Source: Sporopachydermia quercuum (Eukaryota). From it: 64,000 nucleotides of DNA. The position numbers were made by a program, and so were the translations under genes. Below are positions 1 through 64,000 of this stretch, in pieces (positions within the stretch are counted from its first letter, which is position 1; the number at the start of each line of letters is the position of its first letter). The notes below the pieces were generated by a model. It was not told where the DNA came from, made no database searches, and was given only the letters and a program-made list of their open reading frames with translations. The stretch is taken from NCBI GenBank assembly GCA_001599295.1, contig BCGN01000009.1:1-64000 (forward strand), read 5' to 3'.

Positions 1-37
1 CTACCTCCCAACTACCTCCCAACTACCTCCCAACTAC
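1..37 (+). repeat. Putative telomeric repeat array, 11-bp unit CTACCTCCCAA (G-strand TTGGGAGGTAG), 3 copies plus CTAC
   Basis: Exact tandem copies start at base 1, C-rich on the + strand as expected at a left chromosome end; downstream content is subtelomere-like (accessory genes, pseudogenes). Confidence 0.7.
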
Positions 38-723
38 TCATATTGTGATTGCTCGATTGTACTGATCCTACATGTAAACAAAAACTGAGATTGGGTTTAC
101 AATAGCTGTTTTCCCAGCAAAGCGGAAGGATAAGAACGTAGATTGATAAAAAGTCACTATGATGTTGGAACAGATGTAAGTTCAGACATTACCGATCAGA
201 TAAATAATACTAAAAATATTCCAAAAAATCTTCATGCCAAACTACCTTGCACCGTAAGTATCATTTCAGGAAATAAAAGTTCTATACGAATACCACAAGA
301 TGATACATTCTCCATCAGGTTTGGACTTTAGCTGAACCCTGAATAAATAGGAATAAATAAAAATAGGCTTATACATCGAATTTACAAGTCGTGTGAGTCT
401 TCAGTAAAATACGGAATACAAGCGGAATATGAGCGCAGATACGAGCCTAAAAATGAACCCGCAGGATCTACGCTCTGATATNGGATGTCCGTTAAGTCTA
501 CCGGACGGAAAGTATCCCAATAGCGCACCAGTGACCTCACTAAACTAATGACCCAAAGTGCAACTGCTCTTGGGGTTTCCAGCAAGTCTCAAGCTTTATA
601 AACTGACTGCAGGTATGCAAATTCTATAAGCTTTTGAGCTTAAAGTCAAATTTTAACTCGCTGGTAATCCCAATCGTTTCTAAAGGTGAGTTGATCCTCA
701 AGTTGAACATTGGATTACTATAG

Positions 724-2310
724 ATGTTGAAATCTAGACTATTTATTATAAGCTCCCTCCTGATAGGGCTTGTGATCGCTCTCAACGTTGCTTTTTTCGT
801 ATATGGTGCTGATATCAAAAGCTTTGGATCATGGCCTNCAAGAGTTGTAGAGGAGTACAGGGGAAAGGAGGATCCATTGAGCGATCTGCGTGAACAATTG
901 AATCAAATCCTCAAAGATCAGGAAGATGTTAAGCAGACGTTGAAATNTACAGTTGGTGCTCAGAAGGAAGAGTTGANTTTGATCAAACAGTCGTTAACAC
1001 AGTTGTTGGAAAACAGCGANAAGAATGTGCAATCAGAGAGCAATAGTAATGGAGACAGTGGAAANAACGATACCAAGTCAGAGAATGAAGAAATAGGTAC
1101 TGAAAAAGAATCATTGACCAGTCCAGTGTATAATCGTACTCTTGGATTTACTAAAATCTTCGCTGCAGAATTAGCTCATCGCTATGATCGTTTGACTGTC
1201 TTGGACATGCAAGCAAATGTGTTAGGTTTTGATTATGAGTTATTTCCCGGTATTCTAAGTGATGATATTGCCAAGTTCGATCGTAAAGGTATTATTCCTT
1301 CATCNGCTGACGAAGAAATAGAATTACCTGTCGTCGGCTGCTATATGGTTCATTTGAATATTTTGAGAGAAATTGTGAAGAATGGCTATCAAACTACTTT
1401 GATCTTAGAAGGTGATGCAGTATTTGATGCTAACTTGAAGCCAGTTCTTGAGACAGCTTCTAAAAGTCTAGTTGAGTTAACAAAAAAACAACCTATTCTT
1501 GCACCGTTCAGAGAGCCAGCAAATGACGATCCATATGGATCTGANAACTGGGATTTATTCTATCTTGGTGCTTGCTGGGATTGGGATACTTTCAAGAGTG
1601 AAAGCATTTCCTGGGATGATCCTACTAGTAATGGCGGTGGTTGGTTCAAGCTTGACGAAGGTAGAAGAATGGTTGTTCGTAGTGGTGGACCTTTATGTAC
1701 TGCTGGATATGTTTTGTCTCTACAAGGAGCTAAAAGGCTCTTGTTGAGACTATCAACTGATATGAATGATCACATTGACCAAATAATCCGACAGGAAACA
1801 TATGGAGGTCGTTTAAGATCTTACTCAATGAACCCTCAAATTGCTGGCTCGTGGAAGTACTACGATGAATTGAAAATTGCTGCTCTAGATTCCAATATCT
1901 TCGATCTTGATGCTAATGTTGCTTCTGNTGGAAAAGACGAGCATTTAAAGAGTGTATGGAGAAAGGCTAGAGATAACTTCGATATATGGAAAGTTAGACA
2001 TCCTTTGAATTCATTCAAACGAAGCTCTTTGGATTTGGTAAGAGAAAGCTTTTATCCTGAATTATTTGGTAAANACGTGGATGATGTCTATAAGCAAGAT
2101 ATCAGTAAGAGAATTGAATTTGCTAGAGTCAACTCGTTGATCGAAGTTTTGGAGTCAAAGATTAAGACGAAAGAAGGCAAGTTAGGTGGAGCTAAAAGAA
2201 AGCTAGGAAAGTTGAAAGAAGAGAAACAACAACGCTTACAGGAAGTAGAGGAGTTTCAAAAACAGGCTGCNAAAACAAATAATGAGAACAAAGATGAGGA
2301 CCATAATTAG
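724..2310 (+). CDS. Glycosyltransferase family 25-like type II membrane protein, 528 aa
   Basis: N-terminal TM segment, coiled-coil stem, then fungal GT25-type motifs NRTLGFTKIF..RYDR, GCYMVHLNILREIV, LILEGD, WDLFYLG, PLCTAGYVLSLQGAKRLL. Confidence 0.75.
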   Translation: MLKSRLFIISSLLIGLVIALNVAFFVYGADIKSFGSWPXRVVEEYRGKEDPLSDLREQLNQILKDQEDVKQTLKXTVGAQKEELXLIKQSLTQLLENSXKNVQSESNSNGDSGXNDTKSENEEIGTEKESLTSPVYNRTLGFTKIFAAELAHRYDRLTVLDMQANVLGFDYELFPGILSDDIAKFDRKGIIPSXADEEIELPVVGCYMVHLNILREIVKNGYQTTLILEGDAVFDANLKPVLETASKSLVELTKKQPILAPFREPANDDPYGSXNWDLFYLGACWDWDTFKSESISWDDPTSNGGGWFKLDEGRRMVVRSGGPLCTAGYVLSLQGAKRLLLRLSTDMNDHIDQIIRQETYGGRLRSYSMNPQIAGSWKYYDELKIAALDSNIFDLDANVASXGKDEHLKSVWRKARDNFDIWKVRHPLNSFKRSSLDLVRESFYPELFGKXVDDVYKQDISKRIEFARVNSLIEVLESKIKTKEGKLGGAKRKLGKLKEEKQQRLQEVEEFQKQAXKTNNENKDEDHN

Positions 2311-2939
2311 ATAGTGGTGTTCGTTTAGTAGAGNGGAGAAGCTAATGGCATATTTGAACTGGATATACTAATAAACTAGAAAACGAATAAAAGAGGCCGT
2401 TCTAAATGAAATATTGATAGTAATAGGTTATTAATGGTGTTGAATAAAAGGACCTTTTGTTAGACTAAATAACTTGTAGGATCTGGAGAAACTGTCATGA
2501 CAGTATTTTGTTTCAATAGCTTAGCTACTAGCTGAGGAAATATCTCTGTTAGGTGTTGATATCATTGTTTCAAATAGTTAGTGGATTAGCAGGAGAAAAC
2601 AAGTGACAGGACAAAATAAAAGCGAAATTGGTTAAATTTGAATCTGTTGATAGTTGAATAAGGATTATAATAAAAATGTTTGGTTCATTTGACTGATAAT
2701 TGGAAAGCCAATTTATTACTCGTACTAAGAAACCTGTAAACATGATATTCTTCTATCAAGGACAATGCATTACCTGCATTCTAGAGCGCTAAATATAAGA
2801 TTATGATACTACTACTATGAATCACGGCATTTCTGTATGAGATGAACTGATTATCCACTAGTATCTGTCATGACAATGATTTTCATGGATTATCACCTCA
2901 CTAGAATTCATAGTTTTAAAGCTAGTTCGTATCATCACT

Positions 2940-2973
2940 CCCACTACAATGATTACCCACTACAATGATTACC
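2940..2973 (+). repeat. 16-bp direct duplication (CCCACTACAATGATTA x2)
   Basis: Exact adjacent copies at 2940-2955 and 2956-2971, followed by CC. Confidence 0.85.
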
Positions 2974-3120
2974 AGATTTAGAAAAAGTATATAAAGATAA
3001 AGGACTCATATTTATTAACTATGAAGGTCAATAAGTTTTCTTCCATGTTCATGTTATTTCTAGCGTTATGTTTCTTGATAGATAAAGTCGGAGAGTAGGG
3101 ACTGATAGATGTAATCAATC

Positions 3121-3800
3121 ACAACATGCATTGGCCTTCAATTACTGCTAGTACTTGCTATTCTGTGTTCAATGGGTATTATCTTATTTGCTCTAAACCT
3201 GATGACGGTATTATGACCTAATGTTCCCCACTTAGGTTCTTTGACCCGGTAAATTGAACGTAAAATAAGTGACGAACCGATCTCAGAGAAATTGGACAAA
3301 ACTATTGTGATAAGACATTGCAAACGCTACCTATACTTCTTTAGAAGTTCTGCAACTATCTCCTGCATTAACTGAAGTTTTAGCTAACGATACTAAATAG
3401 TTGAATGATACTATGCTGGCAAGCCCCGAAATCTATACCAATTATGAAGGCATTATGATTTCTCGCACCGAGAGGTAATTCAAGCTAAAATGGCTTTGTC
3501 TTTGTCATTAGTAGTTATATCTCAAGTATTCCTTTGACTGGTGTACTATCCAGTTTATGGAAAAATCTAATAAGTCGGTAGATATTTTCCTACTAATATT
3601 GGAATACAGCTTAGAGGATGTTTAATGCTGCCTGCACAGTTTAAAGAGCAGTGGGTTGCTCCTGCAGAAGTTGGGTTCTTTGAAGTTCATTATATTCCAC
3701 CAAGAATTGTCAGNACTACGATTTTCTGTTACTAGGTTATTAATATCTTATTCTGCTGTATTCCTGATAGTTCTTTTGTGGGAAATGCTATCTAACCAAA
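3121..3800 (+). pseudogene. Decayed tandem paralog of the GT25 gene
   Basis: Collinear fragments across frames with stops: TM GIILFALNL (cf. GLVIALNV), LASPEIY (cf. LTSPVY), SRTER (cf. HRYDR), AEVGFFEVHYIPPRIV (cf. PVVGCYMVHLNILREIV). Boundaries approximate. Confidence 0.5.
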
Positions 3801-4530
3801 TGATGGAGCTCGTCAGATATATTTTTATATTGGCAATGGAACAGGAATTCTTTCACACATCAGTGAATACTAACTATATATTAACTGGTAGGTGAAACAA
3901 TTAAGATTTCTAAAAGAATAGATTCTAAACTTTATTTGGAAAGACAGTAAGCTTTAAGGTTTCAACCAACTTTTACTAGACAAATGTTGCGCACTTATAA
4001 AGAAAGGAAATCACTAACACATAAATCTTCGTCAATAAATTAAAATAAAACTCAGAAACGAGACGTTGATTTGAATGACTTTTACTAACCAATATTTATA
4101 TCAAGGGTGATCGTATAATGTAGCTGCTTGAATAAATCTTGATAATGTCTAAGAGAAGCCCTACATACAAAATGTGGGGTAAAGCTAAACACCATAACTT
4201 AAAGTTTAACCGAATGTTTTAAAAGGCCTTCAAACTTTATTTGAACTGTGATTCTCATATTCTTCGTTCCGCTTGTTTCAACCAATCTCCAATTACTTTT
4301 TACTCAACGATACATCAAATACCTTCTTTCTAGGGCCATATATTCTCCTTCACTACACTACTACATGAGTCAAGTTGAGTAGTTCAACTTTTTACCTCTT
4401 GGCTTAGAAGATTACCAAAACAATACTAAATACTCTTCAACCTATTCTTCAGTTGCTTTAGAAATAAGTACTGTGTCATCCTAGTTTGAACTACTTTCAC
4501 ATCTACAGTGTTATTATCAAAATAATCAAA

Positions 4531-6744
4531 ATGTACATACACTTACATGATAGCAGTCCATCATCTGATTTAAACTACTACTCTTCACCTAACAGTTGCT
4601 TTTCAAACGATACTCATCCAAAAACTAGTTTCGAAGACCACCGTTTTTCGGATATCGACATAGCTCCTCCAAGGCTCCAAACTAATGATAATTTGAGAGT
4701 GTATTCTATTGAAGACTTTGATAGTAACCTATCGTTTGATTTTAATATGATGCCATTAATGAATATAGACAGTTACTCAAGTGGGGCGTTAAATACTACT
4801 GCTGCAACTCTAAGTTATGAAAGATCAAATTCAAGTAATTCGCTGTCTCCTCTGTCTGAATCTTCAGTTAGACATATGCTTGAACTGAAGACAATTTCCA
4901 ATAGTGATAAGTCGAATATTAAGAATGGACAAGCTTCTTTTGACTCGAACATGTCTCAAATGACTCCTCAGTCGTTTCCTCAAGATGAACTGATGAAATG
5001 CTTATCATATCAGTTAGAACAAATAGATTCCTTACTTGATCTAAACAGGCTGAAGACTATACCGTTTGCAAGATATTTAGTGGCCTATTTTTCTGGCTCT
5101 GTCAATAAACATTTACCGATTATCCATTTCATGCAGCTAGAACAATTTTACAATGATATAAAGAAGAATTGTGAGAATATGAATGAATTGGAACAGGAAA
5201 CATCTATTGGTGTTGCAGAAAACTTATCAAATGTCAACATGTTGTTAAATTTTTCGCTTATACTAATTTTGAGTGCTTTTGGGTGCCTATATAATCTTGA
5301 GCATGCAAGGTCGCTGTTATTGAGAAACTCTTGCTGCAATCTCATTACAGTTCTAGAAGATAGTTTATCAAGTAACCCTGATAGCTCCAACCTTCCATAT
5401 TATCAAGCAAAGTTGTTTTTATTGATTTTTGACTCATTCTCGGACGATTTATCGTTGGTCGAATCATGTTTAGACAACGAGTCAGATTATAACAGAATTA
5501 CTGATTCGATAGAACGGCTACATTTTCAAAGATGTGATACTAATGGTTGGTTAGATTGGATTACTGAGGAATCCTATCATAGACTTTTTTGGGGTTACAT
5601 TATTCAGATGTCTTGTCTGAATATGTCATACAATCGTTTATCTCTATCGTCTGCAGGAAGCCTGAGTTATCCAATGCCCGAAGATGATGAACTATGGAAT
5701 GCACAGAATGAAGAAACTTGGAGAAGTTATATGGAAAAAGAGGATAATAGTAGTTTAATTGCTTCAGAATCAGTTATTTGTCCAGTATTGTTTGCACTTT
5801 TACCTGCCCCATCACTTACTAATAATTCGAACAGGAATTTGCAAACAACCTCGCTAAAGTCTAACTTGTCCAAAACAGAAAATGTGTCATCGCTATCAGC
5901 ATATATTCTATCCCATGCGATTATGGCTCACATTTCTTCAATTTCAAGGTTTTACTCCTGGGGTCATATTTCAACCGTTCAGTCAACAGAATTTGAATCT
6001 CTATCAAAAGTTTTTCTCGAACAGGTAGAAATGATCTTCTCGCGCTGTCCAAGCTCTTTATCGTCGTCATCAAATAGTATTCAACATTTGAGCCAAGATA
6101 TTAGCCCTTTATCAAGCGCATGCATTGTTTTGATTATATCGCGAGTCCAGCTATATTCATTTTCACCCTTGAAGTCTATACTTGCTGAAGAGGTGTCTAC
6201 TGAATACGCCAGTATTATTAACAATTCGCTTAAGTACAATATTCAATTGAATATTGAAACATTGAATGAATGCTTTGATTTCTTGTTTAGCCCTGTGAAA
6301 ACAATGGGACTTGAGATGATAAAAGCTTTTGGATCCATTCATTTCAGTCCTGAACGTGTTATTGCTATTTTTCATACAGGTTTTTATTTATCATACTGGA
6401 TACATAAATTTGAACTTGAAATTGATATCGTGAAAAATGAAGTTCTTCAGGAGCAAAGAGAATTGTTTGATAAGGTAATTGAGAGTTTGAAACAGTTCGA
6501 TCATAAAGAGAATGAGTACAAGCAAATCAAAACTAAAGGAATAGAAGGCCCAATTAATATAAATAGAAGAAGCGTAGCTAGTAACATTTTGTGTATTTAT
6601 TGCGATATACTGGATGGTTGCATATGGGGAATAAGTAAAAGGATTATAGATGTTTTCAAGGTATTACAGGAAAGGTATAGAGAAATTAAGAACGAGGAAA
6701 TATGCAAAAGAGTCGAACATATCAATCAACAAGAGGTTCAGTGA
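4531..6744 (+). CDS. Fungal_trans-domain regulator lacking a recognisable DNA-binding domain; paralog of 9826-12636
   Basis: First ATG at 4531. Shares blocks with the C2H2 TF: ARYL..HLPIIH, ILSAFGCLYNLE, WITEESYHRLFW, PEDDELWNA, IWGISK. No Cys/His finger seen in the ORF or immediately upstream. Confidence 0.75.
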   Translation: MYIHLHDSSPSSDLNYYSSPNSCFSNDTHPKTSFEDHRFSDIDIAPPRLQTNDNLRVYSIEDFDSNLSFDFNMMPLMNIDSYSSGALNTTAATLSYERSNSSNSLSPLSESSVRHMLELKTISNSDKSNIKNGQASFDSNMSQMTPQSFPQDELMKCLSYQLEQIDSLLDLNRLKTIPFARYLVAYFSGSVNKHLPIIHFMQLEQFYNDIKKNCENMNELEQETSIGVAENLSNVNMLLNFSLILILSAFGCLYNLEHARSLLLRNSCCNLITVLEDSLSSNPDSSNLPYYQAKLFLLIFDSFSDDLSLVESCLDNESDYNRITDSIERLHFQRCDTNGWLDWITEESYHRLFWGYIIQMSCLNMSYNRLSLSSAGSLSYPMPEDDELWNAQNEETWRSYMEKEDNSSLIASESVICPVLFALLPAPSLTNNSNRNLQTTSLKSNLSKTENVSSLSAYILSHAIMAHISSISRFYSWGHISTVQSTEFESLSKVFLEQVEMIFSRCPSSLSSSSNSIQHLSQDISPLSSACIVLIISRVQLYSFSPLKSILAEEVSTEYASIINNSLKYNIQLNIETLNECFDFLFSPVKTMGLEMIKAFGSIHFSPERVIAIFHTGFYLSYWIHKFELEIDIVKNEVLQEQRELFDKVIESLKQFDHKENEYKQIKTKGIEGPININRRSVASNILCIYCDILDGCIWGISKRIIDVFKVLQERYREIKNEEICKRVEHINQQEVQ

Positions 6745-7276
6745 AACCTGACAATCAATTTTTAAACGTTCTACTTTCAAACATCAATGTAGATTGATTC
6801 TGAGTAGAATAATTTAATCGTTGAATTATTTTAGTTTGATGAATTCATAAACTTTCTTATATAAATATTTAATGCCACACAAAGTTAAAGTTAGATTAGC
6901 AAAGATTAGTTTAAAGCTTACCTCAAAGCTTAACCTTAAAGGTTTATTTTTTTGTAGTTCTCCCACATATTGCCTATTTCGAGTATAATGGGGTACTTAT
7001 TATCGGTGGAACAAACTACTTTCCAATTAAGAGATCCTATTTCTTTATAGTCAAAAGGAAGAAGAAAAAAAAGTCATATAAATGCTGATAAGTCAATGAT
7101 CTTTGACAGTACTTCCAATAATGGTTTATAACTTTATAGCTCGTTAACTAACAATATTATTAGGAAAAACAAAAATAAAAGGTTATACACACCTTTTTCT
7201 GGTATTTGCAGCTTTCAATATTTACTGCATTAAGAATAACATTTTGAGATTCACTATATCTTCAGCTATTGNTACA

Positions 7277-8203
7277 ATGAGAATTGGTGTTACAGGATCA
7301 ACAGGTTTCACTGGAACTCATATCATCGTTGAGCTACTCTCCAGGAACTATCAAGTAATAGGCTATAGTCGCAGTCCTAGTAAAATTGGAACTCATAGCA
7401 GCTTTGAACCTTTCCCTATTGATTTCTACACTGTAACCATTGGAGAGCTTGCCAAAGCATTTGAGAAAATTGACATCATCATTGATTGTTTTGGACCCCA
7501 TTCTAGCGGTGTTGAAGGTGTTATTTACGAGCCATACATTGAAGTATCAAGAAAACTTCTTTTGGCTGCTAAGATCGCCGGCATCAAATACTACATAAAA
7601 ATAGGTGGTTCTGGATCATTATATTCACCGGAAAAGAAGTTTACTTACGCAGTTGATGATGAACAGTTTTGGGAAGCGTATAGAAGAGGAATGGGAGATG
7701 ACGAAGCATATGTAGTCCAACTAGAAGAACGATTAGGTTACATTGGNTCTTATTTCAGAAACTACCGTAATGCTAGACTGAAAATCAAGAACAACCAAGA
7801 TTTGGATGAGAGTGATAGAAAGGCTATTGATATAATTGAAGGGGTTCATTATAAGAAGGATCCTGCTTATGCATTTATATGTGCTTGCAGAACAACATTT
7901 ATGTTCTTCCTTGATAATAAAAGTTTTGAATGGACGTTTGTCAGCCCCAGTACTTTGTACAGAAGTGGTTTGCCCAGCAATAGTGAAATCAAAACAACTA
8001 TAGACTTTCTTCCTGTTAGACAGGGGACGTCAGTTTTTGGTAACCCTATGGAGGGGAATTTATATGGTATAACAGCACCTGATTTGGCCAAGGCTATTGT
8101 TGATGAAATGGAACAAAAGAAAATGAAATGGAAGCATTGGTCTGCATATACTGAAGAGATGCCAGAAGAGCCATATAAGAGCTGCCTCACTATTTCCAAT
8201 TAG
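7277..8203 (+). CDS. NAD(P)-binding Rossmann oxidoreductase (atypical SDR, biliverdin reductase B/YwnB-like)
   Basis: MRIGVTGSTGFTG nucleotide-binding start, IGGSGSL, WTFVSPS, GITAPDLAKAIVDEME. First ATG at 7277. Confidence 0.75.
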   Translation: MRIGVTGSTGFTGTHIIVELLSRNYQVIGYSRSPSKIGTHSSFEPFPIDFYTVTIGELAKAFEKIDIIIDCFGPHSSGVEGVIYEPYIEVSRKLLLAAKIAGIKYYIKIGGSGSLYSPEKKFTYAVDDEQFWEAYRRGMGDDEAYVVQLEERLGYIXSYFRNYRNARLKIKNNQDLDESDRKAIDIIEGVHYKKDPAYAFICACRTTFMFFLDNKSFEWTFVSPSTLYRSGLPSNSEIKTTIDFLPVRQGTSVFGNPMEGNLYGITAPDLAKAIVDEMEQKKMKWKHWSAYTEEMPEEPYKSCLTISN

Positions 8204-8762
8204 CATAACAAAATTTCATAATGAATGAGTGTATAGATAAAAGAATCTATGTAAAATAAACATTGTTGGAAGTTTTAAGTTATAATTCGTTATTTTCGTG
8301 TTATTGTAATGGCAATCCCTCCAACCGAAAGCTGCCTTGAAATATGTCAAACGCTGCAGCCTAANTGCATGGCCAGANTTCTTTCTAGCGACACCAGATA
8401 TTACTAGTAAATCTTGTCTTTGATAAATCTACTCCATGTATACCTTTTTGCGGTAAGAATAATAATTTATATACAGGAAGCTGTTTAGGATATAGTCAAA
8501 TAGAGTTAAAGTTGCATAAATTAAGTGTGGGGCATTAAATTTACATTCCTTAATCGGATGCTGCTGGGGATGTCAATAATGATTTTATTGTATCCAAAAC
8601 GTCAAACTCAGCATATAAATCTTCCGTTTATTCTATCAAATATTTTGTTTTCTCTCCATCTACCTTCAAATTGTTATAAATCAGCTCTATTATCTACTTT
8701 ACTTTTATTGTGTTTTATCCAAGATTTGGCTGGTATCCTTATTTCCTATTGGATTCTATTCT

Positions 8763-9779
8763 ATGAAGCTTCTGGGANTCACTGGTTCTAATAATACCTN
8801 AAATTTCTTATGGATCTCGACGATGGAACCAACTATAGATGATTCGAAAATAGGATTCATTGGCCTTGGTGTCATGGGATATCAAATGGCCAAAAACATT
8901 GCAAAGAAAAAGCCAAATTCTCATTTATTTATTTTCGATATTAACACTTATGCTAGTCACAAATTTAAAGATGAATTACCTGATAACCTAATCACCATCT
9001 GCTCTTCATGTCGAGAAGTAGCAGAAAACACTAAATTATTATTTTCTATTGTTCCTGAAGGTTCCCATGTTAAACAAGTTTATCTTGAACCAATTACTGG
9101 AATTTCTAGTGCAAAGAATATTTCAAATATTAACAGATTATTCATCGACTGCTCAACTATTGATCCTGCTACTTCAATTGATGTGGCTAACAAAATAAAA
9201 AGTATTTCAAATAACAGGGCTTGCTTTTACGATGCCCCCGTATCTGGTGGTGAAATTGGAGCAGCCAATGGTACTCTGACCATAATGGCTGGTATCGATG
9301 AGAATGATTCAAGGGCAAAATATGTTAAATCACTATTATTGCTAGTTGGCAAGAACATATACTTATGTGGCAAACAAGGTAATGGCTTGTCAGCTAAACT
9401 ATGCAATAACTATACTTCTTCCATCATAACCGTGGCAACATCTGAAGGACTCAACATGGCTATCAGACTTGGAATTGATAAGAAACTTGCGTCTGAAATT
9501 TTCTCAAGAAGTACTGCTGGAAGCTGCATCAATGATAAATTTAATCCTGTCCCAGGAATAGATCCCAAAAGTCCTTCAAGTAATGGCTATAATGGAGGAT
9601 TTAAAATTGAACTAATGAGAAAAGATCTCAAGCTAGCACTCGAAAGTGGAAATGAAGTTAATGCAAGTAATGAACTTGGGAAATTTGTTTTCAGTTTTTA
9701 TGATAAAGCTGCAGATTTGAAGGAGTACCGTGGTCTTGATTACCGAGTTATTTATAAATACATAGGAGGTGTAGAGTAA
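8763..9779 (+). CDS. Beta-hydroxyacid dehydrogenase (3-hydroxyisobutyrate dehydrogenase family)
   Basis: IGFIGLGVMG, DCSTIDP, DAPVSGG, catalytic-Lys motif AKLCNN, GGFKIELMRKDL. The true start may be the ATG at 8823. Confidence 0.9.
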   Translation: MKLLGXTGSNNTXNFLWISTMEPTIDDSKIGFIGLGVMGYQMAKNIAKKKPNSHLFIFDINTYASHKFKDELPDNLITICSSCREVAENTKLLFSIVPEGSHVKQVYLEPITGISSAKNISNINRLFIDCSTIDPATSIDVANKIKSISNNRACFYDAPVSGGEIGAANGTLTIMAGIDENDSRAKYVKSLLLLVGKNIYLCGKQGNGLSAKLCNNYTSSIITVATSEGLNMAIRLGIDKKLASEIFSRSTAGSCINDKFNPVPGIDPKSPSSNGYNGGFKIELMRKDLKLALESGNEVNASNELGKFVFSFYDKAADLKEYRGLDYRVIYKYIGGVE

Positions 9780-9825
9780 TCATCAAGTACCGAGTCAATC
9801 TATCTAAATATATAACAAGAGTAGG

Positions 9826-12636
9826 CTATATACAACTAATATTAGAACTTTTTTCATTTCTGCATCTCTCCCCTATAAGCCTGAATATCTTGGCCATAGT
9901 AACGGTTATTCCCCAAACCCACGTATGATCTAACATATTCGCCCAAAGTTCAACCAAAGTCCCAGCTAACGAAAAATTACCATCTTGCAGTAATTCATCT
10001 ACTTTCCTTTTATCATTGTAGTTAAAGTTAATTACATCAGCTTCACATAGTAATTTCATACACTCAAAAATAACTTCATTCTCAAGATTAGTAAATGAGC
10101 GAAACTTGATTGATAGCTCTGCAATGTGGATGTATCTTGATAATAGTAAGATTGGTTCCCAACCATTCAATGCATGATCCACAGACCAATTAATTGCTGC
10201 AAATCTTCTGATTAACATATGCCCTGCTCTAACCGGAATCTGTAAAGCATCTAACGAGATAAACAAGACTCTTCTTATTAAATTACCTTTAACAAACAAT
10301 GTTGCTGAAAAGTAATCGTTCAAAACTCTCTCAATATTATTGTCGAATTCTGCATTACTACATGCCAGAATAGATTTCATAGTATAAGATATTTGGAACA
10401 GTTTCACTTGTAATGATCTAGATATTGAAATACTATTGAATAGAATCGGATGCTTATCACAAGAAGTTAAGGCATTGCCAATCGGGATTTTTGAGTATAA
10501 TATTGAGTCAGTTCTTCTGAAAGTTCTTTCAGCTTGTTTGAAGGAGCACTCAACAAGAAATTCAAATTCTTGAGATACATTTGCTGCGCCAATGAATTTA
10601 GATTCACAGCACCATCTATAAGATTGAGATACTGAAGTAATATGATGTTTAACACAGCAAAACAATATATACGTAGCAAACTGGGGTAAACTTTCAAAAT
10701 CTGGTTCAGCACCTATTTCAAATGTAACATAGCCCATTAATTGTTTGAAAGAAGCTGGTAAAATGTCATCATCATCTATCAATCTTTTCCATTCATGCTT
10801 ATCCTTTGTATTCCAAATCCCTTCACATTCAGGTAAATCTAAAGGAATAGCAACCAAATCTAAATGAACATCCACATTATAGATATATGAAATATTAGAC
10901 ATATTGATAAGAATACACCAGTACAGTCTTTTGAAGGATTCAGTTATGATCCACTTTTTAAATGACGTGCTATCTCTTTTTGAATATCTTCTACAAATTA
11001 TTTTACTTGTTTTGTTGAAAAATGACTGTAGACTTTTTGCTCGATGTATATTCTCTGGATGTCCACTCCAGCAATCCAACATCCAACATAAATATCTACT
11101 TTGAATAAGTGACAAGGTAAAACTATTAACTTCAAGCTTTTTTTCCTTTTCTAGTTCATCAGTCATCTTGAGAACACATGCCTGTAGACTATTTGATTTG
11201 TCTTTCTCAAGACAATAAAGTGCACCCATTGCAGACATGGCTAAAATAAGTAGACAGTCACCAACTGATTGAATTTCGGTTCCCGCTTGTTCTTCATTTT
11301 GTTTTGCTGAGAAATCAAAATTGAAGAAACTTTCATGTAGCATTGGCAAGTGAATTATAAAAGATGAATAACAAACATTCAAATATCTTGCTAATGGACA
11401 AATTTTAAGTGCCTTGATTTCAGGTATAAACTGTGGAAACCTTTTGGTCAATATATTGAAACATATGTCTTGTTTCTTGTGTGAGAACTGGATATTGCTA
11501 GATTTGCTCATAGGTATGAACAATTCAGAATTGATGAACAGTGCTGGGGCACTTGAATTGGAACTGACATGAGACTTTGAGTTCGAAGAAAGAGTTGATG
11601 TTGATTTTCTGAAAATAAGTGTGAATGGTTGTTCTTGATATTGAAATTTGCACCTTGGTGGTAGCATCAGTTTAGGATTATAAAGAAAATTTGATATGCT
11701 TATGGCAAATGGCGATTGAAATGTATTCCCAGGTGACGTACAAGACAATGCAAAGTTGTTTAGTCCATACAATTCAAATGAAGTATCAATAGTGTCATCA
11801 GAGTCAGAGGAACTAGTTGAAAATGGGAATTCATTGTTCTGATTGGGGTTTGACGGAAATGATAAATCTTTGAAAGTATATGAATTATATGAAGAAGTAT
11901 TTGAGTCTATTGAAGAATCAGATGCCGTTGATGAAGATAAAGAAAGGGCAGTGGAGGAGATGAGCGAATTGACAGACTCTTCAATGGTATCCAATTTTGG
12001 AGAACTCTCAGGCTTCCATAAGACTAAGTCCATATTATCAGATGGTTCAGTTGTGATAGTAGAATTATCATCATTACTGTTGATAACTGAAGCACTAGCG
12101 GAGTTGTATGAAGGTGAAGTTGAAGTTCTATTATCAGTATAATTGTTATCTCGATTCAAATTATCAGCAGTAGATAGCCCTTCTATTTCCTTTACTTCAG
12201 CAGTTCTTTCAATAGCAATATCTGTTGCTATTTTTTTACTACTTCTGGCCGTCGTTTCACTATTTGAAATAGCTAACGATTCTTCAAACTGTGCCTTATA
12301 CCTCATTTGAATATTGACACCAATACAGCACCTTTTATGTCTAACAACAACATCTTTTCTACTGAAATTTGCTCCACACTTATCACATTTGAAAGGCCTT
12401 TCCGAAGTATGAATTCTGGTATGTCTTGTGAGATGTTCAACTCGTTTAAAAGTTATCCCACATATGTCGCATATATGTTGTTTTGGTTTTCTACCTCTTT
12501 TCCTTTTCTCCAATCCTTCTATCATTCCCGTGTTATCGCTTCTATTTCTATTCAAACTAGAAGAGTGTTTATTCTTGCTTATGTACAACCTGAATGTTGA
12601 TTGCATGGAGTATTGCTCTTCATGTGATTGAACCAT
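9826..12636 (-). CDS. Zinc-finger plus Fungal_trans transcription factor (Adr1/Mxr1/AmdX-like architecture), 936 aa
   Basis: Fingers CDICGITFKRVEHLTRHTRIH-TSERPF-KCDKCGANFSRKDVVVRHKRC, preceded by basic KRKRGRKPK; Ser-rich linker; C-terminal HLPMLH..WIITESFKRL..LPECEGIWN domain. Confidence 0.9.
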   Translation of the reverse strand: MVQSHEEQYSMQSTFRLYISKNKHSSSLNRNRSDNTGMIEGLEKRKRGRKPKQHICDICGITFKRVEHLTRHTRIHTSERPFKCDKCGANFSRKDVVVRHKRCCIGVNIQMRYKAQFEESLAISNSETTARSSKKIATDIAIERTAEVKEIEGLSTADNLNRDNNYTDNRTSTSPSYNSASASVINSNDDNSTITTEPSDNMDLVLWKPESSPKLDTIEESVNSLISSTALSLSSSTASDSSIDSNTSSYNSYTFKDLSFPSNPNQNNEFPFSTSSSDSDDTIDTSFELYGLNNFALSCTSPGNTFQSPFAISISNFLYNPKLMLPPRCKFQYQEQPFTLIFRKSTSTLSSNSKSHVSSNSSAPALFINSELFIPMSKSSNIQFSHKKQDICFNILTKRFPQFIPEIKALKICPLARYLNVCYSSFIIHLPMLHESFFNFDFSAKQNEEQAGTEIQSVGDCLLILAMSAMGALYCLEKDKSNSLQACVLKMTDELEKEKKLEVNSFTLSLIQSRYLCWMLDCWSGHPENIHRAKSLQSFFNKTSKIICRRYSKRDSTSFKKWIITESFKRLYWCILINMSNISYIYNVDVHLDLVAIPLDLPECEGIWNTKDKHEWKRLIDDDDILPASFKQLMGYVTFEIGAEPDFESLPQFATYILFCCVKHHITSVSQSYRWCCESKFIGAANVSQEFEFLVECSFKQAERTFRRTDSILYSKIPIGNALTSCDKHPILFNSISISRSLQVKLFQISYTMKSILACSNAEFDNNIERVLNDYFSATLFVKGNLIRRVLFISLDALQIPVRAGHMLIRRFAAINWSVDHALNGWEPILLLSRYIHIAELSIKFRSFTNLENEVIFECMKLLCEADVINFNYNDKRKVDELLQDGNFSLAGTLVELWANMLDHTWVWGITVTMAKIFRLIGERCRNEKSSNISCI

Positions 12637-13321
12637 TGTAGTTTAGGAGATATTCGTAGCTGTGAGTATTATAAAGTAAGTAACCCAGTTTTACACTGTG
12701 CAAAGAATGAAGTACTTTGAATGTCGTCAAGAATGGTACTTCAGATGATTACATTCATCTAATATAGTAAGACAACAAATCAAAAATTCATTGCTAGTTA
12801 AGCAGAAGTATTTTGTTCGTGTAGCAATTTACAAAAGTTCTTATTTCGAACTTTTCTTTCGAACTTTTGTTAATGACAGCAGTTGACTAACAATCCATTT
12901 TCTATTATTGAAAAACTGTACATTCATTCTCTCCACACAATACAGGGTGTAGTTAGGGTTCAACTTAAAGTTGGAGTGGATAATGAAACGTTATATTTAA
13001 CGTTTTGAAAACACTCAAACGGGAAAACAGGTTCTCCATCGTACATATACTTAAACTTTAAATTACCCTGGGAGTAATGCGAAGACCTTTTGATAGTCAG
13101 TCAAATCAAATATCATGGAAATATTAGAATGCAACCAAGAACATATAAAGTAACTTATTTGTCGTGACAGATATTGAATCTACGTTGATTTTCTTTTTTC
13201 CTTGTTGTTTAAGTACTTTGGCTTGGATTAGACGTTTGACAACTTACGACGACACTATTGGATTGGTTACTCGGCAGCTTAATCTGCTTGTACTTCGTAA
13301 CAATTATCTTGCAAATAAAAC

Positions 13322-13750
13322 ATGTCTACAGAAGAAACGTTGAAAGAAGCTCACACAAGGTTGTTTGAAGCAGGGCTTAAGACAAGATATTCTGTCGTAG
13401 GAAAAGAATATGTTGATAGGGCTCTCGAAAATGGGTCATCAAAGTTTTCGAGGCCAATGCAAGAATTAGTGACAGAAGTGTGCTGGGAATCAATTTGGAA
13501 TAGACCAGGGCTTTCAAAGAAACAAAGATCTTTACAAAATGTTGCTATGTTATGCGCTCTGAATAGAAATGCCGAACTGGCTGCTCATACTCGTGGAGCA
13601 ATTGTCAATGGGGCTACACCGGAGGAAATTAGCGAGACAATTCTACAAGCATCAATATATTGTGGTATGCCTGCTGGTATTGCAGGTTTTAAAGTAGCCG
13701 AACAGGTCTTAAGAAAAATGAAAGAAGAAGGTTATAATATAGAAATCTAA
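13322..13750 (+). CDS. Carboxymuconolactone decarboxylase (PcaC/AhpD-like) family protein
   Basis: GLKTRYSVVGKEYV, WESIWNRPGLSKKQRSL, ELAAHTRGAIVNG, IYCGMPAG: the characteristic PcaC pattern. Confidence 0.9.
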   Translation: MSTEETLKEAHTRLFEAGLKTRYSVVGKEYVDRALENGSSKFSRPMQELVTEVCWESIWNRPGLSKKQRSLQNVAMLCALNRNAELAAHTRGAIVNGATPEEISETILQASIYCGMPAGIAGFKVAEQVLRKMKEEGYNIEI

Positions 13751-14423
13751 GTAGTAACTCTTATATTTTAATTGATACATTTTATATCGATTCTTACTTC
13801 GTTAATGACATCAAATCTATTGAGGCATTTTCACATGTCATATGCTTAGTTTGCTACTTTTACTTGTATACCCATTGTGCACATATTCAATTTTTCTTTG
13901 TTAATCAAATTTTATATCAAGCAGAGAGCTAGGTGATTTTTTGTTTAAACTTAATTTTCAAAATATACGCAATTGGTGATTTACAATATAGCAAGTTTGC
14001 CGAAAAATTCCCATTAAGGGATGTGGGGTCTTTTTTACCTTATGATTTGCTTCTCTTTTCTGTTTGATATAAAGCGACTACTTTAAAAGGAAGTTGAATT
14101 TTTACCCCATACCTCGTTTAATTTAGTATAACTATAGCGAAACCTTAAGTGTTTTCATGTTATCTCTTCTGATAGCACATTCTTAATGAACCCATAGTAT
14201 AGTATAGTGTTCAGAAAGTGGTTGATTCAATAATGGTTATTGGTTATAAAGACCTTTGAAAGTCCTTAACTTTTTGAGTTTTTTTAACTACTATTGACTG
14301 AAATTATGAATCAAAAAAGTAAATTATTAGTCTCATAAGAATCTTGATGAACTACCAAAATCAAGTTCTGTCAAACACTGAGAGGATACTTGCAGCCCAC
14401 TAGGGGTCTTCACTATCAACAAT

Positions 14424-16025
14424 ATGTCCACAGATATTAAGGAGTTTGCTCCTTATTCTCATTTGATTGCATCAGGCTTTTTGGTACTCCTAATATGCCT
14501 GTTTTTCGTGGTTAGTAACAAGAAATCTAAAAGAAGATTTTTACCTCCTGGTCCGAAAGGTATTCCGATACTGGGTAATATGCTCGATTTGGCTGACTCA
14601 GATCAAGTAAGATATAAAGTCATTAAATGGACAGAAGAATATGGGGAAATCTTTTATACAAGAATTGGACTTACCGACTATGTCTGGCTTTCTTCACCAA
14701 AAGTTGTAAAAGAATTAATGGACAAAAAATCATCAATTTATTCCTCGCGAGCTGAATTACCATTTGCTCAAGATATTGCTAGTGGAGGTAAGAGACAGTT
14801 ATTCATGCAATATGGACAAGATTGGAGGAATGTCAGAAAAGTTTCCCATAATTTGCTCAATTTGAAAACAGCTATTAGATATGAACCTGTTCAAGACTTT
14901 GAATCTAAACAAGTAGTCTATGAGCTCTTGAAGTTCCCTGACAAGTTTTATCAAACAAATCGTCGATACAGTGCGAGTGTCATTATGTACATTGCATACG
15001 GTGTTAGGTTCGATAGTATTGATGATCCGGTGATGAAAGAAATTTATGAAGTACTTGATAACTTAACAGAAATGACAGCGCCTGGTGCCCATGCAGTTGA
15101 TAGCTTCCCTCAATTGAAATGGCTTCCAGAGTGGCTACTGGGTAATTGGAAATCTAAAGCCAAGCAGCATTTTGACCATGACTCAAAGATTTACAAAAAA
15201 CTATACATGGAAATGAAAGAAAAAATCAAAAAAGGAACAGCTAAAGAATGTTTTGTCAAGTCGTTTATTGAGAATAACACAATTGGTCAAGGCATTGATG
15301 ATCTGCTTGGCTCATACACCTGTGGAGGATTACTAGAAGCTGGCAGCGAAACAACAAGTTCTACCATCAATAATTTCATTTTAGCCATGACATTAAACCC
15401 AGAAGTCGTTAAAAAGGCTCAAAAAGAATTGGATGAGGTGGTAGGAACTGACCGTCTGCCTTCATGGGAAGACGAAAGTCAATTACCTTATATTAGAGCG
15501 ATCATCAGAGAAACTTTGCGATGGAGGCCTGTGAACAAATTCGGTATGACGCATGCTACTTCTCAAGAAGATTGGTACAATGGGTACTACATTCCTAAAG
15601 GTGCTGTTGTTGTGCTTAATTGGTGGGCCATTCACATGAACCCTAAACAGTGGGCCAATCCCTGGGAATTCATTCCAGATAGATACTTGAATCATACTGA
15701 TACATCAGCTGAGTCTATAAATGCTTCTGATCCTTACAAACGAGATCATTTCGCGTATGGCGCAGGTAGAAGAGTATGTCCTGGGGTACACCTTGCAGAA
15801 AAATCATTGTTTATCAATGTTGCAAGAACTTTGTGGGGATTCAATATAACCAAAAAATTAGATTCAAATGGAAAAGTAATTGAGCCTGATTTAGCCACTA
15901 TTAGAGGATTTCTAACTCAACCAGTTGAATTTGAGTGTAGTATTGAAGTTAGGTCTCCTAAGCACGAAGAGGTCATAATAAACGAATACAATTTGTCTAG
16001 GAAAGAGGGAATCAACTATTATTGA
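14424..16025 (+). CDS. Cytochrome P450, CYP64-clan-like
   Basis: N-terminal TM, LPPGPKGIP hinge, I-helix EAGSETT, ETLR (ExxR), FIPDRY, heme motif FAYGAGRRVCPG. Confidence 0.95.
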   Translation: MSTDIKEFAPYSHLIASGFLVLLICLFFVVSNKKSKRRFLPPGPKGIPILGNMLDLADSDQVRYKVIKWTEEYGEIFYTRIGLTDYVWLSSPKVVKELMDKKSSIYSSRAELPFAQDIASGGKRQLFMQYGQDWRNVRKVSHNLLNLKTAIRYEPVQDFESKQVVYELLKFPDKFYQTNRRYSASVIMYIAYGVRFDSIDDPVMKEIYEVLDNLTEMTAPGAHAVDSFPQLKWLPEWLLGNWKSKAKQHFDHDSKIYKKLYMEMKEKIKKGTAKECFVKSFIENNTIGQGIDDLLGSYTCGGLLEAGSETTSSTINNFILAMTLNPEVVKKAQKELDEVVGTDRLPSWEDESQLPYIRAIIRETLRWRPVNKFGMTHATSQEDWYNGYYIPKGAVVVLNWWAIHMNPKQWANPWEFIPDRYLNHTDTSAESINASDPYKRDHFAYGAGRRVCPGVHLAEKSLFINVARTLWGFNITKKLDSNGKVIEPDLATIRGFLTQPVEFECSIEVRSPKHEEVIINEYNLSRKEGINYY

Positions 16026-16476
16026 ATAGTTAAGAGTTTCCTTCCTGTTGAATAAGTAAACTGCAAATTCAGTAACTGTTCTTTATTGATATAGTCCTAA
16101 AATTAGATAATTCCTAGTTAGAAATAAAGTTGAAACGAAAATAAAGTTAAACCTGTGAACAAATATTCATTCTTATTATTATTTTAGTTCTGGAAATTGA
16201 AGTTAAATTGAGATTAATGTTGAACTTTAAATAGTTGTTCCAGTTATGGAAAGTTATGGGGTAAGATTGAAAATCCCATCTGAACTGAATCCGCTTTCCT
16301 AGAATTTTTTCAGAAAAAACAATATTTAAATACTTAACTCTAGCATTTAAATTTCATGATGACTGTCTGGTTAATTTCTCAATATTCAATAGCTACCAAT
16401 ATCATGATACTTGCTCTTTGATCCCCTTCATAATAAGCAGCAGGAAGCTTCAATAGAGTTACATTCAACAATAAGA

Positions 16477-17394
16477 ATGCTTTCCAATCTTCGGGTTCAA
16501 AATGATGACTGGTATATACAGCAGAAAAACGGTCAAACAACTCATTTCAAAATTCATCCATCTCTAAAACTTGATCAAATTGATAAACTCAACTCAAATG
16601 GTAAAGCGACCATTTTGATTCAACATGGGTTTTGTCGTTCGCTAGAGTTCTGGTCTGACTGGATTCCTTATCTTCAAGACAAATATAATGTGATCACAAG
16701 AGACTTAAGAGGTCATGGTTTATCATCGTTTCCCAAAAGAGAAAATGGTTGGAACTGCATTAAAGGCGTCTATAAAGATTATAATTATAATGAAGAAACC
16801 ATCATAACGGAAATCATTGAATTATTAAATTCGTTGAACCTCCCAACCATTCACTATATAGGTGAATCAACAAGTGGAATGATTGGTTTATCTCTTGCTG
16901 CAAATTATCCTGATAGAATATCATCTTTAACTTTATGTGCCTCGCCAACATTTCTGCCACTAAATGCTCTTAAAATGTTCTCCCTGGATCAGGACTCATT
17001 TTCTGAAGCGGTGATTGCCTATGGTTCAGAAGGTTGGGCCAAAAGACTTTCTGGTTTACCAGGAACAATGCCATCTTCTTTGGGAGATAAATTTCTACAG
17101 TGGTATATCAAACAAGTTGGCGTAAGCAAGCCAGAAGGCTTAGCTGGGTATGCTGAATTCTTATCAAATTTTGACGCAAGGGGGTACATAGAGCATGTAA
17201 AATGTCAAACGTTGATACTAGCTCCAACCAATAGTAAAGCTGTTCCAATTGAAAGCTCTTTGGAATTAAGTGAAGCCTTGCGCAACTCGAAGGTAACTTT
17301 GATTCAAGTGGAAGCTCCTGGACACGAAATTTATTTAGAAAACAGAGATATGTGCATCATGGCGGTGAAAGAATTTTTGAAAGATACAAATTGA
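16477..17394 (+). CDS. Alpha/beta hydrolase (enol-lactonase/PcaD-like fold)
   Basis: QHGF oxyanion motif, RDLRGHGLS, nucleophile elbow GESTSG, C-terminal GHEI. First ATG at 16477. Confidence 0.85.
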   Translation: MLSNLRVQNDDWYIQQKNGQTTHFKIHPSLKLDQIDKLNSNGKATILIQHGFCRSLEFWSDWIPYLQDKYNVITRDLRGHGLSSFPKRENGWNCIKGVYKDYNYNEETIITEIIELLNSLNLPTIHYIGESTSGMIGLSLAANYPDRISSLTLCASPTFLPLNALKMFSLDQDSFSEAVIAYGSEGWAKRLSGLPGTMPSSLGDKFLQWYIKQVGVSKPEGLAGYAEFLSNFDARGYIEHVKCQTLILAPTNSKAVPIESSLELSEALRNSKVTLIQVEAPGHEIYLENRDMCIMAVKEFLKDTN

Positions 17395-17623
17395 GAAGTT
17401 AAATAGTGGAGTTAATAATATAATACATTTGCTAAAATTTTTTGTTTATGGGGGAAATATGCTCAGCAAGGATCCTAGTCTTGCTGATTGATCTGTTGAA
17501 GCTAGTTTAAATAAAGAAATTTCAACAGTGATGATTTATCTAATATAATTCAAACATAGCATAGAAATTCTTTCATTATAGACTATTCAAACTCCCCAAT
17601 CAACTCCTCAGTTGTATTCGGCC

Positions 17624-18969
17624 TTATTCAATATCTTCCATTACTTCGTTCATCATTTTAGCAATATTTAAATGGCTATTGGGATCGTTTTTCAACATAT
17701 CAAAAAACTCATTTCTTTGCTTCGAAGAGATTTCATCATCACTATGAAGTCTCAATTTATTTTCGATGCTTTGAACGTTGGTGTAATTTACAAATGCATT
17801 TCTTCTTACTGTTGCATATTTTTCCAAAAGCTCATCGGCGTCTTCAACTTTATTGCTGAATATCTTTATCAAGCAAGTACCAAGGGCGGCAGAGTCCAAG
17901 AGACCTGTCGTTAACCCTAATCCACCAATAGGATTGTTAGACTAAAAATGTTAGCAATAAGCAACTAAAGTTTCAATGAATTCCACAAAGTAAACAAAAA
18001 ACTTACATGTGCAGCATCACCACATAATATGACTCTATCTTTCTTCCACTCTTTGGCACATCGTTGATGAGCCCAGTAAGGGGAGCAAGATAACAACTCA
18101 TACTCCAAGGGTCTTGGTCCAGGGAGAAACATTTCATACTTTTCTTCAACACTATTAGGTATATCTTTTTCCGGAGTATCTGCAGGAACTCCATAGGCAA
18201 CTCTCCATATATTTTCCTTTTTAGGTCCGGTTCTAGATATTACTGCCCAATGATCATTATCAACTATCATATTTGCAGGACCAAAGCCTCCAAACTTTTC
18301 AAAGTCGTATCTGACATTTGTTGCAACAAATCTAAAGTCACTCCAAGTGAATCCTTCGTATGGAATCATTAGAGCATGTCTTACTCCAGAACCTGCACCG
18401 TCAGCAGCAATCAAATAATCACAAGAGTAGAATGTTTCACCATTGGCTCCAATTGTTAATAATTCGGCTTTCTTATTATCTTCAGTTTTAGAAGTAACAC
18501 CAACAACTCTTTCGCCAAAGCGTAGCTCAAAATTTGGATACTTTCTGGCGTGTTCAAGGATTAGAGCAGCAAGTTCTGGTTGTCCGAGATGAATACCGGC
18601 AAAAGGATATTTAACTTGACCTTTGGGAACTAAAGATAAATTCATTCGGGCCAGCTCTACGTCTCCCTTTGCAAAAGGAGTCCTAAACGATACCCCAGTT
18701 CTGTTTGTTTCACCTCTGGTAATCAAATCTTCAGTTATACCAACTTTATCAAACTCATTCAAAACGATAGGCATATACATGATCGCCCTTGGTGATTGGG
18801 CGATTTCTTTTTCAGCTTCAACTACAAGAACTTGTATTCCTTGCTGAACAAGCTTCAAAGCAAGAAATAAACCACTAGGTCCAGCACCAGCTATGATTAT
18901 TTGTCTTGAATCCCTTCTGATGGGTTGATTGTCAGGTATTCTTGGTTTGGTATTAGCAAGAGTAGGCAT
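17624..18969 (-). CDS. Class A FAD-dependent monooxygenase (aromatic hydroxylase/MhpA-like), 2 exons: 18969-18007 and 17941-17624, about 426 aa
   Basis: GAGPSG, AADGAGSGVR, RVILCGDAAH. A 65-nt intron (18006-17942; GTAAGT..GCTAAC..TAG) joins GDAAH to SNNPIGGLGLTTGLLD, completing the conserved GD motif. Confidence 0.92.
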
Positions 18970-19669
18970 GTTAAATAAGGTTAACGATTTAAGTATGGTA
19001 GATTTGGTAGATTTTTCGTCTAAGGAGCTGATGTTTTGCAGGTTCTAGTGTATTTTCTCAACTACACAACTCCATTGAGTTTTGAAAAGCAAATTGACAA
19101 ATATGCGATACTTATGGCTTATTTATAAGGAATGTTGCTAGCCCTTGTCATTTTCTGAGGAATCTATGTTCTGCTTGTGCGAAGAACAAAATCTAGGGAA
19201 TTTAAGATTCCAAAGCTTATGTAATGTGGGGCAACGTAAAATTGAAGGTTTAATCTTAATTCCACAACAAATTTTAGAGTTGGATATTAAACTCTAATTA
19301 GTACCCCACATCCTGAAAAGGAAAGGTTTCTGAAAGAAAGCTGTCAAACAGTAATCTGGGGTAAAGGTAGTTGAATCAGACAGATAAGACTTAATCTTAC
19401 CCCAGGTTATTTGTGATAAAATTGAGTGATGATATTTGATTTACTAAATCTTATGTCTTGTTTTTGTAATTGTCAAACAATTAAAGTTCGAAGTTGTATT
19501 AAAGTTTCAAGGAAATGTAAGAAGAAAAAAAAATGTGAGTAGGAGCAAAATTTATCTTTTGGTCCAAGGTCTAATCTAAACATTTGATGGCATAACTCTA
19601 TTATATAATTAGAACTACTGTGCAAGTATCAGCAAAAGTTAATACTCTATATACTTTGGAAAACAATTT

Positions 19670-20563
19670 TCAGTCTTTTGATGTCAAAAATTCTAAATGA
19701 AAAGGTGCTCTAGCTGCTAAGGCTTTGGCTCCTAAATCAAACAACTTGCTTTGTTCTTCGCCCATCCATTGAGGTTGCAACTTTCTCAATGGAGCCTCTA
19801 AATCAGTCATTGTATTGGGAGTAATAAATATTCCTTTACCGTGTAATTCTGTATCAACAATAGTCTGGACTAAAGCTTCAGCAACCATCTCGGGGGTATT
19901 TATTGGCAAATCACCCCATGCTTCTGTAGTCTCATCACTAAGTGTGGTTTTGGTCATCCAAGGAACAATATTGTTAACTCTAATACCATACAATACTCTG
20001 GATACTTGACTTAAAGTACGAATAAATCCAGTTGCACCATGTTTTGCTGCTGCGTATCTGTATATTGGAAAAGCTGGATGATAAGCTGCAGCAGATGTAG
20101 TAAAATTAATACTTTTGTTCTCTTGATTTTCTTCTATTTTTGACTCTTTATTCAAGTAATGAACAGCAAGTTTAGCTGTATTCATCAAGCCTTTGAGATT
20201 GACGTCTAGGAGCTTATAGTTGGGTTCCACATAATCCCCATTCTCGTCTTTTATCTCATCCAAAAAGTCAATATTCTTTTCGGGTAATCCAGCATTGATC
20301 AAAACATGGTGTATAATGTTCTCAGCAAACGCAGTCTTAAATGCAGCAGATAAAGAAGCCCAGTTTGAAACATCAGTTTGGATAAACTGTTCTTTTGGCA
20401 AAGGGGACTGATTAGAAGATAAATCAAGGTTAACGACAATACCCTTGTTTGCAGTGATAATTTTTGCTGCTTCTCTACCAATCCCCGAGCTTGCACCAGT
20501 AATGAGTACCACTTGATCCTTTAGCTTAGGAAGCAAATTTTTCTTCCAAGCAATATTAGCCAT
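19670..20563 (-). CDS. Short-chain dehydrogenase/reductase
   Basis: TGASSGIG, INAG, DVNLKG, catalytic YAAAK, PWMTKT. Confidence 0.92.
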   Translation of the reverse strand: MANIAWKKNLLPKLKDQVVLITGASSGIGREAAKIITANKGIVVNLDLSSNQSPLPKEQFIQTDVSNWASLSAAFKTAFAENIIHHVLINAGLPEKNIDFLDEIKDENGDYVEPNYKLLDVNLKGLMNTAKLAVHYLNKESKIEENQENKSINFTTSAAAYHPAFPIYRYAAAKHGATGFIRTLSQVSRVLYGIRVNNIVPWMTKTTLSDETTEAWGDLPINTPEMVAEALVQTIVDTELHGKGIFITPNTMTDLEAPLRKLQPQWMGEEQSKLFDLGAKALAARAPFHLEFLTSKD

Positions 20564-20905
20564 TTCGAAATTGTTATAAAGATCTGTTTCTATCTAGTAG
20601 ATTCAAAACCAAGAATGATCTATTATTTGATGAATTCAAATTTGTAGTAATGTAAATAATGATTGTAAGAAAAGCAAACTGAGGTATATATATCAAAGAA
20701 ATAGAAAACAAAAATGGATTCCCCATGTTCAAATCATTTGTGGGGAGAAGTGAAGACTATTAAGTTTTATTTTCCATGGTATCACTTAGAGTTTGAAGAA
20801 ATCCAACTAGTTCCAACCTTGTCTAATATTCACAGTTTCTGCGGCCTATAAGCTAAACTGCTAAGTGTTGAGTGAGCATCAATTATGAAGCCTCAAAGCC
20901 AAAAA

Positions 20906-20934
20906 AAAATAAAATAAAATAAAATAAAATAAAA
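20906..20934. repeat. (AAAAT)n microsatellite in the divergent SDR promoter
   Basis: About 5-6 tandem AAAAT units read directly. Confidence 0.8.
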
Positions 20935-21388
20935 AATTAAGCACCGCTTAAGTAATCACTTCTATTTACTTCCTTATTTTACTTTATCTAGTAATACTGC
21001 TTTAATCAACTAGTCGTCGAATAAAGACCTCATAAGTAATAGAAAATTTTCTTTTTAAGTTAAACATTTAACTCTCCAAAAAGCAATGTGGAGAACACTT
21101 TATTTTACTATTTCTTTTAGGTTCAACAGCATTCAGCTTCAAGCAAATAATTACTATTTATCTTCACAAAGGACGATCTATTTGGAGACAATTAAACAAA
21201 AATAAAAAGGCAAGTAGGTGGAGCCTTTAAAAAGATTATAAAACTACTCTTTGATCCTATTGATGAGAAACGTCTCGGGTTCCAACAATGTATCTCTATT
21301 TCCTCCACTAATAAAATGTATCACCCCATTTATAAAACTACTTCACTTACTATTTAAAATACAATTTGTGGTTTAAATATTCCAAGCA

Positions 21389-22350
21389 ATGACAACTTAC
21401 ACTATTTCTGATAATGAGTTTACAGCTCTCCAAAATAAAAATGTTGTAATTACAGGAGGAGCTGATGGAATTGGAAAAGCCACTGTTGAACTGGCTGTTA
21501 GTATGTTACTTCAAGTTTTGAGTCACAGAATACTTTATGTTTGAATTTTCACCTAACAATTGTGTTAATAGCCTACGGTGCCAATGTCGTATTTATTGAT
21601 ATCAATAGGAAGAAGGGTGAACTTTTCACCAAAGAGCTTGAAAATCTCAAGAATGAGCATAAAGGAAAGTTTTTGTTTCTTCAGTGCGATGTTTCTTCGT
21701 GGGATGATTTAGAAAAGGCATTTAAGCAAAGTGCACAGTTCTTGTCCACTATTGATACAGTAATCGCTAATGCTGGTGTTGGAGAAATAGGAGATTTATT
21801 TGATTTCGGTGATGAAACAAGCAAATCTGAGGGTATTTCTGCTCCAAACATTTCAACTATCAATATCAACCTTTTGTCACAAGTGTATGCAGTTCGCCTT
21901 GCTGCCTATTATTTTGAAAAGTTCAATATTAAAGGCAATATTGTTCTTACTGGTTCAATTGCCAGTATGATTGAAACACCACCATTACATCTCTATTGTG
22001 CTTCCAAGGCAGGATCTCTGGGATTAACAAGATCAATAAGAAATGAATCTGAAAAACGTAACTTTACTATCAATTCAGTTTTGCCTTGGATGACCAGGAC
22101 AAGCATGGTGCCAGAAGCTTTAGACAAGCTTTGGGGAGACCTACCAGCCAATGAACCAGTTGATATTTCTAAGGCATTGTTATTATCAACTGCAAGAAAA
22201 GGAGTCAATGGCAAAGGATTTTTAGTTGTTGGAGGTGAAATTATTGATATTGAAGAAGGATTGGATAAGAGTAGGCCTCACTGGATGACCTCTAAGGTTG
22301 CAGCTGCATTACATAAAGGACAGGTTTTGATGGGGATCGAAAAAGATTGA
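21389..22350 (+). CDS. Short-chain dehydrogenase/reductase, 2 exons: 21389-21500 and 21572-22350, about 296 aa
   Basis: Exon 1 supplies TGGADGIG, which is missing from the ORF track. Intron GTATGT..CTAAC..TAG is phase-compatible. NAG, YCASK, PWMTRT present. Paralog of the divergent SDR (both have WGDLPxN). Confidence 0.92.
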
Positions 22351-22907
22351 TGTAATTCTATTTTTTTGTTACATAGTTTCAATAAAAGACCTGATTGATT
22401 TCGAGTTTTATGCTGTTAATCTTTTTTCTTGATATGTGGAATTTATAGCAACATACCCCACTCAGCATAGTATAGTAATTTGGTTGCATACAGTATAAGC
22501 TTTTATGTCAATCTAAAATATGTTCTCTTAGCTTGCAACTTTAAATTCCGAAAAAGAATGTCAAAGAATATGCTTTCCAAATCCATAATAAAATCTTAAA
22601 GTGTTCTGCTAAACGCCAACTTAGCTTTTAACTTCAAATTTAGTTCAATGGCATTGAAAGTTTATTTAAACAACCAGCTCAGTGGAGAACATATTTATTG
22701 AAATACTTCCAAAATGGTAGGAACTTTTATGTGGATTTTCGAGCTGCTAACTTGAATGACATTATTAATATAAATATTTAGAATATTCTACATTCTTCTT
22801 GTAAATATATTTTATACGAATTCAACTAATCACAGATTATCTGTTTCTCATTATTAATCCTACAATACTATCAGCACCGCTTCAGTCATCGAATAAATCT
22901 CATTAAA

Positions 22908-24425
22908 ATGCTCAATTTCTATGCGTTTTTTGCAGTAATAGTAGTTTTACTACTAAAAACAGTTTTGGACAGGTATAATTTCAACAAGAAGTATAATTTA
23001 CCCCCAAGAGTACCAGGAATTCCAATATTTGGTAATACATTTCAATTACCTCCTACTCAACAAGGTCCACATTGCAGAGAGCTGGCTAAGAAGTATGGTG
23101 AAATGTTTACCATTAAACTAGGTCAGCAAACTTGGGTTTTTCTCAACAGTTCGAGAGTTGTTAAGGCTTTATTAGAAAAGCGATCGGCAATATATTCCAG
23201 TAGACCTTCTTTCCCAATGACTCAAGATATAGTTTCAGGAGGCGGCAGAATTGTTCTCATGGAATATAATGAAAAATGGAAACAATTGAGAAAAATAATG
23301 CACGGAATTTTGAATAACAAACAATCAGATATATTCAAACCATTTCAAGATTTAGAATCAAAAGCGTTACTGCTCAATTACTTACAGAATCCTGAAAAAT
23401 GGTATCTCCATAATGGTCAATATTCTAATTCTGTTATCATGAGTGTAGTCTTTGGTATAAGAGTGAATCCAGAAAACAAGGACACAGCTCAACTATTTGA
23501 AACTATTGAAGAATTCTTAGAACTTCAGCAACCAGGAGCAACACTAGTTGATGGATTTCCTGTATTGGCTAAACTACCAAATTTCCTTCAATGGTGGAGA
23601 CCAAAGGGTAAACGAATTCATGATAAAACAGTGAAGGTTTATCAAAGACAATTCGACTTGCTAGAAGAAAGAGTTAAAAACAAAACTCAAAAACCCTGCT
23701 TCATTACTCAGTTCTTGCAAGAGGAAAAGAAATATTCCTTTGATTATAACCAAAAGTTATTCTTGGCTGGAACATTGATGGAAGCAGGTTCTGATACCAC
23801 TAAAGTAACCTTAGGCCAAATGATAGCTGGTGCGGCCACTAGTACTGACTGGATAGTCAAAGCAAGGAAAGAATTAGATATGGTTTGTGGATCACATGGG
23901 GAAAGATTACCCGGATGGGAAGATGAACATAAGTTGCCTTATATCAAAGCTGTGGTTAAGGAAGCATTCAGATGGAGACCAAATATTGCAGAGATTGGAG
24001 CTCCTACAATGTTGACAAAAGATGATAAGTTTGAAGGATACTCATTTCCTGCTGGAACAGTTTTTACTTGGAACGCCTGGGCAATTGCTTTGGATGAAGC
24101 AGAGTACGAACAACCGGAGAGATTTTGGCCAGATAGATTTTTGAATGAAGATCTTGATAATCCTTTAAAAGGACACTGGGCTTTTGGACCTGGTAGGAGA
24201 GTCTGTGTTGGATATAACGTTGGTCAGCAGAATGTGTTTATAAGCGCAGCCAGATTATTATACTGTTTTGATTTTATTGAAGATAAGAAGGAACCTGTAG
24301 ATACTATGTCCATTCCTCAGATAACTAAAGGAAGAGCTCCTTTCAAAGTTATAATCAAATCAAGAGGTCCAGAGTTTGAAAATCTGATTAGAAGCGAATG
24401 TGGTGACACATTGAATTTTTCTTAG
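22908..24425 (+). CDS. Cytochrome P450, CYP64-clan-like (second paralog)
   Basis: TM anchor, LPPRVPGIP, EAGSDTT, EAFR, PERFWPDRF, heme motif WAFGPGRRVCVG. Confidence 0.95.
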   Translation: MLNFYAFFAVIVVLLLKTVLDRYNFNKKYNLPPRVPGIPIFGNTFQLPPTQQGPHCRELAKKYGEMFTIKLGQQTWVFLNSSRVVKALLEKRSAIYSSRPSFPMTQDIVSGGGRIVLMEYNEKWKQLRKIMHGILNNKQSDIFKPFQDLESKALLLNYLQNPEKWYLHNGQYSNSVIMSVVFGIRVNPENKDTAQLFETIEEFLELQQPGATLVDGFPVLAKLPNFLQWWRPKGKRIHDKTVKVYQRQFDLLEERVKNKTQKPCFITQFLQEEKKYSFDYNQKLFLAGTLMEAGSDTTKVTLGQMIAGAATSTDWIVKARKELDMVCGSHGERLPGWEDEHKLPYIKAVVKEAFRWRPNIAEIGAPTMLTKDDKFEGYSFPAGTVFTWNAWAIALDEAEYEQPERFWPDRFLNEDLDNPLKGHWAFGPGRRVCVGYNVGQQNVFISAARLLYCFDFIEDKKEPVDTMSIPQITKGRAPFKVIIKSRGPEFENLIRSECGDTLNFS

Positions 24426-25335
24426 AATAAATTAAATACTATAGTTCTATATTATGAATATAAGATTCTGATACAAAAACGAAGAAAATTAAAATAAGAC
24501 GAAAAAGAATAATAAATTGTAGCCATTGAATTTCTAAAACTATCTATTAGTTGCTTTTAGAAATATTCATTACAGCTCTATAGATTCATCGAATAGTAAC
24601 GACTAGGTCTAATGCTTATCCTATTATAGATATGCGTTAGTGGTTGATCGGAATTCTTCCCCGAAAAGTAAACTTGTCAGTTAACAGTCATCAATTATGA
24701 ACAAGACAAACTTGAGCTTCCTTGTGGGGTTTCACTGATAATTGGTTTTTCTGCTCAAAAATAGGCATTGATATTAGTTGTACTGTTCGTCAAAACTATC
24801 GTAGTATCTCATCTGTTTATTCAACCCACCTTAAGAAAACTAATTTAAAGTTGAAACAACCTTTTAAAGTTTCTGGGGTAAAACGTTAATTATTATACTT
24901 TGAGTTTAACTCTGCTAATATTGTTTCAATGCACGATGGAGAAACTTTAAATTTACTTGAAACTTGAAACTGTGATTACCCCGGTTATTAGGGATTTTAT
25001 TCAGATTTCTTACAAATTTCTACAGTTTTGTTGACTCCATCATCATACCAATAAAGTAATAGATTTAGAAATTGACATATCAAAACCAGGGTAGAGATCT
25101 GTTTTACTCTAAATGAAAGTATGATTCATCAGTGTTTCCTTCAAGTTGTATAAATACCACTTCATAAGCTCTTGTTTGATACGTTTCGATTTACAACTTC
25201 ATAATCATTAGTACTACCTGGCTATGCAGTAAGAAATATCTTTTACTTCAAATTACAGAGTTTTTATAATTGAACAACATAAGCTGGTCTTATATAATAC
25301 TATTCACAATCAACGGTTTCTTTAATTGTTGCAAC

Positions 25336-27149
25336 ATGGGACTCGGTATTAAAGAACCCAAAACTTCTGGTCATACTCCAGGCACTACGTTCCTCGATGA
25401 AGATAATAGCAAAGAGTTATCGGAAGACCTAAAACAAACGTTGAAAACTGATCCAAAGAATCCAAATATTATCTTGGTACCTCAACCTACTGATGATGTT
25501 AACGATCCTTTAAATTGGCCAAAATGGAGAAAAAATGTCTGTTTTGGTGCTCTTTGTTTTGGTACTGCAGTGGTATGTGCCGTTGGTCCAATGTTATCAT
25601 CTGCCCTAGTCTCGCTTTCGGTTGAATTTGATGTTGGAATGTCGTCAATTGCGCAACTGAATTCACTTCCAATTTTAACGAACGCTCCTTCTATTTGGTT
25701 AGGAGCAGCAGTTATGCCATTCTACGGTAAAAGACCTGTTTGCTTGTTATCTTTATTAGTCGTTGCTGTTACTTCTATCTGGTGTGCTAAAGCACAATCT
25801 TATAATAGTTTGTTAGCTGGTAGAGCAGTAATGGGTCTTGGAGTTGGACCGTAAGTTACAAGAGCCGTAATTATAGAATCATTATGTTCCTGAGGTTGTA
25901 TGTTCTACTAACTAGATCATTAATAGATTAGAAGGTATTGTTACTGGAACAATTGCTGATTTATACTTTGTTCATGAAAGGGGATTTTATACTGCTGTAT
26001 GGGTATTCTGTCAGCTATTCCCCACAAATTTGTCACCAGGTATGATTAGCATATTGATTGATTTCTATTCATTTATTCGACTATACTAACCTAATTTTTT
26101 TAGTTATCTGTTCATTCATTATTGAAAATCTAGGCTGGAGATGGGCATTCTGGGTATTATTGATAGTTTCATCGGTTTCATTCTTACTATGTCTTCTTCT
26201 AAGTCCTGAAACGCACTACTACAGATATAATGAAATAGACGATGTTGATGCAACTACAGAAGGTACTAAGCATGCAGACAAGATCAATAATAATTCTGCT
26301 GAAACTTCTATTAAACCATCTGTTAATATGGTTGAGTGTATATCTCAATCGCCATCAACAGAAGATGTAGCATCTCAGATTATTAGCCCTGACTCCTACA
26401 CTTACACTCAGAGATTAAAGCTTTGGAGAAGACAAAAGACTGATAATATTTCTTTCTGGATGTCACTTGCAAGACCCGCAATTTTACTATGCTATCCAAC
26501 AATTGGACTCGCATTCTTTGGTTTTGCTATGGCTGTTAACTGGGCTGTTGTTTATTCATTAACTGCTGCACAAGTATTTACTGCACCACCTTACAACTTT
26601 ACAGTTATTCAGACTGGTTTGGTTTATATTTCACCGTGTGTTTGGGTTTTAATTGTTGCTCCAATTGCTGGTCCTTTGAGTGATTGGATTGCCAAAACTT
26701 TTTCCAAGAAGAATAAGGGTATATATGAACCTGAATTCAGATTGGTGATCGTTGTATTTTTACTGATATTTGGAGTCTTTTCATTTACAGGTTTTGGATT
26801 AAGTGTTACAGCTAAAAACCATTGGTTTGGTCCAGTTTTCTTCTTCGGTATGGTTAGTGGAGCTTCAGTATTTGGTAACACTGGTTATATTGCTTATGTT
26901 GTAGATGCTCATAAGACGGTAGCTGGAGAAGCGATGGTTACATTCACTGCATTCAAATCATTCTTAATTTATGGATTTTCTTGGTTTATTAACGATTGGG
27001 TAACTAACCAAGGTGTTAAGAATACCTTTGGTACATTAGCAGGTTTAAATACAGCAATCTGTTTATTGTCTGTTCCTGCTTATATTTTTGGCAAGAGACT
27101 TAGAAAATGGATTAGTGGCTGTTGGTTGGATAAATTCCAGTCACAGTAA
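25336..27149 (+). CDS. MFS transporter (DHA1/HOL1-like), 3 exons: 25336-25850, 25927-26039, 26104-27149, about 557 aa
   Basis: PQPTDDVNDPLNWP, YGKRP, a small middle exon encoding TIADLYFVHERG, GWRWAF, PEFRL. Both introns are GT..ACTAAC..TAG and keep frame. Confidence 0.9.
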
Positions 27150-27511
27150 TTAGCTTTGTCTGGATTAGATATTAATGATTAATTGTGACGCTGGTTTGTT
27201 ATGAATTTAAAAACTCAAGTAGTATGAATTGCTTTATTTTAATAAAGATTTTTAAAAGGGCCCTTGGATCGTAATGTTGGTGGCTATTCAAATAATACTG
27301 TAATATCAAAAGAAAAAAGTACAATTAATATAATACCCAGCACCAACAACCCATCTATTACTCTTAGAATAATAAAACAAATTAATATAATGCCACTCAT
27401 AGGTCTATTGAAACTGGTAACAGGAATATATTATAGCTACTTCATTATTGATTTGCTTACATTTTTCAATCATTCGTTTTGAAACAATTAATATTTATTA
27501 CTTACTCATAG

Positions 27512-28480
27512 TTATATAATGCAACCAGGAAAGAATTTATCCTTGTTTTTGCTTGCCCATGCATAGTCATGAGCTAAGATAACCTCAACTTCACAGTCAA
27601 ATATACCCTTCGAACTCAAAAGGCGTATCATCTCCACAGTATGCTCTGCTAGCTGTTTATCCTGATGAATACATACCAGGTAGCCTTTGCCGTCTAACCA
27701 GGTAGAAAATTCTGTGTCTCCTCTAAGCAAAGAAACATTATGGCACGCATCTCCTGCTAAATATAAATATTTGCTATCTGATACTCTTACTAGTAAATTT
27801 ATATGACCAATGATATGACCTGGGCTGTCGACGACTAGAATTGATCTGTCGTTGAACAAATCTATATACGATAGGTCATAAATCTTACCAGAATTGATAT
27901 CATTTAATTTCAATGTGGTCCATGGTTTATTATCCTCTAATTTACCATATTGAGTTAAAAGTAAATTTTGATTCCCTTTAGATATCAATTGCCTAGTTAT
28001 TTCAGTCATGGGGAGCTCTATTGTCCTATCACTAGGTAAAGTGTTAGAATCGAAATGTGATGCTGAATGATAAGGAAGACCCTGTTGAAGTAGTTGATAA
28101 GAACCAGGCCCTACAATAAATTTTGACTCTTTAAAATCACTGGGAGTTCCAATATGATCATAATGGAGGTGACTAAGGAAAACGTATTTAATATCATTGG
28201 TAGAAATGCCACCTTTCTGGAGTGAATCTTTCACATCTGGGGTTGTAATTATAGGTCTTCTAGTTTCTATATGAGCACTGAGTTCAGGGATATAATCTGA
28301 TAACTCCCTTTTTAAACCAAGATCAAATATGATATTGCCATTTGTGGGATGTTGTACAAGGAAACTTAGCGATGGACATAAGATTTTTATTGATTTATCA
28401 GTTTGAGCAGCAGAGAACATCCATTCTGGTAGTGATAGATAGCCTGCTTCAAGAGCCGAAACTTTCACAATTTCATGCAT
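27512..28480 (-). CDS. Metallo-beta-lactamase-fold hydrolase (AHL-lactonase-like)
   Basis: FDLG, metal motif SHLHYDHIG (HxHxDH), SPGHIIGH, AGDACH, ILAHD. Confidence 0.9.
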   Translation of the reverse strand: MHEIVKVSALEAGYLSLPEWMFSAAQTDKSIKILCPSLSFLVQHPTNGNIIFDLGLKRELSDYIPELSAHIETRRPIITTPDVKDSLQKGGISTNDIKYVFLSHLHYDHIGTPSDFKESKFIVGPGSYQLLQQGLPYHSASHFDSNTLPSDRTIELPMTEITRQLISKGNQNLLLTQYGKLEDNKPWTTLKLNDINSGKIYDLSYIDLFNDRSILVVDSPGHIIGHINLLVRVSDSKYLYLAGDACHNVSLLRGDTEFSTWLDGKGYLVCIHQDKQLAEHTVEMIRLLSSKGIFDCEVEVILAHDYAWASKNKDKFFPGCII

Positions 28481-31400
28481 TTTGAGTAAATTATTTATTT
28501 AATACAATTCACTCAAAGATCTTTATTTCTAGGTCAAAATCTTTTTTACTCAAATAAATATTCTGATAATTCGAATAATCAAAAGTATGCTTGAGGTTGT
28601 ATTTAAATGGTCAATTAAGTTAAGGTTAAGTTTTGAGTAATTAGCTTGATTATACATATACTTATTTCCCTTTCCTATTTAGGAAATAAATGGGGTAATA
28701 AATAAAGAGTGTGGAGAAGGATGAGCACCCATAATTAATATTTGCCATCTCTTTGACTACTTCTAGGAATTTCGTGAAATGTCTCAATGTGGAATTCAAT
28801 ACTAATGTCGTAGTGAGCCACACCAAACAGAACGATGACTAGTTCTTGCTATAAACATAATTATTTCTTCCTATGCTTTACTATTTCCCATGATATCGAG
28901 AGATGGAAAGCAAATGCAAAGTGAGTATCGTTTCTTTCTTCCACTTTTTTTGGGTATCTGAATTTCATAAATAGAACCAAGACCATTGGTATCAGGAAAC
29001 AGAAAGGATTGTGGTTCACTGCCGTTACGTAGTTACTTTAATTTCAACAAAATTCGGTCGAGTATATGTGCAACCGGCCAAAATTTTTAATAAATTGTCA
29101 ATGCATGCGTGCTGCTGCCAATTACTACCTAATTATTATTATTAGGTGTTCTTTGTAAGGCAGCAATAAATGACACCAGTCAATCCTCTGCATATCAACT
29201 TAATCGATGAAAGAATTAGTGTTGAATTAGAACAATATGATGATATTGGAAACTAATTAAATGTTACATTCTTAATTAGTTGGCTTCACTTTCCTGTATT
29301 AATAAAAAAAGAAAAAAAAAAACATAAAAAAATTTCATATATTATATTTATACATACAAATTTATACATACAATACAATACAGCAGATGTGAGTTGCTAA
29401 CTAATTCCAACGCGCTTTACTGCCAATATTTAACAATAGAAAGCTCTTGGTGTCGAAAATCCAATTCTTCCATATTACATCCGTCAGCTTTTGTTTCATT
29501 ATCAGGGCAATGACTAATCAACTAATCAACCAATTTCCTGATCTTATCGTATCAAGTAAAGTATCAAGTCACATATGTTAAATGTTAGTTTACTTCATAT
29601 CGTGTGTGAACCTGCACATTTTTGTAATTCTCACGATAAAACCAGGGCTCAAAATCCGGTTGGGATTTCTTGGCCAAATAATCTAAACAAAAAAACTTGT
29701 TGATTTCCAAGAACCATATTATTTTTCTATTTATGGTAGCTTTAAACAAAGGAATGAAAGCTCTTCATCACAATTTTTGTTACAATTCTTTTTCTTGTTT
29801 CTATGTATCTAACACCTTCCTAATTAGGATGTTCTGAGGTGATGACAGTAGTTTCAATGTATTAAGGCTGTTGAATCTCTTGCCGCAATAGGAAATATCT
29901 CAGATCCTTCATTTTTCCAAAAACGACCCTTGATCCTCTCAAAATTATGTAGGATTTCTTTCATTCGTCTACTTTCTCATAAAAGATACAATGAAAGGAA
30001 GCACTGTATATTTAGATGTTTGATGTAGGTGCTGGAACGAACAGGATGTCCAGTAAGTATCTTTAAGTTCGCTTCTATTATCTGGAATGGGAGTAAAGTC
30101 ATCTCTGTTCTTTTTTTTATTTATTTATCTATGTCAAGACTGACCTCCCTAAACCACAAACAAAGGCTACTATAAGCTTATTTGTCACTTAGTGTATTAT
30201 AAAAAGCTGGATAGCTTTGGAATAATATAATAGTCAGTTGATATTCTTTTAATACTCATAAATAATTATAACTAAGTTTTAAGGTTTATGTATAATTATG
30301 CAAGTGAAATATAAAGAAGGAAAGGTCCAGATTGAATCCTGATTTTCTTCAACATATGAATCAAACAATACTCTAAGTTAAATATCATTGACCAATATAT
30401 GTAAATCTTTACTATTACTAATTTGAATAAAAAATAAATGTGGTTATGTGCTTAAAAAGTAATCTAGATTGTTGTTACTCTGAAGTAGTCTATACTCTTT
30501 AAAGATTTGTGAACTTCCTGGCTTGCAAGAACTATTCATATAAATATAATGTAAGATTTACCGGAGACAAAGACGATCACCAGATATAACAGTTCAGTTA
30601 TTGCAACACATGAAAATTCAATAGTTCATTTTGCTTTCAATTAATTATACTTAAAAAAACGTTGTAAGTTTTGTGTAGAGAAATGACTTTGGTACGGGAA
30701 GCTACCAATTGTGAATCTCAACCCAGGTGATAACTTATTGATATATGTAATATTGTCGTGCAATAGATCTCGGTTTTCTCTTTGAAATTCCAAATAAATC
30801 GCTGGTAGTTCCTTACAAGCTGGATTTATCTACCCTTTGTTCATATTGATACAAAACTATAATATCGTCCTCAACAGATACTTGGATAAAATGATCATCG
30901 TCGTCATCGCGCTTGTTACCAATCACGAGTTCGAGTATTGGAGGAAAAGAAACTTCTTTAATCATTAGGAAGCCGATATAATGCAGGCCTTCAAAATTAA
31001 ATCGGAACTGCCTACTTGAGCATTAGCTTGAATCAAATAATTGTTAGAATAAATGGTAGAAAAGAGAGAAAAAATTAGACTATTTCTTTAAAATACATTA
31101 TAAGCTTCAAGCTAGCAGTGTCAATGTGAGTATTACTAATTTTAATTTTTCTATTTTGTATTCACAAGGTACTAAACAAATTTATTGAAACAACTGAAGT
31201 AAAAGTCTTTCTTTAACTAACTTATCAACTATCATCTCCATTTCCTTGTCAACATTATTAAATCAAAACAGGACAGTATGAGTCAAAGATATACAATCTC
31301 TTAGAATTACAGAAACAAAAACCCTTTACAAAACATAAATGAGGTTCAACTTCAAATATGCGCAAATTGATTACGAGAAGCTTTGATTCGTCTCCAAAGA

Positions 31401-34400
31401 ATAAGAATTATCTAATCATACTTATATGCGAACTTTGTTCCACTAACGTTCTTTGATTGGGGATAAGATAAGTAAAACACTCATTAAATTGATTTTGAAA
31501 GTTTTACCACCGTTTTACATATTTAGTCTACTTTCAGATATAGATTCACTGAAGTATTGTTTTATTCTTTCTTAACGCCGTCGAAACAATTGATTGTTTA
31601 TAGCTATTCTAATCTTCAAAGCAATTAAACGTCAATCGCCGATAACTACCCAACAAGGACAAGTATGTTAATTGGTCCAAAGATAGACTCTGAGAAGAAA
31701 AGTTATTTTTGTTTGGTTCCATTGTATGGTTTATGCTCAATGATGTCTTTTTTCGATACTAGCTTTGGAAATCGTCTGAATTGAAAACTGGATAATGTTA
31801 AGCTAAACTCACTTTGATCAAAAGCCAACAAGTCAGTTTAAGAAAATAGATAAAATAAGAATTAAGAAGTTTTACATTATTTTAATGTGGTGAACGTATA
31901 AGAACCAACAATGCCTGCTTTTGAATAATGATTACATGAAGTTTGTAGCACTTGCTTACTTGCTAATGTCAGTTTTTCAAGTACAATAAGGTTTACTGAT
32001 CAAGTTTTGCCGGTAAAAGACTAAACGTTAACCTTATTTAATTTCGGTACCTGAATCATTTTGACATTTGTTACAGCTTTCTATTGTACGATCCTTCTTC
32101 TGACTAACATCTAACTAACATTGAAGAGTAAGATTTGAGATAAGAGCAATAAACAAAGATTTGAGATTTATTGAGTTTTTTGTTGTTTTCTTGTTATGTA
32201 GTCAACTCTTTCCGATTTTTGACATAGCACTGACTACATGGTCTCAATACCCATAAAAATTGATAGTTCGTAGTGAACAAAAGAAAGAAGAAAGAGCTTG
32301 AAATGGTTTCTTCCAAATTACCAAGGATTAAGCTAAACAAGTTGAAGCACGTAGAACACACTTTATAATTTGATTTTTAGTCGAAACAGAAAATATGAAA
32401 AAGGGTACCACAACTCAAATGTAGTATGCAGAGTATAGTAGAAATGTATGGGAACCGTTTGGAAATTCATAAACTTTCTGCAATCGGCTACTCTTGCTAC
32501 AATATCTACAATATATAATAATTAAGTAAGCATTGTAAATCTCACTGTTGTAAAAGGTGAAGGATCACCATGGACAATCAAAACATTTCTTGCAATAGAA
32601 AAATTGCCGGCCAGAGTTTTATTAAGGTATTTATGACAGGGTAAACTATTGTGAATCTCAATCTTCTTAATTATAGGAAATATTTGAAAAAGATTTTGAA
32701 GTGACATAACAAATGTTTTTGAGCATTTTATGTTCCCTGTGTTGAAATAGTCCAGATAACAACTTTGAAGAAAATGTATGTAGCTTCTGATTTCTTTCAG
32801 AATCAGCTTTCAGTTTTCGTTAGTATAGCTCTTACTTGTGCTGTCAAGGTTTATGATAGAGATAACCATCCCGAGATAATCATGCCCAGTCAAAATTTAT
32901 AGTTTAACAAGGAATATGATCATGAACATAGATAGCATCAACTCAAATTTCCTGGAAAATACAGTTTCAAGTTAGATGGTACCAAGGTAATCAGAGACGG
33001 TACTCCAGTTGCTTCAACTTCCAACAGATCATTTTCTATTTGAATTGAACTTCTAAACATAGTTTGATTGATAATGCATAAGAAGTAATTGACAGAAAGA
33101 GTATAGCAATTTTTTCTAATGTAATAGAGTTTTAAGTATCTCAAAACATCGTTCAGCTACAGATAAAGTATGTTAATCTAAAGAACCATGATGCCAAGTA
33201 ATGAGCATGCGTTATTTTCTGCCAGTGGTAAGTATTCAACAGATATAGACTCAAAGGTACAATTTGACGAGTTGAATATTACTTGGTTAAGTATCTTTTG
33301 CATTGAATTCCTATGATTAGTAAATGAGGTTGATGAGCAATTCTCATTTAAAGAATCTTTCAGGTTCATTGAATGGGAATAAACGTATTGATGTCATAAA
33401 CTTGAATTGCCCGATTAATTTCCTTATATAGTAATTTATTATTTCAAGGTATAGCGATGGGCATCATATCGAAGCATATATGGTCCATTTATTTTTGAAG
33501 AAATATATATCATCCACGTTTTAGCTATATTTTTTTAATGAGTCAGATCAACCACACTAAGTTGACAGCTTTATACATTAACAAAGGCAGCAATCCTTAT
33601 TCAAGGCTTTGAAATAGCTGTGATAATTCAAACTATTCGCCAAAGTTCGAGTAAACTCTACTGAGAAAAAGGATAAGTAAACCATTTCATGTTATCACAT
33701 TGTGAAAGCTACACTGTTCGTGCTTAAAGAATATGGTATGTTCATAGGTTTCGATAAATTATTTTCTTGTTATTAGTTTAGTACTCCAACCTCAACCAAG
33801 TATTCAAGCTTGTCAGTATGAACATCTCCAAGTTTTCAATTTATTATAATCATTGGTAAACCCCGACGTAAAACTTCCGAAACAAGAAGGAATGAAAGCA
33901 AGGTTCATGCATAAACTCCAATATTAGGTTAAAGTTAAGCAGTTCTGTTATCAAGATTCAATATCAAAACTTTATTCACAAACAAAATCAAAAGACAATA
34001 CTGCGGCAGATGTAGTTCTGATAACATTAAATTCTCGGGTCTACTACAGATTCAAATTGATGCCTATCTATTCTATTCTATATTTGACGATAAAGAAATA
34101 AGTTCCTTTCAAACTGCTTTTTGAAAAGTGGCAACGATAGCGGTGATCAATACTCTATCACTACATAGTAATTTCCTCCATCTTACTGAGAGCAATTTTA
34201 CACGGTCAGTTAGTGGAATAATAAGAAATAACGGTTTTCAAGCTAAAATGGTCAAATTGATCTAATAAAGTCTTGTTTGAATTCTAGGGTCTTGGCGTAT
34301 AGAACTATCAAGCTTAAGAAACTTGTAGTTTCATTTTGTGCTATGAATTGAGGTAGAGCGAAATAAGTATGTGGATCAAAGCTTTAGATGCTCCACTCTT

Positions 34401-34630
34401 TGTGTAAGTAAAACTATAACAAAACTGCTGTAGTTATGTTTTCACTGGGTAAGTCATGGTCTGGTACAGCCGTATAATCTATAGGTCTAAGAATACATAC
34501 ATGTTCCGAAATTTTGATTGAGGTAAAAAACAGATTAAATTATTCAGCCTCTCCTCGTACTAATTCTATAAAAAACTTAGTACTTACTATAATGTCATAA
34601 AGGGAAACGAATGTATCATTTCTTGATCAT

Positions 34631-35313
34631 GATAAGCGCTACAGTTTTTAACTCCAATGAATGTTTATCAAAACAAATAATCAAACACCTGTTGAAAGGA
34701 AAGAGTTACTCTGTGGAATATCAACTACTAATGTTAACACGAGTAGTAAGATTAGTTTCAAGATAACACTGTGATACTGTATATCTACCTATCTTATACC
34801 TTGTAATGATTATCAATCATTATACGCGAGATTTTAATAATTATATAAGGAAAAATCAGTAGCCATTTCATAATTGGCAGTATAACTTAGAGATCATCAT
34901 CTACTTGATCCTTGGTAGAAATGAAAACTGGTAATGTCTATGAAATATAGCAAACAAGATGGAAAAGGGATCATAGACGCTGATTCACTGTATTCCATTA
35001 CTAGACATATTCTTAAGTCAAATTTATGCTTACGGAGCTTTTAGCGAAATAACTGTATGCTTTTCACTAGATACAAGGATCGTGTTGATGTTGTTAGTAG
35101 GAATACATTACGCCTTTCCAGCAAGAAAATACCGATAAGATCAGAACAAGTAAGTTTTGCTATCTAGCTTTGGTGTTCGAACCTTAAATCTGGCTGTTAC
35201 GAAATTGGGTAGTTTTGATATGGAAAATCCCAAAATGTAATTAAAGTTAAACTTAGTTTCTTTAAAATTGGGTTTTCAATTCATGAAAAATAGACTTTTC
35301 TTCTCATCTTATC
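34631..35313. promoter_or_regulatory. Candidate GATA (nitrogen-regulation) sites upstream of the permease
   Basis: GATAAG at 34631 and 35134, CTTATC at 35308. The motif is short and also occurs by chance. Confidence 0.3.
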
Positions 35314-35625
35314 AAACAGATGAGCAACTTCTATTATCACGAACTGTTTAAATACAAGATGTTTGGTCATAAAAATGAGCAGGATAGTTGGTAAAAGATT
35401 TAGACTTGTGCAACTGACAACCAGTCCGAACTAAAGTAAAACAGTATATATACATATCAAGTCACTCGTGTTTAACAGTAGAGTAGTAGAGTGGTTCTCA
35501 CATTGGCATTATCTCTTAAACAGCCCAGCTCGGTAACGAAAGCTCGACTTACCAATTCAATAGTTGCTCAACTATTTTTTCAATAAATTAAGACCAATTA
35601 ACGACAGTTTTCATCAGTTTTCATT

Positions 35626-37200
35626 ATGTCACCGGAAGAAAAAGATGGCCACACAATCACAGTGGCCACAGACATTGAAATGTCTTCGGCTAGTAGTATT
35701 AAGGAGACTGAATTAGAGGAGCTAGATTTACATAAGGGAATGAAAGTTCAATTCAGTACCCTGTCATTGATTGGTCTTGGATTTGCCATTGCGGCATCAT
35801 GGGCTGGCTACTCTTCTTCCGTTCAAACATCTTTTCTTTACGGTGGAACAGCAGGTGTTATTTACACTTTTCCTATTGCTTCGTTCTTTATGGCTCTGAT
35901 ATCCTGCGGTATGGCCGAATTGTGTTCGGCATATCCTTCCACTGGGGGTCAATACCATTGGGTTTTCATGCTTTCTCCAGAAAAATATAAGATTTATTTT
36001 TCTTATTTAAGTGGTTGGACTTGTACTCTTTCTTGGTGGTTTGTTGGATGCTCAGTTTGTCAGATTCTTGCAAATTACATTTTATTTATGGCATCCTTGA
36101 ACAATCCAGACTTTGTACAAGAAACTTACCAGGTGTGGTTGATATATGTAGCCGTGTTTTGGGTTTCGGCTGGTGCTAATATTCTTCTCTCCAAGTGGTT
36201 AAGTCAAATGAATACTTTCTTTATGTTCGTTTCACTCTTTTCCATGATTATTACCTTTTGTACCATTCTTGGTACTCATAAGGCTGGTTTCCGGGATGCC
36301 AGATGGGTTTGGGCTACATATACAAATTCCACTGGCTGGCCATCGAACGGACTTACCTTTGTTCTAGCTGTTGGTAATGCCATTTTTTCTTTGCTTGGAG
36401 CTGATGGGGCTTCACATTTGGTTGATGAAGTGGATAATCCAGCCAAGATTATTCCAAAAGCTATTGTTATTCCTAGTGTCATTGGTTTTGTTACTGCTTG
36501 GCCATTCTGTATTGCATTTGTTTATATTATCAAAGATCTTGATTCAGTTCTAGCGGCTAGTTTTGCCATTGTTGAAATCTATTATGAAGCTACGGCAAGT
36601 GTCCCATTAACTACATTCTTAGTTTTCCTTAGTTATTTTGTCATGACCGGATGTCTTACCTGCAGTATGGAAGCTTCATCTAGAACTGCTTGGACACTTG
36701 CCTGTGATGGTGGAATGCCATTCAGAAAATTCTTTTCCAAAGTCGATCCTCATTTCAAGATTCCAGTAAATGTTATCTATTTACAAGGTGCCTTCGTCAG
36801 TCTCTATGGATTGATTATGCTTGGATCAGATGTTGCTTTTGTAGCAGCTACTTCAACCTTATCTCTTTTCCTTGTGTTTTCGTACATCTTCCCACAGATA
36901 ATCCTCTTATGCAGAGGCAGAAGTATCTTACCTGAACGGAGATTTGATTTAGGAAAATGGGGATATCCAATTAACATCCTCAGTGTCGCCTTTGGTTTAT
37001 TATACGTCGTCATGTTCTGCTTTCCATCATACAAAGACATCACCCCTCAAAACATGAATTGGGTGTCAGTTTGCGTTGTTGGACTTCTTTTGATCGTGTT
37101 GATACTCTGGTTCGGAGGCCTTAAGAAGACTTATGAAGGTCCTGGTGTTGATATTAAGAAGATGGATGCACTTAGAAGGTATGCATTGACTCACGATTGA
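35626..37200 (+). CDS. Amino acid/choline/GABA permease (APC superfamily, ACT family; HNM1/UGA4-like)
   Basis: Many hydrophobic segments, AELCSAYPSTGGQYHW, GADGASHLVDEVDNP, SRTAWTLACDGGMPF, NMNW. Confidence 0.9.
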   Translation: MSPEEKDGHTITVATDIEMSSASSIKETELEELDLHKGMKVQFSTLSLIGLGFAIAASWAGYSSSVQTSFLYGGTAGVIYTFPIASFFMALISCGMAELCSAYPSTGGQYHWVFMLSPEKYKIYFSYLSGWTCTLSWWFVGCSVCQILANYILFMASLNNPDFVQETYQVWLIYVAVFWVSAGANILLSKWLSQMNTFFMFVSLFSMIITFCTILGTHKAGFRDARWVWATYTNSTGWPSNGLTFVLAVGNAIFSLLGADGASHLVDEVDNPAKIIPKAIVIPSVIGFVTAWPFCIAFVYIIKDLDSVLAASFAIVEIYYEATASVPLTTFLVFLSYFVMTGCLTCSMEASSRTAWTLACDGGMPFRKFFSKVDPHFKIPVNVIYLQGAFVSLYGLIMLGSDVAFVAATSTLSLFLVFSYIFPQIILLCRGRSILPERRFDLGKWGYPINILSVAFGLLYVVMFCFPSYKDITPQNMNWVSVCVVGLLLIVLILWFGGLKKTYEGPGVDIKKMDALRRYALTHD

Positions 37201-37671
37201 GGAGCTGAAAACCCCAAAAAACTTTTCTCTTGAGTTATTTCTTTTGTAGATCTTTATTTACTTAGTTTTCTAATAGAGGTTCTGGTAACTGTCTAAAAGC
37301 ACTAGAACATTGTAATATGTAACATTGGGAATCAAATACCTAAAGTTGAGCCATCGGAAGGAAATTGAAATTCTTTTTTTATTCATTGGAATACTCTCTA
37401 CGCATCCCAAAAGTAAATTTAGAACTCAGTTCTCATTGAATTATAATGGTTGAACTTGAAATCACTAATCTATAGACAAAAATTGGAATTGAAATTCAAT
37501 TTTTGGTTCATTGACTGAAATCAAAACACTAGGGAATGGTCTTGTAGATGCTACTTCTTTCGCCATCCTTAACCTTAACATTATAAAAATGTACACCAAA
37601 AATAGTAACAACCCATTTTGTCGATTTGGCATATGCTTTACCATCATCCACAATCTTGGCGATTAAAGAAT

Positions 37672-38410
37672 TTACTCCATTTGATCTGATTTCAATATTA
37701 TATGAAGTAGATCCAATCTTGATGGATTGGGAACAAAGTCTTCAATAACATCGCCTTTCTTGAAGGTTTTACTATTAATATTGACATTGGCAATAAAATT
37801 ATTGTCCCATTCAGAATCAGTAGTCTTATCATTTTCATCAGTGACAATGCAGTGGTTGGTCTTGACATCAAAGGTAATGAACTTTTTAACATCTGTGCAA
37901 ACTTCTTCACCAAGTACCATGGGACTCTATATGTACCAGATCCGTGTGTAATCTTGAATGAGATGACAATAAGCCAAATGCCAACCAACGCTCATAAACG
38001 GAACCATCAGGTTTAACTTCAAATCCACCAATTCATGACACCAAAAACCGAATCCTGACAATGTCTCNAATAAACCATCTCTTAAAGACTTAGCCAATAC
38101 TTCAAATGTTGATTCGCAGTCTCCTTCCCAATGAACAGGGAATTGTTGTGAAGAAACTGTGGCAGACTTAGCAAACAAACATGTTGATTGTGCATCAAAC
38201 ACTACCTTGTTGTAAAGATAAGGGTAGTAGTTATGTAATCGTTTAGGATCTTCTCCTGAATAGAAAACAATATTATCGCTGCAGGAATTCCTCGCCAAAT
38301 CAGTCTTGAAGCAATCTACGCCATAAGAAATCAGCTTCGCCAAGTAAGATTACCTTCCATTTACACGTTTTAGGATTAGCAAAATCAACAACGCCCCATA
38401 CCACACCAGC
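37672..38410 (-). pseudogene. GH31 alpha-xylosidase (YicI-like) pseudogene fragment
   Basis: Collinear motifs VVDFANP, GVDCFKTD (KTDFGE broken by a 1-nt deletion), DPKRLHNYYPYLYN, QQFPVHWEGDCES, LSGFGFWCH, HGSGTYRVPW. Frameshifts, N-terminal half absent, apparent internal deletion. Confidence 0.88.
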
Positions 38411-38839
38411 TTATCTAAATAATCTCCTGAAGTAGACTCGTAGCTGTCGTTGCTGAACTTACTTTTGCTGGTCAATAATTTGATACTACTCTTTTAACCA
38501 TCAATTTTAGCACTAGAATTACCACAACTGTCATGATCCATACTATTTATGGAAGAGTTGAATAACCAACCTTCTCACCAACAGCTTTATGATCATTTTG
38601 CCTCGAGTTATTGAAGAAGAACAAGGTATCAATTTATTATCAAAGTTAGCGTCTGTATTTGTTTCCAAGGTGACATCATAAGTTTCTTCAATGAGATGAA
38701 CTGATACTTGCTTTTATTTTGACTTTATTTTTTATTATTATTCTTGTCAGTACCGACACTATTTTCTATATCAGGAGACGATAGTGATGAGTATATGTTT
38801 TCTGAAACTGCTCTATATATTCCTGATGATATCTTAAAT

Positions 38840-41170
38840 TATTTTCAACAAATGTTTTAAGTCTATCAAATAACTCCACCAGAAAGCCATCCGGGCGTTC
38901 CTACTCATCCTGAGGATTTGCTCTTTATTGAGTAAAGCACTGTTGAACATAATACGCATCATTTTGAATACTTTAATAATGCACATTCCAAGGGAAAGAA
39001 ATTCTTTAGCAGTAACAATTACGTCGGGGTTTGAATCACTGTCTAAATCTGGATGGTCAAATTTACCAGCCTCCTTTTCAATATTCATCTTTCATTTTCA
39101 GCAGAAATGTAACCCCTTAGCAGCGTAATATTGGAATTGACAATTTCCAGTATCTTGTCAATTAGATCAAAGCCATCGATTTAAAGCAATCAACGCTAAA
39201 TTTCGAGACAGCATTGAAAAAGCATTGAGTATCACCTTTGGATACTTGAATGAAAAATAATATGAGGTACTTGTTCAGATAGTCTTAGAAGCACTATCCA
39301 GCTTATAGTTTGTTGAAGGAATTGTGGTTTTCACTATACTAGTTACTAGTTGTGCAAGCCAAACTCATTATATCTATATCAGCCATTCGTTTTGTATGAA
39401 TAGTGAGACTATTAACAGATGCTAAATACCATACTAGTGAACGTAAGCAATGATTAGTAACGAATATATCAACCTTCTGAGAAGAGGACAGTTTACTAGA
39501 CAAAAACAATTGACTACAGAATCTCGATTGGATTTGAACTATCTAATCTTTGTTCTCATTAGAAGTGAAAAAAGGATATTTTGACCGAGATCAAGTATAA
39601 ATATGAGTGCGAAGGTACCTTCTAAAATTTCCTATAGTTGAGAGACCTGAATATTCAGATAATTCAAATGCAGTAGTGTATCCTGTTCCATCTTAATATC
39701 TTTTTTCTTTTTCTTTCTTTCTTTCTTTCTTTCTTTCAATGTGTTCACACCGACGTTATAATTCATTGAAGGGCTTACTTGTGCCCAAGAATCAAAAAAA
39801 GATTTGACTGGTATTGAAAATACAATAACCAGTTTCAAGAATCTTTTTAATAATTCGGGAAAATCATCATTCTTTAAATCTAAGGGAAGGAACATGTATA
39901 GTTTGTAATATTGCTGGTAGTTCATTTTTTAAGCAAATATACCTTTCTAAGATAAATATCATACAACATCTTCTTACAAAATACTCAGGCAGGTGTCATA
40001 AGAGTCGTTGAACACGAAGAAGAAGATCCATTATGTGAGTCTGAATTACTAGTCCCAGATTTGATCCCTGAAGTTGAGGATTCATTTCTTGCGTTCAAGT
40101 CTGCACCGCTGCCTATGTCAATAACAGATTCAAAAACACTGTTCGTGTTCATATCTTTACTCGAATTCCTAGCATCATTCCTCGTATTTGGACCATTACT
40201 ACTACCTGCAACTGTGACAACAGCCCAGTTTCATAGCTGCTCTATGTAATTCTCTTCTACTTAATACGAACAAGGGATTTATAGAGATTGCCTCTCGAGC
40301 ATGAAGTACAGCTTTCTTCAAACGTCCTTCCAGGTTAATATAGTAACCTCCTAGAATTAAGCAGTTAGCAAGCTTATTAACATCATTTACATAATAAACC
40401 TTACCCAATTCTATTTCTTCTGAGGCTCTTATTTTCATTATCTCTTAAATATACAAACCGCATCATTTCAAATTCTCTACTTGAAAATTAGAAAAGTCTG
40501 TATTACTTTGTAAGCTTTTTGGGTGAGAAGATATTGAAGTAGAAATGGCACAACCAAGCCCAATTTCTATATTTGTTAGTGCTTGATTTGCTTCTTGTAA
40601 GTTTTCAAACGCATGTTTTAGTCCATTGATGGGACCACCGGCAACTAGTGGGAATATCTAGTAGGATACCTTTTGATACACTGATGGGTTGAGTAATGAA
40701 TGATTGATAGGGATTAAGTGCGGGATGACTCTCAATTCAGAGATAATGAGGCAGGAACCTGGGGAGGTGTTGTAGAGCCCATAGGGAGAACCTTAGTGGA
40801 TCCTGTATCAGAATTTGATCTTTGAGGATGAAAAGAATACTGCTCTGCTGTCAAAATCCACTTGATATACCACAATGTGCTTGAAAATTGAGTCCCCCGT
40901 ACTAACTCCGGCGTTAGATATTCGACACTCTACACCAGTACCAGAGATAGTAGCATTTGAAGCAGATTCTGTCTTAACCGCTGATTTTTCAACCCTCTTA
41001 ACCATCTAAAGTTCCTTTACGAATACCCTTTGCACCAGCTTTCTTCAGTTTCTATATACAGAGAGCAATCAAGATCATGATCAGTACAATATTTACAAGG
41101 TCGTTTTTCCTGACATATTGTTATACTCAATGCGGATACATCACAAGCCGGTGTATCTTTGGTTTGGTGA
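38840..41170 (-). pseudogene. Mal63/Suc1-like Zn(II)2Cys6 transcription factor pseudogene
   Basis: Degenerate cluster ACDVSALSITICQEKRPCKYCTDHDLDC (41148-41065), then in order KLKKAGAKGIRKGTL, AREAISI, YLRKVYLL, FLKLVIVFSIPVKSFFD, QKVDIFVTNHCLRSLVW, DKILEIVNS, LIDLKH. This matches the motif order I recall for MAL activators. Many stops and frameshifts. Confidence 0.75.
39701..39737. repeat. (TTTC)n microsatellite inside the TF pseudogene
   Basis: Tandem TTTC units read directly. Confidence 0.8.
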
Positions 41171-44100
41171 AAATTTGATGAAGTGGAGTATTCCGCTAAT
41201 TCTTAGATGTTATCTAGCTATTCATGTTGTAGATAAGTAAACATGTAATGAGAATATGCCTTGAACGGTGGTTCTGTTATGGTATATGTAGTAAGTGCAA
41301 TTATTGTAGAGTGCTATGTGATTGAGAACACCGACAGTGCTAAGAATTTATTGAAACTAATGGTCACAGTATTTGAAACACTAAATATGAAATACGACCC
41401 ATCCTATCCATTCCATTCGAATATAATCGACAATTATAACGATAACTTACGGTATGTGAAAGTTGAAATCATACTTCATTCATAAGATCTGGAGTGCTAT
41501 GATATTTCCTGAGCAGTTTCTGTAAGATGAATAAAAATATGTATAGAACAAATAATTACAACAACAACAACAAAAATAGAGCACCCAGAATGAAACACCA
41601 TTGTTTTGATTTTTTAACCTACATAGCAGTTTATCTAGCAGTTTGATCAAATATTTCAAATCGTCATGACAAACTACCTGCCCAGGAGAATTACAGTGGA
41701 AGGGATACTCTAAAAAAAAGGGGAAAGTTCTTGGAAATTTGACCAATTGTTCTGGGAGAATACAGTCCATTGATATGAACTGGGTTATCTAATACTAGAA
41801 TTATTTTATGCGGGTATTTGTCATGCAGTATTGATGCAGGTACATTTATTTTTGATTATCTCTATCATACTCATAGGAAACAAAGTTATTAGAGCTTCCT
41901 GTAAATTACTCTCAAATTATCCTCAACACAGCTTTTATTCTTTCATAATACTATTAATTTCATAAGTCAGCGTTCCCAGAGGTTCTTGATACTTAGATTC
42001 AAATGTAATCATGTTTGCACGTAATATGCAGAAAGGCATTCGAACCTTATTGCTCGCAGGAGGTTGAAAGGAGGTGCTGCATGCTTTTACATATTAGCAT
42101 TAATTAAGCATATAAAGGCCTAGAGAAATCACTACCGAAAATAGCTTTGAATACTGCCATTGGATTAGGGATAAAATATTGAGGAAAGCAACGCAGTTAT
42201 GAGTTAGATGTATAGCAACAGTTTATAACTTGAAGGAAACACATAAATCTCAACTGCTCTCCTAATTAGTATTCACATGTTGCGAAATGTTGAAACGCAG
42301 TTACCAGTATTATTGCAAGGTTTGAAAAATATGTAGACTGATTTCTCTAACCAGTATTAGCTTATACAATATCTTCTCGTTTAATCTGTTACCACTGCTC
42401 TTTTCTTGTTCTCAATATATCCAAATGCTCATCTTTTATCTTATCTTTCTTTAATTCACCTTCCTGTTCTTTCATCTGTCAGAAGTCTGTACATATATTA
42501 TGCATCTGCCCCAAGTCATCATTGAACATCTCGTAAATTACTTACTCTGTTTAGAGTAAGACGAAACATTTACTTCACATTGATACATACACATGATCAA
42601 CAGACTCAGTGATGTGTTTTGCAAAGCCTGAGACATTTTGCTTTCTTTATAGTTTCACCAAACGTGGTCTGAGCCCTTGCATAATCCCTTGTATATTATC
42701 CTTATACATTGCTAATGGGATTCGAAATGCTTAACGTTATAATTAAGTTTCTATTGTGATTTATGTGATTTACAATATAACTAACTATTGAAAGTTGGAT
42801 ATAACAGTAAAGTACCTATTTTTCATTCACAGGAGAGCATAATTTCATTGGTAATTTCACAACAAAAGGTCATTCAGACTTAGCGANAGGAAAACCAAAC
42901 TCCAGCCAGTTGCTTGAACATCAGATGTATGATAAGAGACAAGGTAGACAAAAGAAAATATCAACCTCATGACAAAAAAATAGGCACCCAATATAAGTTC
43001 GTTTGCGAGGCTCATACCCACTTAGAATAGTAACTTCTTTTGAATTTTGAACAACTTGTGAGGAACTTTTAATGTATTCAATAAAAATGTAAAAATCAAA
43101 GACTAAATAAATATTCCATCACTCATGGCATTCGGACCCCCGATTCAAATTTAATTAGGATTGAAATTATGTTTTGCAAAAAGTTTGTAGAAGNGTATTA
43201 ATAATTTTTGCAGTGTCATAAACATGGCACGGTCTCACTACACCTAAAAGTGATATATCCATATTTGACGAATCTTTCATACACCTTTTTGAAGTAGAAT
43301 AATGATCGTTAAATCCTTAAAAGAAATGAAAGCAGAGATGAGAATGTATAGGAAACAGTGGATTTATTTTCAGGGACCAAATACTAGAAACTTTCGACCA
43401 GTCAAATTAAGTTAAGCTTTCAAAAAATACTCTCAACCTTAAATAGTTAATAGCAAAAACGAATAAAGTTTAAACCTTATGATTTTATACGTTGCTAATA
43501 CGATTAACTATTTGATTTGATTGCAATCAAATATATTGAAAACACCTAACCGATTATTCATCGGCACNCACAAAATTTTAACGAAAAAAGACAATAAAAT
43601 GAATATTCTACTACTGGGGATAACTTCATTTCAGATAGTCTTAACTTTTGTACCTCTTATATATGAAATAATGGAGAGTATGTTGATTAGGTTAGCCTTA
43701 AAACAAATATTTTTGTATAAAAGTAGGGTAAGCCACGTTCTGATACAATTAAACTCGGATCTCCTGTTCTTATTATTGTTTCAGTGTCGAATTGGGAAAT
43801 GGAACAGGAGAGTGAGACTTATCGTTAATTCGATTTTATTTAGTCTATTCAATTGCCAGCTAAAATAATTACTCTTTCGTACGTTCAAAGCCCGTATTAA
43901 ACCTTATATTTTTCCCAGGTTTTTACGACCTATCTTCCAATACCTTCACTATAAAAGTGGAAACGTTGATCCAAATAATAATGAGAAGCTGAGTGTAATC
44001 AGATTCAAATTATGAAAATTAATCTCAGATTTTTTTCATTTTTCGTGGGAGTTGCATGAGTAAAACTCAGTTGAGGTATTAAAACGAGTGGTGGCTCTCC

Positions 44101-44389
44101 TTTCCTGAACTAATAAAGTTAGCTTTGTAATTTAAATTTCTTGTCTTTTAGACCAGAACTAGCTAAACTCCAAACTTTAACTACCACTGATACATGGAGT
44201 GAAATTACAAATAAAGTGTTTTATCCTATCAATATCGATCTTCCCATAATGTACAACGTGTTACTTCTATCTGTATTGCCATTTGTTATATACTATCTCC
44301 AAGAATCTTTCCNTTTACACTTACTTCCCAATTATTATTGTATCCAAATAAAGGGTTAAACAATTATCTGTGGGAACGAAATAATTATA

Positions 44390-45900
44390 CTTACTATTCT
44401 ACCTGAGAAGATATTTCCTGTAATTTCTGTAATTTGGTGTACGGTTTAAGTCTCATAAAGTTCAATTTCAATGATAACTCTAAAATTATAGCTATTTTAC
44501 ATTTGAAATAAGGCAATCTGCGAAGAATTATTCTATGCATATTCTTGCATTTCTTGAGAAAGGTTATTTGTCTTATCGTTATCTTTTTTTTTTGGCTTTC
44601 CTTCTCTTCCCTATCTAATCTCATCTTGAGATCTCATCGATTATTCATGATAAGGAAACTCATTGGAAAACAGATAACACGTAGACTTCTTCTGCTTATT
44701 CTATCTGTATTACTTNAATCAAGAAGAGAAAGCATAACGTATGATTAATCCTTATAATATTACATCTTTTGTCCATTGAAGAAGCTGTAAAACCAGGAAA
44801 TCCAATGACGGTTCCTATGAACGGCAGTTCCCAAAGGAAGAGTAAAAAGAAAATTAAAGTATTGAAACGAGGACCCTTCAAATAAATTCTGATTCTTCCC
44901 CAAAGCTTCAAATAGCTTATTTAACGAGTGAATAGAAGTTTCGCCCAACTACCAAATCTGTGGTCTACCAAATGTCTTCCCAAGACGAATAAGAATCTAT
45001 CATTCATTTCGAGAAAAAAAATTAAAACAAGTGCAGATATTTGAACTATATGGAATTGTCTTAAGCAGTTCAGAGCATTGGTTCAAACAAACAATCTTCT
45101 TGGTATGCTGATATTCAATTCGGGCATTTAAGGAGTATACAATACAGTATAGCCATTTGGTTGTGAAACTACACGGAGATATAACTTTTCCATTCCCAGT
45201 CGTCTGACATTCAATCAAGCATACGATACTCATTCCAGCAAAATCAAGGATGTTTCCTTGATAATACTACATAGACTTTACTATAACTTCATTATATAAT
45301 AATCATCATGATTTTCAGTTGGGAGGTAGCTTTTCGGTTGTTATCAGACTATTATGTGGTGAGATAAAATAAGGTTTGATGTGTAATTACGTATATTTTT
45401 CAAAGATGAAATATTTCAGTTCGACCTAAAAGTTTAATTGAATCCTTTTCGGGAACCACTAAATACCTTGCTTAAAATTCTGGAAAAATTAACACTTTCA
45501 TCTAATGAAACAACTCATCGGAAGAAATGATCGTAATTGATCAAGAGTATTCAATTACGTTAAATCAAAGTAGCAATTTATTGAATTGAACATAGTGGAT
45601 GATCATGATCATGAAGAGCTTTAGAAGCACGAATATCTGCTTTCTTTGTGTTTCTTAATTACTTTCTTGCTTTCTTGGACAGACGAATCTCACGTTAATA
45701 AAGCCGCTCGACAGATGTCAAGAATGAACAAATCGGGATGAGATTAGATGGTATCTAAATCTCTAATTGGTAACTAGTAGAGTCTCAGTTTTATTCATAA
45801 CCATTTAGCTGTATTTCAACAAGTTAGGAAGAGTCCTTCAGTGGCACACANTCAGTAGTTCTCCTTCTATCAGTCAAACTCCAGAGACCCCGATGTTAAC
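44390..45900 (-). mobile_element. Heavily degraded non-LTR (LINE) retrotransposon remnant: APE endonuclease start and possible ORF1 zinc knuckle
   Basis: From the ATG at 45233, removing a TTGA duplication gives MSIVCLNVRRLGMEKL (xxNVRGL-like). Then IW*LGETSIH (GDFN-like, about 44940) and GFT..RINH (RID-like, about 44745). Y*xCATEGLFLTC near 45830 resembles a decayed CCHC knuckle. No RT domain recognised. Confidence 0.45.
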
Positions 45901-47837
45901 TTCAATTGAGTTATCGAAACACAACGCTCAAAGACTTCATCATAAAACGAGCTTAGTATTCTATTCCTGGATGAAATCTTTCATAGTGATTTGTTCTTGA
46001 TCACTTTCTTTTTCTTCTAGCATTCTTTATGGTATGGTAAGTAAGAAGTAAGAACAGCCTATCAGCTTTCCAATAAAGTTATTGAAAATAACAAAGTTCC
46101 TTCACTCACATAGCAGTCCATCAATCACACATATAGTTTGAAATCTTAATACTTTGCTTTTACATCAATTTAGACCATTGCATTTGAAAACAGCTCCAAA
46201 GAGAGAATTTTTATCTACTTTTGTTCGAATAAACCCATTACAGTAATTAATAATATAATAGACTTGAAAACTTATGGTTTCATATCACTATGCTTCTCTA
46301 ATAAAACTAATCTTAACCTTAGTTTTGTAAATACTGTTTAAAGTTGATACCAAAATTCTAACTTTGATTCCTTTCTCACCCAAGCATACATTCGCTATCG
46401 CTTTTGGAATGGATCCCAAACTCAATTAACGTTGATTTCATGTCTTGAAAAAATGGATGGTTGATAATTATCAACCATTCATTATATTAAGGAAAGAACA
46501 ATTGGAGTAAAGGATCCTAATTGTTCAAGNAGCAGATTCAAAGCCAAGGAATTAAACACGAGCTTTAATAACAAATTAACACTAAGTGATCTTGATTTTA
46601 GTGATAACCAGAGTGTTTGAATAATCTCTGTTTCTAAGACGATTTTGGATATCGACGAAAGAAAACGAAACTCTAAAATGCAATCAACTACCACAATATC
46701 TGACCTATGATCTCATCAGCTATGGTTACATTTTCAAATCAGCATAACTTTTCCGAGCTAATCTTTTCATTCTTCAATTACATTAGCCTCTCAAACTAAA
46801 TACCACATCTTCTATTTTCCATTCATCAACTATATCGTATCTCAGGTGTGACTGTGGGTTTTAGGAGATGTCCCATTATTCTAAAAATATCGAAGGTTCT
46901 TCGATACTTATACTAATACACTAAGAACTTGGCATTTTAATACTTAAGATTTGATCCGAAACTCGTACCATGAGAAGTAATCAGAAAGTAGTTCGGTTAG
47001 ATAATGTCGTTAACGATGTAAGAGTTCACACTTGGAAACCCGTAAATAGAGAAAGATAACCTTCATAACTATACTAGTTATAGAAACAAGATCACATATA
47101 ATACAATACTACAATTACAGCAAATTCAAAATCATTACTTCGCAGATTTGATAGCATACGATGATTTCTTCTATGAACATAACAGTTGAAATACAAATTA
47201 ACCGTCCATCAAGCGGCTTATTCGTAATCGATAAACCAAACCATGTCAATGAATGAATGTGGGAAACAAGTAACCATCAATCTTCTATTTTGATTATCTT
47301 TTTTTGTCTTTATGCGCTGTTTATCAGTATTCCGTTTAAGCTTTCATCTAAATGGCTAAATCATTACTATTAGCGATTTCACCTAATCCTGAAACTTTGA
47401 ACTTAACCTTATTTAGTCTCAGTTTCATACACTAAAAATTAAACCATTACGTACATTTCACGTAACCTTCTTTCTATAAACTAGTTCTTATTCCCTCTTA
47501 CTCCCTTCAAATATCCTTCTAATCCCACCTATATATCTTTCTTTATAATTTATTTATTGTTATTCAACTAGCTAATTCCTGTGAAAGCATTCATTATCAA
47601 TGGTTTATTAGCAATCAATTGCCCGTTCAACGTAAAATCCATTAAAAGCTTAACTCAATACGCTATAACTTCGTTATCCTTTTAACCTCATTCTCACAAC
47701 TCAATTGATGAATAGTTATCATTCTCGGCTTATCAGCTTGAGTTATATCAATTGTATCAATTAATTTGTGGTTGAGCAGAATATCAGAACATCCACAGAA
47801 TCTGAACAAATCATAAATTAAATCTTTAAGCCACACC

Positions 47838-49061
47838 ATGAATGCAGATTTACTACAGGATTTCCTTTTAGAGGGCTACTCAGATCCATGCGAACAAACA
47901 TTTTTGGAACCTTCACTACTACTCAATCCTCCTCAACCTGAAGGGAAACAATTTCAGCAAAATGACTTTGAGTACGATAAAAACAATACTGATAATCCAA
48001 NTCAGTTATTAGCATTGGATTCATTACAATTTTCTGGTCATCAGTCAGATTTCTTACATACAAACGAAGATGTTGACTTCATATTTAATGAAAGTAATAA
48101 TAACTTCTTACTACAGCATAATTCTCAACCACACATGAGCTATCAATATGAAACAGAGTACGTTAACTCTGTTACAAGATTGGATTCTGGCACGGATTCT
48201 GTCACGGGCTCTAGTTCAGGTCCTGGCACAGAATTTGATTATTCTCCTGCAGAATCTTGTGATAGCTTTTCAACTATTTCGACCATATCTCCTTCATATG
48301 AGTATTTCCAGCAGTCTTCTGGTAACTCTACAAACTCAATTACTACACCTGTAACTTCGGAAATGGACTTATTATCTTCTTTGCCAGAAGTTGATGATAG
48401 TATCTTGAACATTCCCCATCAAAATCATCAGAGCCATCCAGAGCCTGCAAATACAATTCCTCAGTTATCGCCAATTATTCCTCAGCCAGTCCTTCAGAAC
48501 CTTCCAATATCTACATCTACATCAGCGTCTACAGCCGCCACTGCNCATTATTCTACGTCCACGTCATCGTCCACAGCAACATCTACTACTACACCGAAAA
48601 GGAAACAATCAGACTCGCGCATATCGTTACCAACGTTGTATAAGCTAATGCATCTTGATCATGATCCTGTTGAGGCTAGACATAGAGAACAAAAGATTCT
48701 TTCAATTTTGAGATCTCTTGGCTTCAGATTAGGCGAGAAAGCCTGGATTAGAGATACTACACAGGAGCAACGAACAGCCATCATTGATGAAATACATCGT
48801 TTGACTTACCCTGAATTCAAATACGATAAAAGCATAATCGAAATCGTCATAAGACGAGGAAGCTATTATTTGATGCAGGGCAGATTGAGAAGAGAACGCA
48901 GAGGCCGTGCCAGGGCTGAAGCGTTAGCGGAGAAAGTCANGGCTGAAGCGGAAGCTGCTGCACGGGCTACTGATAGGGGAAGTTCACATAGTGAAAGTGG
49001 CATTCATAACGGTGTTGTTGATATACCAGAAGCTGATAGTAGCAATGAGGAAAGCTATTAA
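47838..49061 (+). CDS. Hypothetical protein, 407 aa: low-complexity N-terminus plus a compact basic C-terminal domain
   Basis: Long uninterrupted ORF with coding-like composition. Family not recognised. Confidence 0.75.
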   Translation: MNADLLQDFLLEGYSDPCEQTFLEPSLLLNPPQPEGKQFQQNDFEYDKNNTDNPXQLLALDSLQFSGHQSDFLHTNEDVDFIFNESNNNFLLQHNSQPHMSYQYETEYVNSVTRLDSGTDSVTGSSSGPGTEFDYSPAESCDSFSTISTISPSYEYFQQSSGNSTNSITTPVTSEMDLLSSLPEVDDSILNIPHQNHQSHPEPANTIPQLSPIIPQPVLQNLPISTSTSASTAATXHYSTSTSSSTATSTTTPKRKQSDSRISLPTLYKLMHLDHDPVEARHREQKILSILRSLGFRLGEKAWIRDTTQEQRTAIIDEIHRLTYPEFKYDKSIIEIVIRRGSYYLMQGRLRRERRGRARAEALAEKVXAEAEAAARATDRGSSHSESGIHNGVVDIPEADSSNEESY

Positions 49062-49672
49062 GTAATCTGTGAGAATATAAAAGATTGAATCGATAACTAA
49101 TATTTTATACGCAATACGTGAGTTGATTTTGTGATTTTTTATTACTTCTTCCTTATTATTTTTAATATTTCTTTAATCTTATTGTTATTACGAGTATATT
49201 TTTCTTTGAGACTTTTCTTTTGAGTGTATTTTAATAGTTTATGGTTGGTTTAGTTAGCAATAGGTGTATAATTATTTTTCTATGCGTTTTTTCTTTATCA
49301 TTTCTTTGTCGTTTTGTTTATTCATACTTTGATTTAACAGATTTTTGTATTCATCATATTTTGGTATAGTAGAATTACGAAATGTAAGATTGATGAAACA
49401 CATCATCTGCTAACCCTAAACTTATACCGACCTGAAATTTGATTGTCAAGAATGAAATGTGAGATAATTACTGAGAACGTATTTAATAGAAATTCTTAAT
49501 TGCCCTTAGGAAAGCACATTTAATACAGATTTTTGATTGTCTTTCATATTCGTACATTTCATACCCTTCCCTGCTAGAATGAACCTTGTTAGATAATTGT
49601 ACCAAGTATCAGTAAAAAACGTGCTCATAACTTATTACACATTGTCTATATATTGCCTAAAAATTTAAGTTA

Positions 49673-52600
49673 CTAAATACCTGATATATCATAATGATCA
49701 AAATAACTAGTAATTCCTTTAGAATCAGTTATTCGCAATTCACTGGTTTTCCTACTGAGACCTCCTTCAGAAGTATCATAAGGCAGTGAATGTGATGATG
49801 GGTTGTGTAGAGCTGGAAGGGGAGCTTTGTGTTGCCAGCTAATTTCTGTTTGAGGATCTAGTGGAGAAAATAAAGTTTCTGTGGCAGAACTTTTTTCTTC
49901 TGTGCCAGGAACCACAGAATTAACCTTAAATCCTGTTTGAGGTTGGAACTCCTTCACAGAAGGAATATTCTTTGCTGGAGCTGTTGAAGATTTCGTCGAT
50001 ATTTTAAAGCTTTTCAAGAATTCTGTACCAGAATTTGTGCCAGAATTTGTGCCAGAATGCAATTTCGGTCGAGTTTCTGTTCCAGAATTCCCATTTCCTG
50101 TACTAAGTCGACTTTTTTCTACAGCAGAAATTTCACCTCTGGTTTCACCTTCTGTACCAATTTTTGTTCCTGTATCGTACATATTATCATCAACTTCTTC
50201 TTCTTCTTCTTCTTTGTTCAAGAAATCAACTAAAAACGAAAAGCTCTCGTCACAGTCTTTAAAAAACATAGAAGATTCACTTCTTTTGATAGAATTTTCT
50301 GTGAAATTAAAGCTCCCGTTGGAATTTACTCTTCTNAGATATTCCAATGCCAAATCGATTTCTGACGGAGAATAGTAAAGCATTGTTTCTTCCGGTTTCA
50401 TAGATAATATTGACTTAATATCATCAATTGTCATCGTACGGTTTATACCAGCTGTCGATGGTTTTTTCTTGATGTCTGAGGAGTGATTGGAAGCATTTGA
50501 TAGATTTGCAGCATCAATTCCATCAAAAGTTCCAAATGTAATTGAAGGCCAATTCTTAGTATCATTGAAACTATCAAAGGATTTATTGCTATCAGTAAGT
50601 CGATTCCTATCCTTTTTAACAGGAGTCGATGTTTTAATGGCTGGGTCGTTTATAAGAATCATTGAATCGTTCATTGAATTAGTTTTGAACAATGATAGCT
50701 TCCGATAAGTATTTTCATAATCTCGAAACACGGAATAAGCGGAAGCACTAGAATGATCTGAACGGATCGAATTAGCGGATTGTTTAGAATTCGTTCGGGA
50801 AACTGCGGAACGAGTGGAATTTCCGGAGATAGTAGTGACCGGTACTTTATCACCCGAGAGAATGTCCGGTTTTAAACTGAGATAAGATTGAGAATCGGAA
50901 GAATCATTACCTAGTATCAATACATTGGGGTCAACTTCGGAAGCAATATCGGATGATAAAACATAGTTGCTGTTAATGGTATTTCTGTTGAGGACACCAA
51001 TTTCGTTACCGAAATCCTTGATACTTTCCGTTTCTTTCCGATCGGGAAATTTGAACCTCCGAACTTTATCGTTTTCGCCTAAATGTTCCCCAAATTGAGT
51101 TCTGCTATAATCTCCGGTATCCACTATCGATATAGTTGTCTTTCTATTGAAATCATTGATACCCGAGATCTTCTTAGATTCACCTTTCAATGCTTTCCGT
51201 AATTTGACAGACTTAGCAGCCGACTCCGATATAAATTCGGTGTCCGGAACAGAAGGAACCGACTCCATAGTTCGGAAACTATCATTTCTAGTTGGGGATA
51301 GGGTGAAACTCTTAGCTGGAGATTGATGTCTAGAATTAGAACCTCTAGTCGGGCTCGGGACACGAGAATATTCGAACATTTCAATCGCAATTGTCTGGCG
51401 AGAATTTCCAGAGGGAGGCAACTCAAATCTCTTAGAGTATTTACCTGATGTATTACTTTTGATTCTGTAAGCTTTAGGAGCTCCGACATTATCATAATTC
51501 ATCTCCGAGTAACTTTTCTCGGGACTTCTAGGTGTTTCAGGTGTTTTCGGCGTTCTTGGAGTCTTTGGACTTCTTGCACCGTTCGGAGTTCTTGATATTG
51601 AGATCGGAGATATAGTTCGGACGTTATCAACAAGAACTCCTTCAGCATACGATGAATAAGGATGAGATGAATGTTTCGTCACAGGAGACAACTGAGGTGA
51701 CTTTTTCCGAGGTGAAACTAATTTCGGCGGTGACACTAATTGCGTAGGTGATTTCCTTGATGAGTGTAATTTCGGACTTAATGTCGGAAGAGGCAGATTT
51801 GGAATCTCCGATGGTTTCATATAAATAGGTTTCTTCGATGATTTAGGTGTTGCAGCTATAGATTTAATTGACCGAGTAGAACGAGTAGGAGAAGGAGGAG
51901 TAATTTGCTCATGTTCTGATAACCTAGTAATATTTCTAATAGAATTACTATTAGATTTCATTTCAGCGGCTTCCTGGTTCTTTACTCTACGGCCACTATC
52001 ATTTTCACTATTGATTATTCCTAAACCTTCCATATCATCCATTGCGTCTTCATTTTCGGTCGCTAGAGATTCCCGATGAACCACCTCTTCTTTAGCCGAA
52101 TTATCGGCTATTTCTGACCCGACGTTTTTCTCTAATTCAGCTTCCGAAACTGTTTTCAAGCCTTTTATCACAGTTTGTTCAGCAAACTGCTCTGAAGCAG
52201 TGCTGCCTCTATCGACCTTTTTATTAGTCCTACCTTTGATTTGATGATCTTTGTTTTCCCTGTTGAACAGCACTTGTAGGATACTTCGTTTCTTCTTCAC
52301 TTTCTTATTTTTCTTATCTTTACTAATTATATTCTTATTTTTTAACTCATTACTAGCACTCGTGTCAATATTCTCTTTGTCAATTGACTTCCTGTGTCNC
52401 GTTTTGGTATTAAGACCTGAATGCCAGGATTTACCACTTTGCGAATTTTTCATACCACTGTTTCTCGCATTGTCCCCTCCCCTACGGTTGATACTAACGG
52501 CTGTACTAACAGCTTCTGCATTAGCATTTCCCTCCCCAGAGCGTATAACTTCTCTGCACAAAAATTCACTAACAGTACCATTCACTCTGGCTACAACTCC

Positions 52601-55042
52601 TGTCATAGCTCTATTACTACTACTTAGATAAACAGAATACAGTACTGATATCTCAGAAATAAGAAAATCAGCCAACTCTTGAATATTCACGTTCATTGTA
52701 GTATAATCATCAAGTATACTTAATCCTTCAACTACTACAATGCCATCATTTCCATAAGGCTCAGAAAATCTTACTGAGAAAGCAGCGAATAAATCGTTGC
52801 TCGAAAGTGTTTCTTTCGACAATGGCATATTAAGGAAGATGGCTATTGGTGATCTCTTGGTTTCCTGTTTATATAATGATAATTCATGAGCCACTGAATA
52901 AACGTTTAATCCTTTTGAATATTTATAAAATAAATGAAAAGGCTGAGATTTTGAAAGAATTTTGCTTTTAACAGTTGAATCAACGAACGTATTCGCGGTG
53001 GTGGAACTGTCAGGGAACTCGTAAATAAGAATATTTACTGAGGTTGAAGGAACAGCAAGGTCAGGAATAGCATTAGTATGCTGGGAAGTATAACCAGCAG
53101 TAGTTGATGATGATGGCCCATTTTCTGCTGATTGTAAACCATTTCCAGATATGAACAAGTATAAATATTTACCATTGTCAAATGTTGATGGATGAATGTC
53201 TTGAATATCTGCCCAGCCTACCACCTGCAGTTTAGGCATACCATCAAGAGGAACTTCATTAACCAATGAATGCATCAGCATATCCGCAATTGAAGGAGAA
53301 TGTATTGAATTGTCGGCTNTTTTCTTATTACTGTCTTCCTTATCCTCTGTCCTTAAAATTAATAAATGATCGTTAAATAGAACCAATAGATCCTCCTGGA
53401 GGGGGGAAGGGTTGAAATCTCCCTTTGGGATCACGTGACCTGGTGCAGAATCTCCACTACCGAGACCTGGAGAACCATTTGGGAATAGAACAGGCTTAGC
53501 ACTAGAAATCAAAATAACTCTACGTGAATTCCAACCAAATTGTAATTGATGAGGCCACTGTTCTGCTAATTCCGTCAAAATCTTTCCCGACGGTGTGAAA
53601 ACGCGTCTATGATATGGTCGTAGCGTCTTTTCCTTACCAAATGTATCAATTGTCTGAATAGCTGTTTGAAAGTACATGTCTACCTGTGGTTTTTGTTCAG
53701 AATTCCATTTTTTCTGCTCAAGCAATCTCACCAGGATCATTTTCAGTCTTGCTAAGTTCAGTCCCCCGTGTAATAATGCTTCAATTTTCATTTGAGTGTA
53801 CCCTGCTGGAATATCGTTAGGAATCATTTGACCATATTCCGTAAGGAAATCCTTCAATAAAGGTTTGAAGTGCTTAGTAGCAGCTTCATGACGTACACAA
53901 GCTTTATAAAAGTAAGGAATTGTTGAACCACTAGCTTTCATTATTTCAAAACTTCCATAAGGAAAAGCTGCTTGCAAGCTTACCAATAATATTTGATTAA
54001 TACGGGCAACTTCGTCAATAGTTGGCGGGAATATTGAATTAAGCTCACCCATTGTTAATCCTTCAATATCTTTGTTTAAAACGTGAGCTCTTAAGGGAAT
54101 AAGATATTCCTGTTGGAATCGCACCAAATTCTCAGTATAAGACTTCTGAATACTTAACAATTCATTGCAGATTGATTGAACAACTGTTTCTTCTTTCAAT
54201 AATAAGCTCTTCTCGGGAGGTGAACTGAAAGGCGGCTTGTACACTTTCTCAGTTGATTCAGGGCAATATTCAGCCAATGGATCAAATAATTGTTCTAACT
54301 GATCACCCATTGCTAGTACAATTCGATTGTTGTTGGTTATTTTATCAGCAGAGTTCTCATAAACAATATCAACAAATGTATGATTGGCAAGTTTGAACTG
54401 CAATAAGCCCAATTGACTCATTAGCTTAATTGCGATTTGTTTAGTCTTACTGTTCAGTTTCTTCATTGAACTTGCTAATGCTCCAGCGTTAGTTTCATCC
54501 CAGTCCAGCAAATGAGGTTGAGTTCTTCGTGCGTTCTGTAGTAGATATAATCGCATGTTTGGTGATAGATTCGCGTATGTTCTTAAACATGTAATAGCAA
54601 TTGCTTTACGCGTTTCATCATTGCTATACTTACTTGCTAAGTTCTCACAAGCATAGTAATATCTTGACTTCTTGCTAACAGTCATATAATTAAATTCTGA
54701 CAGTCCATGCATGGAAACCAAAGAAGTGAAATATTTCCCTGTACGGGCATCCCTTTTAATTGATACTAAAATTTTTCCGTAGAAAGGGTCATCATAAATG
54801 AATAACTGAGAATGTGATAATAATGAAAGCCATTTTTTAACTGTTCTTCTTCTAACAACATCAAAATCTCCAACTATAGCATTTGACACATCAGTGGCAA
54901 TAATATAACTGTCATCATTGTCATTTAAGGCGTCTTCATTCAGTGATTTTTCTTCTTCATCTTGTAAATGCTGATCAACTTTTGGTATATCAGCTAGATG
55001 AACGCTGTGGAAACTAGTAATAGTAGATCTCCTTTTGGCCAT
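49673..55042 (-). CDS. BUD3: Bud site selection protein Bud3 (DH/RhoGEF domain), 1789 aa
   Basis: LEQLFDPLAEYCPE, DH-domain IFPPTIDEVARIN, RVFTPSGKILTELAEQWP; long S/P-rich tail; divergent from DCC1 as in S. cerevisiae. Confidence 0.85.
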   Translation of the reverse strand: MAKRRSTITSFHSVHLADIPKVDQHLQDEEEKSLNEDALNDNDDSYIIATDVSNAIVGDFDVVRRRTVKKWLSLLSHSQLFIYDDPFYGKILVSIKRDARTGKYFTSLVSMHGLSEFNYMTVSKKSRYYYACENLASKYSNDETRKAIAITCLRTYANLSPNMRLYLLQNARRTQPHLLDWDETNAGALASSMKKLNSKTKQIAIKLMSQLGLLQFKLANHTFVDIVYENSADKITNNNRIVLAMGDQLEQLFDPLAEYCPESTEKVYKPPFSSPPEKSLLLKEETVVQSICNELLSIQKSYTENLVRFQQEYLIPLRAHVLNKDIEGLTMGELNSIFPPTIDEVARINQILLVSLQAAFPYGSFEIMKASGSTIPYFYKACVRHEAATKHFKPLLKDFLTEYGQMIPNDIPAGYTQMKIEALLHGGLNLARLKMILVRLLEQKKWNSEQKPQVDMYFQTAIQTIDTFGKEKTLRPYHRRVFTPSGKILTELAEQWPHQLQFGWNSRRVILISSAKPVLFPNGSPGLGSGDSAPGHVIPKGDFNPSPLQEDLLVLFNDHLLILRTEDKEDSNKKXADNSIHSPSIADMLMHSLVNEVPLDGMPKLQVVGWADIQDIHPSTFDNGKYLYLFISGNGLQSAENGPSSSTTAGYTSQHTNAIPDLAVPSTSVNILIYEFPDSSTTANTFVDSTVKSKILSKSQPFHLFYKYSKGLNVYSVAHELSLYKQETKRSPIAIFLNMPLSKETLSSNDLFAAFSVRFSEPYGNDGIVVVEGLSILDDYTTMNVNIQELADFLISEISVLYSVYLSSSNRAMTGVVARVNGTVSEFLCREVIRSGEGNANAEAVSTAVSINRRGGDNARNSGMKNSQSGKSWHSGLNTKTXHRKSIDKENIDTSASNELKNKNIISKDKKNKKVKKKRSILQVLFNRENKDHQIKGRTNKKVDRGSTASEQFAEQTVIKGLKTVSEAELEKNVGSEIADNSAKEEVVHRESLATENEDAMDDMEGLGIINSENDSGRRVKNQEAAEMKSNSNSIRNITRLSEHEQITPPSPTRSTRSIKSIAATPKSSKKPIYMKPSEIPNLPLPTLSPKLHSSRKSPTQLVSPPKLVSPRKKSPQLSPVTKHSSHPYSSYAEGVLVDNVRTISPISISRTPNGARSPKTPRTPKTPETPRSPEKSYSEMNYDNVGAPKAYRIKSNTSGKYSKRFELPPSGNSRQTIAIEMFEYSRVPSPTRGSNSRHQSPAKSFTLSPTRNDSFRTMESVPSVPDTEFISESAAKSVKLRKALKGESKKISGINDFNRKTTISIVDTGDYSRTQFGEHLGENDKVRRFKFPDRKETESIKDFGNEIGVLNRNTINSNYVLSSDIASEVDPNVLILGNDSSDSQSYLSLKPDILSGDKVPVTTISGNSTRSAVSRTNSKQSANSIRSDHSSASAYSVFRDYENTYRKLSLFKTNSMNDSMILINDPAIKTSTPVKKDRNRLTDSNKSFDSFNDTKNWPSITFGTFDGIDAANLSNASNHSSDIKKKPSTAGINRTMTIDDIKSILSMKPEETMLYYSPSEIDLALEYXRRVNSNGSFNFTENSIKRSESSMFFKDCDESFSFLVDFLNKEEEEEEVDDNMYDTGTKIGTEGETRGEISAVEKSRLSTGNGNSGTETRPKLHSGTNSGTNSGTEFLKSFKISTKSSTAPAKNIPSVKEFQPQTGFKVNSVVPGTEEKSSATETLFSPLDPQTEISWQHKAPLPALHNPSSHSLPYDTSEGGLSRKTSELRITDSKGITSYFDHYDISGI

Positions 55043-55394
55043 TCTTCATTAGAATTAGAAGCAAAAGAACTTGTAGTCAAACAATGGATCAATGTCAAAC
55101 AAGATATTCTATGCAATAATGTAAGCAGAAAAGAAAAGACTTTAAGTGAACGACGGATAGTTGGAAATGATTAAACAGTATAAATCAGCTGTTGTACTAG
55201 TTATGTCGACTATTGTTTGATCCACAGTATATTGTTTTTCTTCAGAAAAAAGCAAACGTTCTGTTTAAAGAAAACGTATTTTTAACAAGTCCTGGTTAAT
55301 TTCTGTTTTCAATCAACAAGCTATTTTCTTGTTCCTCAAAAGCAATTGATAATGATGCAATGATTCAATTGCAAAATTCTATATAAGCAAAGTA

Positions 55395-55735
55395 ACGCGT
55401 CTCAACCAGTACCAGTAGATAAACGAGCGAAAATACTAGTACTAAGTATATTATATTAGCTGTGGTAGTTGAGACAAATTCCCTTCATGAGCCAGGAAAG
55501 GCTTTTTGTTTATTAACTGAGATAGTTGACTGACAAATAATTACATTGTATAGTTAGTAGACAATAGAAGGATGAGGGAAAGGTTAGTCCTTAGGTAGAT
55601 TCCGATTATATTTGTTATTTTTCGTGTCTGTGGAGAGGAATTCAAAGTTTAAATTCTATTCACGTGACTCGCGATTTCTGAACTATTGAATAATTGATTA
55701 TATAATAATATAATTTAACAACGAACATCACGTGA
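55395..55735. promoter_or_regulatory. MCB (ACGCGT) and two TCACGTGA E-boxes in the BUD3-DCC1 divergent promoter
   Basis: ACGCGT at 55395-55400; TCACGTGA at 55660-55667 and 55728-55735. Consistent with MBF and Cbf1/Tye7-type sites at cell-cycle genes. Confidence 0.5.
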
Positions 55736-55965
55736 GCTATTCTTCTAAACGCCAATCTTGTGCTTGATCANATACAATTGATAAATTAATAGTTGGAATT
55801 ATCATCAATAATTCGTCTAATTTCGATACCATACTACAACAGTACTCTACATTTTTTTGTGAATAGTAGCCTTCAAAAATATAATGGTAGTTCCTTTGGC
55901 TTAAGGACTTTCAGTTATCAAATAGCCTATTCTTTCGCTGCTTTTCCCGCCCACATATTACCATA

Positions 55966-57273
55966 ATGGACGTGTATCTAACCAAAAAACATCAACGGAA
56001 TTATAAACTACTGCAATTGAACTCCACACTAGAGAAAGCCATTGAAAACAATGAAAAGTAAGTGAAAATCTGCTCCTGTTATAATGTTGGTATTATTTCA
56101 TTGCTAACTTTCCTAGAATCCAGTTGAAAGCCTTTAATAACTTATCAGAAGTAGTGATTTGCACTGAAAATGAGAGCTTTCTACTTAAACAGGCTGACCA
56201 TTCAAATACAGTATTATTATTAGAGCCTGATGCAAAAAATTCTTTACAAAATGGATTTATAGCTGTTTCAAGTCAGAAAAACATCCTGGAGCTTGGAAAA
56301 TCAACCCCGAGAGTAGATTTCAGTGAGGTACCAGTATTCAAGGACAAAGACGAATTCAATAAACAAATCAACAACAGTAAGGATAAATTTGACTCCTTGA
56401 CTGAATTAGAGCGGAAAAATCCTTGCTGTGATAAAGAATTCAATAAAATATGGACAGACAATATAGGAACTGAGATTAATGGTGTCGCATGTGTATTAGA
56501 GGTTGACTACGCAGTTTCATTATTGACTAGTATTCTTACGGTCATATCAATACTCAATAAACCAATAGAAAGCGAATTTGATGTCAATGAGCTCTGTGAA
56601 GAAGTATATAAAAGAGATGATGAAATATTGAGAGAGGTCTTAATTGCTGTCATTAGGAAGTTTTTTGATAATGAGGACTCTGGTACGTATTATTGAGTCA
56701 GCAATACCATTTGTTCTGTCAGTGCAGTGTAATACTGCTACTGTTATTCTATTAGCAAATTTGCGAACTATTTACTGTTAGCCGTTTTCTACTAGTACAA
56801 GATTATTACTTATAATGTGTATTGTTCCTTCTTCCACCTCCGATACTAACACATTTTTAGACAAATCATCATCTTCTAAATATAAGCTAAACATTGAGAG
56901 ATCTCTTACAGCTTATGGAATATCGACATTGAAATCTCATTGTCAGAAAGTGAAACCGATAGGTGAGTTCTTACAACTATGGCTTACTTCTTTACCACCA
57001 ATCCTCAAGGACTATCCTTTAAGCGTTTCACTTCTGTCAGGTAATTACTCAAAGCCTATGACTGACAGGATTGTTTATTTTTCTCCCAAATCTCTACCGA
57101 TGGATGTTCATCAAAGGTTTAAACTACTGTTTAATTTGCAGTCCACATGGGAATTAGATGATATAAAACCATACATAGAAGATCTAGTTAAAGGGTCGAA
57201 GATAGAATCATTTGTAATGAAGTATGCCAGAAAGAAGGTAATAGGGAAGAAAGTAATTGTTACTGAAAGATGA
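55966..57273 (+). CDS. DCC1: Sister chromatid cohesion protein Dcc1, 3 exons: 55966-56057, 56117-56682, 56861-57273, about 356 aa
   Basis: YKLLQL, VVICTENESFLLKQADHSNTVLL, LPMDVHQRFKLLFNLQSTWELDDIKPYIEDL, FVMKYARK. Introns GTAAGT..GCTAAC..TAG and GTACGT..ACTAAC..TAG keep frame. Confidence 0.88.
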
Positions 57274-58840
57274 GATAATGGAGAGGCGGTACGGTGTAGG
57301 AAAGAACTANAACAGTGCTACTATGGCTGAGGTTTAAGAGCCTATTCGATGCAACAAGTACTAATATGCTATAGATAAGGTGCTGCGCTGTTAACTATCA
57401 GAGCCAGTATACCAACATTCCTCAATTGTCTTATCGTATACTCACTAATATGTCCTCTTGATATCTTTGGGATATCTGCCTTATNCAGGCGATACGATAC
57501 AACAACAATTAATCAAACAAACAATCAGTCAAACAATCAGCAATCGATCACCACCGCACTTCAGCCTACATCCCCCAAGCAGAAACTGAAAGAGGAATTC
57601 AATGAATAAAACTTGAGGTCATTAAAATCCACAGTTATAACCTATTTCGTAAGTAATAATCCATTTATTCATCAAGTTAGGAGATTCGACTAGGTACAGT
57701 TAGCATCACTTTATTAGCAGTGCGAAATGTGGAGGCCTCCCAAGGGTAAATATATATTGAGACCTGATGTTAGCCAGAGAGGAGGAGAGAGAAGAAAAGA
57801 AATTGCGGATTTTTTATATAAGGAGCACCTGAAAAATGTGCTTATTATTCTTATTATTTGAATAGATTTGGTTTTTTAAAATGGCGAATCCTTCTAGTTT
57901 AGAACTCTTGGTTCACCTATCCTGATATCAAGTCCATAGTAAAGTTCTACTCACTGTTGAACATGAACATCACGTCTCCTTTCATTCTCATCCTTATCAC
58001 CATTTGCCCTGCGAGCTCCAAGAGACCCAGAGAGTTCATTCTTCAGTCTAGTATTTTCATTATCAAAAGATATAAAATCTATAAAATTTCCTTGACAAAC
58101 AACAATGCTTATTTTCTACCTCAAATATCCAATCCTAATACCGTTAAATCCTTCTTTTCTGCTATATCNTATCAATTCCAAACAATGTCTCCCGTATTTC
58201 CCACTACAGAGTGAGATGCGAGGCTAATTCTACAATAAACTCTCAATCCATTATCATTCCACTCATACGATACTATTTTGTCTAAATAATAATCCTAGTC
58301 CACACATCTGCAATAATCTTGAACCGAGAAACCAGATTTTCTTCTGAAAATGTTCAACCAGCTACCCGGTCTGTTTCCACCCTGTTTCCTCTTCATTTCC
58401 TAATTTTTACCCATTTTTTTTGCTCCTTTCTCCTGCATTCTCATCATTCCACCTTCCACAAGACAAAGAGTCCCCTGAACACCCCCACTATATTAATTAC
58501 TATCCACATCTCGTCTCTTCTTGTAGAGGTAAGTTACCCTCCTATGATATTTTTATTTACTTACCCGTCCGTCACAATTACCCAAACCAGACTCTCATCT
58601 TATACTACGCGTACAAAAAACCCCATAATAAATACCATCTGGAGGCCTATCGATACAATAACAGCACACTAAGTAATAGCTTGAACAGCTTAAAGAGACA
58701 TCGAATAGCAAGAAAAAGGGCATCAAACTGTAGAACTGAGCTGTANTAAGTTGTATGAGAGTGAGCAGTGGTAACACAGTGAAGATTGGTTGCAGGAAAC
58801 TGTGTTTTGTAGCGGGAATAGTTGTGTGGGATATTTAGTG

Positions 58841-58860
58841 TACTGTACTGTACTGTACTG
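58841..58860. repeat. (TACTG)4 microsatellite upstream of the formin gene
   Basis: Four exact tandem units. Confidence 0.8.
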
Positions 58861-59066
58861 TTCTGTTTTCAGTTGAATGAAAGGTGGAATGAGTGAATGA
58901 ACTGCGATTGAAGTTAATGGAAGAAAGGAACGAACGNNACGAACGGAAAGGACAGGATTAGAAGAAATTGAAAGAGTTCGGAGGTCTCGGAACGGAAAAA
59001 AGGCCATTGGAGTTGATCATCTCGGAACGATCCGGAACCAATTGGAACCGATTGGAATAATCCAGA

Positions 59067-62000
59067 ATGAAGCGATTAGTCCACGGAGATCGGAAGCCGT
59101 CGATTGCTTCCGTGAATTCCAACGGATCAGAAGAATCGGATGCACATCCGGCAAGCAAAGGCACCTCGAGTGGTTTGCTTCGGAAGTTCAAATCGGGCAA
59201 GTCAGATCAATCAAGCAACTCTAATTCTACTGTTACGAGCGATAGAAGAGGCTCAAGCGCCACTTCCATTTACTCTTCTAGGAATCAAAGCCGCCACAGT
59301 TCTTATACTTCGGAGCAAACTGGATCCTCTGTTTCTGTACATCATATCTCACAATCTTTACAACCTACCATGTATCCCTACGCGCACCAGCACTCCTCAG
59401 TTAGTTTGACGGATGTGTCATCATCGGGTAGCTCATTAGACACTGTAGCGGAATCATTTACTATTGGAACCGGAACCTGCATAAACTCGACTTCGGCTTC
59501 GGGATCATTTCCTTCTCTGGACCCGTTAGCGGCAAGTCGTTCCGAATCAGGCATCCTAGCAGGATCCCAAAGCTCTCTCGAAAATAACAGTCAAATGCAT
59601 AGTTACAGTCTCAGCCAACATCATACCAAGCCACGCCACACTTTTAGCGGAAATATTTCTATTTCGGGACCAATACCCACCACTTCCTCAGCCATAGCTC
59701 CAGATTCGGTCTCAGTCTCAAACATGAAACGCCAGGGAATTCGTACAAACTCAGTTTACTCCATATCCTCAAACTCTATCTCCCGGAATAAAGACACGGC
59801 GGAATTTAATTTAGATATGCCAAAAGACCCCGCAGTGATTGACACATTATTTGCTGAACTAATGACCCGTCGGAACTTTAAAGCCCTACCGGAATCCGCC
59901 CGCACCGAAATGAAAAACTACCCTGTAGAGAAAAAGTGGATGCTGATCCATCAGGACGCTTTAGCCGAGTTTAAGAAGACTCAAAGAGGAAAATCTACCC
60001 GAAATGAGGACCAATTTTCCCCGCAATGGTATGTCCGAAAGCTAATGGACAATACAATCTCGGTAAAACAGCTTGGCAACCTCTGGGTGTCCCTTAGAAC
60101 AGAACCGGTCGGATGGGTCAAAGGTTTCATAGCCGCTCAAGGCCAAATTGCCCTATCAACGGTACTACAACAGCTAAACACTAAGACCGACCCGAGTCGA
60201 AAGACGGATGAGGTATTCTTAGAACGGGAGAATGCCCTAGTTCGATGCTTAAAAGCAGTGCTTAATATAACCGAAGGAGCCAACAATGCCCTGCAAACGG
60301 GATCTCAATGCCTACCGGCTATTGCCTCGACTTTACTCTCTGCTAGACTCCCTACTAGGAAAATGGCTACCGACGTGTTGATTTTTTTGGCTCATTGGGA
60401 AATCCAACAGGGCTATTTATTAGTATTAGACGCTCTTGACTCGCTACAAGCGGAGCCTTCACCGGCCCGGTTCCAGCACTGGCTTAAGGTTGTAGAACAT
60501 ACGTTAGACGGTCGGGGGAAATTTGGCTCATTGGTCGGAGCAAGCGAGGAACTTCGTGCCACGGGAGCCCTCGGAGAGAATCAACTTTTAGAGTACGGCT
60601 TGGCCACGCTGTTACTAGTGAATACGATAATAGACGGAGCGGAAGAGCTTCGGGTTCGGATGCAGCTCCGGGCTCAGTTCCGAACCTCGGGATTAACTCG
60701 GATAGTGGGCAAACTTTATTCTTTAGGCTACGATCTAATTGATGAGCAGATCCGAAGATACGACGAGGCGGCTGCCGAAGATACTGAAAAGTTTACCCTC
60801 GCTAACGGCTACGGATCGGGCAATAGCAACATTGGAGATCTTTCCAACCCAGTGCAAATAGCCGAGGCCCTGTGGGAGCGGACCCGTGGAACGGAAGCGG
60901 AAGCTCATTTGATGTCCACCTTACAACATTTATTATTAGCAAACCCGACCTCAGAGGCAGATCCAAGCCCGCTATTCCGCGTTATAGACGGAATGGTGTC
61001 TTCTGTGGCACTTGGCAAAGTGGCTGGCACTGGTGACGTGGCGCAGGGACTAAACGCCACAGTTCAACGTCTTCTAGACCGAATGCAGACCGATGATATG
61101 GCAAGAAGGGCAATTCTTGAGGCAAAAGAAATGGGGAAAATGCTGGAAGAAGTTCGGGCCGAGAAAGAACGGCTAGAGCGGCAAATGTCGCTTGGAGCGG
61201 ACGGCCTGGTGGCTAAATTACAAGGAGAAGTGGAAGAACAAAGCCGAATTCTCGTAAGAACTCGGCAAATGAATGAAGATTTGCAGGAGGAAATCGAACA
61301 GTTGAAAGTTGCCGCTCAAAAAGAGCGGCAAGAGACCGAAGTGGAGATGCGGGAACTTTATCTGATGGTTACGGAAGGAGCTCGGAAGGCGGAACTGAGC
61401 CGGAAGGCGAGTATTCATGGCAAAAACGCGGAAAATATTCGGTTTTCTCGGCTTGGAGACGGCGATATCGGGAACAATAGTAATTATAATAAGAGAAACA
61501 GCAGGCTCGGCGCCAATGCCGGAAATACTGGAAACTATGCTGGTTCAGATATTCGAAACTCTATGGATATCGATATTCTTCAAGGCGGAATTGTTGACCG
61601 AAAAGCTCTTGTTTCAAAGTTGGAAGCACAACTAGCTAAGGCAAAAGCGATTCGGAACGTAGATGGAGTGTATGAAGAGCCGAGTGCTCGACTTCGGGAA
61701 CTTCGGGATCAAATGGAATGCATAGAAATGCAAGCTCGGGAGCTGGAGCGGATGGATTTCAACGATGAGCATCAGAAACGCCGGAGACGACGAAAGAAGC
61801 AGTTGAAACTCGGAATGTCCCCCGCAAACCTTAACCCCACTTTGGAAGATGTAGCGCAGTTGGAAGAACTTAAAAAGAAGCTCCAGGCGTTGCAAATGGA
61901 TACAAGTGTGATACTGCAGAATTTAGAAAACGATAACGATGGAGATAACCGAAGTAACGGAATAGATGAGTATGGGGAAGAACTAATTGAGAAACGACGG

Positions 62001-64000
62001 GAAATGCTTCGGCAATTGAAGGAGATTCAGCATGAATATCCGGTATTATTTCCGGAAGAAAACGGAACCGATAGTGGAGAAGGGGAACTTGGAACCGATA
62101 GCGGTGATTACGGAGACGATCTGGAAGATTTCTCTGATATTGAAATTATCGAGGAAGAACCAGCTGGTTCGGATTTAGGAAATATAAGCGAAAATCCCTC
62201 CGACAAAACCCTCAAAGTAGGTAAAACGGGAAAGAATATTACTTCTGATTCCGATATTAATTCCGAAATCGATGAAAAGTTCTGTCGTGAGTTCATGGAA
62301 GTCCAGAAGCTACGGGAAAATATGCTCCAGCTATTGAACAGCCGATCAAGTATTGGAGGCAACGCCGACAGAGATAGTGGAATTGATATCGGATCGTCCT
62401 ATACCTCGGATCGGAATAGTGCGGAAGAAGAGCTACTAACTAAGCTGGAAGCTAAATATATCGGAACGAAACCAGCTGAACCGTCAAAAGCGAGAGTTGT
62501 AACTATCGGGAGAGTAAAGCCGGAACCAGTAGTCTATTCTTCTACCGGTGTGGCTCAGCCTCGAGAACAACCAGCTTTCTTATCGGAGTTAGTGGCTAAA
62601 GTTCCGTTGACGAATGCCACAACGAAATCGGAAAACATTCCATTGAGTTCCGGAAATGGTTTGCAGGCGGAATCCGGAAGCCGAACTTTAGATCCAAAAG
62701 CAGGACCCGAACCGGCTGAAAGCGGAAAGAGCAACTCTACCAATGCGACACCACCTGCGCCACCATTGCCAGATTTCATTAAAATTTCTGGCTCCAATGC
62801 CAGCTCTGCTACCCCTCCTCTCGCCCCNCCTCCCCTACCTCCACCAATGCCCGCCTTCTTATCATCCGCGTCAGAATTATCTACTACCCCTCTCCCACCA
62901 GCACCAGCACCAGCACCACCTCCTCCTCCTCCTCCTCCTGGTTTCCTTGACTCAAGCGGATCCGCTGTTACTGCATATGTCTCATCTTCTAATACCTCTA
63001 TCCTTCCTCCCCCTCCCCCACCTCCTTTGCCCCATCCTACCAAAACTATCCCTACAAGCGTAACCTTACCTCATACCCCTCCCCTACCAACAGACATGAA
63101 GCCTCGCCCAAAACGGAAGTTGAAGCAAATGCACTGGGAAAAACTAGAAACCGTGGAAAACACTTTCTGGTCCGAATTACCCGCGGAAGCTATATCTTCC
63201 GATTTGCTCCAAAAGGGAATATTTGCAGAGGTTGAGTCTATTTTCGCAGCAAGAGAGGCTAAGAAACTAACCGGAAAGAGTAAATCTGCCGAGTCTACCA
63301 AGGTCTCCTATCTTTCACGTGATTTGTCCCAGCAGTTCGGCATAAACCTGCATAGTTTTGCATCAGTTCCAGTGGAAAAGCTTATTATGCGGATATTAAG
63401 ATGCGATAAAACCGTTATCGGAAATGTTAATCTATTAGAGTTTTTCTCCAAGCCCGAATTATGCGAGTTGACTAATACAGTTGTGCGGAGCTTTGAACCT
63501 TATAGCACTGACTATCGGAATGGAGTCAGGATAGCTTCCGGTATAGGATATAACAAATTTAGAAACGAAGATAATGGAGAAGACAACAGAAACGAAGATC
63601 TGGCAAATACCGGAAATAGTGATGGTGAAAATGTCGGAGAATATAATACTGCTGACAACGGTAATTTTGGGAATAATAGCAGTATCAGCAATATTCTAAC
63701 CACGATTAACGGAAATAATGTGGTCTACCCCGCACATTCGGCTTCCTATTCAAGTTCTTCTACCGATAAAGACCCCGAAGAATTAGATCGTCCCGACAGA
63801 ATTTACCTGGAACTATGCTACAATTTAAACCATTACTGGAAATCCCGAATGAGAGCCCTTTTAATGATTTCAACATACGAAAAGGAATACTCGGAACTGG
63901 TATCAAAACTCCGGGCTATCGATTCCGCTGTTGACGACATCCGGAATTGCGAAAGCCTTAGAACTGTGTTTGATATCATTCTAGCTGTCGGTAATTATAT
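59067..64000 (+). CDS. BNI1: Formin (Bni1/SepA-type), 3'-partial; absent from the ORF track because no stop falls in the window
   Basis: ATG at 59067 after an in-frame TAA. GBD/FH3 motifs (EKKWMLIHQD, LWVSLRTEPVGWVKGF, LDGRGKFGSLVGAS), coiled coil, poly-Pro FH1 (about 62745-63085), FH2 start KLKQMHWEKL..LSQQFGINLH..ILAVGNY. Confidence 0.88.
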   Translation, partial: MKRLVHGDRKPSIASVNSNGSEESDAHPASKGTSSGLLRKFKSGKSDQSSNSNSTVTSDRRGSSATSIYSSRNQSRHSSYTSEQTGSSVSVHHISQSLQPTMYPYAHQHSSVSLTDVSSSGSSLDTVAESFTIGTGTCINSTSASGSFPSLDPLAASRSESGILAGSQSSLENNSQMHSYSLSQHHTKPRHTFSGNISISGPIPTTSSAIAPDSVSVSNMKRQGIRTNSVYSISSNSISRNKDTAEFNLDMPKDPAVIDTLFAELMTRRNFKALPESARTEMKNYPVEKKWMLIHQDALAEFKKTQRGKSTRNEDQFSPQWYVRKLMDNTISVKQLGNLWVSLRTEPVGWVKGFIAAQGQIALSTVLQQLNTKTDPSRKTDEVFLERENALVRCLKAVLNITEGANNALQTGSQCLPAIASTLLSARLPTRKMATDVLIFLAHWEIQQGYLLVLDALDSLQAEPSPARFQHWLKVVEHTLDGRGKFGSLVGASEELRATGALGENQLLEYGLATLLLVNTIIDGAEELRVRMQLRAQFRTSGLTRIVGKLYSLGYDLIDEQIRRYDEAAAEDTEKFTLANGYGSGNSNIGDLSNPVQIAEALWERTRGTEAEAHLMSTLQHLLLANPTSEADPSPLFRVIDGMVSSVALGKVAGTGDVAQGLNATVQRLLDRMQTDDMARRAILEAKEMGKMLEEVRAEKERLERQMSLGADGLVAKLQGEVEEQSRILVRTRQMNEDLQEEIEQLKVAAQKERQETEVEMRELYLMVTEGARKAELSRKASIHGKNAENIRFSRLGDGDIGNNSNYNKRNSRLGANAGNTGNYAGSDIRNSMDIDILQGGIVDRKALVSKLEAQLAKAKAIRNVDGVYEEPSARLRELRDQMECIEMQARELERMDFNDEHQKRRRRRKKQLKLGMSPANLNPTLEDVAQLEELKKKLQALQMDTSVILQNLENDNDGDNRSNGIDEYGEELIEKRREMLRQLKEIQHEYPVLFPEENGTDSGEGELGTDSGDYGDDLEDFSDIEIIEEEPAGSDLGNISENPSDKTLKVGKTGKNITSDSDINSEIDEKFCREFMEVQKLRENMLQLLNSRSSIGGNADRDSGIDIGSSYTSDRNSAEEELLTKLEAKYIGTKPAEPSKARVVTIGRVKPEPVVYSSTGVAQPREQPAFLSELVAKVPLTNATTKSENIPLSSGNGLQAESGSRTLDPKAGPEPAESGKSNSTNATPPAPPLPDFIKISGSNASSATPPLAXPPLPPPMPAFLSSASELSTTPLPPAPAPAPPPPPPPPGFLDSSGSAVTAYVSSSNTSILPPPPPPPLPHPTKTIPTSVTLPHTPPLPTDMKPRPKRKLKQMHWEKLETVENTFWSELPAEAISSDLLQKGIFAEVESIFAAREAKKLTGKSKSAESTKVSYLSRDLSQQFGINLHSFASVPVEKLIMRILRCDKTVIGNVNLLEFFSKPELCELTNTVVRSFEPYSTDYRNGVRIASGIGYNKFRNEDNGEDNRNEDLANTGNSDGENVGEYNTADNGNFGNNSSISNILTTINGNNVVYPAHSASYSSSSTDKDPEELDRPDRIYLELCYNLNHYWKSRMRALLMISTYEKEYSELVSKLRAIDSAVDDIRNCESLRTVFDIILAVGNY

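Follow-up and report, generated by a model that had tools for sequence, protein, structure and literature searches.

A probably co-regulated 13-gene oxidative cluster in a budding-yeast-type ascomycete and its probable place in an old ascomycete regulon

The 13 intact genes at positions 4531–28480 of the window, the whole 64-kb stretch of DNA analysed here, form what our analyses support as a real cluster, co-regulated, co-occurring in other fungi and without a biosynthetic core. Taken as a whole, they quite probably make up an intact, co-regulated regulon with a putative role in the oxidative catabolism or detoxification of a small phenolic or butenolide/lactone compound. The best explanation for their setting is that the host is an AT-rich, intron-poor budding-yeast-type ascomycete and that the cluster lies near a chromosome end.

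An ORF listing and a Pfam scan, in which 15 ORF pieces were submitted and 13 were assigned to a family, bore out the gene count and the families that an earlier note on this DNA had named. Its single-ORF models failed for three of the 13 genes: those for the flavin monooxygenase (FMO), the second short-chain dehydrogenase (SDR2) and the MFS transporter are split by one, one and two short introns. These have GTAAGT/GTATGT/GTATGA at the donor, a (T)ACTAAC-like branch site and AG at the acceptor, and splicing restores the frame. In the features below, negative numbers place the upstream copies of the heptamer TACCCCA.

1–37, no strand: telomere-like C-rich 11-nt repeat CTACCTCCCAA, 3.4 copies (context, outside the cluster)
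4175–28697, no strand: span of all 13 TACCCCA/TGGGGTA heptamers (motif search, whole window), with ten in promoters (4175, 6989, 14103, 16257, 19302, 19357, 19398, 22454, 24874, 28691) and three in coding DNA (10682, 15782, 18691)
4531–6744, +: TF1, 737 aa, finger-less paralogue of the TF2 C-terminal regulatory domain (alignment to TF2); TACCCCA at -356
7277–8203, +: NmrA-like NAD(P)H-binding (PF13460) atypical SDR (Pfam); TACCCCA at -288
8823–9779, + (likely start 8823; long ORF from 8763): HIBADH-like beta-hydroxyacid dehydrogenase (Pfam)
9826–12636, -: TF2, 936 aa, pair of C2H2 fingers at the N terminus plus long fungal regulatory domain (Pfam), the presumed cluster regulator
13322–13750, +: CMD, carboxymuconolactone decarboxylase family, PcaC-like (Pfam, 1.4e-20)
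14424–16025, +: P450a, class II microsomal-type P450, anchor gene of the conserved cluster (Pfam); TACCCCA at -321
16477–17394, +: ABH, alpha/beta hydrolase, RsbQ/KAI2/D14 and PcaD type, with a GxSxSxMIG nucleophile elbow (Pfam); TACCCCA at -220
17624–18969, -: FMO, class A flavin monooxygenase, PnpA/HspB-like (PDB relatives); exon 1 18007–18969, intron 17942–18006, exon 2 17624–17941; TACCCCA at -333, -388 and -429
19670–20563, -: SDR1, classical short-chain dehydrogenase (Pfam)
21389–22350, +: SDR2, short-chain dehydrogenase (Pfam); exon 1 21389–21500, intron 21501–21571, exon 2 21572–22350
22908–24425, +: P450b, paralogue of P450a at 35% identity (Pfam); TACCCCA at -454
25336–27149, +: MFS transporter, three exons at 25336–25850, 25927–26039 and 26104–27149 (Pfam); TACCCCA at -462
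27512–28480, -: MBL, hydrolase of the metallo-beta-lactamase fold, metal motif HLHYDH (Pfam); TACCCCA at -211

The P450 Cys-pocket, the HxHxDH motif of the MBL and the GxSxS of the ABH are all kept, and the NmrA-like ORF, which contains one N at 7747, is intact as far as that base allows. Intergenic gaps within the cluster measure 0.45–0.9 kb and thus leave no room for further genes. The ORF pieces scanned gave no Pfam match to PKS, NRPS, terpene cyclase, prenyltransferase or dioxygenase families, as the earlier note had claimed. Two runs, both of which may be the source of the window DNA, each have a contig that matches positions 8801–28700 without difference; contigs of the two runs stop 206 and 233 bases to the left of the first base of the window. 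These nearby ends and the telomere-like repeat at the window start are the basis for calling the locus subtelomeric, which is plausible. The cluster had also been described as flanked by decayed DNA, and this holds in part: stretches at 28.5–35.6 kb and 37.2–47.8 kb have no stop-free frame above 140 aa, and one of the 45 flank frames scanned had a family match, a GH31 fragment at 37930–38349 on the minus strand. The GC3 of the cluster genes (0.27–0.33) resembles that of four flanking genes (0.29–0.34; 0.43 in the formin gene); this and the contig matches indicate that the locus belongs to the host genome.

Co-regulation is signalled by the promoter element. The earlier note's shared promoter motifs could be sharpened to the heptamer TACCCCA, which has 13 matches in the 64-kb window where 3.8 are expected, a number reached in none of 100 shuffles; by our own arithmetic, the probability of all 13 falling within a 24.5-kb span, if placed at random over 64 kb, is about 4e-6. 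Eight of the 13 cluster genes carry the ten upstream copies, at -211 to -462 bp, and the heptamer is absent from all 29 background pieces. The other five genes (HIBADH-like, TF2, CMD, SDR1 and SDR2) have no perfect copy upstream; SDR2 has ACCCCA at -66, and the TF2/CMD intergenic region contains no CCCC at all. The element is conserved in the promoters of homologous fungal clusters: it occurs in 9 of 12 ABH–P450a intergenic regions, at 2.3 per kb vs 0.18 per kb across all loci, and has 8 copies in locus L006 (2.8 expected) and 10 in L027 (2.7 expected). Finger 1 of TF2, whose KRxEHxxRH helix is present in all five lineages aligned, is predicted from its helix residues R-E-H-R to read GGG and would bind TGGGGTA. 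TF2 would turn the cluster genes on in the presence of the substrate or a metabolite, and TF1, with an element in its own promoter, would modulate TF2. Of the two regulators proposed earlier, TF2 stands as a C2H2 factor, and TF1 proved to be its paralogue (26% identity across 600 aa, E 1e-29) with neither a Pfam match nor a zinc finger; a finger exon was sought in 2311–4530 and none was seen.

The genes recur together elsewhere, and the earlier claim, which had been staked on such co-occurrence, is not refuted. In contigs from fungal metagenomes and in genomes of named Pezizomycotina, P450a orthologues are linked to ABH, SDRs, CMD, HIBADH-like, P450b, FMO, MFS and a TF2-like gene, with up to nine families recurring together with TACCCCA. 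Loci L006 and L007 hold, within 16 kb, TF2-like, MFS (32–37% identity), P450a, SDR, HIBADH-like, ABH, a second SDR, P450b and FMO; L027 holds CMD, ABH, TF2-like, P450a, FMO and SDR. Of 80 loci, many of them too short to show neighbours, 16 have an ABH orthologue (42–45%) next to P450a. Further orthologues are those of CMD (52–59%, adjoining P450a in L001, L027 and L053), P450b (56–62% in L006, L007 and L028) and SDR2 (41–43% in L006, L007 and L009). The HIBADH gene is joined to P450a by mis-fused gene models in Neoarthrinium and Neonectria, and over the N-terminal half of one HIBADH+P450 fusion model, P0061, the window's HIBADH-like protein shows 47% identity. In Xylariales sp. AK1849, Phlyctema and Drepanopeziza, the P450a orthologue is 11, 5 and 12–13 accessions or locus tags from an FMO or TF homologue. 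Within the 80 loci, MBL was found in none, TF1 matched nothing but the TF2-like gene, and that weakly, and NmrA-like appeared once (46%, adjoining the P450a orthologue in L002); the membership of these three thus rests on position and motif. From these comparisons, the conserved core is P450a beside an RsbQ/PcaD-type ABH, mostly accompanied by an SDR and frequently by a PcaC-like decarboxylase, to which fuller versions add a second P450, a PnpA/HspB-type FMO, a HIBADH-type dehydrogenase, an MFS transporter and a TF with C2H2 fingers and the fungal domain. A literature search found no published characterisation, in keeping with the earlier note's "undescribed".

What the cluster does is suggested by its enzymes. 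None reaches the curated NCBIfam cut-off of its nearest bacterial equivalog, so no specific activity is established for any: the CMD, which lacks a CxxC motif, scored 126.7 bits against 155.7 for decarb_PcaC (PDB 4g9q, 1e-20), the ABH 61.5 against 255.85 for PcaD and the HIBADH-like protein 226.5 bits against 291.6 for TIGR01692 (PDB 2i9p, 9e-48). The best models are nevertheless shared with the protocatechuate branch of the beta-ketoadipate pathway (PcaC, PcaD, fused PcaDC), being PcaC and PcaDC for CMD and PcaDC for ABH. Solved relatives of the ABH include KAI2, D14, RsbQ-like proteins and 3-oxoadipate enol-lactonase; the best models of the MBL are AttM and 4-pyridoxolactonase, reflecting a weak resemblance to AttM/AiiA lactonases and 4-pyridoxolactonase. 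A putative NADH-flavin reductase is among the nearest solved chains of the NmrA-like protein, and SDR1 has no solved chain at E<=1e-12. The FMO clearly belongs to the subfamily of the bacterial para-nitrophenol (PnpA) and nicotine (HspB) hydroquinone-type pathways (PDB 6ain, PnpA, 4.3e-50; 7da9, HspB, 5.7e-43; next chain 3.9e-13), whose members add a hydroxyl group to a substituted carbon that lies para to a hydroxyl and expel the substituent. By these resemblances to PnpA/HspB ipso-hydroxylases, PcaC/PcaD and lactonases, the P450s would carry out hydroxylation of the compound, and the alcohols or hydroxy-acids so formed would be oxidised by SDR1, SDR2 and the HIBADH-like enzyme. The FMO would hydroxylate a para-substituted phenol at the substituted carbon, releasing the side chain and leaving a (hydro)quinone; this could, at a guess, be reduced by the NAD(P)H-binding, flavin-reductase-like protein (PF13460). 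ABH and MBL would open enol-lactone or lactone rings, and the PcaC-like CMD would decarboxylate or isomerise a carboxy-butenolide towards 3-oxoadipate-type products. Aromatic ring fission, if any, would need an enzyme encoded elsewhere: scans of 75 and 59 ORFs from 11 homologous loci showed no ring-cleavage dioxygenase, and with no ring-opening enzyme here or there, the description of the cluster as self-contained is doubtful. Uptake by the MFS transporter, also proposed, is unproven, the homologue in L006 also matching the TRI12 efflux family (1.5e-07).

That efflux match, the lack of ring cleavage in any version scanned and an O-methyltransferase fragment near the L028 cluster would also suit a biosynthetic or tailoring cluster that modifies a primary metabolite (e.g. 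an aromatic derived from shikimate or an amino acid) to make a small molecule for secretion, with the MFS as exporter and no canonical core synthase. Two P450s, two SDRs, an FMO, a transporter and a cluster-specific regulator are indeed the tailoring complement typical of biosynthetic clusters in fungi. We nevertheless regard biosynthesis as unlikely: a core enzyme was found neither in the window nor among the ORFs scanned in the 11 homologous loci, for four enzymes the nearest relatives of characterised function (PnpA/HspB, PcaC, PcaD/RsbQ-type, HIBADH) all act in degradation, and the minimal module is flanked by housekeeping genes in many loci. Very improbable, in our view, is a cluster acquired horizontally from Pezizomycotina and now drifting in a subtelomere, its frames open and its pathway no longer working. 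The organism-named proteins among the 120 best P450a matches are all from Pezizomycotina, as are the named FMO matches above 40% identity; the FMO tree groups the window with Sordario-, Eurotio- and Dothideomycetes apart from Pezizomycetes (SH-aLRT 90), and the telomere-like repeat and the ORF-poor DNA with its GH31 relic are close by. Neither tree, however, establishes transfer, P450a being basal on a long branch and the AU test for FMO giving p = 0.184, and the nearest TF2 relatives are Lipomycetales yeasts. Drift sits poorly with 13 of 13 open frames, four of four introns with canonical signals, catalytic motifs in place, TACCCCA kept at eight genes, including MBL, TF1 and NmrA-like, and host-like GC3. 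Although yeast subtelomeres accumulate paralogous metabolic genes, and MBL, TF1 and NmrA-like are rare or missing in homologous loci, a chance neighbourhood of unrelated oxidoreductase genes is contradicted by a motif confined to the cluster and by the families recurring together with that motif, and its probability is negligible.

Catabolism by an inducible regulon has counterparts among known systems, none of them a full match. The enzymes said to carry out the steps of hxn nicotinate catabolism in Aspergillus nidulans include a MOCO hydroxylase, old yellow enzyme, 2OG dioxygenase, cyclic imidase and amidase, which have no counterpart in the cluster or, by Pfam, in the window. According to the available part of the hxn paper, that regulon comprises HxnR and 10 hxn genes (PMC8478523); likened by description, it shares with the cluster a pathway-specific regulator that combines two C2H2 fingers at its N terminus with a long fungal regulatory domain, a G-rich predicted site (GHGGGG in hxn, TGGGGTA here), a patchy occurrence in scattered budding yeasts beside a wide one in Pezizomycotina, and an origin by transfer or retention (PMC8478523). 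Both are clustered and have FMOs, SDR and MFS transporters; hxn is a catabolic regulon as described there, while catabolism by the cluster is putative. The term "P450" is nowhere in the paper's text, and CMD, the RsbQ-type hydrolase and MBL are not in the available part of its gene table (PMC8478523). The ring dioxygenase (hydroquinone/2,5-dihydroxypyridine), semialdehyde dehydrogenase and maleylacetate reductase of the PnpA/HspB pathways are likewise missing from the cluster by Pfam, as are counterparts of PcaGH, PcaB and the fungal PrcA/CmcA/ChdA. In the parts of the A. niger reports at hand, the PcaC orthologue NRRL3_08340 is induced about 240-fold by protocatechuate and dispensable for growth on it, the fungal route yielding 3-carboxymuconolactone, not the 4-carboxy form (PMC10406623); its neighbour NRRL3_08341 is an NRPS (PMC12368960), so a homologous cluster is not evident there. 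Likened by description, P450a and P450b resemble CYP5078 and other orphan budding-yeast P450 families, which the available text gives as common to Pezizomycotina and scattered in a few wood- or insect-associated or early-branching yeasts, with horizontal transfer suspected (PMC6723986). Kockiozyma (Lipomyces) suomiensis, with four CYP5078 copies in that account (PMC6723986), also has a TF2 homologue. The 120 best P450a matches include no Ogataea or Ambrosiozyma protein, a point of difference from these families.

The earlier reading is thus supported in part: in the co-occurrence, lack of a biosynthetic core and catabolic relatives, the catabolism itself being deduced from sequence. The note had missed that the cluster belongs to a family spread across Pezizomycotina and so is no invention of a yeast. 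From the synteny and the same heptamer enriched in homologous clusters, we infer that the cluster is the yeast representative of an old regulon widespread in filamentous ascomycetes, acquired by horizontal transfer or retained from an ancestor. Its gene content suggests that the regulon may serve the inducible catabolism or detoxification of a putative class of substrates, para-substituted phenolic or butenolide/lactone compounds.

In agreement with the earlier note, the ORF listing and Pfam place 13 genes of the families it named at 4531-28480 of the window.

Genes of the cluster (from the ORF listing; all except TF1 also from Pfam)
4531-6744, + strand: TF1, regulator
7277-8203, + strand: NmrA-like gene, PF13460 NAD(P)H-binding
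8823-9779, + strand: HIBADH-like dehydrogenase
9826-12636, - strand: TF2, regulator, two-finger C2H2 factor
13322-13750, + strand: CMD, PcaC-like, carboxymuconolactone-decarboxylase family
14424-16025, + strand: P450a
16477-17394, + strand: ABH, alpha/beta hydrolase
17624-18969, - strand: FMO, FAD (flavin) monooxygenase, intron 17942-18006
19670-20563, - strand: SDR1
21389-22350, + strand: SDR2, intron 21501-21571
22908-24425, + strand: P450b
25336-27149, + strand: MFS transporter, introns 25851-25926 and 26040-26103
27512-28480, - strand: MBL, metallo-beta-lactamase-fold hydrolase

The same note described 13 intact genes, two of them regulators, and this holds for families and reading frames, with the qualification that TF1 has no fingers and that three genes are split by introns. 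FMO, SDR2 and the MFS gene are split ORFs with one, one and two introns; each of the four begins with a GTAAGT, GTATGT or GTATGA donor, contains a (T)ACTAAC-like branch site and closes with an AG acceptor, and their removal regains the frame across conserved motifs in each gene, with MFS exon 3 assignable no finer than 'MFS' (Atlas). P450a and P450b are 35% identical, and in translation both carry the Cys-pocket FxxGxRxCxG, the MBL protein carries the metal motif HLHYDH, and the elbow of ABH reads GESTSGMIG, the GxSxSxMIG form that we take to be a mark of the RsbQ/KAI2/D14 group. The CMD translation lacks CxxC and is therefore presumably PcaC-like rather than AhpD-like. CTG codons of P450a fall at hydrophobic columns in four of five cases, so that the standard codon reading is adequate. 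The stretch 8801-28700 is contiguous and identical in contigs of two DNA runs, both perhaps the source of this DNA. As had been claimed, a biosynthetic core is lacking: PKS, NRPS, terpene synthase/cyclase, DMATS and non-canonical cores have no Pfam match in the 15 ORF pieces of 724-28480, and a core scaffold enzyme is equally absent from the 134 ORFs of 11 homologous loci. The intergenic gaps of the cluster, all below 1 kb, are too small for extra genes.

One sign that these genes are controlled together is a promoter element. A k-mer comparison of 11 promoter regions with 29 background pieces yielded the heptamer TACCCCA (TGGGGTA on the other strand), which is present in eight of the 11 cluster promoters and in none of the background pieces. 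It occurs 13 times in the window against 3.8 expected, a number that none of 100 shuffles attained, and all 13 copies fall inside 4175-28697; the boundaries of the element are those of the gene content, and a cis-element shared by the cluster and confined to it is one mark of a regulon. Ten copies sit at -211 to -462 bp of eight genes (TF1, the NmrA-like gene, P450a, ABH, FMO with three copies, P450b, MFS and MBL), which bears out the shared promoter motifs reported earlier, and near-variants lie upstream of SDR2 and the HIBADH-like gene. The TF2/CMD intergenic region holds neither heptamer nor near-variant, and the lack of a perfect upstream heptamer at five of the 13 genes counts against the regulon reading. 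In the literature searched, the heptamer occurs solely within primers.

The cluster is not unique to the yeast. P450a has 1329 relatives at E<=1e-20, and among the best 120 of these (50-67% identity) all organism-labelled rows are Pezizomycotina; FMO has 101 relatives at the same threshold, the best 57% identical, and the organism-labelled ones above 40% identity are likewise all Pezizomycotina. Three mis-fused models among the best 120 P450a rows expose neighbour genes. In Neoarthrinium and Neonectria a HIBADH-like protein is fused to P450a, the HIBADH half sharing 47% identity with the window protein; the Phlyctema model P0038 fuses P450a to an SDR, which was considered as an SDR1/SDR2 orthologue and rejected at 27-32% identity. 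Adjacency of accessions or locus tags links P450a to FMO in Xylariales sp. AK1849 (KAI0121272 and KAI0121261), and to a TF in Phlyctema (KAL3426703 and KAL3426708) and Drepanopeziza (L3040_009302 and L3040_009315); in Sphaceloma both proteins are on an equally sized contig. Linkage of the full set is not universal, as several other genomes have their P450a and FMO relatives on contigs that differ in size.

Metagenome contigs scanned with the P450a alignment gave 80 loci, many of just 1-5 kb and with flanks of up to 10 kb, in which neighbours were identified by tblastn with the window proteins.

Homologues of window genes beside P450a in the 80 metagenome loci
ABH: 16/80
TF2-like: 7/80
SDR1-like: 6/80
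FMO: 5/80
SDR2-like: 4/80
P450b: 4/80
CMD: 3/80
MFS: 2/80
HIBADH-like: 2/80
NmrA-like: 1/80
MBL: 0/80 (within 10-kb flanks)
TF1: 0/80 (weak match only, to the TF2-like gene)

The fullest sets are those of the near-identical records L006 and L007, where nine families share 16 kb: a TF2-like gene, MFS, P450a (62%), an SDR2-like gene, a HIBADH-like gene (44-45%), ABH (44-45%), a second SDR, P450b (56-57%) and the start of FMO. Six families are present in L027 (CMD at 52%, ABH, a TF2-like gene, P450a, FMO at 56% and an SDR), P450b and P450a stand head to head in L028, CMD is also found in L001 (55%) and L053 (59%), and an NmrA-like fragment (46%) in L002. Pfam assignment of 75 + 59 ORFs in 11 loci shows a recurrent minimal module, in which ABH is divergent from P450a and accompanied by an SDR and a carboxylesterase; in L015, L025, L014, L004, L022 and L001 it lies between the housekeeping genes Nrap, mitochondrial carrier and TCP-1. 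Several members are linked in other genomes, then, as a conserved ascomycete P450a/ABH cluster, and the co-occurrence that the earlier note had proposed to look for is found.

The element travels with the genes. L006 has eight copies of TACCCCA against 2.8 expected and L027 has ten against 2.7, mostly intergenic to cluster genes, and the minimal modules retain a paired TACCCCA in the divergent promoter. Of 12 ABH-P450a intergenic regions, nine carry the element, usually as an inverted pair 54-66 bp apart, and its density there (16 sites in 6.9 kb, or 2.3 per kb) compares with 0.18 per kb over all loci. As several loci are near-copies (L019/L020; L024/L025; L015/L017/L033), this amounts to the element in about five of eight independent lineages. 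The flanks of the heptamer show weak preferences only.

TF2 is the plausible reader of this element. Finger 1 of TF2, whose KRxEHxxRH is kept in the TF2-like genes of L006, L027, L031/L035 and L037, fits as a candidate reader of the TGGGGTA strand: under the usual C2H2 recognition rules, its helix positions -1 (Arg), 3 (His) and 6 (Arg) would specify GGG. TF1 lacks any Pfam domain as well as an upstream finger exon; it aligns over 600 residues with the C-terminal two-thirds of TF2 (26% identity, E 1e-29), which makes it a clear paralogue of that factor. Relatives of TF2 were sought by a HMMER search with its C-terminal domain, a word-indexed search having been swamped by zinc fingers (four animal proteins), and 1.8 billion representatives yielded only 173 at E<=1e-3. 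Lipomycetales yeasts supply the first four (Limtongia, Lipomyces oligophaga, Dipodascopsis and Kockiozyma), and the fifth is a Phlyctema 'zinc finger protein'. PF04082 is below detection in TF2 (E<=1e-3) but present in the L006 orthologue at 9e-07. Two-finger C2H2 factors of the TF2 kind were also seen at L031:6663-6821, L032:371-529, L035:6750-6908 and L037:5311-5535, adjoining P450a paralogues that are more distant (39-42% identity); in the L037 factor, an unusual hybrid, the fingers are followed by a Zn2Cys6-looking CxxCxxxxxxC.

The window is AT-rich (about 34% GC) and its 64 kb hold no tRNA genes. A C-rich 11-nt repeat, CTACCTCCCAA, is present in 3.4 copies at 1-37 and once more on the minus strand at 45319-45329, and it is probably the telomere repeat of the organism. 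The cluster contig in two runs, both perhaps the source of this DNA, stops 206 and 233 bases left of window base 1; with the repeat at base 1 and contigs ending just beyond, the cluster looks to sit about 5-29 kb from an apparent chromosome end. Between the telomere-like repeat and the cluster lies a GT25-family glycosyltransferase-like ORF (724-2310), with nine Ns inside and no TACCCCA upstream. The window has 41 single-base Ns in all (e.g. 838, 7747, 8778 and 62828), spread over 1-8.8 kb and 38-63 kb, with 8801-38067 free of them; they put X into the GT25-like, NmrA-like and formin ORFs. On the right, 28.5-35.6 kb and 37.2-47.8 kb hold no stop-free frame above 140 aa. The second of these, a stretch of 10.6 kb, contains part of a GH31 alpha-glucosidase (37930-38349, minus strand; Pfam 7e-18), which is a decayed gene; the other 44 of the 45 right-flank frames have no Pfam match, and the 7 kb from the MBL gene to the permease (28.5-35.6 kb) hold no recognisable relic. 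The decayed flanking DNA of the earlier note is hence confirmed for the GH31 relic and for that alone. The right flank also has ordinary genes, for a permease, a 1789-aa protein and a formin, the last assigned by the Atlas to Ascomycota and no lower rank; GC climbs to 42-49% over the formin, at 58000-64000 (GC3 elsewhere is about 0.3), and the formin carries a long proline-rich FH1 region.

The evidence on the origin of the cluster is divided. In the P450a tree, the window sequence, itself on a long branch, falls basal to one Pezizomycotina clade (SH-aLRT 90). In the FMO tree, it pairs with a Logan protein, and the pair groups with Sordario-, Eurotio- and Dothideomycetes, apart from Pezizomycetes (SH-aLRT 90), which hints at nesting; an AU test on FMO did not reject a Pezizomycotina clade without the window sequence (p = 0.184). 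GC3 is 0.27-0.33 in the cluster genes, 0.29-0.34 in four flanking genes and 0.43 in the formin. The FMO intron after GDAAH has the same position in the window (17942-18006) and in two Pezizomycotina-type loci, L027 (13643-13703) and, in a paralogue, L028 (around 9296-9368); L006 and L027 have a second FMO intron, after residue 62, that the yeast gene lacks. Taken together, the trees, the AU test, GC3, the intron position and the Lipomycetales relatives of TF2 are compatible both with an old transfer and with ancestral retention accompanied by wide loss.

As to what the enzymes resemble, the best solved relatives of FMO are PnpA (p-nitrophenol 4-monooxygenase; 6ain, 4.3e-50) and HspB (6-hydroxy-3-succinoylpyridine 3-monooxygenase; 7da9, 5.7e-43), over residues 22-320, the next solved flavoprotein reaching just 3.9e-13, and by this resemblance it is a flavin monooxygenase of the PnpA/HspB type, with a presumed activity to match. 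The best NCBIfam models of CMD are PcaDC and PcaC, with scores under the cut-offs; against PcaC (TIGR02425) it scores 126.7 bits (cut-off 155.7) over the full length, and PDB 4g9q matches at 1e-20. The best model of ABH is the PcaDC fusion, again under the cut-off; it is not a PcaD equivalog (TIGR02427, 61.5 bits against 255.85), and among solved structures RsbQ-like proteins and the KAI2 and D14 butenolide hydrolases come ahead of the 3-oxoadipate enol-lactonase 2xua (1.5e-08). The likeness of MBL to AttM/AiiA lactonases is confined to its N-terminal third (70.6 bits against AttM, cut-off 390; 55.2 against 4-pyridoxolactonase, cut-off 325). Human HIBADH is a close match to the HIBADH-like protein (9e-48), the PF13460 protein is nearest to putative NADH-flavin reductases, and the two P450s are ordinary class II enzymes with CYP2R1, CYP1A1 and cinnamate 4-hydroxylase as nearest solved chains.

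The closest described architecture is the hxn regulon for nicotinate in A. nidulans, which has a two-finger C2H2 regulator with a fungal domain, a predicted regulator site GHGGGG and a patchy presence in 14 scattered budding yeasts (PMC8478523). TF2 has a two-finger architecture by Pfam, but none of the families of HxnS (MOCO hydroxylase), HxnT (OYE), HxnM/HxnN (imidase/amidase) and HxnY (2OG dioxygenase) (PMC8478523) has a Pfam match in the cluster, and we reject identity with hxn because the enzyme sets differ. Identity with the pca, pnp or hsp pathways fails on the lack of their defining ring-cleavage enzymes and on PcaC/PcaD scores below the cut-offs: by Pfam, the cluster has no dioxygenase family, and it lacks the ring-cleavage dioxygenase and cycloisomerase of pca and the (di)hydroxy-ring dioxygenase and downstream dehydrogenase/reductase of pnp and hsp. 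The earlier note had not recognised the set as a characterised cluster, and we found no published description of it; supplementary expression tables might list the genes. The main text of a phenylpropanoid-cluster survey does not mention the set (10.1101/184242), and locus tags of P450a orthologues gave no literature match. Single observations of possible relevance are on record: orphan P450 families common to a few yeasts and Pezizomycotina (PMC6723986); for the CYP5078/AN7359 lead, a place of AN7359 among the genes up-regulated in four or more of five transcriptome sets with aromatic xenobiotics (PMC11063244); and an NRPS as the neighbour of the A. niger PcaC orthologue NRRL3_08340 (PMC12368960). 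The cluster is probably an uncharacterised fungal pathway-specific regulon.

We consider it rather probable, going by the protein families, that this regulon serves inducible oxidative catabolism or detoxification, and we hold any single step of the following working much less firmly. TF2 would turn the set on via TACCCCA, modulated by TF1, which has the element in its own promoter. The P450s would hydroxylate a compound moved, as substrate or product, by the MFS protein, and SDR1, SDR2 and the HIBADH-like enzyme would oxidise the resulting alcohols or hydroxy-acids. FMO could take a para-substituted phenol or hydroxypyridine and hydroxylate the carbon that bears the substituent, freeing the side chain and leaving a quinone or hydroquinone, which the flavin-reductase-like PF13460 protein may reduce. 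ABH and MBL might open enol-lactone or lactone rings, and CMD decarboxylate or isomerise a carboxy-butenolide. Several observations count against this reading: all equivalog scores of the cluster enzymes are below cut-offs; the MFS homologue of L006 has TRI12-type efflux similarity; the PcaC orthologue of A. niger is dispensable despite an induction of about 240-fold by protocatechuate (PMC10406623); and no ring-opening enzyme is present in the window cluster or the scanned homologous loci, with no dioxygenase among the 75 + 59 ORFs of the 11. The earlier interpretation, a pathway role read from sequence, is a reasonable proposal except in calling the cluster self-contained, since no scanned version of it has a ring-opening enzyme.

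A more specific proposal, which we put forward as a long shot, is that an ancient ascomycete regulon encodes an as yet undescribed breakdown pathway for a plant or fungal metabolite, either a para-substituted phenolic or a butenolide. It would join a C2H2 factor and TACCCCA to fixed enzymes (a P450, a butenolide-type hydrolase, a PcaC-like decarboxylase, an ipso-hydroxylating flavin enzyme and hydroxy-acid dehydrogenases) with no cluster-encoded classical ring-cleavage dioxygenase, and, with both its regulator and its cis-element, would have been retained in filamentous fungi and a budding yeast alike. If so, a budding yeast would be a host for the genetic dissection of the regulon.

What is notable is that regulator, putative operator and enzymes are all conserved across subphyla. 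Metabolic gene clusters and P450s are scarce in budding yeasts, and a 13-gene oxidative regulon is therefore unusual in a yeast. The module, the regulator type and the element are also found in Leotiomycetes, Sordariomycetes and Dothideomycetes, and P450a itself in Eurotiomycetes as well; from this recurrence, fungi associated with plants and wood widely share a pathway that is unstudied. With its few introns, compact promoters and candidate operator, the yeast copy offers a practical entry to the search for the substrate. The copy is suited, too, to testing a C2H2 regulator/cis-element pair conserved across subphyla, and bears on how such clusters persist in, or move among, fungal lineages.
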